Shown here: one piece after another, positions 1 through 64,000 of the stretch | Numbering within the stretch: the stretch's first letter is position 1 | Layout: each line of letters starts with the position of its first letter | Source: Haliotis rufescens | Lineage: Eukaryota | Reading direction: 5' to 3' | Length of the DNA stretch: 64,000 nt | Assembly (NCBI RefSeq): GCF_023055435.1 | Contig: NW_025963868.1 | Span: 15,438,001 to 15,502,000, forward strand | Notes under the pieces: model-generated | What the model was told of the DNA's origin: nothing | The model's input: only the letters and a program-made list of their open reading frames with translations | Databases searched by the model: none | Translations under genes and position numbers: made by a program

Positions 1-777
1 AGTGACATTTGAGTTGTTAAATCTCTTCCAGTGTACCGAGCGTGTCACACTATAACCTGTGTTATTTATTATTCTTGGTATATGAACCGTTAACATTGTT
101 TGATATATTAATTTAGGCTTTATAAATGTCACAAACTGTTTAGCCAATTTACCTCAGCGTTCTTAGTTTGTGTATTATGATCGTTATCAGGTCTACATCC
201 ATCCAATTGCCACAACATGTACAGATAATTCCAGCACTGCCAACAGAGCAATCAAGTTGTATTTGCGTGTGGTAATATAATGGGGAAGACTTTCCAAAAC
301 ACAAATACTATTACTTTTGAAAACAAAAAATTAATATTCAAATGCTCTCAAGTATAATATTTGTCCCCGTAATACTTTCTTTGAGAAAATTAGATACATT
401 TCTCAAAGACGAGTGACAGTATGAACCTATATTTTAATTTATCTCAAATTCGCCAATTATTTCCTAAGTGAATGCTCAAAGCACGATACCATTATTCCTA
501 CGGTCAGTTGATCTGTGTGCACTCGATTTTCATTCTGGGCTCCCTGGGGAGTATTTGACAAAAGCTGCTTACATTGAGTGCTAGATGGTTTACCTGACGA
601 ACACGGTGACCTTTGTGAACTGGTCTCCTTGAAACAATCCTGCAGTGACCAACATGTTTGTTCAGCTTCATCCTACTGACAGAGAACCCTGCCTCGTGTT
701 TCATTTCGTTTCTTAAATGCTGCTCTGTTTGGCTTTTTCTGTTGTTGTTTTTGATGAGTAAATGTTCTTCATTTTAG

Positions 778-1040
778 ATGGAACAACACAAATATCACAC
801 GAATCATCAACACCAAAGAGTCCTCCTAGTACCGAAGATCCTGAACGAGATATTACTCTTGGCATTGCTATTGGATTTTCTCTGCTCGCTGTTGTCATCT
901 TTGTTATCATTACCGTCCTCGTCGTACGCTATCGTGAAAGAATACGAAGTTACTTGGTGTCTGACAAGAAACAAAACGGACAAGAGGTCAATGTGACGGA
1001 CGTCGGCAATGAAATGGGACCCAGCTATGCTAACAACTGA
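778..1040 (+). CDS. Terminal exon of a type-I membrane protein (S/T/P stalk, TM, short tail ending SYANN); gene starts upstream of the window
   Basis: Acceptor ttcttcattttag|778 in phase 1. Encodes DGTTQISHESSTPKSPPSTEDPERD-ITLGIAIGFSLLAVVIFVIITVLVV-RYRER...GPSYANN*. Confidence 0.75.
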
Positions 1041-1377
1041 TTCCTAAGATTCCTGAGAGCTGTTGTTTGATACAGAGATCACAGCCCCAGACGAACGTAC
1101 ATACGTGCTGTGGCTGCCTGTTATCAGTGACTGAGCTTGTTCGGTTTAACACGGCCTTGAGCGTTATATCAGATGTGTGGGAGAAAGTCTTAGATACGCA
1201 TGACTTTGTGGAAACCCATTAGCAAGGACATGGTGCTGAAAAAAAAAATGATCATCACCAGTTTGAATTGAAATTCGAACACACGAGCACCACTTCGTAT
1301 TGCTGAGGAACTTATGTGACAGGGCCACCGGCACTCCCACCAGTTCAGAGTGAGAGTGATATAGCGACAGGAACAAC

Positions 1378-1380
1378 ACA

Positions 1381-1424
<44 letters not shown>

Positions 1425-1426
1425 CA
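1378..1426. repeat. (GCAC)n(AC)n microsatellite
   Basis: Read directly. Confidence 0.95.
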
Positions 1427-2140
1427 GATATATAATGTATTAAGATAATAAATAACAGCGATAAAATCCTTTCCGTCATTACACGAGATCTCCATTGTAC
1501 GATTCCTAATATATCATAAGCATGTTTTGATGAGTCACTATAAAATACTAGTAGTGATAATACCTTGAAAAGGTGTACGTATCCCACGTGTGACAAATGT
1601 CACACGCACAAGCAAAAGATTGAAAGGAGGACATCACAGGAATGATATGGAAAATACCAGGTCGAAGAAAAACGTGTTAAGTCAGGTATATCATTGGCTG
1701 TAGGTAATGCTATTTCGGTCCTCGGGGTCTTGCAATACATCTGATCTCTGCATGAGGCCCCTACAGAAACCAGTTATTGTATAAATAGATATACCTTAAT
1801 ACAATAGTCATACCATTAAATCTAACGTGTAATGCACAGAAAATGTATCATGATACTTTGTAGCTTACAGGAAGCTTAAAATGTATAGTAGTTGAAAGGA
1901 AACACATTTCTACACAAGATGCAGTTCGCAACAAGAAATCATTATAAAGTTGTGTTCAGCTGCTATTATATATGGTGGGTCCATTAACATGTGGCGTTCG
2001 ACCCCATAATATCGATTGTGATTAGAACCAAATAAGTATTTCAAAATAAATTAACGGGATCAAGTTACACGGGAGGCAGAAAGGCTAGTTTTGTAATCGA
2101 CATTTTACTTCCATAATATTAATGGAGTAAGAGTACTTCA

Positions 2141-2419
2141 TGAAGATCCGGGGTAGGATAGATCTTCAGCAATCCATGCTTGCTGTAAAAAGCGACTATG
2201 GTTAACGTTGTCGAAGAGACGACTAACGAGATCGGGTGGTTTGGCTCGCTGACTTGGTTCATGCATGTCATCGTATTCCATTTACGTAGATCGATGCTCA
2301 TGGTGTCAATCAATGGATTGTCTGGTCCAGACTCAATTATTTAGAGACCGCCGTCATATAGCTGGAATAGTACTGAGTGCGGTGTGAGTGCGGTGTTAAA
2401 CACCAAACAAACAAACAAA
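2141..2419 (+). mobile_element. SINE-like repeat family 1 with (CAAA)n tail; other copies at ~5369-5608(-), 9527-9727(+), 11455-11580(+), 33858-33994(+), 43620-43852(-)
   Basis: Shared core gcgactaacgggatcgggtggtcaggctcgctgacttggtt...gatcgatgctcatg...gaccgccgtcatatagctggaata recurs across the window. Confidence 0.8.
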
Positions 2420-2599
2420 TCATTTCCCGATGAACGTCAGTATGTCACGTGATAACGTCATCAATCGAGTGGAGAGATACAGAACTACTTAAGGGGAATT
2501 CCTCAATGTCTAAAAATAACATTAAAATGGGACGGTATCTTCATACGACAATTTCTTTTAGATGCAAAATGCAAAATCAAAACTTACTTTTCAAATAAA

Positions 2600-2830
2600 T
2601 AACGCATATGGCTACCGTTGAATCAGAAATATGGCCTAATTGCAAACATTAGGGAAAACTAGTTTCAATCTTTCATGGCTGATGTATCTAAATATTCACA
2701 GTCTTCAAAATGGTACACAGCCCACTTTCTGAGACCGACATTGATTCAGGCTATGAATGAAGCAGGCTTTGAAGCCAGACAGATCATGCCCATGTCAGGG
2801 CACCAAAATGAAGCGGCGCCTCCAGAGGTA
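2600..2830 (+). mobile_element. Crypton-type tyrosine recombinase fragment
   Basis: YTAHFLRPTLIQAMNEAGFEARQIMPMSGHQNE matches the HxxR...GH catalytic region of tyrosine recombinases; frame breaks before the catalytic Tyr. Confidence 0.65.
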
Positions 2831-3004
2831 ATCCTCGTCATCCCCAAATTTCACACAACGTTCCTAATAGTCGATTTGCAGCATTAACCATGTCTGGATT
2901 TCTTTCCAATTCAAACTTTTCTGGGAGCTATTCGCTAACTTCTGTTTCAAGTAAATGACGTTGCCGTAGCCCCCATTTTATGACGTTTGTAAAACCAAGG
3001 GACG

Positions 3005-4076
3005 TGCTGTCCATTGTCACCCTTCAGTGCTGTCCATTGTCACCCTTCAGTGTTGTCCATTGTCACCCTTCAGTGCTGTCCATTGTCACCCTTCAGTGTT
3101 GTCTATTGTCACCCTTCTGTGTTGTCCATTGTCACCCTTCAGTGCTGTCCATTGTCACCCTTCTGTGTTGTCCATTGTCACCCTTCAGTGTTGTCCATTG
3201 TCACCCTTCAGTGCTGTCCATTGTCACCCTTCTGTGTTGTCCATTGTCACCCTTCAGTGTTGTCCATTGTCACCCTTCTGTGTTGTCCATTGTCACCCTT
3301 CTGTGTTGTCCATTGTCACCCTTCTGTGTTGTCCATTGTCACCCTTCAGTGTTGTCCATTGTCACCCTTCAGTGTTGTCCATTGTCACCCTTCAGTGTTG
3401 TCCATTGTCACCCTTCAGTGTTGTCTATTGTCACCCTTCTGTGTTGTCCATTGTCACCCTTCAGTGTTGTCTATTGTCACCCTTCTGTGTTGTCCATTGT
3501 CACCCTTCTGTGTTGTCCATTGTCACCCTTCAGTTTTGTCCATTGTCACCCTTCTGTGTTGTCCATTGTCACCCTTCAGTGTTGTCTATTGTCACCCTTC
3601 TGTGTTGTCCATTGTCACCCTTCAGTGTTGTCCATTGTCACCCTTCAGTGTTGTCCATTGTCACCCTTCAGTGTTGTCTATTGTCACCCTTCTGTGTTGT
3701 CCATTGTCACCCTTCAGTGTTGTCTATTGTCACCCTTCTGTGTTGTCCATTGTCACCCTTCTGTGTTGTCCATTGTCACCCTTCAGTTTTGTTCATTGTC
3801 ACCCTTCAGTGTTGTCCATTGTCACCCTTCTGTGTTGTCTATTGTCACCCTTCTGTGTTGTCCATTGTCACCCTTCTGTGTTGTCCATTGTCACCCTTCT
3901 GTGTTGTCCATTGTCACCCTTCAGTTTTGTCCATTGTCACCCTTCAGTGTTGGCTATTGTCACCCTTCTGTGTTGTCCATTGTCACCCTTCTGTGTTGTC
4001 CATTGTCACCCTTCTGTGTTGTCCATTGTCACCCTTCTGTGTTGTCCATTGTCACCCTTCAGTGCTGTGCATTGTC
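3005..4076. repeat. 23-bp minisatellite (TGTCCATTGTCACCCTTCWGTGY), ~46 copies
   Basis: Period read directly, e.g. units at 3031 and 3054. Confidence 0.97.
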
Positions 4077-7000
4077 TCAATAATCTCTCCTCTCCTCTGA
4101 CACTACTGGACAGATAGGTTTGACACTTTACATGCATGTCTCGGTCCAAATGCTCCCTGCTATGATGACCTGGTTTTGGTTGCTAGCGAGCTTTAGGTCG
4201 TTTTTATTTTGTGTTTTTGAATAATAGTTTCTTTTTTAAAATGTCCTCAAAGTAATGTTATAATAAAATTGTGTCATACGGCAAGTTGTTGTAGTGTCCA
4301 TCGCTAACAATTTGTTATATACATTTAATAATGTATAACATTATTTCGTCAGATATGGCCTAAATTATGTCGATGTGACTATAAATTTTAACTCACTCTC
4401 TCACACTTGAAAAGAGTGCACACAGTCTACAGTTTAACAATGATTGTTTATCGCTTGATGTAAGACATTATTGGAATACATTGTAAAATATATTCTTTAT
4501 CTTGCAAACAAACCCCCTATATTTACACCATTGTACATTGTAATCTTGTTTTCCATCACCCACTAGTATGAAATACATACCCGACTGAGTAATGTTGACT
4601 CCTTCATAAAGCTACGTCTGACTGAGAGGAAAAGCCTTCTGTAAAACGTTGTCTACATTGTGCATGATATAGTACAAAGGAAGCTTAATTATTGAAATAT
4701 GGATTGAACTACGATGTGTTACGATGCATGTGAAAGTCCTTATCATAATTCCATGCTGTGTTGACTATCTACAGAGGATTTATATACATTATTGATGAAT
4801 AATCTACACGTTGCGTTTTGCTTTGATCAATGTAGTATTGTTATTCAAATAGTTTATATATTGTATATAATCGTAAAATACATGTCACACTTGATTATGA
4901 TCTCTGACCTTAGGATTGCCCCTTACTTTGAATGCAATAAGCATATGGCAAGTGATGTCTTAAGTGTTTGCATACCTTCAGTTGATAAAGACACACGTTT
5001 CTTACCTGCATATATCATTGTAAATCTATTTGTAAGTAAGTCTGTTGGTGAATCTGCGAGCGAATATTGTTTAACGCTGCAACCAGGCACAATATTCGAG
5101 TTCTATCCACGTCTTGTGTGAGCAATGACACGTCACAGTGTGACTATAGGAACCCCATGAGGTAGACGAATTGTACACAGAAAGTTATCTCTTTATTATA
5201 ATTAGTATCAGAAGTGCTTTAAGTCCCTGTGACATTTCTAACCTGACACCAACCCCATGCTAGTTCACGCCCATATGGGTCCACTCAGCTGCTCTCTGCA
5301 AAATAGTATAGGCAAATATATAAAAACGAGAAAATCCTTTCAAAAATCATGAGATCATGAGATCGAGGTTGGTTTGTTGGCTGGTTTGTTGTTTAACGCC
5401 GCACTCAGCAATATTCCAGCTATATGACGGCGGTCTGTAAAAAATCAGACAATCCGGTGATTGACAGCATGAGCATCGATCCACGCAATTGGGATCGATG
5501 ACATGCATCAACCAAGTCAGCGAGCCTGTCCACCCGATCCCGTTAGTCGCCTTTTACGACAAGCATGGGTTGCTGAAGACCTATTCTACCCTGGAATCTT
5601 CACGGGTCTACGAATAAGGGACTTAATACTACACAGTGAATACTGGCACCTTTAACGACTGGATCACCGATGACCCCGCCAATGAAGCGTGAGTGATTTG
5701 AAAATGTACACCGCAGAGTCAATATAGCGACAGGAACAAGTTATAAAAGATAAAACTGTTGACAAGGGGTAACAGAACAGTATACTCAATATATACCGCT
5801 CGCTTAATATAGAATGATCTTAATAAGTTTTTTGTCAAAATATCTTTGGCATTGAAACACCCGTGAGGAACATATGACTGCAATGATCGGCAATATGGAG
5901 TGAAAATAAAGCGATAAAAACCTTCCTACACCCAATGACACGCATAGGCTAACTTTGAATTCTATAAATGAGTATTTCATTTAGTTTGATTGACACAATG
6001 ATGGCACTTAGCATGGTGATAGTCAAATGTTTTGTAGACATAATGGCCATAATAATTATCCTGTCACAAGACACGTACACGGGGGGTCGATCCCCGGCCG
6101 CGTCATACCAAAAGACGTTAAAGATGGCACTTGTTGATACCCTTCCTGTCGCTTTGCATTAAGTAAGGGGCAAGGGACCACCTCTCGCAGGCGAATCCTG
6201 ATTGTTTGGCCTGAGCCCTCCTCAAACCAGGCACGTCCTGCAGTCTCGGTGGCAGAAGCATGTCGATGACGAAGGTGAAAGACCCGGATGTAGCGATCTT
6301 GTGCCGGGATGTGACTCCTGGCCTACCATTTCTCGGGTGATCTTGGGTTGAACTGAGGCGGGTACACCGACCCCATCAGCGATATATGGTGCTCTGGTGT
6401 ACGGTGAAATGATGTGCAACTGCAGACAGAGACTCTTCAGCTTCAAGACGTCCTATGGCGTTGTTGCAATGGGCAGCATTCAGTCTCGGCATTTTCCCAC
6501 CAACATATCGACAATCGTATTACAAAATGTTTTTGGCATTTCATAGTAATTGTCATTGCACATGATTGTCACGACTTGCACGTGCATTCTACTTTTCATT
6601 TCATTTCCATGTTATTTTCGTGCACATTTTCGTCTTATACAAACTGCTGCCTGATGCTACAAAAGTTTAAAACGGTTGCGTACACCAGTTACCGAACTTG
6701 TGACTAAAATCGTTCATTCACAAATATTGCATTTTTATTTAATGATTTATCAATAAACAAAATCATCATTCTCATTATCTCCTATGTGTTTCTTTTTTGA
6801 AGACTTTACAATCATATTGTATTAAGCAGATGTGCCAGGGTCAGATACCTCAGGGCACCGGAAGTCCAGCTGACCTGGAACTCAGCCATGATAACTGATA
6901 AATATTTGTAATAAACTGAATATGAGTTCGGTCACCTCCTTAAGACAAACAAAGAATGTCACTCAAATGATGAATCAAGCATTATCTTTTGAGCCACGAC

Positions 7001-8584
7001 TTTCAAATAAAAAGAATCGACCAAAACATTTCCATAATCATAAGAAATTTCCATTGTACGATTCCAACTATATCATAAGCAAGTGTTTATGAATCACTAT
7101 AACATAGTGATAATACCAGGTGTTCGTGAAGGGGGGAGCGTATCCTGCATCCCTGGTGGCACATTGCAAGGGCAAGTCAATTGTTCACCTGAAGAAAACA
7201 CAGAAACATATCTTACATCATTGACGCAACGCATTTGGAGATGTCCTCTTCGTGTCCAACATAACATCTTTAGAAATGCCTTGAATGTAGTAGCCCTGAT
7301 CAAACAACTGTTGAGCAAGAGTCATACAGGCTGCCAAACGTCTAAAGAAACATGAATTCTGATCAGAACAGAACTCTTCAAAGTTACACCTGATCTTGGT
7401 CTTTTCTTGAAATCTATTGTTGTCATCTAGATAGAATGAATCGATAAAATGTAATTAGTGTAATAGTTTCAACATTGATATTTTATTGAAAGTATAATAT
7501 GAACCGTTTCTTACCCTTTATTTGGAGGTAAGCATTAGCGACAATCAAGAGACTCATCTGGCAGTTGGTCAAGGTTTTTGCTAACACTTATGAAATATAC
7601 AATACACTGTCATGACTTAAGGCCTTATATCGGCACATTGTAAAGGAGACACGGATTTACATCATAAAGAACGGATTGGACAGATCCTTCATCCAAACCC
7701 CCTCAGAATAGGTCCACGGGAATACAATGATAACACAGTGCATCCAAGGGATCGGGTGGCCACGCTCAGTGACCTGATTGATTGCGTGTTATCGTACGCC
7801 GAGAGCTTGGGACGTTACTTATTATGCTATCTGTGACTGGTTGGTTCAGAAGGTGGGTCCAGCCAGATACACATTTAAAACACAGACGTAACAAGGAACA
7901 TACAACATTAAGAGCATTTACGGTATTAAACGTAAACGATACAAGTGTTGTAGATATTAAAACATTGGGATTTAACATTTCAAAGAGTAAGAGACGGAAG
8001 ACCAAGAAAGAGCAACACCATCCAAGTGATTGCTGGCGTTTCTGGGACATCCACTGATAAACGGTTCAGAAGGATAAATGGGGGGGGACTTGTGCAAACT
8101 GGGTACTCACATGACCGCATCGCAGCCAGGAACGTAACATCCTCGAGAGATGCGAACGGGTTAATGGATGGTGTCATGTAGCCTCTAAGTCTGTCGACGG
8201 TCGTATCTTTACGGTTGTTTAACGTGTCCAAGACTCCACATTAAATAATATGAAAGGGGTGGGATTTACGACAGTTGTTGCTTAACGAACCCTTTGTGAA
8301 CGCTGAACATATCGTAATGATGTCATTATAAGTGCCACAGAAGAGGGACTTGCGTATTTACGCCATCAATGTCCCATTATTAAAGCACTAAGCATGCACT
8401 ATACTTGTCAGACATAACATACTCCAAGATTAATAGCAACACGAATGCAGGACTTGGATTTCAATTTCTTTATTCTTTCATTGCGACTTTTCGGCACTGG
8501 TACCTTTAGCGAAACAAAATCCTTGAAACAAAGGTTTGTCGAAAGAGTGCTTGGAATAGAATAAGTTCTATTGTTGTTGTCTGT

Positions 8585-8730
8585 NNNNNNNNNNNNNNNN
8601 NNNNNNNNNNNNNNNNNNNNNNNNNNNNNNNNNNNNNNNNNNNNNNNNNNNNNNNNNNNNNNNNNNNNNNNNNNNNNNNNNNNNNNNNNNNNNNNNNNNN
8701 NNNNNNNNNNNNNNNNNNNNNNNNNNNNNN
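8585..8730. other. Assembly gap
   Basis: Run of N. Confidence 1.
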
Positions 8731-8734
8731 AAAT

Positions 8735-9470
8735 TGTTTTTAAATTGTTGCGTGATCTCTCCTTGCTATGTATGGAGACTGTATAGTGGATCCACTCGTA
8801 ACGCTGTTCAAAACTCCTCTGAAGATGAAATACTTTGTTTCTGGAATTTCTTTTTCTTTATCAAGAAATAAATGCTTTTTCTGTCTACAAATATATTGGT
8901 ATGTATTTCTAGTTGTAATAGAGCTTGATAGTGACACTTTTTCTTTATGTCTCCTGAAGTTCTTCAGACAAGCACTTCGAGCTTTTGTTAATAACTCACA
9001 TTCCCAGTCAAACCATTGCTTGTTTTCTTTATCTGATTTAATTTCCCGCTTCATAATTCGCCAGCATATTTAAGTGCATGAGTAACTATTCCTATGCCCT
9101 CATCAATTTTTGTAAGTAAAAAATCGAAAGTGGTTTCAATCATACACGAAAATATATCGGATAAAAGATTATTAAGAAAAACTCCACCCATTCTATAATC
9201 CGATCTAAATTTTAAATGACTTTGTTTATGGTTGGTTTTAATCCTGGATGAAGCGCTCGTTAGGCCATTTTGTGTCGAAGATGCTGTGACTCATGTCGTG
9301 AAATTAAATAAAATCTTTTAAGATATGAAAAAATATCTCATTATTCTCATGATCAATTACACTTGTTATCCTGTACTACTAATATAAGTAAAATCCCCTT
9401 TGCCCGAATCCCTGCCACATCGCCTATTCAATATATGAGCATTTAAACATGCACATAAGTTGATCAAACA
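8735..9470 (-). mobile_element. Decayed LINE fragment (endonuclease/RT linker), related to 37430-41330
   Basis: KQWFDWECELL matches KKWFDIECEFL at 38338; upstream GRDSGKGDFTYIS-like endonuclease segment. Confidence 0.65.
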
Positions 9471-10437
9471 TGTGCAGGGTTTACACCGTATAACCATACT
9501 TTCTATAGGTTCACGCTGTCACATGCAAGACCCATGCAGATCCGGGGTAGAATAGGCCTTCACAAACCCGTGCTTGCCGTAAAAAGCGACTATGCTTGTC
9601 GTAAGAGGCGACTAACGGGATCGGGTGGTCAGGCTCGCTGACTTGGTTGGTGCATGTCATCGAATCCAAATTGCGTGGGTCGATGCTCATGATGTCAAAC
9701 AACAAACAAACAAACATGCAAACAAACCCCAACCAAAACGATCTTTTTATCTTGAGCACTATAATTTCAGTTATTGATTTCAGCGTACTATCCTGCTCGT
9801 GATAGGGAAATATATGCATTGTAATATAATGTGTTATTATTGTATACTTGATTATTTGATAACATCCTTATGTAATACTTTACACGATCATTTGTCAGTA
9901 TTAATACAGTGTAACTATTGGTTTTAGACGTCTATAATTCACCGTTGTTCTAAATACACAGAAAATGTAAGTATTTTCAGTTAGTATATTTCGCAATGTA
10001 TGCAATCAAAATATGTCTGTCTAATCGGAGAATGCAAGGTTTATAGGTGTTCCTCTATAACTTTTAAATAGATAAAATATTAACCAAAACTATATAAAAC
10101 AGAAAGCTATTTTCGCGAATATCTTTAATACTTCCGAAAAACAAGTAAACCGCATCGAATATAGTATATCGAGGTATGGTCATAGTGAGTGAGTTTGGGA
10201 TTAACACGTCTTCAACAGTATATCATTTATGTCATGGCTTCACTGCTTAATGTTAAATTAGATCACGAAGTAGGGCGGGTCGTGCAGGATCTGAGACTGG
10301 AAACCCCTTCCCTCACTGTGTGTCTTTGTCCACTGACCCCGCGTGATCCCCGTCAGGTCCATATTCTTTCACTGAAATGCCTCCAAATGTACGTATTTGA
10401 CTGTTGTTTGTCCACATTGTCGCTTTCTTTACAGAGG

Positions 10438-13400
10438 ATGTCAGTTACATTTGCGGAGCAGTCATTGAAGACCTTGATCTATCTGGAAGTCACTGCACTA
10501 GCTGGTTTGAGTAAACAATATTATATTTTGATATTTATCAATATTTTATATTTATAAAAAAACCCAAACATTTGATGAATTGATACATGCTGTCAACTCA
10601 CCTTTGCAACATTGTAGAATTCTACAAAAGTAACGAATAATCATGTTGTCCAAGTTTTAAGTACCCCATGATTTCCTGCGCTGCGTCTAAAAACAGTATG
10701 TAGTAATACATAACCCAAGAAACAAAAGCTTTCAGAAAAGTCACTAGTTCGCTCGATTTAAGCTGTTGACTGTTGACAGCGTCGTCCATACTGTACGACC
10801 TCACCTCAGACCCGATGCCGGCCGTGGGAGAGAGGCCATTCAGTCTGACCTGTAGGCACAGCAGGGGCAACACCATAGCAACAGCACTCTGGTACAGGAA
10901 CTCCGTGAAGATGTTCCAAACAAGTCACCAGAATCCAACATCTGTTCTTGACAAGAACAGTGACCACGTGGAATACCTCTCAGTTGCTGAACGTATCGCT
11001 GTGGCAGCACACCTCCTTGGCCACACCCTCGTCCTAACCATCAACTCCACGCTTGATGCCGGGTCGGTGTGGACGTGCAGCAACGGCCCAGCGTTCAGCA
11101 ATGTTGTAAGGATCCAAGGACTTGGACTACTGCCTTGTAAGAAAGCAACCATTTGATTTTCGGGGCGTGAAGAGATTTGATCCTAATATATAATTAAGCC
11201 CCTGTTTTACTTAAAATAAGTTACACATGCCCTACCCTGTAGGAAACAAATAATGTGTCTTTACGGTCTATATTAAATATATTATATTAAAGTATCCAAA
11301 GAAGACACTGTGTTAATTCTATTTGGTGAAAACAATAGAGCACCTGTTTGTGATTGAGCTCCAACACATGTCTCCAACCTGCAGGGTTCAAATCATCCCT
11401 TCAGTGGTTGGACATGTAGGAAACCGTCGTACTTTATTTAATCATTCAGCAACCAATTCTTGCGGTAAGGGGCGACTATGGTTGTCGTGAGAGGCGACTA
11501 ACGGGGTCGGGTGGTAAGACTCGCTGAATTGGCTGATGCATGTCATCGTATCCCAGTTGCGGCATTAAACAAAAACAAAATAGTTTAATCATGTTTCTCA
11601 AAAATAATTTAACTGATTCATAGATTAGAAATATGTTCTTTGTACACTGTGACTGATCTTCTTTTACAAAAAATAGTAAAGTTTGATAACAGAGATTGTC
11701 AAAAAGGGTTGAAGATCCATAACATTATTAATAAAGCCGGTTATTAACATCCAAAACAAATATATTGAGATTTCAATACAGGGGCATCCTAAACCTCATA
11801 TAAACGTTGAAGGGTATAACTTGCAATCCCATTCAATGCTTGAGTCGACGCCCGGGCGATATGAATCTAGTTAGTCCCATAAAAGGGTCAATAAAGTTTC
11901 GCAATTAATCCACGGATTATTTGCGAAATAAAGTAGCAAGACTTTTACGTTTAAGTGTATGTACATGTGGATCATGCTAATTTACTACAATAAAACAAAT
12001 TAAACACAGGCGTGTATGCAAACAAGATAACATTCTGTATTTATATCTAACAAATGTATTCACTGCAAAATGTTGACAAATTCTGGGTATAAAAGACAAA
12101 TTAGCTGTGAAAATTATAGGAATGGATCAACTGCATATCAGCAAAAACCTATTTAATAACTATACTTAAAGTATAAATAAATTATTAGAATGACAGATGA
12201 TTATTAATGTTAACAGTGTGACCACACTAATTAGGATGTCTCTCCATATTTACCCAAGTACACACATCAGGTGTGATCACACCATTGTCCCCAGCAGTAG
12301 GGGTGTTAGGGAAACCTAGTAGTTACCCAGAAGACCCAGGTTCGATTCCCACAAGGATACAATGCGTGAAGCCCATTCAGCGCTGTGATATTGCTAAAAA
12401 CGGAGAAAAACCATAATCATTCATCCCCTCATAGCAATGTTTATCAAACTACACGTACTACATGCAAGTAAATATATCCCGGTACATGTAGATTTTATAA
12501 GACAAGAGACAAAATGCAAGTCGATCATAAATCAAATATCAAAAAGAATATTTAAGATAACCTTATCATGGCATTTGCAGTATTACGTCATATACCAATC
12601 AAAACAAGTTGAGGAACACCAACAAATTAAGCCCCTATCACATTTACGACTTTTATGAAGTAAAAACACATTAGTCACTAAAATTGAAGGACACAACAAA
12701 ATGACTCCCTCAACCCCCACCCTTATATTAAATAGTTCGCCCCTTAATGGTTATAATTTGTGGTCTAACAACTTATATGTAAATGTTGTTTTACGTATAT
12801 ACTTTTCATCGTGGAGAAACATATAAACATGACACAGGCCACCATCATGGTGGCCGAGAGGGGATATTGTCATGTTGTCGTTTAATCACGGCCGTAGTTT
12901 AAGGCGATAAAGCGATGTCCCCTCTCGGTCACCATAGTACACAGAAGGTAGTTCAACTTGTTAGGCTATATAGCCAGATAGCATGATAACTATCATTTTA
13001 TCAATAAATTATATGAACAATTACCATATATTATCGCTTTCTCTCGTCTCGTGTTAGCGTTTTCTACTTTGTTGCTATCGCTTTCTCGTCTTGTGTCATC
13101 GCTTTATCGACGCCATGACTGAAGGCGATAATGCAATGTTCCCTCTCGGCCACCATACTTTCTGGCTTCTATCGCTATTTCGCTCTCTCGCCTTCTCATG
13201 ATCAGTTTATCGCGTTCTCGTCTCGTGCTATCGCTTTCTCTTCTCGTGCTATTGCTTTCTCGTCTCGTGTTATCGCTTTATCGCTGTCTCGCGATGTCCC
13301 CTCCAGGCCACCATAGCAACTACCCAATAGCGAGGTGGTGGAAAGTGAATTGTTGTGTACACAGAAGGTGGATCACCTTGTAAAGGAAAGTGTTGTTATC

Positions 13401-15504
13401 GTCAACGTGATCGATACAACGGGCACAGGCAATAGTTGTTATCATCAGGTTGCGAAAGTCGTGGAGGAAAATATATTTTTACCTACCAGTCGCTTTCCTG
13501 TGTTTCCAATTAGATATGGACATGTCGTGTTTATTTATTTCTACTTCCGAAACGGGACATTTTGAAAATTGAGTTTTGTCTGGTTTCTCACAACATGTTC
13601 AATATATAGGTTTGTGTATGATGGATGGGGGCAAGAGTACGTCCACGATCTGCGCCACTCAGGGCTGACCCCGCCCATTACGCTGTGATATATCTAACCT
13701 GTATATTAACTCACTCCAGAGTCAGACGCTGGTACACATGTACAGCCGTGTCACTGACCGATGTAGACATTGAAACATTCCTACCCCAATATTCTGAAGC
13801 CTCCGTCATTTCAGATTCAGATTCCCCCATAATCTTTACACTGTCCGCCTGGACGCCAGGTGTTATCACTGTACAATTATAATAATTCATGTTTCATATT
13901 GTGTTGTAATCAATCTGTTCAGGTGAATCTACCATAACAACTCCAACTCCCCCACCGACTGCGACAACACCAGTACACTGCGCTGGCAATGTCACCCCAT
14001 GTTGTACGTAACACTTCTTGGTTTAGCTCACAGCAACGCCAAGACCATGTTAACATAACTTAGTAAAGTCTTGAACTATTTACCAAGGTAGATACAGTGA
14101 CTAGGCCATTGGGTCATTACATTCAGGTAGGGATACCAGACAGTATGGTAAAGCCCTCATACGTTTTGGTAGATAGGGAATAATAAATTTAATATGATTG
14201 TAATTAAAAAAGACATTATTTTTTTTTTATTCTTAAAATGCGATTTTATAAAACGGCCGTGTCTTCAATGACACTACAGCTTCTAAATATTTCTGTGTTG
14301 AGATGAGGTATCTGATTCGGGTAAGAGTTTCTGCATGACATCGCTCCAAGTCCAGTACCACATGAAGACACATGTTCCTGTTGGTGGTGTTTCAGATTCA
14401 ATCCTCGCCCCAGTAGCTGCTGGTGTTGGAGCTGTGCTCGTCATCGCCGTTGCTGTCAATGTCCTCATCTGGTACCGAGTGATGGGAACACACAGGCAGA
14501 AAACCAAAGGTGAATGAAATCATTGAAATGGAACTTAAATTAGTATATTAGAATTCTCCATTCAACACTGTGTGGTTTGTATGGCGTTCATCCTAACTTT
14601 AATAGGTTCTATAACATATGTCCTCAGCTAATGCACCCTCACAATACAGGTACAGTATGTCCCGACAGCGGTGGTGATTCCTGTGGTATTTACAGGTGAC
14701 TGAAGGTGATGGGGTGCAGGAGGATATTCAATCGCTCAAATGGAGTTCCTTGTTCATAATTATCAATGTCAAGCCACCACTGTTCACTAGGGCAATATAT
14801 AGATAGTTACACTAGTAGTCAAAGCCATAAATGAGTTGCTGTTGATGTTGATGAATCATGACCCTAGGAAATCGTTGTCATTAAGAACCTATTCCTATCC
14901 GAGGTATACCGAAGGGAAAAATATGAAGTCAGTGTTATTTAGAAACACAATCCTATCTGCCGTTTATGGTACGTATATTTCACTGTGTGAAGTACAATTC
15001 TGAAACACCTGTAAACACAGGGGACGGTCGGGTAGCCTAGTGGTTAAAGCTTTCGCTTGTCACGCCGAAGACCCGGGTTCGATTCCCGACATGGGTACAA
15101 TGTGTGAAGCCCATTTCATTCAGTCAGTCTAAACACAGGTCACTGACAATGTACTTCCAGATGTAGAACCAAGCACAGAAGAAAACGATTACAATTTGAC
15201 GCCTAACGGATGTAACCATGACAGCGGCATCTACACCGACCTCGTCGGCATCAGACCGGTGTCTCTCATTGAACCAATGTACAGAGACGCCATGGAGATG
15301 CACAGTGACCTTTACATCCACGCTGTCGACGACGAAGCTACCTACGAGGACACTGCAGTGCCCAGCAACCATCCCGACATGTTACAGGAAGGTGTGGCAG
15401 CGTCAGCTCATCAGGCTGAAGACTCGGTGTCGAGGCCCTGCATGTCACTGGACACAACACACACACCATCAGATACTGTTTATCGTCACACTAAAAGTGA
15501 ATGA
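10438..15504 (+). CDS. Gene A: single V-like Ig-domain membrane receptor with multi-Tyr tail (~320 aa)
   Basis: Exons: 10438-10504 leader, 10780-11136 Ig (LTC...WYR...DAGSVWTC), possibly 13815-13859, 13923-14003 T/P stalk, 14396-14509 TM, 15161-15504 tail. All introns are GT-AG, phase 1; sum is 963 nt without the optional exon. AATAAA near 15826. Confidence 0.8.
12847..13316. mobile_element. Cluster of MITEs of the atggtggccgagagggga TIR family
   Basis: TIR pair 12847-12937; further right ends near 13156 and 13316; TCGCTTTC-type internal repeats. Confidence 0.65.
15020..15129 (+). mobile_element. tRNA-derived SINE (family 2), shortened copy with TSD TAAACACAGG, in last intron of gene A
   Basis: A box tagcctagtgg and B box ggttcgattcc; TSD at 15012 and 15130. 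Confidence 0.85.
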
Positions 15505-16056
15505 CAAATATTTTCATATTTGATAGGGATTTACGTAGGTCTAAGCATCATTCCCGCAATATTATCGCGGAATGATGGTTTTAATTTAAGGCGGGAGAAC
15601 AAATATATCTCAGGATTTGAGTAGGAACTTGGAAGAGGCTATGATTTTGGTATTTATTTTTTTTCCGTAGAACTCGTTTTACCACTTCATTAAGGGTTAT
15701 TGTTTGAGATGGTGTAGGCGACGTCGTAATACATGTATGTCATAGTCGAATAATTAGTTTATTTAACATATGCTTTTATTACAGTATCCAAATATATGTT
15801 TTTGTTAATTCAAATTGGTTGTATGAAATAAAGAGCATACATTACTCGTAATTCTTTGTGTTCTGATTCCTCATCACGACAGGTCTTTCCAAGAATGATT
15901 ACTATAAATAGCACATTTACATTAATGAATACATTGTGTAATGTCCAGAGCTTTTGTGACGTCAGGAAGAATGGATGACACTATGTTCAATAACGAAAGG
16001 GATATGACGTCAGAATATGCCCCCAGTGTGCCCCCAAGACTCGAGAATGGATGATC

Positions 16057-19000
16057 GGGTTGTTACATTGTGTCCTGTGGGATTGTGTGTCATGGTGCCC
16101 CGACTCTCTGGATCATTGCTGAATCCCTTCCCCCGGGTTGTTACATTGGGTCATGTGGGATTGTGTGTCATAGTGCCCCGACTCTCTGGATCATTGCTGA
16201 ATCCCTTCCCCCGGGTTGTTACATTGGGTCATGTGGGATTGTGTGTCATAGTGCCCCGACTCTCTGGATCATTGCTGAATCCCTTCCCCCGGGTTGTTAC
16301 ATTGTGTCCTGTGGGATTGTGTGTCATGGTGCCCCGACTCTCTGGATCATTGCTGAATCCCTTCCCCCGGGTTGTTACATTGTGTCATGTGGGATTGTGT
16401 GTCATGGTGCCCCGACTCTCTGGATCATTGCTGAATCCCTTCCCCCGGGTTGTTACATTGGGTCATGTGGGATTGTGTGTCATGGTGCCCCGACTCTCTG
16501 GATCATTGCTGAATCCCTTCCCCCGGGTTGTTACATTGTGTCCTGTGGGATTGTGTGTCATGGTGCCCCGACTCTCTGGATCATTGCTGAATCCCTTCCC
16601 CCGGGTTGTTACATTGTGTCATGTGGGATTGTGTGTCATGGTGCCCCGACTCTCTGGATCATTGCTGAATCCCTTCCCCCGGGTTGTTACATTGGGTCAT
16701 GTGGGATTGTGTGTCATGGTGCCCCGACTCTCTGGATCATTGCTGAATCCCTTCCCCCGGGTTGTTACATTGTGTCATGTGGGATTGTGTGTCATAGTGC
16801 CCCGACTCTCTGGATCATTGCTGAATCCCTTCCCCCGGGTTGTTACATTGGGTCATGTGGGATTGTGTGTCATAGTGCCCCGACTCTCTGGATCATTGCT
16901 GAATCCCTTCCCCCGGGTTGTTACATTGGGTCATGTGGGATTGTGTGTCATAGTGCCCCGACTCTCTGGATCATTGCTGAATCCCTTCCCCCGGGTTGTT
17001 ACATTGTGTCATGTGGGATTGTGTGTCATGGTGCCCCGACTCTCTGGATCATTGCTGAATCCCTTCCCCCGGGTTGTTACATTGGGTCATGTGGGATTGT
17101 GTGTCATAGTGCCCCGACTCTCTGGATCATTGCTGAATCCCTTCCCCCGGGTTGTTACATTGGGTCATGTGGGATTGTGTGTCATAGTGCCCCGACTCTC
17201 TGGATCATTGCTGAATCCCTTCCCCCGGGTTGTTACATTGTGTCATGTGGGATTGTGTGTCATGGTGCCCCGACTCTCTGGATCATTGCTGAATCCCTTC
17301 CCCCGGGTTGTTACATTGTGTCATGTGGGATTGTGTGTCATGGTGCCCCGACTCTCTGGATCATTGCTAAATCCCTTCCCCCGGGTTGTTACATTGGGTC
17401 ATGTGGGATTGTGTGTCATAGTGCCCCGACTCTCTGGATCATTGCTGAATCCCTTCCCCCGGGTTGTTACATTGTGTCCTGTGGGATTGTGTGTCATGGT
17501 GCCCCGACTCTCTGGATCATTGCTGAATCCCTTCCCCCGAGTTGTTACATTGTGTCATGTGGGATTGTGTGTCATGGTGCCCCGACTCTCTGGATCATTG
17601 CTGAATCCCTTCCCCCGGGTTGTTACATTGTGTCATGTGGGATTGTGTGTCATGGTGCCCCGACTCTCTGGATCATTGCTGAATCCCTTCCCCCGGGTTG
17701 TTACATTGGGTCATGTGGGATTGTGTGTCATAGTGCCCCGACTCTCTGGATCATTGCTGAATCCCTTCCCCCGGGTTGTTACATTGTGTCATGTGGGATT
17801 GTGTGTCATGGTGCCCCGACTCTCTGGATCATTGCTAAATCCCTTCCCCCGGGTTGTTACATTGTGTCCTGTGGGATTGTGTGTCATGGTGCCCCGACTC
17901 TCTGGATCATTGCTGAATCCCTTCCCCCGGGTTGTTACATTGGGTCATGTGGGATTGTGTGTCATGGTGCCCCGACTCTCTGGATCATTGCTGAATCCCT
18001 TCCCCCGGGTTGTTACATTGTGTCATGTGGGATTGTGTGTCATGGTGCCCCGACTCTCTGGATCATTGCTGAATCCCTTCCCCCGGGTTGTTACATTGTG
18101 TCATGTAGGATTGTGTGTCATGGTGCCCCGACTCTCTGGATCATTGCTGAATCCCTTCCCCCGGGTTGTTACATTGGGTCATGTGGGATTGTGTGTCATA
18201 GTGCCCCGACTCTCTGGATCATTGCTAAATCCCTTCCCCCGGGTTGTTACATTGTGTCATGTGGGATTGTGTGTCATGGTGCCCCGACTCTCTGGATCAT
18301 TGCTAAATCCCTTCCCCCGGGTTGTTACATTGTGTCCTGTGGGATTGTGTGTCATGGTGCCCCGACTCTCTGGATCATTGCTGAATCCCTTCCCCCGGGT
18401 TGTTACATTGTGTCATGTGGGATTGTGTGTCATGGTGCCCCGACTCTCTGGATCATTGCTGAATCCCTTCCCCCGGGTTGTTACATTGTGTCATGTGGGA
18501 TTGTGTGTCATGGTGCCCCGACTCTCTGGATCATTGCTGAATCCCTTCCCCCGGGTTGTTACATTGGGTCATGTGGGATTGTGTGTCATAGTGCCCCGAC
18601 TCTCTGGATCATTGCTGAATCCCTTCCCCCGGGCTGTTACATTGTGTCATGTGGGATTGTGTGTCATGGTGCCCCGACTCTCTGGATCATTGCTAAATCC
18701 CTTCCCCCGGGTTGTTACATTGTGTCATGTGGGATTGTGTGTCATGGTGCCCCGACTCTCTGGATCATTGCTGAATCCCTTCCCCCGGGTTGTTACATTG
18801 GGTCATGTGGGATTGTGTGTCATAGTGCCCCGACTCTCTGGATCATTGCTGAATCCCTTCCCCCGGGTTGTTACATTGTGTCATGTGGGATTGTGTGTCA
18901 TGGTGCCCCGACTCTCTGGATCATTGCTAAATCCCTTCCCCCGGGTTGTTACATTGTGTCATGTGGGATTGTGTGTCATGGTGCCCCGACTCTCTGGATC

Positions 19001-19098
19001 ATTGCTGAATCCCTTCCCCCGGGTTGTTACATTGTGTCCTGTGGGATTGTGTGTCATGGTGCCCCGACTCTCTGGATCATTGCTGAATCCTTTCCCCG
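16057..19098. repeat. 78-bp tandem array, ~39 copies
   Basis: Unit GGGTTGTTACATTGKGTCMTGTGGGATTGTGTGTCATRGTGCCCCGACTCTCTGGATCATTGCTRAATCCCTTCCCCC; 26-aa period in the ORF track. Confidence 0.97.
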
Positions 19099-20383
19099 AC
19101 TTGATTATTTCAGTTACCAATTACTGTGTATGTTCTGTGAAAATCTTTCTTCTCACCATGTTACTCAGATCCTCCTCTGAAAATGCCTACGAATATACAA
19201 CCTAGTGAAATCATTCTCCAGGAACCATGACACCGACAAATAAAACATCCCAACAATTTCTACAAGCCAATGACACCATTCTCAGCTACAATCTATCTTC
19301 ATGTAAGCATGAATAAAAGCCTTATATCAAATAACACTGACCGTAAAGCATATGACTGTATGTATGCATATGTCAATCCATTATCTGAATACACGACACT
19401 TTTCGTTTTGGACAACTTCTGTGTTTAGGGCGTTTCAGGGCTAATGCACCTGATGACGGGGCAATGAGTAGCACTGAAACGTTGTTGCAAAGAATATAGG
19501 CGTTATCCACAAAATACACATATATTCACGCTCTTCCAACTTCTAAATGCCTGTCCAAGACTTCATCTAGTCTTTATTCAATCTTACCATCATCAATAGT
19601 GTTGTGAATACTAGCATTGGGAAAGTCCATTTTAAAATCATTCAACAAGCTGATTAAGCCGCGTGACTATTGGTAATTGCATCACTAGTTAAGACAACGG
19701 TTGTGTCCAATATGTACAACGGATGTGCTGGTCACCGCATTGACTACAGGGAATGACGTCAGAGCACACACTGGGTGGGGACCAGAGACATGAACATACC
19801 CATGACAGGACGCTGTTTCTAAAGCCTGCCACCCACAAAGGTGGGCGTTCGTCTGGCACGATCCCTTGCTCGGGTAACGTCTGGCCTGCTATTTCCATCA
19901 CTGCTGTTGTTAAATGTACCAAACACAAGCATGCATGTGTGTTCTCTAATGTTAAACTTCGTATCACCTTTTGTTGTATTTCCTGTCACAGCATATCGGG
20001 GGGTGTAGTGTAGCCTCTATGGAAGATTTCTTCTGAAGATCTGATTCCAAGGCATGGCATTTTCATGTGGTGTGTTTCTCGTAAAGCTCGTATTTTAGTC
20101 CACCCTCAATCACAGAATACCATAAAGAGAACACGACTTCGACAACACTCTGCACTGGCAGCACTGAAGTAATGTCGTGAGAGTAGGTATGTTTTGGAGG
20201 CTTGTGTTCTACAACAGTAAATACAAACACATGTCTCAAAACAGAGCCCTGTGTGACATGACAGTTCATCAATACAGTGATGAAACGCTTACGTTTGACT
20301 GAGTGATTGAGTTCCTCAGTCTTTCATCATCTCTCTTAATGGGGAGGGTCTAGTGCTCTGTGATCTCTGATGTGAGTTGTTTC

Positions 20384-20740
20384 AGGGGTTACAGGCCGGC
20401 AAAGCCACATTTCGAATATAGAAGGCGGGGCAAGGTCTTGTGTCTCTGGCGGTAGAGGATAGTGGTGAGAGACTTCAGGGCTGGTATTTAAATGTGGGAC
20501 ACTCATTTAAAGGTATCTCTAAAGAACACCACGCTTAGTAATTTAAATGTGGGACACTCATTTAAAGGTATCTCTAAAGAACACCACGCTTAGTAATTTA
20601 AATGTTGGACACTCATTTAAAGGTATCGGTAATCGGATTAATTAATTACCCGCTAGAATAGGTGAAATGCACTCAGCTGAAAATGTGGCTCTACCGGCAA
20701 TAGCCATTTCTGAAATGTGGCTCTCCCGGCTAGACACCGT
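20384..20740. mobile_element. MITE-like element with internal 55-bp tandem repeat (20486-20627)
   Basis: Imperfect TIRs gccggcaaagccacatttc / gaaatgtggctctcccggc; repeat units start at 20486, 20541 and 20596. Confidence 0.55.
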
Positions 20741-21305
20741 TTCAGGCGGCAGCCCAAACTAGTGTTGCAGCCATGACACCGTGGTGTAATAGTCAAAAGT
20801 AACCACAGCCTACGGGTGTGAGTGTGATATCTGTTTGTTTCGTCTCTTTGGAGATAATGGTAGAAGACACTCTGTAATTGTAATTACCACAGCCTGTAGC
20901 TCATATCAAGTCACACCGGTAAACATACATGTATTTCATCTTCATTACCTAAGTACATAAATATGCCTGTCTGTGACCTTATATATATAATGCTTATATA
21001 ACACAGGTGACTTTACATAATTACATGTTTACACGTGATAAACAAAAGGACTGTTAACATAAAGACTTGTATATCAACACATGATATGATATCGAAACAG
21101 TCTACAAACATAGTACAATGTGGGTGACAGGGGAGCGTCCACCCATCCATGACCAGCTGTCGCAAACACCACTGTGTAGCATCATACAATACGAGATTGA
21201 TGAAACATATTATTCGTACACCACACAGAAAACAGTTGCGAAATACGAATTACTAGCTAGCATATCAAGCAAATAAACATATAATGTACAACCCATACGT
21301 ATATA

Positions 21306-22125
21306 TGTTACAGGAAACAAGTATAATCAGTGATTAAGTCTAATAACTGGAAATTTCAGTGATTATGTCTAATAACTGATTCACTCGGTGGTTATGTCTA
21401 ATTACTGAAATCTTTAGTAATTAGACATAATCACTGAAATGAACCAAGGGATTTTATACTTGTTTACTGAAAGCATATTCCTGCCTTTTTATAATAACTT
21501 GTGAGAAGGCTTCATAATCCTGTCCTAAGCCAATCAGGCAAACACATATAAATGGTTCACCTTGACCAGATACCTCCCGTGTGCGAAATACGCATCAGTC
21601 GGAAAGCGCACGTTAAATCACAAAAGTAAGTAAGTAAGTAAGTAAGCAGATACCTCACACTTTGACTCATGGAGCCTCACGATACCTTCAGAGATGCACT
21701 GTACAAGATGTATGAGGAAAATGTTTTAAGGCCAAGATGCAATGTAATTCTAAATGTCATTCAAGTCTCTCATCTTTGTCATACCATTCATGTCATACCA
21801 TTCACGTCATACCATTTTATGAAATAAAAGATTGAACTGTTTAAGTTTATTTCTGTGATTTTTGTGTAAGGTATCTGCTTACAGGAGGTTGTATTTACTT
21901 TGATAGCTAATCTAATTTCAAAACTAGCACACATTATAAAAACAAGGCAGGAATATGCTTTCAGTAAACAAGTATAAAATCCCTTGGTTCATTTCAGTGA
22001 TTATGTCTAATTACTGAAGATTTCAGTAATTAGACATAACCACCGAGTGAATCAGTTATTAGACATAATCACTGAAATTTTCAGTCATTAGACTTAATCA
22101 CTGATTATACTTGTTTCCTGTAACA
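21306..22125. mobile_element. Non-autonomous DNA transposon with ~190-bp TIRs, flanked by TA
   Basis: tgttacaggaaacaagtataatcagtgatt... (to ~21495) mirrored at ~21934-22125. Confidence 0.88.
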
Positions 22126-23366
22126 TATACACACATTCGTACAAGTTGAATGGCAGGTTGTGTATATGCTTATGTGCACTTGGTGCATCACATCTGAAGT
22201 ACTGGGTTTGGATTTGGAAGTCATCCTCGTACTTCCAAAGGTCACAAGAACCTCCCTTCCTCAACCATCTCCACAACAGGGAATCGACGTTGGGAATTGA
22301 TGATAAGCCACAGATACCTCTCTGCAGACTCTTCTGTTATCAAGGGACAAGGCTGAAAAACCCTTCCTTGGCGTTCATACCAAGCCTCCCAAACAAATTG
22401 TCCACACCTTCAAGTTTCTCAAGTTCCACGATTAAAGGGAACAGACTCCAAGGAAAAAACCTACAGTATATGATTCAGTAATTGGTTGGGTACACATATA
22501 TAAATTTACCTGTGTAGAAACGGTAGACACGTAAGTTCAGGAATATTAGAATAGCACATACAATATGTGACAAATGATTACTACCATTGTGCTCTCTCCC
22601 ATTACTGAGATACATGTGTAAGGGACCCCATAGACAAGGTGACGAAAGCGCGTCCCCCACGACGTGGTTACATTTATCTTTGTGTAAGTGGTCCGAGGGG
22701 ATTCCTAAGTTGACACGCCAAGGTTAGCACGGGACTCGTCATGTGCAGAACTAAATTGACCTTGACATTGCGAAACTTCAACAGATTGGATTTACACCAG
22801 TGAGTAAAATTTGTCTTAAATTTTGTTTATTCAATGTAAAGTGACATAAATGTGAAAAAATATTACCATGTGAATATCCATATCGTATAAGAGGAAGAAA
22901 TCCCACGCTGCTTCAAACATATCAACGAGGAAAGTTTCACTTTTACAATTAGCATTGTGCAGTATTCATGCATTATAAACTACCGATAAAGTCAAGTACA
23001 AAGCTTAAATAGTGTCGAGATTACATGATAATTGCGCATTGTACATTGGAGGAGTTAAATCTAGCAGCGTTCTCAACTGGACGGTTGTAGTATGCCTGTC
23101 TGGCCGCTTCGATGCCGCTATAACTGAGGGTAAGGTGTTTTTGTTTCACGCTGCACTCAGCAATACCGAAGCGTCATGAGGACGGTCTGTAAATAATCCA
23201 GTGTGGACCCGACAATCCAATGATTAAAATGATGAACAACAATTCCCGCCGTGGGGTACGATGACACGCAGTGAACTTGCATCAGATTATCAAATGTAAT
23301 AACTAGCATAGAGCATATTTGTATCTTTCGAATATTTTCTTTTGCAATAACAGACAGGTCTTGAGG

Positions 23367-26300
23367 ATGGGATGGACGTCGGCGAGGCGTCGTTGGGTCT
23401 CTGCTCTCTGTCTTCACCTTCTGGTCGTTCATGGTTTGTATAGTGCGTTACATCCCAGTAAACAAAACGTACACTTCACCATACATTATTTCCGAAGTTT
23501 GCTATGTGCACTTAGCCAATAACAAGAAGCAAATAAGATAATAATATTTCTGATTTTACTATGCGAAAACATGATATATAATGAACTGGGTAGATCCGAG
23601 ATGCGGAAAATAAAAGTCGGTTCATAGCTCACTTCATCGGAAGCCAAAAAGCATCATAGTCGACAATTGTTTTTTGTAAAAGATGCTTTTTGAATATTTA
23701 AGCTGCTGCCAATTAATCTGAGTCAGTGTAAATTGTTATAAGGGTCAATGGCGGACCGCCGATCTCTAACAGCAGAACACGGCCTATCAATAGATTCAAG
23801 AAATACATGGTTTTATCTTAATGTTGCATGCTCTTAGAACTTGTCGCTTCATGGCCTTGGTAGAATTACTGGTGAATAAGTAGCATACTTCTAAGGCGTA
23901 GGCGCTTCCACATACCATGTGATCTGACTCGTATATTGAGAATTCATCTCACTGAGGTTTTGAATGAATATATGCTGTGTTAATTCTACACTTGCAATCG
24001 GCCAAATATGTGTGGGTAACATGAAACTTTTAGTTACATTATGTTACAGACTACAGATGCTACAGTATGTAGGATCAGCCATGTCATATAATATATAGAT
24101 ATATGATTTATGTATTTAATTTCCTTCACATAAACTGATTTAATGGAAAGCACATACGTTGTGATATGTTGCTTATATATCACACTAGACAGTACTTACA
24201 GTATTCAAGTAATATGTCATTGTACAGACAAATAGCTACACACATCTTTCATTTATTTCACACAGCATCTTCGTTGAAGTACCACCTTACATCTACACCA
24301 GCTATAGAAGGGCAGCCATTTACTCTGTCGTGTAGACAAGATCATACCATAGGAACTGCATTGTGGTACAGGAACTGGGTCCGGATTTTTCAAACAAATA
24401 GGAATTACCAGTTTGAGATGCTTGAAAAGAACACTGATCACGAGGAGTTCCGGTCTGTGTCAGGACGTATCTCTGTGCATGCAACTCTGATCCGACACAA
24501 CGTGATCCTCACCATCAACTCTACACTGGATGAGGGATCTGTGTGGAGGTGTGGTCTAGGGGAGGATTCTAGTGATAACCTGACAGTAAGGGTGGTCAAG
24601 CCAGTCACTGGTATGTAATTCGTTGCGGGAGACCAAGTAAATGTGTATGTCACTAGTATTATTTCACTGACAAAATCAATGTCTCCAACAAATCGCGATT
24701 TCAATAATTTCAGACACTTAATACGGGATCTATGTGGAGTGTAGGGGAGTATGATATCATCAACCTGACATTAACGGTAACTGATTCCACACGTGGTACG
24801 ACATTCACTTTTTATAAGGTATCACATGCAGCAGACTCAACATACATGCCAGAGGGTTACTCATACCCTCTTACTTAAGTCCACGTAAACCTGAAACTAT
24901 ACTGACTAATTAAGTAATCATCTTGATGTACTATGTCATGTGCATGTGTGGACATCTTGATCGTATTACTCCAAAACATTACAATACATTGATTGCTCCT
25001 CTAGATGCTAAACACGCATTCCACAGTTCTGCATTAAATGACGACCTAATTACTGGGTAGGGGTCGATATACAAAATATCCAAATCTTAAACCCAATACA
25101 ATACTTAATACAATCATAATGGCTAGTTTATTCTTCTCTGTAAGCCCGGCGGGCGTCAGAGCTGGTTCAGCCTTAGTGTAGTGGCACCAGAAGACTACTT
25201 GACAGAGCATGATGCTATACCTACATTCATGGATTTCCCGGTCTGGCGCTCGGCATTGAGGGGATAAAACAAGGACTGGTCGGCTCGGTGTCAGTTTTCT
25301 GTGTCTGAGTGGGGTATTCATGTTAAACTGCGGCCTGGTATCTCAGTGGGCTAGCACTATAACATCGGCATTAATGCGGACTTGTAGATTCAGCCACACA
25401 CACACATGCATGCACGTAAGTGCAATATTCTTGAACGCGACTTTAAACCCCATTTCACCTCACATCACCTCACCTCAACTCGTACATTCATAAGCGAGAT
25501 ACCCTTGCTTGTTTAATGATAATACTCATAAAATCAACTGTCCATATTTTAAAAAATTTGCATTTTATAATGTTCACATATTTCGTGACTACTATAGTTC
25601 GACACACCTTAAAAGCGTGTAATGACAAGAAAGGAAATAGAAAGTATAATTCTTGTGATTAACTAGAAAAACAAAATTAACATGAAAATTGCAGGAAATG
25701 GAAAGAAATGCTGATCACAGATAAAAGTTGCAATTGGATGCTTGTTTCCTGTTGAGGCACAGAATCGATCAGCAACACGGGCGTTTAGTACACAAGTATC
25801 ACACTTGTTAACCTCAGTATATCCCTGTGAAATAAGGATCATGTGTTATATCGATAACAATGTTTACCTTTTAGAAATATATAAATACTGTTTAATGTAG
25901 CTATGTCCCCACTTCACTCTCACTCACTCACTCACTCACTCACTCACTGTTCAGGTGAATCCACCACCAGAACTCCGACTGCCCTTCCAACTGCGACAAC
26001 ACCAGTACAGTGCGCTCGCGATGACACCTTTTGTAGTAAGTAGCGCTTTCTGATTTTAGTTCATATCAGTGACAGCATCACCAAGACCTAGTTAACATGA
26101 TTCACACTAGTTCAAGACTTGAACTACTTTCCACGTTAGATAACGTAACTGGACCGTGTTAGGTCATAACATTCCCCGACAAAGATGATATAGCAATCGG
26201 ATATTTTGTTAGGTACATATTGGAGAATAAATTTAAAATTGTTGAATATATAAAAGAAATCTGTTTCAACGCCTTTATTTATAAATCGGCCGTGCCTTCA

Positions 26301-28562
26301 ATGGTACTACAGCTTCAAAAAACCACTAACACAAATCCTAGTTCTATGTTGCATCTGATTTAAGTTAATATTCATTTCTGCATGACATCGCTTCTAGTCA
26401 AGTACACCATTGAGACAATTTGTTACAGTGGGTTTATTTTCAGAACCAGTCCTCGTCCCAGTAGCTGCTGGTGTTGGAGCGACACTCGTCATCGCCGTTG
26501 CTGTCAATGTTCTGATCTGGTACCGAGTGATCGCAACAAGGAAGCAAAAAACCAAAGGTGAATGAAATCATTCAAATTGAAACTATATACTCCCCAAACA
26601 ATAAAGGGGTATTACAAAATAACAGAATAACACAGAAATACAGAGAGGTGTCGAGTTGTGGTAATATGTGGGTAAGAAAAGGAAGGGCTAGGTGTAACAT
26701 GACAATCAATAGAACACGTTGGAGATGTATTGTAAGGGTGTAAATAACTAAGCAATACGACACAAGTGTCAAAATAATTAATATTTGAGGTGACTTGACA
26801 AAAAATGGGTGACACGATTGTTCAAACATTCGTTTATACCACGAAGCATGGTCCGAATCAATCTCCCAATGACAATTTGGGGGTGTCTTTCCATTCCTCT
26901 TATAGCGTCTGGACCAGTTCGGCTGATGAAGCGAGAGGCCTCTAACGTCGGCGTACACGTCTCCAAATCATGCTTTATAGGGAATGCTCAGGACTCTTAA
27001 TTAGTTTGCTGCTGGAGGTAGTCAGTCAAGGTGGGCACGAACGTTGTCGTACTGAAAGACAAAACGTGGATCAGCATTGCGCGGAAACCAGTGTCGCCAG
27101 CATGTTGTCTCGGTAGTTCGGTCCAGTGATCCTTCTGTGGAAGTGCAGTGGCGCTCCGACAGTCACAGTGATCCCGCCCCTTATCATTTCAGACCCAACC
27201 CCAACTCTGTCGTGTTGCCTGACGTTGACGTTCGCATGGCGCTCGTTACGACACCTCCTAGACACGTCCACGATTTTCCAGAAGGTCCAGAGTGAATCTG
27301 GAAACATTATACGAAACTATCGGATACACCCCGAGTTTCTACGCCCATTGGCGTCTGGAGAGAATGTGTCGATTCGTTGACGGTGGTACATGACGTAATG
27401 GTCGAGCATGCAGAGTAGCTGCATGCAGATGAATTCTTGTTGTTTGGTTATTAACTTGCCTTCTGGTGGCATGGCGCAACCGAACAGACATTTGATTGGC
27501 TGTTTAGGCTCGATTTCTGATTAATCTATCCTTGACTTGTGTTGTTGAGCTTGGGCGAAATGTGCGGTGCCTATCATTAAAACTGTGTGTCTGCAGAAAC
27601 CTGTTCCAAAGTCTGTTAAGGACAGACTGAGACACATCGAACGCACTGACTACCTCTCGCCGAGTTCTACCAGTTTGAAGCATGCCCATATCCCGTTATT
27701 GTTCGTCACGTTGTAGGCGATGCATTCCCAATCTGATAACAAATACTACAGTAGATGAAGAGAAGTATACGTGTTACTGGGGATAATGAAACTCATGACC
27801 AATGGCTCAGAGCGATTTGACGACCTTCTACTGAAGTGTCAAACTCAATAATGTCCCCTAACCCATGAGCATGGATGCATTGCAGGGTCCAGGAACAACG
27901 TTTCGGGTGTGTTGGGGCGTTTGGTTTGGTTCACTGGCTGTCATTTTCCAAAGCTGATCTTTCTTCTGAAGACCGATGGAAAATATATCATACATGATCC
28001 CCTACTCATTTTAGAGAGTGTTAATACTAAGTGGTTTGTACGTCTTCCATCCTGATGTTAATATGTTCTCTACGTCACAATATGTGTACAATACGTTTCG
28101 ACACTGAAGGGAATTCTGCCTGACATATTAAGAGAGGGTGGTCAGTCATGGTGCGTGTCATCATTATTCCATGGCGTGGCCCTGCTCATGCCTTTAGTCA
28201 CTAGTAAGTTATGTGCGTATGTTTACGAGTTGCTCAGACTTTCATCATTGAACAACGACCCCTCAATCAATCCACGCATACCTCTCGGTGCCAACTCTCG
28301 GTGAAACAAATCCTAATAAATGACACTTTCAGATAAAAAAGCCAGCACAGTAGAAAACAACGAGTACAACTTGACGACCTATGGCGATCATCATGACAGC
28401 GGTGACTACTCCGACCTCGCCAGCATCAGGCCAGTGTCTCTCATAGAGCCGATATACAGAGACGCCATGGAGATGCACAGTGACATCTACATCAACGCTG
28501 TCGACGACGAAGCTACCTATGAGAGTCCTGTGTGGGTCCGGGACCATCCCGATATATCCTAA
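23367..28562 (+). CDS. Gene B: single V-like Ig-domain membrane receptor with multi-Tyr tail (278 aa)
   Basis: Exons: 23367-23433 (MGWTSARRRWVSALCLHLLVVH), 24266-24610 Ig, 25955-26035 stalk, 26444-26557 TM, 28333-28562 tail; 837 nt, open frame. Leader, stalk and TM exon sizes (67/81/114) equal those of gene A. AATAAA near 29092. Confidence 0.85.
25140..25480 (+). mobile_element. SINE family 3 with conserved central domain (Meta-domain-like); second copy at ~47410-47730
   Basis: Both copies share ggcgctcggcatt...aacaaggactggtcggctcgg...tgtctg...gttaaactgcggc.tggtatctcagtggg. Confidence 0.65.
25912..25948. repeat. (CACT)n microsatellite abutting the acceptor of the gene B stalk exon
   Basis: Read directly. 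Confidence 0.95.
26750..27730 (-). pseudogene. Decayed Tc1-like transposase in last intron of gene B
   Basis: GMLQTGRTRREVVSAFDVSQSVLNRLWNRFLQT...RPSSTT HTH region plus degenerate DDE segments. Confidence 0.75.
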
Positions 28563-29299
28563 TGTTGCAGTCAGGCGTGGTCGCCAATCATTAAAGTGTC
28601 ATCGATGCTTATGAAATTGGTTACAGCTTGCTGTCCTTATTAAGTAACTTCGATTTGTATAAAATAAGTTAGCTGAGTGTGCAGGTCGCGCCACGTTGAT
28701 CATGGGAATCGGTCTGATAATAATTGTTTTGTCAGCACCATACCCGAGCTGTTGGGGGCTTCACACAAGAGGTGAAAGTCATCAACCCCCACATCAAACT
28801 GAGACCGTGGTATACATGTTGTGGAAATTCTGTCCGAGGCAACGTTAAATTCTGTTCACTAACTGTATCAAAAAAGCAAGATGTCACAGACGTTACTGGA
28901 ATAAGTCAAGTAGTGTTAAATATATTAGTTTTGTTTTCCGTACTGACGTTATGCAACAACATTACGTGTATTTGTTGGAGATGGTGTGGGTGATCATTTT
29001 GGGTTACCTGATAATAGGTAATAGTCTAATTGGTTTGACATACGCTTTAATACAGTAACTGAAAAATAGATAATTGAAAATGGTTATATGAAATAAAGAG
29101 GATAGATTGCTCGTTCGATTTTTTGCTTCCTTATGATGACAGGACTTGTAAAGAATGATTATTTTGAATAAAACATTTTGCATTTATGAATTAATTGTGT
29201 GGTACCAAGAGCATTTATCTGTCTGTCTGTCTGTCCGTCCGTCCGTCTGTCTATCTGTCTATCTATCTAATATATATATATACAGAGTCAAGATTTTCG

Positions 29300-29700
29300 T
29301 GTTTGTCAAAACTCACAGTGGATAAAGAGTTTTGACAAGTGTGGATAAAGGAGTTTTGACAAGCCCTATTTTTACTATATTTGATACATATATACCTGTA
29401 GAAGAGAGAGACTGTTGTGTCATTGTCACATTTGTAAATCGGGAATATCACAAAATATGGTGTTTTATTCCCAGCACACTGATAAATGTGTTGACCGAGT
29501 GGGATACAACGGCAATAGGGGGTCCCTTATTTGTTGTCGGAGGACCTTCAGCCTCGCCCTTAGGGTATCCCCTGTCTGTCCAATGTATTCAACCTTGCAT
29601 TCAGCACACTGTGTGACATAAATCAAACTTTTCGAAGCACAATTCATATTTTCACCGACACAGAGTGTTTTCCCGTCTTTGAATGTGAAAGAACAACATT
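29300..29700 (-). mobile_element. Penelope-like element fragment (GIY-YIG endonuclease)
   Basis: NCASKSLIYVTQCAECKVEYIGQTGDTLRARL matches the Penelope C...IY...CxxC...YIGQT...R motif. Confidence 0.8.
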
Positions 29701-29928
29701 GTATAAACGGAGGTTATAAGTTATCTGAGTACGTTTCCGTGCTCAACTTGAGCAGGAACTACTATGATCTCAAGTACGCTTTGGACCGTGCTCAACGCTG
29801 AGTTCGATATCAACAATGGCAGCTCACCTGCGTCAGTCTCGACAAGGAAAGCGGAAAGCCCGTGTTCCGAGAGTGTTTCGCGATCGTTACAACTCGCTGG
29901 AAGATCTAGATGTTGATGAAGATTTTGA

Positions 29929-30109
29929 GTGAGTGAGTGAGTGAGTGAGTGAGTATGGTTTTACGCCGCTTTTTTAAGCAATATTCCAGCAATATCACGG
30001 CGGGGGACACCAGAAATGGGCTTCACACATAGTACCCATGTCGTGAATCGAACCCGGGTCTTCGGCGTGACGAGCTAACGCTTTAACCACGAGGCTACCC
30101 GACCGCTCC
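29929..30109 (-). mobile_element. tRNA-derived SINE (family 2), full length, (ACTC)n tail
   Basis: Reverse complement of 39428-39598; TSD TGAAGATTTTGA at 29917 and 30110. Confidence 0.92.
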
Positions 30110-32059
30110 TGAAGATTTTGAACGGTATTGATTTAGACCACTCGTGTGAGTGGTGTTGCTCACTAGGTCAGATATGTCATGACAGTTAGACTTGAATACA
30201 GAATCAATTTGTTCATTCTATTTTTTATTCAGATACAGGCAGTGCTGAAACAGAACACTATTTATTCCGTATAGTCTGGCCATGCAAAGAGTGCAGATGA
30301 TTGATAAAATAGGGTACATTCAGTTAGAAGAAAATCACATTTTTAGTCCACTAGTCCTTACAATGATATACATCTAGCAAAACCCTTAACAGTGGCAATG
30401 TTCTACAAGTTCTTATGATTCCTTAACTATTGGGCAGTTTGGCAATGACTACATGACTAGGGCAAATTCCTAACGCTGCACGTTGTGACAGAGCGCTTCA
30501 ATTTATATTGTTTTTTAAATTTCTAAATCTGAACAAGATAAAGAGCTAGCTGGAATAAAATGCTGTCGTTTTTTGTAAGTAACGATACAAAACTTATGCA
30601 TGGTAGGATATTCATAATAAATGGATAACGCTATTTTCCCGGGCATTTTCATTTGCAGAAGCCGGACATACGAATAGTGCTTGGTATTCATCATCTAAGC
30701 CTGTTCTACAAATGCATAAACGATAACTAAGTCATGATCACTAGACATTCTATATTTGTCTTTCAAAATCAATCGAACAACATCTAAATTATGTTTGAGC
30801 TCTTCTCAAATCGACAGTCTTAACTGATGACAGATATTTTTCAGGCTGTCATAAGAATTTGTAGGTGCAATATAATAATACCTTATATCAATATATTAAT
30901 GCCTTTTTTGCCTGTTAAGCTGAGGCATCACATGCTTGATCTTGCAAAATGATCTTACTTTAAAGCAATTTACAAAAACTTGGAGCAAGCGCATATGTCA
31001 TGAATAACGATAAAGCAACACTGATATTCTTCTACCATTCATTACCTTAGTATTTCTCAATGTACAAACATATAATAGAATTGTTATCATCTCTGAAAAC
31101 AACATGGATACAGTTGATATTGTGTAACAGTATTTCTTTCAATTATCATTAACTGTTGTATCTCTGTCTAATTCAGCTGATTATGTCCGAGCACATCAGT
31201 AAATGTTGTTGTCATTCATATTGCAGCTGGTAATAATAATATCATAATATTATGGAACCAAAATAATATTGTCAAAACCTAATACCTGCTATTTTTTTGT
31301 TCTTGCCTTTGACATTTGAAATGAAATGGGCACAAATGATATTCCTTTTTTATGTTAAAAAATCTCTTCAACGTATATGAATACTATTGAAATTAAACAG
31401 TTATCTTGGGGAAATGCATCAATTTGGATCTATCTTACAAAAAAGATGCTTTTCTACGTAACTATGTGATACAATATCTTGAGTAATTTTGATGATAATT
31501 ATTTGACATGAATCCACTAAGGAAGTTCCAAATTCCGCGTTCATTTTCAGTTGGCAGTATACTGATTTCATCTGCAACATTTGAACTTCAATGTCTAATT
31601 TCTTTTGACTTTTTTTCTTACAATTCAATCTCCAGTTGCATTCTGTGTCCTGTATCGTATTCTCGTATGTTGCCTCAGCTTGTGTTCTTATTCATTTGCG
31701 GCTGCTCCTGTTGTCTGTAAATATAATGAGACTGACTTGTCATATTTCAGAAATATGATTTGTGTACACTGCTTCATCCCTGGGAGTATAGTATTGCTGT
31801 TAGCATTATGGGTGTTAGTGTGACTAAAATAAAATTCTAATATATTTCCTTCTCTTAGTGTGTTCAGCGAATGACAAGACAATGTATTATGTCAGGTAAT
31901 ACATGTATTAGCATCGTGCTAATGTGTTTTTATTTTCATGATTTTAAATAATAATCCATACAAAGGTAATATTATATTATTACTTGTATTATACAAGTCT
32001 GCAGGGTATAACCACACGTGATGAAAGCACAAAAAAGAAATGCCACGACTGTCACAGGA

Positions 32060-32862
32060 GCAGTGAGAGAGAGCCATCGGTATGGCCGAAATTGGGGCAA
32101 CACAGGTCCAAATTGCCAGAAGGTTTGGTTGTACACCATTGACAGTAGTCAGGCTGATTCAACGGTACAGGCAGACAGGGAGGACACAGGACAGACCTAG
32201 AACCGGACGACCCAGAGTGACAACACCACTGGAAGACGGTCAGATACGGCTCATTCACCTGCGAAACAGGTTCGTGATGGCGACGGCAGCAACAGCGTTG
32301 GGACATCCCATTAGCCAACGTACAGTACTACGACGACTTCGTGCTGCTGGAATCCGAGCGTATCGTTCTTTCCGAGGAATGGCACTGACTGCTCAACATC
32401 GACGCCTGAGACTGTGATTGGCGAGGCAGGTTCGACGCTGGCAAGTGAGAAATTGGCGTCGAGTGCTGTTTACTGATGAAAGTCGGTTTAATTTGTTTCG
32501 AAATGACGGCAGAGAACGAGTTTATCGACGCAGAGGGGAACGTTTGGCCCCGGCGTGTATTCGAGAGGTCCATCCATTCGGCGGGGGAGGTGTCATGGTG
32601 TGGGGCGGTATTTGTGGAGATCAGAAGACTGATTTGGTGATTATACAGGGAACCAAGTGTTGCAGCCAGTTGTGCTTCTGTTCTTACAAAACCAACAGCA
32701 GGGGACATTGTTTCAACACGACAATGCCAGATCCCGTACTGCAAGACTGACTCGGAAGTTTCTAAACCAGCAGAACGTTGACGTTTTGCCCTGGCCTGCC
32801 CACTCACCCGATATGAATCCTATTGAACATCTGAGGGACCATCTTGACAGACAGATTAGATG
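32060..32862 (+). pseudogene. Tc1-family transposase pseudogene
   Basis: HTH, GRPRVTT, VLFTDESRF, VMVWGGI, FQHDNAR, WPAHSPDMNPIEHL; one stop and a deletion/frameshift. Confidence 0.92.
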
Positions 32863-32984
32863 TTTCAAGATCTCAAGATGTTTAATAACCACTGCTTGAG
32901 TTCAAAACTCAACTTAGTACGAACTTGTGCATGAGCATGAATTTGAGCATGAAACTGAGTTGATTTGTTTATAGCCTCGGGGCC

Positions 32985-33375
32985 TGGACTCATCTGTGAA
33001 CAGTTTATTCTTCTGAACCTCAGATGCTGTCTGCACCAAGCTAGTCGTGCCTGAGGGGGACGTGAAAGCAAAATTGAGCGAGTCGCTGGAGGCTGGGGCG
33101 GAGTTTCTGCTCCCTCAACCGGTTGTGCAACTAATTGGTCTCAAACCCGGAATTAACCTAGTTGCTAATGTGGCAGGTTGGTATCGATTTCGTAGGTGCA
33201 CCAACCAAATATGGTTGTCTTGTTTGCGTGACAACCGTCCCGTGGCAAGTCAAGGGTGTTGCCCTGCTGTAGATAACGTCTCCAAAGAGATGACATTGTG
33301 TTTCGGTGAATAATAAAATATCTGGCAACTTCGTATTGCGCCATTCCTGTTTGTAGCATACCCACGGCGTGGGTC
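32985..33375 (-). pseudogene. Tc1-like N-terminal fragment; related fragment at ~52890-53140
   Basis: GMLQTGMAQYEVARYF...SSLWRRYLQQG; ARLAWCRQH. Confidence 0.65.
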
Positions 33376-34984
33376 GTTGTGAGACGTGAGTGCAGTTTAT
33401 ATTTATGTATCTTAACTTGAGATAAGGTTCAGTACCTGATAAGTTTATAGATCAAATCTACCCTACTTCATGTTTGATCAGGCATCTAGCTTGCAATTTT
33501 GTTGAGGACAAACTATGTGCCCTATGATGGATATTTTCGGACACACCCATGTCCTCTAGTGATCCAAACTTATTAGGCAATTTGATTTGGTGAGGAGTAT
33601 CCGTTTTCACCCATGTCAAGTCTCTTTGGCAGTTTATTGACAAAGTGGATATTAGCGAAGAGCTTAATTTCAGCGCAGTGGTCAGAGGGTGTCCTAGTGA
33701 CGGATGCGTAAGTTTCATTTGGCTCTTGGGTTTGGACAAGTGTTTTTGCAGCAGCAACACTGATGTCCTTGTGAACTTAATTATGTAAATGTTCCTTGTT
33801 GTTTCCAGAAGATATGTGATTTCCTGAACAGGCCCCCGGTACATGAGTATTTTCTCTGCAATGTCGTGTAGATCGATGCTCATGATGGCATTTACTGAAT
33901 TGTCTTTCCAGACTTGATATTTTTACAGACCGCCGTCATACAGCTGGAAAATTGCTGATTGCGGCGGCGTTAAACAAAGAAATAAAGAAACAAATAATCA
34001 CTGCACTGAACAAATGAAATAGATTTTGTGCAAATATTCACACCATGGACGTATATTTGGCATTTGAAACATCTCAGAGGGGTCTCATATAAGGGGTGCA
34101 TACATTTGTTATGGTGAAAACATCACCAACGACGTGACCAACAACATTAAAAGGCACACCACTGGTATGACACATAACAATACAAATGATACGACTGAAT
34201 CTGATTTTTGATTCACCTGTAAACATATAACAATTTGTTTCAGGAATTATGGTTACCTTACTGAGATTTCAAGGCATGAGGTTTCACTGTGCAATATTTA
34301 TTGTATGACATAAATTGATATTTTGAAAACGATATTACCCCGTAAATATGCACATCGTATATGAGGAAGTAGATACCGCTCCCTCAAACATATCAGCAAG
34401 GAAAGTTTCACACGTGTGCAGTATTCATGAATGATAATACTTATAATAAGGTCATGTACGGAATTATATTTGTTGACATTATATACAAATTGCACACTTT
34501 ACATTGGTGGAGTTCAATAACATCGCGTTCTCGACTGCATGATTGTCGCAGGTCTTGCCACTTCGATGCACCAACAACGCAAGGTAAGGAATGTTTTGTT
34601 TAACGCTGCACTGAGTAATATTGAAGCTATATGTATATAATTTAGTATGGACCAGACAATACTGTGAATGATATAACGAACAAGGATTCATGCCGTGGGA
34701 TACGATGACAGCAAACAGATCAATTTACCGAGTCAGACCACCCGTTCCTTGGTGCCTGTTGAAAGTAAAACTATTTCTGCTTCCAGGGCACGAATGGCAC
34801 AGTCGTCTAATTAAGGTATCGCAATTCGCTGTACAGAGCTGCGTCGTTTGGACATGCCAGACACATGTACCTATAATCGTGGGATGGAATCCCGGCTCGC
34901 CCTGATAATGTGTCTTGGTCTTTAAGCACCATATCCGTGCTCGTTGGTTTCACCAAAGTGGTAAAGGTGTGCACCATTTCGGGC

Positions 34985-35660
34985 TTTCCTCCTTCCGTGA
35001 TATCACTGCAATACTTTCCTCCTTCCCTGATATCACTGCAATACTTTCCTCCTTCCCTGATATCACTGGAATACTTTCCTCCTTCCCTGATATCACTGGA
35101 ATACTTTCCTCCTTCCCTGATATCACTGGAATACTTTCCTCCTTCCGTGATATCCCTTCAATACTTTCCTCCTTCCGTGATATCACTTCAATACTTTCCT
35201 CTTTCCGTGATATCACTTCAATATTTTCCTCTCACGCCGTGATATCACTGAAAGACTCGTCCTTCCGTGATATCACTGCAATACTTTCCTCCTTCCGTGA
35301 TATCACTGCAATACTTTCCCCCCTCCGTGATATCACTTCAATACTTTCCTCCTTCCGTGATATCACTTCAATACTTTCCTCCTTCCGTGATATCACTGCA
35401 ATACTTTCCTCTCACGCCGTGATCTCGTTGGAAAACTTTCCTCCCACGCCGTGATATTACTGGATACTTTCCTTCCACGCCGTGATGTCACTGGAATACT
35501 TTAATTCCCTCCTTCCGTGATATCACTGGAATACTTTCCTCCCACGCCTTGATATCACTGGAATACTTTCCTTTCACGCCGTGATGTCACTGGAATTTTT
35601 TCCTCCTTCCGTGATATCACTGGAATACTTTCCTCCCGCGCCGTGATATCACTGGACTAC
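34985..35660. repeat. 30-bp minisatellite (TTTCCTCCTTCCGTGATATCACTGCAATAC) inside a SINE-like element
   Basis: Tandem units followed by ...gcgtcgttaaacccaactcactcact tail. Confidence 0.9.
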
Positions 35661-36153
35661 TGTCCAAAGCGTCGTTAAACCCAACTCACTCACTGGCTCA
35701 CCCCAAGTAGAATCGTTGCATATGCTGTCAAACACTGGTCTGCCTTTATTTACACACACACCCCTCCTTCTTGACACAGCTGTTATATTGCTGGATACGG
35801 AGTAAAAAAAATTTCATTCTTTCAAATAACAATAAAATAGATTGTCCTCCTGTAAACAAATCAATGTTATTGCAACATTCTTGTCCAAAAGAAAACCATG
35901 ATATATCTGTTGCAACAGATTTTATTTGTAAACATGTCACAAACATGAGTATGAGCACGTGCTTGCGTGCGTGCGTGCGTGCGTGTGTGTGTGTTTGTTG
36001 ACACGCACCCGTATCTTGGTTTTTTAATGTTTAATGTTTATACACCCGAAGAAATCACTTCCACTATATTATCAAATGTAATAACTATTAGAGAGCGTAT
36101 TTGAATCTTTCGAAGTCTTCGCATATTTTCTTTTGTAATAACAGGTCTTGAGG

Positions 36154-39100
36154 ATGGGGTGGACGTCGGTGAGGCGTCGTTGGGTCTCTGCTCTCTGTCT
36201 TTGCCTTCTGGTAGTTCATGGTTTGTATAGTGCGTTACATAAGGTAGTTGCTTTTCATTGTGTTAATGTCTGGTTTTGTTTTCTCTACAGTGTTATTTCT
36301 CATTTTACTCTGAGATAACATCATGTACAACCACGGGGTAGATCCGTGATGTGTAAAATTGTCGCTTTATGAACTTGGTAGAATTTCTGGTGAAAAGGTT
36401 ACAAACTCGTAAGGCGTGGTGGCCTCCATGTACCTTATGATCTCACCTTGTATATTGGAAATTCATGTCACACAGGTTTCGCAAGACCTGTGTTAATTCT
36501 ATACTTGTAATCAGTCAAATTCTGTTCACTGTGCACATGCATTAAAAGATAATATCATATGTATTGGTAACATGAACATTTTAGTTACATTACATTGCAG
36601 CGTAATACTTGCTACAGTATGTAGAAATCAGTCATATCATATAATATATACATATATGATTAATGGATTATATTTTCTGCACTTACACTTATTTATTGGA
36701 CAGTGAGTGAGTGATTGAATATTTATAGTCACATCGGCAATTTTTCAGCCATATCGTGACTAAATCAAGTTAGTTTTATTGGACAGAACATACGTTGTGA
36801 TATGTTGCTTTATATCATACTAGACAGAACTTACAGTATTCAAGCAATATGTTATTGTACAGACAAATAGCTACACACATCTTTCATTTATTTCACACAG
36901 CATCTTCGTTGAAGTACCGCCTTACATCTACACCAGCTATAGAAGGGGAGCCATGTACTCTATCGTGTAGACACGATCACACCATAGGAACTGCACTGTG
37001 GTACAGGAACCTGGTCCGGATTTTTCAAACAAATAGGAATTTCCCACTTGAGATGCTTGACAGGAACACTGATCACGAGGAGTTCCGGTCTGTGTCAGGA
37101 CGTATCTCTGTGGATGCAACCCCGATCCGACACAACGTGATCCTCACCATCAACTCTACACTGGATGAGGGATCTGTGTGGAGGTGTGGTCTAGAGGAGG
37201 ATTGTAGTAATAACCTGACAGTAAGGGTGGTCAAGCCAGTCACTGGTATGTAATTCGTTGCGGGAGACACAGTAAATGTCATTAATATGTCACTATTATT
37301 ATTTCACTGAAACAATCCATGTCAGAAACAAATCGCGATTGCCACAAATTCAAACACTGGATAAGACATCTATGTGGACCTGGCGCGTAGGGGAGTATCA
37401 TTGTAGCAACAATAACAGTAACTGAATCCACCATTCACAAAATGAATGGGAGATGTGGTTCTGACTCGGATGTTGGTGAATTTACGTACGTAGATCATAA
37501 TGGGACCAGTGTCATTGATTATGTTATATGTTGACCACAATCTTTTCATTGCTGTACTGATTTTACTATTACACCAAGAGCTGAATCATCGCATCTACCT
37601 GTCACTGTCAGCCTACAATCAGCAGATGTCACATGTCCTAGACATTTAGGTGACACACCTAGTAATACAGGTGATTGTTCAAGTTTGTGTGGGATTATGA
37701 TAAGAACGAGCAATTTCAAGATGCTTTTTTACTCTGATAGTGTACACGAATTACTTCACAGATCAATGGAAGTGGCACTCTTCTAGGATTATTCTCTCAC
37801 AGTTTCGCACGTCGAGCAGTGATCTTATGGTATCACAGGGTAGAAAGTTAGGTATTCCAAAGTGTGAAAGACTTTGTCCATTTTGTATCATTCCAAGTGT
37901 AGAAACAGAATACCATGTTTGTTTAGTTTGTCCGTTTTATGACGATCTTAGAAGAAACTTTCTGCCAAGTTATTATTATACATCTCCATCAGAGCATAAA
38001 TGTAAGGTTTTATTTACCACCAGTAATGCTTTCACAATCAATAATCTTGCCAAGTTTACATTTTTTGCTCTTAAAATGAGGAGCAAGCAGTTGTCCATTA
38101 TATAAACTACTAATTCTACCACCATATGTATATGGTCTCAGATACCCTTGTACGGATTAGTATTGATATTACTACATGCACTTGTGGCGCAACATGTTTG
38201 AATGCTTGAATATATATATTGTAAAATGGGCCTGTGGCCTGATTTACTGAAATAAACCACTACTACTAATGGGAGTGGCACTAACTGATATTAATGAGAG
38301 TGTGCAATGTTTGGTTGAAGGATTGTGTTAGTCATATATGTGTATGAGAAGGAAAGTTAGTCGAAGTATTACAGATAAGAAATGGTTTGATATTGAGTGT
38401 GAATTCCTCACAAAGAAAAGATGTAGGTGCTTTAATATACATAGAAAAAATAAAGATGCAGAATCCTTATCAATTTACAACCAGGTTAGAAATAAGTATA
38501 ATAGTACATGCAGAAGTAAAAAAGGCAATACAAGGCGAGACAGCGAGAAAAACTAGAAAGTAGCATAAAGTATCCAGAAACGTTCTGGTCTACTCTCAAA
38601 CACTCGGATGGTAAGAGACAGGTTTATAAAAATGACATAAACATAGATACCTGGAATATACATTTGAGAGACTTATTTTCTTTTGACAATAACAGTGAAG
38701 ATTTGCAGGAAGACATCGAAATAAACAGTGAATAGGCTAGTTTAGTAGCTGACATATTATATTTTCCTATTTCAAGAGAAGAAATCACTTCAAATATACA
38801 AAGATTGAAAAAAGAAAAGTCTCCTGATATTGACAACGTAATACCCGAGTTTTTTAAGAATTCATCAGATATAATTGTCTCATATTTAGAAGTGTTGTAT
38901 AATGCTATTTTTGAACATTCCAATTTCCCAAAGATTGGTCAGTGGGCATTATCATTCCTTTTCACAAACAAAGGTAATGTAAATGATACCAATAGCTACA
39001 GAGGCATCACATTATTAAGCATACTGAGTAAAATATTCTTAGATATCATTAATAGAAGATTAGTATTTTGGGCTGAATCATTTAAGAAAATAGATGAGAC

Positions 39101-42100
39101 ACAAGCTGGTTTTAGAGAGGGGTACTCAACTATAGACAACAGTTTTGTGTTACATTCCTTAATTCAACGTTATTTATCAAGTAAATGGGGGAAAAACGGA
39201 TGCGTTTTTTGAAGGTTTTTCTAAAGCATTTGACTCAGTTAACCGTGATAAACTTTGGGCCTTGCTTAAATTACAAAGAGTAAGCAGCAAGATGTTGAAA
39301 CTGTTATCAAGTATCTATGAACAAGTAAAGGCTTCTGTAAGAAGTAATGGCAAGTACTCAGAAGATTTTGAATGCAATGTAGGCGTTCGACAAGGATGTA
39401 TATTAAGTCCTTTTCTCTTTACTTTCTGGGGCGGTCGGGTAGCCTAGTGGTTAAAGCGTTGGCTCGTCACGCCGAAGACCCGGGTTCGATTCCCGACATG
39501 GGTACAATGTGTGAAGCCCATTTCTGGTGTCCCCCGCCGTGATATTGCTGGAATATTGCTAAAAGCGGCGTAAAACCATACTCACTCACTCACTCACTCT
39601 CTACTTTCTTTATTAACGTGCTGGCAGAAGAAAAACAAAAAACAGCTACACCCAGATAGTGTTAAAATATTTTTGCTTCTGTTTCCCGATGATGTCGTAA
39701 TGATTCCGAGTACTGTACCCAGATAGTGTTCGACAAGGATGTATATTAAGTCCTTTTCTCTTTACGTTCTTTATTAACGTGCTGGCAGAAGAAAAACAAA
39801 AAACAGCTACACCCAGATAGTGTTAAAATATTTTTGCTTCTGTTTCCCGATGATGTCGTAATGATTCCGAGTACTGTACCCAGATAGTGTTCGACAAGGA
39901 TGTATATTAAGTCCTTTTCTCTTTACGTTCTTTATTAACGTGCTGGCAGAAGAAAAACAAAAAACAGCTACACCCAGATAGTGTTAAAATATTTTTGCTT
40001 CTGTTTCCCGATGATGTCGTAATGATTCCGAGTACTGTACCCGGACTTCAAAGTCAGATAAATGTGCTGGAGCAATTTTGTGAACAATTTGGTTTAAGTG
40101 TTAACACAAAAAAAGAACAAAGTTATTGTGTTAAAAAACGGCGGTATGTTATCAAAAAGGGAGAAATGGTTTTACAAAGAAAGTTACAAGTTATAAATAT
40201 TTGGGAGTACATTTTTCTATAAAATTATCTTGGAATTTCCATTCAATACAGGCTGCAACGCAAGCAAAGAATAGTCTTTATAGGGTACAAAAACGTCTCA
40301 GATCTATTGAGAGTATAAATTTTAATCTATTTTAAATTTTTTTACACAAAATAAAGCCAATTCTACTATATGGGGCTGAGGTTGGGGTGTACATCAGCTA
40401 GATTTGAATGAAAGGGTGCATGTATATGCATGCAAAAGGTATTTAGGAGTGAAGATAAACACCCCCAATGTAGTATTGGTTAAGGTTATTAAGGTTGCCA
40501 TATGATAGATACCCAAGAAAGTGTTATGAAATGATGGTATTGTATGACAAAAATGGAAAGCAAAACTGGGTTCCGTCGGTTAAAAAGCTCAGTGATGATT
40601 TAGGCTCAGGTTATGCTTGGCAAAGTCAAAATTTAGATTGTCCTGAACATTTTGTTAAATTGTGTACACAAAGGCTCTAAGATACGTACATACAAAAGTG
40701 GAATTGTTTGTTAGCTTTAACGTCAAAATGTCAGTACTTGAGTTTATTTAAAACACAGTTTATAACTGCAGAATATCTTTTTAAAACCACTCTTGTACAA
40801 ATATAGAATTGCATTTTCTAGATTCAGATGCTCATAACATGAATTAAATATGGAAACGGGAAGATATTCCAAAATCCCAAAAGGAATTAGATTATGTAAA
40901 ATGTGTAATCTACAGCTAATAGAGGAATCAAAAGTCAAGAATCAAGAATTTTTATTGTACAGAACACCCTCGTAGGGCAGGGTACAAACTATCTACATTT
41001 GGGAATAAATATAACTATAAACATGAAAGGTAGATATACATAATGTACATTATAGATGAGTACCATTTTGTTCTCTTTTGTCCATTTTATCAGAATTTAC
41101 GAATTATATACCTACACCCATCAATGTACTAATTTCCAAATATATTTAAGTTTAATGAATGATATCTTCTACAAGTATCAATGTTCTGAAGCCTTTGACT
41201 GCGTATATATTCCATGCGATGGATTGTAGAAATGACAAGATGAGTGACTTAAATAAGTAGAAATCAATATGTCCATCCACTATCCACAAAGACACGTACT
41301 ATAGGCCTATGGCCTTTTAGTATTTCTGTAAGAAAGATTGATTGAAAGATTGATTGAACAAAGAACCAAATCGTTTGCCATAGACTTCTGTTGTAACGTT
41401 ATATTTTATCTTAATAATAGGGTACTCAACAACCATGTCATGTGCATGTGTGAATATCGTGATCTTATTACTGCATTGCATTACAATGCATTCTGCATTA
41501 AATGGCGCTTACTTGAAATTATATGCGGACACAATAGCTTCACTGATGATTCAAAGAGAATACAGGACAGGGATATTGACAACATCTTGGTCAGCTTTAA
41601 TTACTGGTGGGGGTAGATATATAAAACATCCAAATATTTGATTGAGAAATATCTCGAATCCGGAAAAAGAATCAGAGTGCCGGACGTAACAATATTATGA
41701 TAGATATATGTTTCTCTATACTGACCTATAGTTCCGTCAACAAAACTCCGAAACCCAGATCACTGGTCACAGTTGTAATTTGATGCATGAGATTCTGTTG
41801 AAGTACACAATTGATCAATACAAAATATCACACTTGTTATCCTTAATATTTTCCTGTGCGTTAAGGGCCATGCAATATTTCGACAGTAAACGTATATGAC
41901 TTTTGAGAAATACATGACTATTTAACTACGAAGTCCAAAAAGAAACTAATAATAATTCACAAGAATAAAATACTCACGCTGCTGGGGATGTACGTTGAAT
42001 GAACGGCTTCATTAACACATTCAGGTGCACAACAGATAGATGTGTATCATGTTTTAGTGTTTTAGTGTTTTTCATGGAAGTATTAACAAGGGATAAACAA

Positions 42101-43302
42101 TACATTAGTTGTATCGTTAACTCTTAGCAATATATTTTTACCACAGTGTTTTGCTTCATATAAGGTTCATCGACCGGCAGCCCAGGGACTAGTGGCAACT
42201 ATAATGATGTCATGGCTGAAGGTAATCGTTGTTGAATGTTTATAAATTTGTATTGATAGTTTTATACAGTAAATAAAGTCACAAAGATCGTTGACCACCT
42301 TAGCAAAGCATCATAGTTTAGCTTGTTGATGCTATATTTGGTTCAGCAAACAGTTCTGTACGCAAAGTATGACATACTGTAAAGCAAGCAGTAGCCTAAC
42401 GTACATCTAGAGACACTGCGGCTTGTTTCAGATTCATCCCTACCTCCTCTTGCCACGGCTTCTCTAGGGGGAGCACTGCTGGTCATAATCACTCTCACTG
42501 CACTGATCTGGAGCTGCGTGGTAGGACAACGTAAGTCGGAAAGTCAAGGTAATGAACGATCTCAACACCTCAACATATGCACCTAAATATGGTCTGTGGG
42601 TGCATATAATCGTACTCCAAAGTTGTAACTTGTCTGGTCCAATCTCTATGACGTATGAAGCGTTGTAGTGGCATATAACTGCCATTGACGCTAAATACAA
42701 TTGGCCCACTCCCCCGAGGCAGAAGAAACAACCAATATCAAACATGTGCACATAAATGGCACGTATCAAATGATTAGAGCTCAGTATTTCCAGATTTGAA
42801 TTAGGTACACTATGCCTGAAATGGGTTGAAAAGAGCATCTTTCATATCATTGTCCTTTGAGGCTGTAGACCTGTCATTTGAAATAAACTGACGATATTTT
42901 CCTAATGTTTTCCTATATTGTTTATCTAATTATTGATTATTGAGGAGTCTGTCTAAGCAACTTGATCATATTTATTTTACAGCTGCTTTGCCTTCTCGGG
43001 ACGACATGACAATCAGGACTCCGAGGACACAGACATTGTCACTGATACCAGAATCTCAAATGCAGACACTGAACCTGGAAGCTTATGATTTAACTGAGAG
43101 TTTTCAGCCAGAAACACAGTACAGTCAGGTCAAGAAGTCAGCCAGGAGCAGTCAAGATCACCCACAACCAATATACAGCGTGGCTTGTAAGCCGATAAAG
43201 CCCACATGGGGGCAGTATCCAGGAGATGCAGGTCCTCAGCCCTGTAACTTAAAGGTGCCAGCAGTTAAGAAGATGGTTGACGAGCAGGGATCGATAATCT
43301 AA
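36154..43302 (+). CDS. Gene C: single V-like Ig-domain membrane receptor with ITSM-like tail (301 aa)
   Basis: Exons: 36154-36220 leader, 36901-37245 Ig, 42165-42221 (GSSTGSPGTSGNYNDVMAE), 42432-42548 TM (LATASLGGALLVIITLTALIWSCVV), 42983-43302 tail with TQYSQV and PIYSVA; 906 nt, open frame, all phase 1. Confidence 0.78.
36703..36775 (-). mobile_element. Very short 5'-truncated retroposon with (ACTC)n tail and TSD TTATTGGACAG; relatives at 44783-44840 (TSD CCTTACTTAAGA) and 45960-46020
   Basis: gagtgagtg...acatcggcaat...cagccatatcgtgac; absent from the homologous intron of gene B. Confidence 0.75.
37430..41330 (+). mobile_element. Decayed LINE ORF2 (CR1/L2-like) in intron 2 of gene C, with a nested LINE 3' end at ~37760-38268
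   Basis: RT motifs SYRGITLLS, QAGFREGYSTIDN, GVRQGCILSPFLF, LLFPDD; C-terminal CPFC...ETEYH zinc motif; many stops and frameshifts. Confidence 0.9.
39428..39598 (+). mobile_element. tRNA-derived SINE (family 2), full length, inserted in a LINE RT region
   Basis: A and B boxes, (ACTC)n tail, TSD including TACTTTCT. Confidence 0.92.
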
Positions 43303-46300
43303 TAATGCATATATGTCCCTTTCAAGCACTGTTCAGAATAACACTTTTAAAGCATACGATTTCGTTGTATCATGTCTTTATCCAAGTGTAATTGTTTTTT
43401 AAAACTTGTCTGTCAAGTTGTGACGAGTATTACGTTGTTTTCATTTTCTCAACAGAAGGTGGGAGGTTCGATATCCTTGTCGCGTCATTTCAGAATAGGC
43501 CTAAAGAGGGTACTTGTTACCCTGCCTGGTGCTCAGCTCTAAAGGGAAAGAACAAAGTCTATCCATGTTAAATGAAATCGCGATGGGCTGGTACTCCAGT
43601 ACTAGTAGCCACACACACGTCTCCGCACTCAGCAATATTCCACCAATGTGACGGCGGTCTGTAAATAATCGAGTCTGAACCATACAATCCAGTGCTTTTC
43701 ATCATGAGCATTTGGGCTAGGCGGGCTAGGCGATTCGGAAACGATGCCATGCATCAAACCAAGTCAGCGAGCCTAACCACCCGATCCCGTTAGTCGCCTT
43801 TTACGGCAAGCATGGGTTGCCGAAGACCGATACTCTACCCGGATCTTCACCGGAAACACACACATGTGCATGCACGTCGCTGCATAAGTGACATTCTCTT
43901 GAATGCGACTTTAACCCCCATTTCACTTCACCTCATTTGCTCAAATGCAACACAATTCTATGTTGTAAAAAATAAATTCAGTGAGAGTGGGTAAATGAGA
44001 TAAACATCGCGTGACAATAATTAGTCACGTAAGGTCAAAGTGATACAGGTCGTTTCCCATTTGGGAATGTCGGATTGTGAGTATGTTGCGTACAAACCAA
44101 GGATCAACATGAGGGATTCACATCACCATCTGATTCTGGCAGATAAAAGGACGTCATGGCGCAGCAAATTTAGAAAGTCGCTTTTGTTTCCAAGGACAAG
44201 AGAACACTCGGTTTTGTACTCTTTGTTTGCATAACGCCGTGTTAATGAATCAGTGTGGAATGTGTGTGCAATCAACTGATTGACACATCTATGCCGTTGG
44301 ATTGATCACATCGTAGTATATAGGTATATAGGCAACAATAACTAAAGTTCGATAGACATATATACACACTACATTTTCAGTAAGAACCGGGGCTTTCGTT
44401 TACTTTTAATTCCACTTTTCATCATTTTTCGAATGAGTTTTTACTAAAGTTTCTTTATTTTCAATATTGTCCTCATTGACATGATACGTTCACAATATAG
44501 TCCATTGTAATAGCATACTATTTTGTCTCTATTCGATTCAAAGCTTATTATCCTTCCATTTTGTATCAGTACTGTGAACTTTGTTTCAGAATACAACTGT
44601 TACAACTTTTACGTGGTTATTTGTTTGTCCTTCCAGTCTTTGACCATAGACCTTCTTCACCTCCACAACTGTAGTGAACACGAGCCGAAGTGTGAATCCC
44701 ATGATGGGTACAATTCCTCAATACATGTCGTACACAGATGTCCGGCGATGCTGATGCTGCTTATGTCACGCCTTACTTAAGAGTGAGTGAGTGAGTTATA
44801 ATTTTACATCGCATCGGCAATATAGCAGCCATATCGCGATCCTTACTTAAGAAATAAACGACTCGTGGTTGTTGTTTATCGTACAATGAAAGACTGCAGG
44901 GAGAATAAACCATGAGAGGCGAAGCCCCGTGTGGTATATTCCCCATGCAGTAATTAATTTTACGATAAACAACGACTACGAGTCGTTTATTTCTAACATG
45001 AGATTTTTACAGTATGTACAACCTCTTTGAGGATGTTAATACAGTGTACAAGCCTTACACATATGTACTGTGTTTAAATAATGATGACTCCCTGAATACC
45101 CCCCCCCCCCCCCCCCCCCCCCTCCAACAATGTCGGACAACTACCTTTTTATGAACAGGGGGTTTCAGTTAAGGTATTTCCCGGTATTTCCCGGATATTA
45201 TCATAATCCTCACGTCGATTATCTGTACCTTCTCTCCCAGTACCGATTGCCATTTGTCTTCCACTTTGGGATGCAATCGTTTCAGCATTGCCCAGCTACA
45301 TCTATGGTGAACTACTCACTAGACACTTCCCTGAAAAGGTTATCGACAGGCGAGGGCATGTTCGAATCTGCAAACAAAGACGTCATTATCGTGAAATAAA
45401 CCACGCTTCGCTGTTTATTGTTCTTTGCGATTTATCGCGCAGTTATCTCATATACCAACAAACAAATTATTCTTCAAGCATGTCTTAAATAATTCACAGT
45501 ATAAATGTATCCCCATGTAGTTCTAAATCGATGAAATTCTGAATCCACAACTTGATGAGTACAGAGCTTTTAACACAAATACATGAATAACAGCAGATAC
45601 TATTGTCAAAGCAGACACAAGGTATTGTTTGCTATTTGGTTTCCATATCCGTCACATGTAAGTCATAAATCTCGTAGGTTTATCTGCAGGTGTATCTAAA
45701 TATCCAGTTCAATCAGTCACGAACAGTGTCGACGCCAGTAAGTATAATGTTTTATCTGTGCGGTATGAGATGTGACAAGCGATGTTTGATTATTGTTACA
45801 TAAAATAATAATGGTAGGCCAAATATCAAACATTACTTATTATCCATGTGAATAGAGAAGTTAAGGTAAAACGAACGATTGTTTGGGTGCCTTGAAATAT
45901 GATTATGTCTGGTGATGCAAATGTATAACATTTATGTGGATGTCTTTTCATGTTGAATAGTGAGTGAATGAGGTAACATTTACAGTCACATCGGCAGTAT
46001 GTCAGCCATATCGTGACAAGCAAATGTTATACATAAATAATAATTTGTCAAAATCCGTCAACAGCACAATAAGAAGCAGTATGTCACATCTATGTACCAT
46101 ATACTACATTTGGGTTTACACTTTCTTAGCAAAGTTAATATGGCGCCAAACGTTGGTTGCTGGTGATCAATAGCCTGTATGTACATTGTATCGTTATGTA
46201 TACTCATATTTATTTAAGATTTACTACGAAATAGAAGTCTGACACCTGGTCGTCTTTATCATGTACTGCACCCATCTGATGAATGTAAATTGGCACGACT

Positions 46301-47274
46301 CCCATTGCCGAAAGGATGAAGAGTCAATGCCTGTTGGAAAGGGGTCAAATGTTACAATGTAGTAAAGTTAGGGTTATACAAGTACTTTTTGTGTGGAATC
46401 CCATCTGGGTTAGACCGGGGTAGAACGAGGCGTTGTTTATTTAGATAGACCTACTGTGTTTTGAAATTTGATCTAGTCCTACTGTAATCGAGATGTAGTT
46501 GGACAACGCAGATAAACGCAATGGTCAACGATCGGACCCAAACGTGGGCGAGATATGACAGTCTCTATTTGGAGAAAATGTCAATTTGGCTGTCAATTAT
46601 CCTCTTGGCATATTTTCTCTTTTATTCCGTTAAACGTAACTCACCTGTTCATAAAATGAGATCGGACTGTATTCAGGAGTTATTAACTGAATACGGGGAA
46701 ATATTTTCAAGCTTGTGAACTTTATCAACAACCTTAAATAGGCTGTAATAATGCTGATATCGCATATCTCCCTGCAGTGTTTTGCGCCCATAGTAGTTTA
46801 TACTCTCAGCGGTGTTTTATTGTACGATAACCAATTTCCCTCGTTAACATTTATGATGAGGTAATGATATTGTTTTTGGAGTTGATTCTGAGCCAGGAAT
46901 TCACAAGCCATTCTGAATGTGCATTTTGTTCCAGTAAAACTGACGGAACTATTGGTGATGATGCAAAATTAAAGAAATATGAGATATCAACATTAACATG
47001 GTTTAAGTCGGAGACATCACTCAATATGTTGACGCCGGATTCGTTGGCTCTTCTTCCGAAAGCATCAGGTTCTCACGATGTCTCTGTTTAGTATAAGCTC
47101 CTACGACAACTGGTACTGGTAACGTCTTCTGACTTAGAATCGCTAGGATGGGTTGAATTAAAATTTTTAATGCATTAAGTTTTTCAATAAATGCATATTA
47201 AAATGTAACTCATTTTCAAATTGTATACTTACTATTGGCTCTATTTCCCAGATCCCATGAAGTAACAGATACTG

Positions 47275-49616
47275 ATGGATATATACAAGCTCTCAGTCAT
47301 ATCTTTGGTCATAATGAGGACAATTGAAGGTAAGTTGCATGGGTGGAAATTCTTTACTTATTTCCTGGATTTCTACTTTGAGGAGAGTTGACCTATTTCA
47401 TAGAACAGACGGTCTCCGTGTTCTCGAGTACAGAGCATCTAAGAGAGTGGAAGGTAAGTGGTTCGATCGCCTGGCCGCGTCATACCCAAAGACGTCGAAA
47501 GATGGTACTTGTTACCTTGCCAGGCGCTCGGCATTAAGGGGCTAAAACAAGGACTGGTCGGCTCGGAGTCAGTATATCGTGTCTGGGCGGAGTCCAAGTT
47601 AAACTGCGGCATGGTATCTCAGTGGGTTCGCATTACAAAACAGACATTAGTCCAGGACCAGTACAAGCAGTGACGCAGCCACGCACGCACACGCACACAC
47701 ATGTTCGTCGCTTTAAACGTCAAACCCAATTTATCTTTGCTGTAGAGGAAACTGATTATGAGTTTATATCGCGAGTCAATTGTTACAGTTATCAAGCATA
47801 GAACAATAGGTACACATGCCTTTTGTGTTTTTCGCACAGCATCTTCGTTGAAGTACCGCCTTAAATCTACACAAGCTATAGAAGGGCAACCGTGTACTTT
47901 ATCGTGTAGACACGATCACACCATAGGAACTGCATTGTGGTACAGGAACTGGGTCCGGATTTTTCAAACAAATAGGAATTACCAGTTTGAGATGCTTGAC
48001 AAGAACATTGATCACGAGGAGTTCCGGTCTGTGTCAGGACGGATCTCTGTGGATGCAACCCTGATCCGACACAACGTGATCCTCACCATCAACTCTACAC
48101 TGGATGAGGGATCTGTGTGGAGGTGTGGTCTAGGGGAGGATTCTAGTAATAATCTGACAGTAAGGGTGGTCAAGCCAGTCACTGGTATGTAATTCGTCGC
48201 GGAAGACCAAGTAAATGTTATATATATAACACAAGTATTATTGTACTAAAACAATCCATGTCTGAAACATATAATATCACGATTTCCGAAATCCCAATAA
48301 ATGTACTGCTGGTGAATACCGAATGTATTTCATGAATTACTTAATAAGGTCAAATCGGTGGGTTCTTTATGTAGATGTGGTCAGGTTTGGTAAAGTTTGG
48401 TCTAGTTTTAATGCCTACAGTTCACGCTCTTGTCAATATACTTACAAGATACTTTTATATCTTCAGTTTGTCCTTATAACATTATGGTTCTTGTCACAGA
48501 CGGGAGTACAACCACCCAACCCCAGACAACATCCATCGTTAGCAAGACAACTACAACTACAGAAGCTATGACAGAAAACAAAGGTTTGTTAAAGTTTTCC
48601 CGAGATTCAAGTATTTATGGCCAAACGTGCAAAGAAGCGTTTAAAAGCCAGTCTAGTTTTAATATTCTTCCTTTCAATTGTCATGTTTATGTTATGGCGT
48701 TGACACACAGGGCGCCTGGGTACATTGGAATATTGTGTACATATACAAGTGTATATATGAGTTACTGTGGCACGTACGACATGATGACATAACAGTGTAC
48801 ATTATGTGTTATTGCATTACAAATGACACTGTATATCAATCTTTTTTAAGTGAAAAAATATGGAACTAAATTGCACATATAAGTTTTATACAGATCAAAA
48901 ATCATATTTCATCTTCAACACACACCCCTCTATTATTTATTCTTTTGTCGCAGAATATCCGGCAACCCATGCCTTTATCCTAACCATGTGTGGAACTGCC
49001 TGTTGTCTCACCCTTGTCATAGGCAGCACCATAATCTTGTTTGCGAGGAGTCGCCTCACAGCTGGACCCGGTAAAAGACTTCACAGTATATATGATGAAA
49101 TATACTTGACAATGCAATAGATTATGTTACTTAAATGATCGAGAAGAGTTCGTTTCCGGTAACAGACATAACAATCAATTCTTTTATAAACTAAAGTTTT
49201 CGCTTGGGAGGACGTGGGTTGGGCAGTGAGTGAGTGGGTCATCAAATTGCGCAGAACAAAGAAATATTCAACTGTTGAAAAACAATAGTCATCGTTTAAC
49301 ATGTACATCTGCGCCATATGTACGAATTCAGAAAAGTGAAACATTTTTTAAAATGATACATTTACATTCCGCTTTGTCCCGTTCATAGTTTTGGTGATTT
49401 TGACAGCTTTTGACTGCAGGGAACTGTAAAATATTATCTGTTTACAAGCTGTCTGATGATACAAGTTGGTAACGTACGATTCATAATGTCCAACTCTGAG
49501 ATCGGACGTAGTGTTTTAGCTTTTAAAGCCTAAGTACACTGACAATTATTTGATCTGTTGCAGATGATAAAACCACAGCAGGATCTCAAGCAAGACCACA
49601 GCAGGCCAGACAGTGA
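47275..49616 (+). CDS. Gene D: single V-like Ig-domain membrane protein with short Tyr-free tail (217 aa)
   Basis: Exons: 47275-47329 (MDIYKLSVISLVIMRTIE, donor gtaagt), 47840-48184 Ig, 48500-48583 Thr-rich stalk, 48954-49070 TM (AFILTMCGTACCLTLVIGSTIILFA), 49564-49616 (DDKTTAGSQARPQQARQ*); 654 nt, open frame. Confidence 0.75.
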
Positions 49617-50589
49617 CTGAGACGGTCTAACTGTTGCCAGTACAAACATGTCAATGAGTTTTGCTTGTAGGAGTGCTTTGAAACACATCAATGCTGAATT
49701 TGCATGTTTAATGAGTGCAAGGCGACTACTGACTAAACAGTGCAGCCGTTCACAAACTTAGACTAAATGTACACGTCATTTTGGAAAACAATATATGCAT
49801 ATAAACTACCCGGCTAGAGAAAGTATACACCAATATTTGATGGTGGCTGAAAATGAAACACAACAAATGGTTATTTGATGGTATCCATGGTATCGTAGTT
49901 GTGTTTTTGGATTTCAAGTTGCCAGTGTTCCGGCGACTGTTTTCTGCCTAGCTGAACTGAACTTCATTAATTTCAGGCTGTGGTCCACGGTATTAGAAGC
50001 ACATATACATATACAATACAAGTACAACATGAGATGTCATTCAGAGGACAGGCAGTGATGCAACGTAGTATGGGACGGTTCAAACAAGATACAAGTTTAC
50101 ATGTTATCTAATTTTGCAAAATAACTTTTCAAAAGTTACGTGACAATACTATTTTAGTGGAAAATAACATAACTAAATTCATAAGGTAAGGATATTATGT
50201 TTAATAATGTCAGATACAAATATTTCTGTTCTTTAAAATATGGACAACATTTTGATACCCTTTTTAATTATTTGGTCGGATCCAATTTTCAAGTGAATAC
50301 TTGTTTTTGCCAACGGTTTAAAATACATACATTACTGTCCGGGTTAAATCATATTTGCGATGTCTGGATGTATTTCCATCAAATGTATAATTATCCTACA
50401 TGTCAACTCGTACCACGTACGAGTCTCATCAGGCCATAACTAAACATAACATTCAGTTATGGCCTGACGAGACCCGTACGTGGTTGAAAACGCTAGCCAA
50501 TTCAAACTGTGTTCAATCTTACTCCACTTATTTAATTATTACTACATTGTGCCTGAGAGTTAGAACTTTACTGTGCATATATGTGCATA

Positions 50590-50727
50590 NNNNNNNNNNN
50601 NNNNNNNNNNNNNNNNNNNNNNNNNNNNNNNNNNNNNNNNNNNNNNNNNNNNNNNNNNNNNNNNNNNNNNNNNNNNNNNNNNNNNNNNNNNNNNNNNNNN
50701 NNNNNNNNNNNNNNNNNNNNNNNNNNN
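50590..50727. other. Assembly gap
   Basis: Run of N. Confidence 1.
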
Positions 50728-51744
50728 GGAGTTGTGTAATTGTGCGCTCGATGTGTGAAGTTGTAAATATCATAAATACTCACTGAATGTCAAACAATTG
50801 AAATTGACGAAAAAATTTCCTTGTTCTTATTTTAGTGACTGTCTTGGATATTCTTATAACGAAACATTTCCTTACTGAAACTAGAAGTGTCACGACCCAC
50901 AAGGAATGTGGAACTATTAATGACGCTGAGTCGATTAACACATAAATAGTGTTCATGCATCTAATCAAATCTAATACGATCCCACGAAGTAGAGAGGGGG
51001 AAATACTTCACAACAGGCGTTTACGATAAAGATATACACCAGGCACACTTGATGCAAACCCCAGGAATTGATACAATCATTAGGTCTCAAATTCATTTAA
51101 ATGTTTAGTCATCATTGTGTTGCCAACGAACATTGATGAGTTTAACAATGTTGCAGTTGCTCATTGGGGACAGCAGCGCATTAGATATTCCCGCAGACAG
51201 ACGCCAGTTTGGCAACAAGATTATGAATCTAACTGGATTTCCTTAAATCAGGAGTTACAGATGTGCAGTTATAAATCGTGTTGCATTCAGTTGTTGTAAA
51301 TATAGACTTTGTCCTCAACTAGCTTATATTTAACTTACAGTTAAACTTTATACAGTGTATTTGCATGAATGAAATATTGATAGGTGCGGGGGGAGGTGAG
51401 GGAGTGATAGTGACAAGTGCTTACGGTCGAGGGGAGATAACTCTAGATACTGGCAGTGATAACGAATGTAAACACTGTCAGTGTGGTGAAATTCTAATTA
51501 TGCTATGTGACTGGTGACATGTTGCTAGGATATCTGGTTATGTTGTGAGGATTTGACGGAGATGGTATAAACGGCAGTTTTAGTCTTGATCTGGAACAAG
51601 CCGTATCGTAGCGAGATGTGTTACGATCTTTCACTACTAGTATCCCCCATCATACGGCTACATTTACAATTATGTTTCTAGGTTTGTCAGCACCATACTC
51701 GTGTTCGTTGGTTTTCTCAAAGCGGTAAACGTCTGAGACCTGCA

Positions 51745-63751: not shown

Positions 63752-63817
63752 CTATCGTGGTCAAGAGGGGATATTGCTTTACCGCGAGAAAGCGATGTCC
63801 CCTCTCGGCCACCATAG
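63752..63817. mobile_element. Minimal MITE of the same TIR family
   Basis: ctatcgtggtcaagagggga...tcccctctcggccaccatag. Confidence 0.6.
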
Positions 63818-64000
63818 TTTATATACATTTTGTGTGAAAGGGCATTTAGATACCTGATTTTGAACAATCAAGCATTCTTCAGTGTCATGGTGGAATTAAC
63901 GATCGATAAATGTCATAATTCATTAATAACTTCATTACAGTGAATGTATTGATCATAGTGAAATTGCGAACTCTACATGCACAAAACCAATACCATGAAC

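Follow-up and report, generated by a model that had tools for sequence, protein, structure and literature searches.

A tandem cluster of four abalone genes coding for predicted Ig receptors with a paired-receptor-like architecture

Organization of the gene cluster

The window analyzed here is a stretch of 64,000 nt of the Haliotis rufescens contig NW_025963868.1 (assembly GCF_023055435.1), and all positions refer to the whole window. Its plus strand carries four adjacent genes, A to D, between position 10438, the ATG of gene A, and position 49616, the end of the stop codon of gene D (Table 1). In a splice-aware search four RefSeq proteins annotated as “uncharacterized” map exactly onto these genes, with introns that are all GT–AG and in phase 1. 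An earlier interpretation of the same DNA (the sequence-only reading) had placed the genes at these positions in a probable mollusc and had described them as separate receptor genes with a single Ig domain each. The positions agree with the RefSeq proteins, the host is indeed H. rufescens, and the separate genes are borne out by the exact RefSeq models and by junctions of gene B seen in transcript-like contigs. All four genes have the same plan, namely a leader, one V-like Ig exon of phase 1-1, a stalk, a transmembrane (TM) segment, and a tail; they form a tandem cluster whose predicted products are small type I membrane receptors, each with a single V-like Ig domain. Intron 2 of gene C (4.9 kb) contains decayed reverse-transcriptase fragments, and two satellites are prominent among the repeats in the window.

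Table 1. Genes, exons, and conserved tracts of the cluster (positions in the window)
Feature	Position	Strand	Basis or remark
Gene A (LOC124119230, 320 aa)	10438-15504	+	P0011 reproduced exactly, canonical splice sites
A leader	10438-10504	+	P0011 mapping
A Ig exon	10780-11136	+	P0011 mapping
A stalk	13923-14003	+	P0011 mapping
A TM	14396-14509	+	P0011 mapping
A Tyr-rich tail	15161-15504	+	P0011 mapping
Gene B (LOC124119247, 278 aa)	23353-28972	+	P0052 exact mapping and exon-only contigs
B leader exon (ATG 23367)	23353-23433	+	P0052 mapping
B Ig exon	24266-24610	+	P0052 mapping
B stalk	25955-26035	+	P0052 mapping
B TM	26444-26557	+	
B tail	28333-28562	+	
B 3' UTR	reaching at least ~28972	+	
Gene C (LOC124119244, 319 aa)	34539-43302	+	P0003 exact mapping
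C 5' exon	34539-34583	+	P0003 mapping
C leader	36145-36220	+	P0003 mapping
C Ig exon	36901-37245	+	P0003 mapping
C stalk	42165-42221	+	
C TM	42432-42548	+	
C tail (TQYSQV at 43114)	42983-43302	+	
Gene D (LOC125381486, 217 aa)	47275-49616	+	P0051 exact mapping
D leader	47275-47329	+	P0051 mapping
D Ig exon	47840-48184	+	P0051 mapping
D Thr-rich stalk	48500-48583	+	P0051 mapping
D TM	48954-49070	+	P0051 mapping
D Tyr-free short tail	49564-49616	+	P0051 mapping
B side of the B–C high-identity (conversion-like) tract	24150-24700	+	C counterpart ~36785-37335
D tract shared with B and C	47805-48272	+	blastn, 90% identity over 468 nt
B 3' half, collinear with A 3' half (13915-15955)	25947-29216	+	blastn blocks of 70%, 81%, and 68%
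B 5' half, collinear with C 5' half (34297-37431)	22826-24800	+	blastn blocks of 70-89% identity

The Ig domain

Genes B, C, and D each contain an Ig exon of 345 nt in phase 1-1. The encoded domains are 87–92% identical and differ at 15 (B/C), 9 (B/D), and 12 (C/D) amino acids, which reproduces the counts of the sequence-only reading; at the nucleotide level the exons differ at 21, 17, and 20 positions, respectively. Matches of the Ig exon within the genome have E-values of 1e-61 to 1e-66 and are thus far beyond chance. Among the three exons dS is 0.07–0.11 and dN/dS is 0.33–0.88. As had been stated before, the Ig domain of gene A is much more divergent: its exon has 357 nt, and the protein identity is only ~48%.

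With the database sequences as full-length queries, searches against Pfam yielded nothing at E ≤ 0.01, and the best score of an Ig domain with the Pfam V-set model (PF07686) was 16.7 bits, below the gathering cut-off of 26. Nevertheless, a profile of the family matches VHH and Fc-gamma receptor domains of the PDB with an E-value of 3e-7. The AlphaFold model of the domain has a pLDDT of 93.6 and nine or more strands, and its best Foldseek matches are VHH, TCR V-beta, and VL domains (probability 1.0, TM 0.56–0.67). In addition, C22 of strand B, W33 of strand C, and C95 of strand F are invariant across 26 exons of the family, and D88 is nearly so. In agreement with the V-like fold proposed earlier, the family profile and the predicted structure place the domain with the V-set-like Ig domains despite its failing the Pfam cut-off.

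Stalk, transmembrane, and tail modules

The earlier proposal that one Ig sensor is joined to different modules describes B, C, and D well, as a near-identical Ig exon is combined with differing leader, stalk/TM, and tail parts. Among these three genes there are two leader types, one of them shared by B and C, and three stalk/TM/tail types. The claim that the modules are altogether unrelated is, however, only partly correct. The tails of B, C, and D are mutually unrelated, and the TM of D is unrelated to the other TMs, whereas the TM exon of C is similar to that of A and B (score 57–58, z ~9, reached by 0/500 shuffles), and plan and intron phase are common to all four genes.

The homology between A and B, previously noted for the tail, is clear in all three inner parts, with local scores of 81 for the stalk, 147 for the TM, and 252 for the tail that none of 500 shuffles reached. 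An Asn is conserved in the hydrophobic TM cores of A and B, and five Tyr are conserved across the tails of A, B, and the H. rubra protein P0053. The TQYSQV motif lies in the last exon of C, and the cytoplasmic part of D consists of 26 residues without Tyr, both as described earlier. When the tail exons of C and A and the TM exon of D were compared with the whole genome, only self-matches were obtained, plus gene B for the tail of A; the tail types of the cluster occur nowhere else in the genome. Thus, the tails were not recruited from a detectable larger family.

Canonical ITIMs ([SIVL]xYxx[IVL]) are absent from the cytoplasmic parts of A–D, as are canonical ITAMs from their tails. The only ITSM-like match is the TxYxxV of C, with a shuffle P of ~0.035 before correction for six motifs. 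K, R, D, and E are all missing from the hydrophobic core encoded by the TM exon of D. We also considered a hemITAM in A and B (DSGxYxxL), but compared with the published definition (PMC12582321) it is not canonical, one of three acidic positions being filled. The sequence-only reading had labeled the genes as an inhibitory, an activating, and a decoy receptor. This signaling polarity is unsupported, as canonical ITIMs and ITAMs are lacking, the TM of D offers no charged residue for the recruitment of an adaptor, and the TM exon of C is related to that of A and B.

Distribution of the family

A phmmer search against 1.84 billion representatives returned 50 matches, and the 16 that were looked up are all Haliotis proteins. 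Judged by these matches the family appears so far to be detectable only in Haliotis, which makes an independent origin plausible. In this genome the family comprises at least 75 Ig exons, and both long Tyr-rich tails and short ones occur in it. For the comparison between species predicted proteins were used, and related genes were found in H. cracherodii and H. rubra, the kind of relatives to which the sequence-only reading had pointed together with allelic variation; for the latter, no differences were seen in those coding exons of B that two same-species runs cover (see below). The H. cracherodii protein P0001 is the orthologue of D with 92% identity, and the D module is retained there. Compared with its H. 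rufescens counterpart, this D-type protein has differences at 11 of 114 residues in the Ig domain and at 5 of 85 in the remainder.

Mosaic history of the genes

The 5' halves of B and C are collinear over the upstream exon region, the leader, intron 1, and the Ig exon, and past ~24800 their identity is random. The 3' half of B is collinear with that of A, and this similarity runs through exons, introns, and 3' UTR. Between A and B dS is ~2.0 in the Ig exon and 0.40 in stalk, TM, and tail; a duplication of the whole gene as the source of A and B was rejected on account of this difference. The sequence of D beyond its shared tract is unrelated to B and C, with identity at random level. As the modules differ in age, the genes are mosaics made by recombination.

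In the high-identity tract of B and C the Ig exon is preceded by 116 nt of intron 1 and followed by 90 nt of intron 2. Identity is 95.7% at the end of intron 1, 93.9% in the Ig exon, and 88.9% at the start of intron 2 as compared to 78.9% in the distal intron, and the intron flanks alone differ significantly from the distal intron (Fisher P = 2.5e-5). The tract of D reaches from 35 nt before the Ig exon to 88 nt behind it; here the exon is 94–95% identical and the flanks are 74% and 82% identical, a contrast based on few sites. According to these patterns, copying between paralogues took place more recently in the Ig exon, together with ~100 nt of the intron on either side, than in other parts of the genes. 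The homogenization is not very recent, since the dS of the Ig exons exceeds the ~3–4% divergence of the DNA of a related species.

A similar situation is found in H. rubra, where two genes that differ in their leaders and 3' parts have a species-specific Ig domain in common. In the tree of Ig domains these two paralogues are grouped with a support of 99/97, and the AU test rejects Ig clades defined by leader type or by tail type (P < 1e-7); this evidence comes from two predicted proteins, one of them probably truncated, and the clades for the test were chosen with the tree already known. By the sequence data of both species, the Ig exon is under concerted evolution between paralogues.

Transcript evidence

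Exon-only contigs from coded runs without tissue label were compared with gene B. Record 1 of run X1 links 23353-23432 to 24265-24610 and thus contains the leader–Ig junction, record 18 of run X2 links 25956-26035 to 26444-26557, the stalk–TM junction, and record 27 of run X5 joins stalk, TM, and tail in one contig. Three of the four coding junctions of B are confirmed in this way; at the fourth, from Ig to stalk, the match of the X1 contig stops exactly at the donor 24610, and the contig has 57 further letters beyond the match. Junctions in transcript-like contigs are thus available for B, and those of C and D are taken from the RefSeq models. The B junctions were recovered from independent runs of two species, and DNA of a related species spans all of B. 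In the covered coding exons the same-species runs X1 and X2 have zero differences from the B reference, which gives no hint of polymorphism at allorecognition grade.

A proposed shared sensor with different outputs

The near-identical Ig sensor of B, C, and D together with their differing inner parts supports, at the level of sequence, a paired-receptor-like architecture. We suggest, with a probability of about 0.6, that the locus is a tandem Haliotis receptor cluster of recombination mosaics in which a shared sensor is connected to different outputs, similar to the paired receptors of vertebrates. The proteins of B, C, and D would then recognize the same or overlapping ligands and relay this differently. 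B, and also A with its different sensor, would signal through the five conserved tyrosines (YxxL/I, YxN), and C through a Tyr tail of another kind that contains a single ITSM-like site. Lacking a cytoplasmic signal, D could be a competitor or could signal via a membrane partner. A more far-reaching reading, which we put forward only tentatively, is an independent lophotrochozoan paired-receptor system in which a V sensor kept alike by conversion serves three outputs that tune the responses of haemocytes or epithelia to one ligand. It is conceivable, at similarly modest odds, that the three outputs are two kinds of Tyr-motif tail and a signal-less competitor, and we would likewise hold it for a speculation that the ligand is possibly a pathogen's and that other clusters of this Haliotis-restricted family are built alike.

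Alternatively, the genes might belong to an ordinary fast-evolving tandem family without coordinated pairing. The chimeras would be a by-product of recombination, the Ig domains would be alike by descent and purifying selection, and each gene would have its own role, for example in adhesion or as a co-receptor, with D perhaps a neutral recombinant. With the large number of Ig exons in the family and their long and short tails, variety of tails is indeed the norm; moreover, canonical opposing motifs are absent and the dN/dS of the Ig exons fits a mild constraint. However, the intron flanks match the exon in similarity and are far above the distal intron, neither of which is explained by selection on the protein. 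In addition, exchange between genes is required for a species-specific Ig domain that in H. rubra is combined with different leaders and 3' parts, and the D module is intact in two species. We therefore regard this alternative as possible but rather doubtful.

It appears very unlikely that the cluster is a locus for allorecognition or gamete recognition with the Ig domain as the polymorphic determinant. The Ig domain of the D-type proteins does change quickly between close species, and Hydractinia Alr and Botryllus FF/FcoR, which are likewise restricted to their taxa, are IgSF clusters that show exon shuffling and have tails with Tyr motifs. Against this reading, abalone are solitary and there is no fusion between animals, X1 and X2 are identical to the B reference where coding exons are covered, and the rest of D changes nearly as fast as its Ig domain. 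Finally, although the window contains two runs of N and many repeats, we largely dismiss an artefact, that is wrong gene models or Ig copies that are assembly duplicates, the case that the sequence-only reading had named against itself, as the copies differ at 17–21 exon positions in unrelated flanks, and as the B junctions in runs of two species, the related DNA across B, and the related genes of H. cracherodii and H. rubra all argue against it.

Comparison with known receptor systems

The shared-sensor cluster that we favor has its closest counterpart in design and evolution in the paired receptors of vertebrates (for a general definition see PMC3533184), including SIRP, with the abalone side known from sequence. 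Siglec-11 and Siglec-16 are homogenized by gene conversion (PMC5701461), and CEACAM1/CEACAM3 and decoys are another case of paired receptors kept alike in this way (PMC2832619, PMC5112662). In both vertebrates and abalone the genes are clustered and have very similar Ig ectodomains with differing TM and cytoplasmic parts, a tail-less or short-tailed member stands beside members with Tyr motifs, and the exon for ligand binding (a presumed function in abalone) is homogenized by conversion tracts that take in intron flanks. Unlike the vertebrate receptors, the abalone proteins have a single Ig domain each, no detectable sequence homology to them, and no canonical ITIM or ITAM, and the short-tailed D is without a charged TM residue.

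Among invertebrates, Hydractinia Alr is also a taxon-restricted cluster of single-pass IgSF genes with an unusual V-set-like sequence (10.1101/2022.03.04.482883; PMC9546547), with exon shuffling between neighbors and with diverse Tyr-motif tails (PMC9546547). The Alr proteins differ in that several domains, among them an Fn3-like fold, make up their extracellular part, and true ITAMs or ITIMs are present in several of these proteins (PMC9546547). Alr controls allorecognition in a colonial animal, and none of the 16 phmmer matches looked up pointed to homology with the abalone genes. In Botryllus the IgSF genes Fester/FcoR are diversified by intergenic recombination, and their tails swap Tyr motifs and contain YxxI/L/V cores without the full canonical context, as in abalone (PMC12582321). 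In contrast to abalone, where one family holds both sensor and tail, Botryllus has a two-family system of ligand-receptor and co-receptor, a polymorphic histocompatibility locus, and a canonical ITIM and hemITAM (PMC12582321).

The oyster, too, has type I receptors of the IgSF whose tails are tyrosine-based (PMC11999971, PMC11841013): CgIgIT2 carries an ITAM (reviewed in PMC11999971), and an NCAM1 homologue has two ITIMs and acts through SHIP2 (PMC11841013). Thus, the downstream machinery for such tails exists in molluscs. These receptors differ from those of abalone by their three to five Ig domains and have been studied gene by gene; a cluster with a shared sensor and different tails or concerted evolution is not described for them. 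Our literature search found no description of a shared-sensor cluster in a mollusc, no paper naming these loci, and nothing specific on paired receptors of abalone or molluscs.

Receptor clusters in which gene conversion maintains a shared sensor next to different tails are a hallmark of innate immune regulation in vertebrates and of host–pathogen arms races, and comparable taxon-restricted IgSF clusters are known in one cnidarian and one tunicate. If our suggestion is true, the abalone cluster would add a lophotrochozoan example of convergence on the paired-receptor design. In that case it would also provide four intact, expressed genes, with their exons defined, as candidates for immune studies in a group of animals that is farmed and endangered. 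Standard domain annotation overlooks this family with its at least 75 Ig exons in the genome of H. rufescens.

Shared Ig exon and divergent modules

By comparing the window with itself we found four related stretches on the plus strand near 10.8, 24.3, 36.9, and 47.9 kb. In an alignment of the last three, a 345-nt open exon lies between an acceptor AG and a GTATGT donor, and this Ig exon of genes B, C, and D is in phase 1 at both ends. Exons of the window with canonical splice sites reproduce four H. rufescens RefSeq proteins residue for residue, so the DNA is that of red abalone, and mapping of these proteins showed that the gene limits proposed in the sequence-only reading, 10438 to 49616, are exact. 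The order leader, Ig exon, stalk (57–84 nt), transmembrane (TM) exon (114 or 117 nt), and cytoplasmic tail exon is common to all four genes, with one additional 5′ exon in gene C. The structures of genes C and D are those of the RefSeq models only, as transcript contigs were compared for gene B alone. Much of the length of intron 2 of gene C (4.9 kb) is due to a retrotransposon insertion.

Genes and repeats of the cluster (window coordinates unless stated; P numbers are handles for Haliotis family proteins)
Feature	Position	Description
23-nt satellite	3004–4076	~47 copies, 94% matches
Gene A, Ig exon	10780–11136	LOC124119230, P0011
78-nt minisatellite	16056–19097	39 copies, 97% matches; begins ~550 nt past gene A stop codon; two frames open >1000 codons, no protein or family match seen
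205-nt inverted repeat pair	21299–21503, 21928–22132	95.6% identical, ~425 nt apart, upstream of gene B; looks MITE-like
Gene B, Ig exon	24266–24610	LOC124119247, P0052
30-nt tandem repeat	34984–35665	~22 copies, between gene C 5′ exon and leader exon
Gene C, Ig exon	36901–37245	LOC124119244, P0003
Retrotransposon remnant	38736–40219	Gene C intron 2; decayed pieces of reverse-transcriptase sequence spread over three frames (matches to Pfam RVT_1 down to E 5.6e-8)
161-nt tandem duplication	39597–40042	Internal to the retrotransposon remnant
Gene D, Ig exon	47840–48184	LOC125381486, P0051
238-nt inverted repeat pair	55310–55545, 61861–62098	96% identical; flanks ~6.8 kb with several long open frames on the minus strand
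Family member, locus L006	G000:C90:15517542-15518582	~16 kb past window end; two Ig exons

Our recount of the residue differences between the Ig domains gave the same values as proposed before (15 for B/C, 9 for B/D, and 12 for C/D). The statement that this sensor is joined to three unrelated modules is slightly too strong. As judged by local alignment against shuffles, the stalk and tail are related between A and B and those of C and D are unrelated, but the TM exon of C is related to the related TM exons of A and B (z ∼9), only that of D being unrelated. The leaders of B and C are related, those of A and D unrelated. In a whole-genome comparison each tail type is confined to the A–D cluster.

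Identity and extent of the Ig family

The Ig exon reaches only 16.7 bits with the Pfam V-set model (cut-off 26) and the full RefSeq proteins give no Pfam match. Although it falls below Pfam's own cut-off, other evidence says that the A–D sensor is an Ig domain, as predicted from profile and structural model. A profile built from 26 family exons of the H. rufescens genome matches VHH domains and Fc-gamma receptor domains of PDB entries with E down to 3e-7, and Cys22, Trp33, and Cys95 are invariant in 26/26 of these exons. The structure prediction suggested earlier as a check yielded an AlphaFold model with a pLDDT of 93.6, for which Foldseek matched V domains with probability 1.0 (TM-score 0.56–0.67). 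The neighbours of the domain in a protein atlas, mollusc hypothetical proteins and V-set clusters, are a lead only.

With the gene B Ig exon as query, phmmer retrieved 50 proteins from 1.84 billion representatives; all 16 that were checked are Haliotis RefSeq models, nearly all "uncharacterized" and two from H. asinina "mucin-22-like". The H. rufescens genome holds at least 75 related Ig exons in several clusters. Given the family member at locus L006, the present cluster extends past gene D; the second Ig exon of this member is 54–62% identical to that of gene B, depending on the alignment.

Mosaic history

Between A and B, synonymous sites are saturated in the Ig exon (dS ∼2.0), whereas dS is 0.40 for stalk, TM, and tail, and the 3′ halves align across introns at ∼70% identity. 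Thus, gene B is not a plain duplicate of gene A. The 5′ halves of B and C are alignable from 22826 to ∼24800 (B coordinates). Identity is 69–79% in the distal intron and rises to 95.7% in the last 116 nt of the intron, 93.9% in the exon, and 88.9% in the following 90 nt, beyond which it drops to 77% and then to that of random sequence; for the intron flanks taken by themselves, Fisher's test gives P = 2.5e-5. Selection at the protein level cannot explain intron flanks as alike as the exon; a conversion tract of ∼550 nt can account for the identity of exon and flanks. The likeness of gene D to B and C is limited to the exon (94–95%) and flanks of 35 nt (74%) and 88 nt (82%).

Across species, the comparison covered two predicted proteins of H. 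rubra, one of which (P0004) looks truncated. In P0053 the leader is of D type and the 3′ part of A/B type; in P0004 a leader of B/C type is followed by a different 3′ part. With 94% identity overall, the two Ig domains differ only in the last few residues; they carry H. rubra-specific states and pair in the Ig tree with support 99/97. AU tests of clades by leader or tail type, chosen once the tree was known, rejected them (P < 1e-7). At the N-terminus, before the Ig domain, both proteins carry an 11-residue unit (YN[LI]TSTP...) repeated in tandem two to four times; these repeats seem derived from the Ig exon start and add N-glycosylation sequons; H. rufescens is without such repeats.

Tails and comparison with known receptors

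A motif scan found no canonical ITIM or ITAM in the tails of A–D. In a comparison of motif counts with shuffles, the tail of C has a single TxYxxV (P ∼0.035, one of six motifs tried). Five tyrosines are common to A, B, and P0053, including SGxY[ST]D[LI] and YI[NH]AVD, the former failing the definition of a canonical hemITAM (PMC12582321). Asn is conserved in A/B-type TM segments. The cytoplasmic part of D has 26 residues and no Tyr, and its TM has many small and polar residues and no charge. From these motif and TM results, the labels "inhibitory", "activating", and "decoy" given previously are unsupported. What stands is that B, C, and D would be the same sensor with different outputs. In the wider Haliotis family (P0006–P0053) many tails have recurrent YxN motifs (YVN, YYN, YEN, YIN), on informal impression more often than the Asn frequency predicts, which hints at possible Grb2-type SH2 docking.

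The cluster matches, in its design and in how it evolved, vertebrate paired receptors (defined in PMC3533184) homogenised by gene conversion, for example, Siglec-11/16 (PMC5701461) and CEACAM (PMC2832619). It is also similar to the IgSF clusters with exon shuffling of Hydractinia and Botryllus. Oysters possess IgSF receptors with Tyr motifs (PMC11999971, PMC11841013); our literature search found no mollusc shared-sensor receptor cluster described and no report naming the A–D loci.

Transcription of gene B

Contigs from four public runs (X1, X2, X5, and X15) were compared with window positions 23300–29215 (5,916 letters). Three of them show exon-only coverage, repeats excepted, and contain predicted junctions. 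In X1 (same species label) the leader 23353–23432 is spliced straight to the Ig exon 24265–24610 without mismatch, the match ending precisely at the donor 24610; X2 contains the stalk–TM junction, and in X5 (a different species) stalk, TM, and tail are joined. Run X15 is DNA-like and covers all bins at ∼3–4% divergence, including the unique gene B intron past 24800. Thus, gene B is a transcribed single-Ig gene which is present in a related species too. Its intron 2 contains, at 25240–25470, a very high-copy repeat with many joints and loose ends in the contigs. Summed contig depth there is ∼2.35 million for the DNA-like run and tens of thousands for the RNA-like ones, and the repeat is probably SINE-like and itself transcribed.

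What the first reader, a model, noticed from the sequence alone, without database searches (positions are those of the whole stretch)
23300..29215. Gene B is a mosaic with a switch point mappable to ~60 bp
B's upstream region, leader, intron 1, Ig exon and much of intron 2 align to gene C (22860~34330, 23300-24790~36080-37430, 25030-25090~41490-41640, 25735-25880~41780-41900). From the stalk exon on, including introns and 3' UTR, B aligns to gene A (25948-26580~13916-14530, 28325-29215~15150-15950). The switch lies at ~25890-25950, on a (CACT)n run like the local SINE tails. Inference: unequal recombination between paralogues created a new sensor/tail combination.
Basis: partly seen in the sequence, partly recalled or inferred. 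Interest (0 to 1): 0.75.

Follow-up and report, generated by a model that had tools for sequence, protein, structure and literature searches.

The report
Old chimeric abalone Ig receptor gene
One gene in a tandem cluster of abalone surface-receptor genes really is a hybrid, with the front of its downstream neighbour and the back of its upstream neighbour, but the hybrid is old and was made by a textbook kind of duplication.

Summary
Gene B (window 22826-29217, + strand) matches gene C from 541 bp upstream of its ATG to 25908. From 25947 to the end of its 3' UTR it matches gene A. The 38-bp switch interval (25909-25946) is exactly the (CACT)n run.

The order A-B-C, the single junction, and equal non-coding divergence of the two halves (K2P 0.41 against 0.42) fit one tandem duplication. 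That duplication ran from intron 2 of A to intron 2 of C, the "anti-Lepore" layout. The breakpoints lie at non-equivalent intron positions, so this was not a clean homologous crossover.

The 94% B-C identity over the Ig exon is a later event. It is a gene-conversion tract of about 0.55 kb, also shared with gene D.

B is not a recent novelty:
- Public protein models identical to my A and B models are named Haliotis rufescens.
- H. cracherodii has a 278-aa B orthologue.
- H. rubra has a model that also joins this Ig type to this tail type.

No read contig bridges the microsatellite. The two intergenic copies show no homology.

The scan had already noted similar abalone Ig-receptor clusters elsewhere in this genome. 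This is a new member of a known kind, of moderate interest.

The parts
22826..23135 (+). B upstream region, single-copy, homologous only to C upstream (34297-34600)
   Evidence: In the own-genome DNA search, query positions 1-310 hit only B itself and C. blastn gives 70% identity.
23136..23270 (+). SINE copy shared by B and C at the same place, so inserted before the duplication
   Evidence: Query positions 311-445 hit many genomic copies (1325 first-look candidates). The C copy lies at 34601-34714, K2P 0.31.
23367..23433 (+). B leader (signal peptide) coding exon, phase 1 donor, C-like (92.5% to 36154-36220)
   Evidence: Gene model. It is identical to public protein P0002. RNA contig record 16 splices 23353-23432 to 24265-24610. 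Identity.
24266..24610 (+). B Ig (V-type) exon, phase 1-1
   Evidence: 93.9% identical to the C exon. Cys22, Trp33 and Cys95 are invariant in 23 family exons. AF2 pLDDT is 93 and the top Foldseek hits are V domains. Pfam V-set scores 17.7 bits, below the cut-off of 26.
24136..24700 (+). Later gene-conversion tract shared with C (36772-37340); gene D shares 24231-24693 (47805-48272)
   Evidence: Non-coding flanks inside the tract have K2P 0.092 (CI 0.052-0.135), against 0.411 outside it. Exon dS is 0.07-0.11 among B, C and D. Private changes in the exon: B 9, C 12, D 8.
25909..25946 (+). Switch interval, the (CACT)n-like run at the junction of the C-like and A-like halves, 8 bp upstream of the stalk exon
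   Evidence: Alignments. Pattern scan. Read contigs of three DNA runs stop at 25900-25909 and restart at 25955.
25955..26035 (+). B stalk exon, A-like (79% nt to 13923-14003)
   Evidence: RNA-run depth is present in this bin and zero in the flanking intron bins.
26444..26557 (+). B transmembrane exon, A-like (85% nt to 14396-14509)
   Evidence: RNA contig record 21 starts exactly at 26444. This exon type has only 2 copies in the genome.
28333..28562 (+). B last coding exon, a tyrosine-rich cytoplasmic tail (6 Tyr; one YxxL, one YxN), A-like (78% nt)
   Evidence: This tail type has only 2 copies in the genome. RNA contig record 22 covers 28424-28889.
28563..29217 (+). B 3' UTR. The distal part, 28926-29217, is homologous to A 15654-15956, and homology ends there
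   Evidence: nhmmer; blastn. The proximal part, 28563-28929, is not alignable to A (K2P 1.03).
13915..15956 (+). Gene A tail unit (stalk, TM and tail exons, introns, 3' UTR), copy 1 of the duplicated unit's left end
   Evidence: The A model (exons 10438-10504, 10780-11136, 13923-14003, 14396-14509, 15161-15505) is identical to public protein P0001.
34297..41938 (+). Gene C head unit (upstream, leader 36154-36220, Ig exon 36901-37245, intron 2 up to the breakpoint), copy 2 of the unit's right end. C's own stalk, TM and tail exons follow at 42165-42221, 42432-42548 and 42983-43302
   Evidence: The C model matches public protein P0004 from the MGW start onward. The C tail is unique in the genome.
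47840..48184 (+). Gene D Ig exon, a third copy of the homogenised sensor exon (D leader 47275-47329, stalk 48500-48583, TM about 48954-49070)
   Evidence: Public protein P0011.

Best explanation
The window holds four tandem, same-strand genes (A, B, C, D). They belong to an abalone family of single-pass membrane receptors. Each has a leader exon, one V-type Ig exon, a stalk exon, a transmembrane exon and a tail exon, and all the introns between these coding exons are phase 1.

Gene B is a chimera. Its 5' half (upstream region, leader, Ig exon, most of intron 2) descends from the same ancestor as the 5' half of C. Its 3' half (stalk, transmembrane and tyrosine-rich tail exons, their introns and the 3' UTR) descends from the same ancestor as the 3' half of A.

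The most likely origin is one tandem duplication of the segment running from the end of A's intron 2 to a point in C's intron 2. Such an event leaves A and C intact and creates a hybrid at the junction between them. This is the layout of an anti-Lepore globin duplication.

The junction lies in an intron and the flanking exons are in the same phase, so the hybrid reads through. It is transcribed and spliced.

The joint was made between non-equivalent intron positions and now carries a (CACT)n microsatellite. This points to illegitimate or repeat-mediated joining rather than a clean homologous crossover. That step is inferred.

Long afterwards, a tract of about 0.55 kb around the Ig exon was homogenised by gene conversion among B, C and D. 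As a result, three neighbouring genes now carry nearly the same sensor domain on three different tails.

Shown: the mosaic, the junction, the equal divergence of the halves, the conversion tract, the splicing of the leader exon to the Ig exon, and conservation in a sister species.

Inferred: the single-event mechanism, its polarity, and any receptor function.
For: 1. Collinear two-unit structure with B at the joint: 13915-15956 ~ 25947-29217 and 22826-25908 ~ 34297-41938.
2. One switch. In one search, 22 of 31 windows left of 25900 are nearest C and none is nearest A. To the right, 13 of 33 are nearest A and none is nearest C. The end of C-homology and the start of A-homology coincide within 38 bp. 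Two independent replacement events would match this well only by chance, roughly 38 in 6400.
3. Equal age. Non-coding K2P for B-C outside the tract is 0.411 (95% CI 0.355-0.478, n=698). For A-B it is 0.416 (0.360-0.481, n=657). An unrelated control gives 1.17.
4. The A and B heads are old paralogues. The leader exon is 40% identical, which is random. The Ig exon is 60% nt and 48% aa identical. Tail exons are 78-85% nt identical. In the Ig tree, B, C and D form a clade (98/94) and A lies outside it.
5. There are no spare partners in the genome. The A/B tail and TM exons have 2 copies only, and the C tail has 1. This argues against a mis-join.
6. Independent gene models. Public proteins P0001 (320 aa), P0002 (278 aa) and P0004 equal my A, B and C models.
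7. Expression. A contig of run X15 (its RNA label is a guess) joins 23353-23432 to 24265-24610. Other X15 contigs cover the TM exon and 28424-28889. Depth is zero in the intron bins.
8. Age and conservation. Contigs of a related species (X12, about 95-97% identical) lie on both sides of the microsatellite. H. cracherodii has a 278-aa protein with a B-type tail that is 95% identical.
9. Later conversion. Tract flanks have K2P 0.092 and exon dS is 0.07-0.11. D_cra is closer to B_cra (95%) than to D_ruf (91%). The two H. rubra Ig domains are identical.
Against: 1. The two intergenic copies that a single duplication predicts (15956-22852 and 29217-34323) show no homology by nhmmer --max. Part of this DNA is younger repeat: the satellite 16056-19097 and elements at 20421-20740, 21299-22140 and 31997-32860. 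B's intron 4 is also only 1-in-18 windows alignable to A. The rest of the gap is unexplained.
2. No listed read contig bridges 25910-25954. The tool skipped that repeat and listed only 30 of about 49,400 pieces. The physical join therefore rests on the assembly, the annotation model and an RNA contig whose last 57 letters were not listed.
3. An H. rubra model (P0003) joins a B/C/D-type Ig domain, behind a D-type leader, to an A/B-type tail. That tail is no closer to B (61%) than to A (59%), while A-B is 70%. No A-type head was found in H. rubra (one search returned 3 proteins). This can be read as the B-type combination being ancestral. The difference, 42 against 55-56 changes in 138 sites, is not significant, and P0003 is an unverified prediction.
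4. The K2P equality partly reflects choice of alignable segments. The proximal 3' UTR is unalignable (K2P 1.03) and was left out of the A-B estimate.
5. The breakpoints are at non-equivalent positions, and neither parent keeps a (CACT)n run there.
Confidence: 0.6

Rival explanations
1. Two-step origin without a junction-forming duplication. B began as a whole-gene duplicate of C (or of A). Its 3' half (or 5' half) was later overwritten by a long gene-conversion or replacement tract copied from A (or C).
For: - Gene conversion is clearly active in this cluster: the Ig-exon tract among B, C and D and species-wise similarity.
- The intergenic DNA on the two sides is not homologous. This model does not need it to be.
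- The beta-globin paper states that conversion can give chimeras structurally similar to crossover products (PMC4041002, passages read).
Against: - It needs a 3.3-kb tract running from the last bases of intron 2 to the end of the 3' UTR.
- It needs the duplication and the replacement to have the same age (K2P 0.411 against 0.416).
- The order A-B-C with the hybrid in the middle would be coincidence.
- No trace of an older B tail or head remains.
Confidence: 0.2
2. B carries the ancestral head/tail combination, and A and C are the derived chimeras. A gained a copy of B's tail and C gained a copy of B's head.
For: - The H. rubra model P0003 couples the B/C/D-type Ig domain to an A/B-type tail. 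Its tail is not closer to B than to A.
- The search with A found no A-type head outside H. rufescens (3 hits in all).
Against: - It needs at least two separate events whose boundaries fall within the same 38 bp of B and have the same age.
- P0003 has a D-type, not a B/C-type, leader, so H. rubra has had its own reshuffling.
- P0003 is a prediction in a family where every exon joins in frame with every other, so mis-joined models are possible.
- The protein search is word-limited.
Confidence: 0.12
3. Assembly artefact: a false join of a C-like contig end and an A-like contig end at the microsatellite.
For: Short-read contigs of all three DNA runs break at 25910-25954, and none listed bridges it.
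Against: - Contigs run into the repeat from both sides. In X1, record 3 has 32 unlaid letters and record 4 has 25.
- The same flanks occur in a related species (X12).
- The genome holds no other partner for either half.
- NCBI models in H. rufescens and H. cracherodii give the same 278-aa protein.
- RNA-run depth falls on the stalk exon and not on the neighbouring intron bins.
Confidence: 0.02

Closest known systems
Anti-Lepore type chimeric duplicates in the beta-globin cluster (HBB/HBD fusion flanked by the parental genes)
   Same: - The hybrid gene lies between the two parents.
- It carries the 5' part of the downstream gene and the 3' part of the upstream gene.
- Copy number rises by one.
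- Later interparalogue conversion blurs the picture (PMC4041002, abstract and introduction passages read).
   Different: - Here the parents were already very divergent (Ig exon 60% nt, tails not alignable at DNA level).
- The joint lies in an intron at non-equivalent positions and carries a microsatellite.
- The exchange swaps whole protein modules (sensor against stalk, TM and tail), not parts of one domain.
Vertebrate paired or multigene Ig-type receptors reshaped by conversion and crossover (Siglec-11/16, KIR2DS4/KIR3DL2, CEACAM1-related receptors)
   Same: - Neighbouring genes keep near-identical extracellular domains by gene conversion while carrying different cytoplasmic tails.
- They sit in tandem clusters of Ig-domain receptors.
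- Sources: PMC5701461, start of abstract in the listing; PMC2768862 and PMC2110893, titles and abstract starts in the listing.
   Different: - No sequence relationship beyond the Ig fold.
- No canonical ITIM in the A, B or C tails, and no charged transmembrane residue.
- The ligand, cell type and signalling are unknown.
- The family is so far seen only in Haliotis proteins.
Other tandem Ig-receptor clusters of this same abalone genome noted earlier by the scan (s1-811082, s1-816321)
   Same: They are described as abalone-only tandem Ig receptor genes that share outer domains but differ in tails, or share a tail but differ in heads. These are AI notes and were not checked here, except the organism name.
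   Different: They lie on other pieces of the genome. Here a dated junction and a dated conversion tract can be read directly from three neighbouring genes.

Membership tests
Immunoglobulin V-set domain (Pfam PF07686) | Score at or above Pfam's gathering cut-off | tested here: not met
   The scores are B 17.7, C 14.4 and D 15.9 bits against a cut-off of 26. A matches only Ig_3, at 15.7 against 30.
Immunoglobulin V-set domain (Pfam PF07686) | Conserved Cys...Trp...Cys core and Ig beta-sandwich fold | tested here: met
   C22, W33 and C95 are invariant in 23 family exons. The AF2 model has pLDDT 93.1 and pTM 0.86. The top Foldseek PDB hits are nanobody, TCR and antibody V domains, with probability 1.00 and TM 0.56-0.70.
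Anti-Lepore type unequal-crossover duplicate | Hybrid lies between the parents, with the 5' part from the downstream gene and the 3' part from the upstream gene | tested here: met
   The order is A (10-16 kb), B (23-29 kb), C (34-43 kb). B's head matches C and its tail matches A.
Anti-Lepore type unequal-crossover duplicate | A single junction, with both halves of equal age | tested here: met
   The junction is at 25909-25946. K2P is 0.411 against 0.416, with overlapping confidence intervals. One caveat applies: alignable segments were chosen.
Anti-Lepore type unequal-crossover duplicate | The two copies of the intergenic DNA inside the duplicated unit are homologous | tested here: not met
   nhmmer --max finds nothing between 15956-22852 and 29217-34323. 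Repeat turnover explains only part of this.
Anti-Lepore type unequal-crossover duplicate | Crossover at homologous positions of the misaligned paralogues | tested here: not met
   The breakpoint is 8 bp before the stalk exon on the A/B side and 227 bp before C's stalk exon. The last 100 bp of A's intron 2 are 40% identical to B, which is random.
Paired activating/inhibitory immune receptors | Near-identical ectodomains on neighbouring genes with different tails | tested here: met
   B, C and D Ig exons are 94-95% nt identical. Their stalk, TM and tail exons are unrelated at DNA level.
Paired activating/inhibitory immune receptors | One partner has an ITIM; the other has a charged transmembrane residue or an ITAM | tested here: not met
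   The motif scan finds no ITIM and no ITAM in the A, B or C tails. C has one TxYxxV, and A and B each have one YxxL. There is no Lys or Arg inside the TM segments. D's annotated tail has no tyrosine (P0011).
Interparalogue gene-conversion tract | Locally low divergence that includes non-coding flanks and synonymous sites, with sharp decay outside | tested here: met
   K2P is 0.092 in the tract flanks and 0.411 outside. dS is 0.07-0.11. For D, the homology ends about 5-35 bp 5' and about 85 bp 3' of the exon.

The most novel reading that the evidence does not exclude
The cluster may be an invertebrate counterpart of vertebrate paired-receptor loci, built from interchangeable phase-1 exon cassettes. 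One V-type sensor exon is kept nearly identical by ongoing gene conversion across three or four neighbouring genes in at least three Haliotis species. Tails and even leaders are reshuffled between species. Gene B would then be a dated fossil of how a shared sensor is wired to alternative signalling outputs.
Probability: 0.3. Interest if true: 0.6.

Novelty: new member of a known kind. Interest (0 to 1): 0.4.

Why it matters
It gives a clean, datable example, in a mollusc, of the two processes that shape vertebrate immune-type receptor clusters. The first is a junction-forming duplication that swaps a sensor module onto another signalling module. The second is later gene conversion that keeps the sensor alike across neighbours.

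It also shows that within this abalone-specific family, which has at least 75 Ig exons in the genome, head and tail histories must be analysed exon by exon.

It does not reveal a new mechanism, and no function is known for these genes.

Tried and rejected
SINE-tail origin of the junction repeat. (CACT)n runs occur at about 10 places in the window, several beside SINE copies (SINE copies at 29932-30113, 39424-39602 and 15021-15117).

ITIM/ITAM labelling of the tails was rejected. I first read an ITIM-like SIYDEI in D by reading through a donor site. The annotated D protein, P0011, splices there and has no such motif, so I dropped it.

Pfam gave nothing for the three tails.

The own-genome search found no further A/B-type or C-type tails or TM exons.

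The search for homology between the two intergenic copies found none.

Rooting the tail history with H. rubra was tried. With three sequences and 138 sites the grouping is not significant.

Papers:
- Two full-text searches listed no paper on abalone Ig-type receptor clusters. I saw only the 15 and 12 rows listed of 29 and 1,410 papers. This covers that library only.
- Supplementary files were not consulted.

Rows dropped:
- Tree: 32 rows were kept. HSPs under 95 aa, HSPs with stops and exact duplicates were left out.
- Alignment A1: the 4 window exons plus 19 of 30 loci. L013 was left out for a stop codon. L001-L003 and L005, which duplicate the window's own exons, and L009, L012, L017, L027, L028 and L030 were not included.

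Read laying listed 30 of about 49,400 pieces and 15 of 302 joints. The exon 2-to-3 splice could therefore not be seen directly.


Full report
WHAT IS THERE

The window (GC about 40%, two N runs outside the region) carries four same-strand genes of one family. I modelled them from splice sites and reading frames.

| Gene | Coding exons |
|---|---|
| A | 10438-10504, 10780-11136, 13923-14003, 14396-14509, 15161-15505 |
| B | 23367-23433, 24266-24610, 25955-26035, 26444-26557, 28333-28562 |
| C | 36154-36220, 36901-37245, 42165-42221, 42432-42548, 42983-43302 |
| D | 47275-47329, 47840-48184, 48500-48583, about 48954-49070, plus a downstream exon |

Each gene has a leader, one Ig exon, a Thr/Pro-rich stalk, a transmembrane exon and a cytoplasmic tail. 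All the introns between these coding exons are phase 1.

The joined models were used only inside scripts to check frames. All searches were made exon by exon, and the joined step was left out of every search.

The models were later matched by public proteins that the tools returned:
- P0001 (320 aa) is identical to model A.
- P0002 (278 aa) is identical to model B.
- P0004 equals C, with an added N-terminal extension.
- P0011 equals D.

Their sources name them uncharacterized proteins of Haliotis rufescens, the red abalone. The protein atlas had already pointed to Mollusca. Two earlier notes of the scan say abalone.

THE Ig EXON

- It scores below Pfam's V-set cut-off.
- It keeps the Cys-Trp-Cys core in all 23 family exons aligned.
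- It folds with pLDDT 93.
- Its best structural matches are antibody-type V domains.
- The genome has at least 75 such exons.

THE OBSERVATION

In 100-bp windows of B, 22 of 31 windows from 22800 to 25899 are nearest C and none is nearest A. From 25900 to 29199, 13 of 33 are nearest A and none is nearest C. Shuffled windows never exceeded a score of 17.

C-homology runs to about 25908 and A-homology starts at 25947. The switch is therefore confined to 38 bp, and those 38 bp are the (CACT)n run.

HOW ALIKE, AND WHERE

A against B:

| Segment | Identity |
|---|---|
| Leader exon | 40% (random) |
| Ig exon | 60% nt |
| Stalk exon | 79% |
| TM exon | 85% |
| Tail exon | 78% |
| Intron 3 | 69% |
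| Distal 3' UTR | 67% |

In a tree of 32 family Ig exons, B, C and D form a supported clade and A lies outside it. The A-B relationship is therefore discontinuous.

B against C is also uneven:

| Segment | Identity |
|---|---|
| Unique upstream region | about 70-74% |
| Promoter/5' UTR | 89% |
| Leader exon | 92.5% |
| Intron 1, overall | 74% |
| Intron 1, last 130 bp | 93% |
| Ig exon | 93.9% |
| Next 180 bp of intron 2 | 83% |
| Distal intron 2 | 61-65% |

Non-coding K2P values:

| Comparison | K2P | 95% CI | n |
|---|---|---|---|
| B-C outside the high-identity tract | 0.411 | 0.355-0.478 | 698 |
| A-B non-coding | 0.416 | 0.360-0.481 | 657 |
| Flanks inside the tract | 0.092 | 0.052-0.135 | 219 |
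| Unrelated control | 1.17 | not computed | 530 |

One caveat applies to these values. I used whole intron 1, the whole unique upstream region and whole intron 3. From the 3' UTR I used only the alignable distal part. The proximal part is unalignable (K2P 1.03).

MECHANISM

Two collinear units, 13915-25947 and 25947-41938, sit head to tail with B across their joint. A tandem duplication from A's intron 2 to C's intron 2 produces exactly this: A intact, a hybrid with C's front and A's back in the middle, and C intact. This is the anti-Lepore layout described for beta-globin genes (PMC4041002, passages read).

Three findings favour one event over separate replacements:
- The equal divergence of the two halves.
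- The coincidence of both homology boundaries within 38 bp.
- The absence of any other copy of either tail type in the genome.

The upstream boundary of B-C homology (22826) lies in single-copy DNA. A SINE at 23136-23270 is shared by both copies, so it predates the event.

Three findings speak against a textbook homologous crossover:
- The breakpoints are not at equivalent intron positions: 8 bp against 227 bp from the respective stalk exons.
- Neither A nor C has a (CACT)n run at the site.
- The two intergenic copies show no residual homology.

Much of that intergenic DNA is satellite or young repeat. B's intron 4 is likewise almost wholly unalignable to A's (1 of 18 windows). High-copy read depth in 26666-28051 and around 28646-28843 shows repeats there. 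The gap remains the main weakness of the single-event model.

LATER CONVERSION

The Ig exon and its near flanks (24136-24700) are 91-94% identical between B and C. Gene D shares 24231-24693 at about 90% (94-95% within the exon itself), while D's introns are otherwise unrelated.

Synonymous divergence is 0.07-0.11, matching the tract's flanks, so the likeness is recent and not mere constraint. Each of the three exons has a similar number of private changes: 9, 12 and 8.

Across species:
- The H. cracherodii D domain is closer to the H. cracherodii B domain (95%) than to H. rufescens D (91%).
- Two neighbouring H. rubra genes have identical Ig domains.

Homogenisation therefore continues in each species. 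The high identity around the promoter and leader exon may be a second tract or constraint. I could not tell which.

READS

All four runs were laid.

DNA contigs:
- Two runs of the same species from two studies (X1, X3) and one run of a related species (X12, about 95-97% identical) reach 25900-25909 from the left.
- X1 and X12 restart at 25955 on the right.
- The tool skipped the repeat at 25910-25954, and no listed contig bridges it.

Run X15 (its RNA label is a guess, but depth sits on exons only):
- One contig splices 23353-23432 to 24265-24610. It has 57 further letters at its 3' side and 50 at its 5' side that were not listed. The 5' letters suggest an upstream non-coding exon.
- Another contig starts exactly at the TM exon acceptor, 26444.
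- A third contig covers 28424-28889.
- The bin holding the stalk exon has depth 4.89, while the intron bins beside it have 0.

The "other letters" reported inside the Ig exon are the C and D variants (compare). They are paralogue contigs laid at 92% likeness, not polymorphism.

AGE AND POLARITY

The non-coding divergence of the halves (0.41) is roughly ten times the 3-5% difference from the related species in X12. H. cracherodii has a 278-aa orthologue with the same head and tail (P0010). The chimera therefore predates that split.

In H. rubra:
- One predicted protein (P0003) has a D-type leader, a B/C/D-type Ig domain and an A/B-type stalk, TM and tail.
- Its neighbour (P0007) has a B/C-type leader, the same Ig domain and another C-terminus.
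- P0003's tail is 59% identical to A and 61% to B, while A and B are 70% identical. With 138 sites this is not significant.
- No A-type head was found outside H. rufescens. That search returned only 3 proteins and is word-limited.

The coupling of this sensor type to this tail type may therefore be as old as, or older than, the A/B tail duplication. Which gene carries the "new" combination cannot be decided here. Modules have clearly been reshuffled more than once in the genus, unless the H. rubra models are mis-joined. Mis-joining is possible because all exons are phase-compatible.

FUNCTION

Nothing is known. The A and B tails have six tyrosines, with one YxxL, and one YxN in B. C has one TxYxxV. 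None has a canonical ITIM or ITAM, and no TM segment has a charged residue. D's annotated tail is short and has no tyrosine. "Sensor" and "signalling tail" are inferences from architecture.

VERDICT

- The thing is an old, expressed, conserved chimeric member of an abalone-specific Ig receptor cluster. It was most likely made by one junction-forming tandem duplication and was later overprinted by gene conversion of the sensor exon.
- This is a known kind of event in a new family.

Noticed in passing
window 16056-19097: A satellite array of about 3 kb with a 78-bp period. Copies are 97-98% alike. It lies directly after the end of A-B homology.
   Followed up: no
window 3004-4076: A second tandem array with a 69-bp period, copies 92-96% alike.
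   Followed up: no
window 21299-22140: A young element with 205-bp terminal inverted repeats (21299-21503 and 21928-22132, 96% alike). It has many 88-99% identical copies across the genome.
   Followed up: partly
window 47275-49070 (gene D) and P0005, P0010, P0003, P0007: Ig domains of neighbouring genes resemble each other more within a species than between orthologues. H. cracherodii B and D are 95% alike, against 91% for D between species. The two H. rubra neighbours are identical. Leaders and tails are combined differently in H. rubra.
   Followed up: partly
P0003 and P0007 (H. rubra), start of the Ig exon: A 10-residue unit (YNLTSTPATA / YNITSTPVIT) at the start of the Ig exon is repeated five times in P0003 and three times in P0007. 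This looks like an in-exon minisatellite.
   Followed up: no
G000:C90:15516774-15520082 (L006), about 16 kb beyond the window's end: A further family member has two Ig exons, at 769-1062 and 1501-1812 of the locus. The second is 54-62% identical to B. Other members, such as L004, L010 and L016, also carry two Ig exons close together.
   Followed up: no
window 23353 and upstream; window 36140-36153: The RNA contig on B has 50 letters 5' of 23353 that do not lie on the stretch. The annotated C protein has an 18-residue N-terminal extension. Both genes therefore probably have an extra upstream exon spliced in just before the ATG.
   Followed up: no
window 34984-35665: A tandem repeat with a period of about 60 bp, copies 80-84% alike, is inserted in C's upstream region between the two blocks that align to B.
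   Followed up: no

Follow-up and report, generated by a model that had tools for sequence, protein, structure and literature searches.

How do three neighboring genes come to carry nearly the same immunoglobulin (Ig) exon in front of tails that differ from one another? The question is raised by a 64-kb stretch of the Haliotis rufescens genome (G000:C90:15438001-15502000), referred to here as the window, which holds four tandem plus-strand genes, A to D, of a five-exon, single-Ig membrane type.

Four tandem single-Ig genes and their parts

In the models of all four genes, the exons follow the order leader, Ig, stalk, transmembrane (TM), and tail, and every intron is in phase 1. The models of A, B, and D match proteins P0010, P0001, and P0158, respectively, and the model of C matches P0002, the N terminus of which is longer. 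The window proteins are identical to Haliotis rufescens records titled "uncharacterized protein." The parts of the genes are as follows.

10438..15504, + strand: gene A (P0010), with its own leader and a tail homologous to that of B
10780-11136, + strand: gene A Ig exon, not homogenized, 48% amino acid identity to B, C, and D
23367..28562, + strand: gene B (P0001), with leader 23367-23433, Ig exon 24266-24610, and stalk 25955-26035
26444-26557 and 28333-28562, + strand: gene B TM exon and Tyr-rich tail exon
36154..43302, + strand: gene C (P0002), with leader 36154-36220, Ig exon 36901-37245, and stalk 42165-42221
42432-42548 and 42983-43302, + strand: gene C TM exon and tail exon, the latter with one ITSM-like motif
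47275..47329, + strand: leader exon of gene D, 55 nt long, with a homolog in the H. rubra P0004 leader (0/2000 shuffles)
47450..47690, no strand assigned: repeat within D intron 1, present in many copies and not a positional homolog
47840..48184, + strand: gene D Ig (V-like) exon, phase 1-1, homogenized with B and C
48500..48583, + strand: gene D Thr-rich stalk exon
48954..49070, + strand: gene D TM exon, a hydrophobic stretch without a charged residue, three Cys
49564..49616, + strand: final coding exon of gene D, giving a Tyr-free cytoplasmic tail ~26 amino acids long (model P0158)

Intron 2 of gene C (38200-41300) contains a broken non-LTR retrotransposon-like sequence, recognized by eye, and the same interval holds a 161-nt tandem repeat (39597-40045) as well as a SINE-like copy (39424-39602). 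The segments at 32000-32870 and ~26900-27750 are, as judged by eye from their motifs, putative Tc1/mariner-like transposase remnants. Tandem arrays (units of 69 nt, 78 nt, and ~30 nt) occupy 3004-4076, 16056-19097, and 34984-35665.

Identity among B, C, and D peaks at the Ig exon

The Ig exons of B, C, and D are 94 to 95% identical (328/345 nt for D/B, 325/345 for D/C, and 324/345 for B/C), with dS of 0.07 to 0.11, dN of 0.035 to 0.062, and dN/dS of 0.33 to 0.89. The encoded domains share 87 to 92% of their amino acids and the stalks are unlike. In the gene A Ig, silent sites are saturated. A sequence-only reading of this locus had placed the similarity of D to B and C from about 35 nt before the acceptor to a fading end past the donor, and it was recovered there as a single block ending 88 nt after the donor. 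The segments involved are as follows.

47805..48272, + strand: D block similar to B and C, 90% identity, from -35 to +88 nt around the exon
24139..24644, + strand: B side of the B/C homogenized tract, from -127 to +34
36775..37279, + strand: C side of the B/C homogenized tract

The D block is layered. Its core at 47840-48218, made up of the exon and the first 34 intron nt, differs from B and C by 5 to 12%, and the outer flanks (-35 to -1 and +35 to +88) differ by 22 to 27%. A weak extension reaches about -88 (~47753) and is equaled by 8/1000 and 9/1000 shuffles; past +88, no D-to-B/C homology was found (476/1000 and 384/1000 shuffles). The remaining matches of D introns and flanks to A, B, or C lie at nonequivalent positions and are dispersed repeats that recur in the window. 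Because these other matches are repeats, there is no extended homology of D to B and C, nor is identity uniform across exon and introns; both had been named in advance as observations that would speak against a local exchange. The leader, TM exon, and last exon of D have no protein-level match to B or C, and its stalk gives a weak DNA score only (z about 3) and no protein score, as expected from the earlier claim that these parts of D are unrelated to B and C.

B and C are colinear from the promoter to the end of intron 2 and differ by 16 to 26% in five promoter and intron segments. Around the Ig exon, from -127 to +34, the difference drops to 5.6 to 6.1%, in agreement with the proposal that B/C identity is highest there. 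A second identity peak lies at the leader (5/87 differences), and the leader exon is 92.5% identical. The Ig peak extends to sites that do not change the protein: silent exon differences between B and C number 5.5/82, compared to 231/1062 in introns and promoter (Fisher P = 0.001), and the last 127 intron nt before the Ig exon show 7/126 differences (Fisher P = 3e-6). Likewise, D and B differ at 8/80 silent exon sites compared to 22/84 sites in the D flanks (P = 0.009). A genome-wide search with the D tract returned 16 matches. Besides D itself, these were B and C at 90%, a 126-nt patch at 93%, and a further 12 that did not exceed 82%.

A partial tract in gene E and the wider Ig family

Gene E (L032:6266-6601), located 16 kb past the window end, is a two-Ig gene whose Ig exon 2 is only 57% identical to D in amino acids. 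A 108-nt patch inside this exon differs from D at 5, from C at 7, and from B at 8 positions.

48025..48132, + strand: D Ig segment matching the 108-nt patch inside E Ig exon 2

Silent differences between E and D are 2/30 within the patch and 29/46 outside it; with borders picked after inspection of the data, permutation gave 0/20000 for third positions and 30/20000 for same-residue codons. In 23/23 other family exons, the same segment has a pS to D of 0.36 to 0.75; this set excludes two near-duplicates, a locus interrupted by a stop, and 41 of the 71 family matches. Since the patch lies inside the E exon, it argues for conversion and not for whole-exon shuffling. No TM or tail exon of E was found in the 30 kb scanned, and the best TM-like stretch is flanked by stops, so E may be truncated.

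The genome search for this Ig family gave at least 71 matches at E of 0.001 or better, and 18 of the 19 further family proteins looked up, out of 150 listed, carry Haliotis names. The 3′ half of the Ig exon is the most conserved stretch across the family. On contig C157 (~7.10-7.24 Mb; L008, L011-L015, L017, L021-L026), unlike Ig types are 85 to 92% identical in the 3′ half and differ in their 5′ halves. Among 27 exons, the 86 within-cluster pairs have a median silent difference of 0.08 in the 3′ core versus 0.22 outside, and the 265 between-cluster pairs have medians of 0.45 and 0.55, the pairs being nonindependent in both sets and the values uncorrected for multiple testing. One two-Ig locus occurs on two contigs at 92% identity (L009/L018 versus L010/L019; C30 and C576) and is either a haplotig or a recent duplicate.

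Three tails and a mosaic of modules

Behind the one Ig stand three tails, which are Tyr-rich in B, ITSM-like in C, and Tyr-free in D. B and C had been taken as one type, and this has to be given up because their tails differ and the tail of B is homologous to that of A. The stalk, TM, and tail of B are 77 to 85% identical in nucleotides to those of A; the C TM exon is only distantly related (33% amino acid identity), and the D TM exon has no detectable relation. By module, A thus combines leader A, Ig A, and tail AB; B combines leader BC, the shared Ig, and tail AB; C combines leader BC, the shared Ig, and tail C; and D combines leader D, the shared Ig, and tail D. Within B, the change from one relative to the other can be localized.

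25887..25947, + strand: gene B switch point, where C-like intron 2 ends and A-like stalk, TM, and tail start, beside a (CACT)n repeat

Because the change from C-like to A-like sequence falls near the B stalk acceptor, a tail swap probably took place at this intron 2/stalk boundary. The tails of A and B are 15 to 24% apart although they lie 12 to 13 kb from each other, a distance like that between homogenized exons, which means that not every similar segment is homogenized. An A/B-type tail was found in 3/181 candidates. Among 314 candidates, a C-type tail was found only in C itself, which is weak evidence as to other species, and the sole genomic match to the stalk and TM of D was D (1/1), no second gene having been found.

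Ig domains group by species rather than by gene at the protein level

Clustering of the Ig exons by species and not by gene had been suggested as a check on conversion, and it is seen at the protein level, among predicted models, in both H. rubra and H. cracherodii. The H. rubra models P0003 and P0004, from the locus LOC124274401/402, are adjacent in numbering and have unlike leaders and tails. Their Ig domains are identical at 109/115 residues, the last six being the only differences (clade support, 100/98), and are 71 to 76% identical to B, C, and D. P0003 has a B/C-type leader and P0004 has a D-type leader (0/2000 shuffles each), and the D-type leader of P0004 goes with an A/B-type tail. 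The stalk of P0003 has no match in A to D (715 to 1982 of 2000 shuffles). It follows that the leader types predate the Ig match of either species and that leader-tail pairing differs between species, the latter being read from one model, P0004. Ten-residue repeats resembling the first Ig strand precede the domain in P0003 and P0004, in unequal copy number.

The H. cracherodii orthologs of B and D are P0008 and P0019, respectively. The D Ig of this species differs at 5/114 residues from its own B and at 11/114 from window D; the non-Ig parts of the D orthologs of H. rufescens and H. cracherodii differ at 5/84. Of the 23 variable Ig sites in the H. rufescens/H. cracherodii set, none is split by gene and one is split by species (support, 72/75). 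In the comparison with H. rubra, AU tests rejected Ig grouping by tail or leader type in 4/4 cases (P of 2e-6 or lower). For H. cracherodii, a D-ortholog clade was rejected (P = 0.019) and a B-ortholog clade was not (P = 0.06).

Gene D in sequencing contigs

In contigs, guessed to be RNA, of two related organisms designated B and C, the D Ig exon passes directly to the TM exon, with no intron between them, and for organism B the join continues to the last exon. This means that D is spliced and that the link between Ig and tail is conserved. A contig of run X7 passes from D intron 1 into the Ig exon. In that run, every covering contig has the B-type letter at 47889, 47892, 47899, and 47901. All four are silent and fall within 13 nt, which makes it likely that a short tract at 47889-47901 varies among D alleles.

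The D Ig of organism B is 28 nt shorter (window 47901-47989; runs X12 and X15), in DNA- and RNA-type contigs from two studies. This loss would break the reading frame, and it is likely that organism B has a frameshift in this D allele or in the gene as such. In H. rufescens D is intact, and the H. cracherodii D model extends through the TM exon. In run X12, only one contig crosses the middle of the Ig exon, which is what either a single copy or identical copies collapsed into one would give. Noncoding sequence differs by ~3 to 4% between the window and organism B (18/616 and 15/397), slightly below the silent divergence among B, C, and D, which suggests that most of the homogenization is about as old as these species splits or older.

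Ig fold and signaling features

The Ig exon is predicted to fold as a V-type beta sandwich (model pLDDT, 93), and the Foldseek matches listed (probability, 1.0; TM, 0.53 to 0.68) are for the most part V domains of nanobodies, antibodies, and TCRs. C22 in the B strand, W33 in the C strand, and C95 in the F strand are invariant in 27/27 family exons; the tyrosine-corner position is occupied by Trp. The curated Pfam V-set cutoff was not reached (15.9 bits versus 26), and none of 7 proteins passed any Ig cutoff. From the V-type fold, the shared exon may be ligand binding. Variable Ig residues are concentrated in the N-terminal half (18/23), and dN/dS between B and C is ~0.9; the specificities of B, C, and D may therefore differ. 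The Ig of C has an extra Cys near the C-terminal strand, which, with the three Cys of the D TM, could be a site of dimerization or palmitoylation.

The tail of B has six tyrosines, that of C has four, one of them in a TxYxxV motif, and that of D has none. The tails were scanned for ITIM, ITSM, and ITAM patterns; for ITIM and ITAM, the form used is that given in bioRxiv 10.1101/2022.03.04.482883. In the 5 scanned tails, no canonical ITIM and no ITAM was found, the sole near-motif being the TxYxxV pattern match in C. In A to D, no charged residue occurs in the hydrophobic TM stretch. By these features, D looks like a nonsignaling decoy or modulator.

Siglecs have a V-set domain followed by C2-set Ig domains. 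The present layout of one Ig exon followed by a Thr-rich stalk does not match this, and no sequence evidence that A to D are Siglecs was found. Of the features of paired receptors given in the accessible part of PMC5701461, very similar extracellular Ig domains, with similarity kept by conversion and grouping by species at the protein level, are found here; an activating member, marked by an ITAM or by a charged residue in the TM for an adaptor, is not. The likeness to SIGLEC5/14 drawn in the sequence-only reading therefore stands for the homogenized Ig exon and is not supported as to class membership, there being no canonical ITIM or ITAM, an uncharged TM in D, and a Tyr-free D tail. B, C, and D fail classical paired-receptor membership, yet they may work like one.

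Probable recurrent gene conversion and its alternatives

Four observations form the basis for a conversion reading: identity that peaks around the exon even at silent and intron positions, the grouping of the Ig by species, the partial tract in E, and the mosaic of modules. It is likely that recurrent gene conversion among the tandem genes B, C, and D re-copies the Ig exon and that occasional crossovers swapped leaders and tails. As judged from sequence comparison, recurrent conversion with occasional module swaps appears well supported.

The process would be nonallelic recombination between same-strand neighbors separated by 11 to 32 kb, in which most events end in conversion and some in crossover. 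Pairing would be seeded in the conserved 3′ half of the exon, and conversion could then spread to the whole exon and the intron edges. E and C157 would represent early stages and B, C, and D the full stage, and conversion would have run separately in the H. rubra and the H. rufescens/H. cracherodii lineages. The older flanks of D may record an early cassette move; their 22 to 27% divergence fits early exon shuffling as well as a long, old conversion.

Whether the homogenized exon serves a function is a separate matter. Selection may hold one ligand specificity on different outputs, with a multi-Tyr docking tail on B, an ITSM-like tail on C, and a nonsignaling decoy or modulator role for D, a reading that we put forward tentatively. 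Conversion could also be real and yet a neutral by-product of closeness and similarity, with no functional set, and this too is a serious possibility that falls somewhat short of probable; it competes with the functional reading and not with the DNA mechanism. Family-wide core conversion needs no selection: the within-cluster silent difference is lower in the 3′ core than outside it (0.08 versus 0.22, compared to 0.45 and 0.55 between clusters), and the unlike Ig types of C157 and gene E have only this core in common. N-terminal variability, the absence of activating features in D, and the apparent frameshift and loss of D in organism B point the same way. A functional set is favored, on the other hand, by whole-exon matching in two distant lineages while the equally close tails of A and B (12 to 13 kb) stay 15 to 24% apart, and D is intact in H. 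rufescens and reaches through the TM exon in the H. cracherodii model. Slightly less probable is the full proposal of an independently evolved abalone paired-receptor system, in which a V-like recognition exon would be matched by conversion over docking, inhibitory-like, and decoy tails, with conversion seeded in the 3′ half throughout this large, uncharacterized Ig family and with crossovers at the common exon re-dealing leaders and tails between species.

The D Ig had originally been put down to conversion or exon shuffling; conversion holds up, and one-off shuffling alone does not. A single transfer of a symmetric (phase 1-1) Ig cassette into D, never followed by further exchange, would suit a gene in which every intron is in phase 1, and the outer layer of D, where the flanks diverge by 22 to 27%, like B/C introns, is compatible with one such ancient move. 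However, it leaves unexplained the younger core (silent differences 8/80 versus 22/84), the patch within the E exon, and the near-identical H. rubra pair, homogenized separately and 24 to 29% from B, C, and D. One-off shuffling as the sole cause is contradicted by these three observations and is improbable, though it may have been the first step.

Purifying selection after old duplications could keep an exon alike, and the 3′ half is indeed the most conserved part of the family, just as the B/C leader exon is 92.5% identical. This explanation is very improbable, however, because the match extends to silent sites and to 127 nt of intron, dN/dS is 0.33 to 0.89, and the same domain differs by 24 to 29% between species and groups by species. 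Collapsed or misjoined copies, to which near-identical exons easily lend themselves, are the least probable source, because the copies differ at 17 to 21 of 345 nt, an X7 contig spans D intron 1 and the exon, contigs of two other organisms join the Ig to the D tail, and separate models of B and D exist for H. cracherodii.

Comparison with known systems

The recurrent-conversion reading places B, C, and D beside several described systems, which are compared here from the accessible parts of the cited sources. The CEACAM family offers the closest pattern, followed by SIGLEC11/16. In CEACAM1 and its ITAM-bearing partners, similarity is highest in the IgV (N) exon and barely enters the introns, N exons group by species, and conversion and reciprocal recombination have been proposed along with a decoy role (PMC2832619). 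CEACAM pairs, however, set ITIM/ITSM against ITAM-like tails and have known pathogen ligands (PMC2832619), whereas the abalone genes have three tails, no ITAM, and a Tyr-free D. SIGLEC11 and SIGLEC16 resemble B, C, and D in being neighbors (~9 kb, compared to 11 to 24 kb here) with repeated lineage-wise conversion, and also in relaxed constraint and a frameshifted partner in some lineages; their tract covers ~2 kb over several exons, compared to a single exon in abalone (PMC5701461). SIGLEC5/14 (PMC4042635) is placed here beside SIGLEC11/SIGLEC16 as a comparison. The activating Siglec member relies on DAP12 and on a charged residue in its TM (PMC2832619), unlike abalone A to D, which have no such residue.

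Among invertebrates, the Hydractinia Alr genes also form a cluster; they encode unusual single-pass V-set proteins whose similarity is a mosaic from domain to domain and whose tails are diverse. There, exon shuffling diversifies domains and the tails have true ITAMs and ITIMs, and a V exon shared across unlike tails is not described in the accessible text (bioRxiv 10.1101/2022.03.04.482883). In the Botryllus fester/FcoR cluster, intergenic recombination likewise mixes ectodomains and intracellular parts, but the tails are alike and the ectodomains differ, the reverse of abalone B, C, and D (bioRxiv 10.1101/2024.10.16.618699). Within the same genus, VERL repeats are homogenized above 95% by conversion or unequal crossing-over; these repeats sit within one egg-coat gene, whereas the B/C/D exon spans genes with different tails (PMC2704960). 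The Biomphalaria PTC2/TM1 clusters are a gastropod parallel, made up of rapidly changing genes for single-pass membrane proteins with a presumed immune role, and the accessible part of the source mentions gene conversion in general terms only and has no ITIM or paired-receptor statement (PMC13712769).

Meaning for abalone receptors

In the mollusc and abalone literature searched (mostly open-access titles and abstract openings, without supplements), no report of this Ig family or of an Ig exon shared across tails was found. As far as these searches reach, the mechanism is known from vertebrates, the family is undescribed, the phylum is new, and the three tails, one of them decoy-like, are a twist of their own. 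In mammals, receptor pairs maintained by conversion are a signature of host-pathogen conflict, and a mollusc parallel, if true, would show that the paired-receptor design is convergent. If the functional reading is true, one recognized target would lead to different signals, as in vertebrate paired immune receptors. Even if the process is neutral, the history of the exon differs from that of the gene, and so orthology calls and selection scans mislead unless they are made exon by exon. B, C, and D, with A as a control, provide concrete genes for work on ligands and signaling in abalones, which are both farmed and endangered and for which descriptions of immune receptors are sparse.
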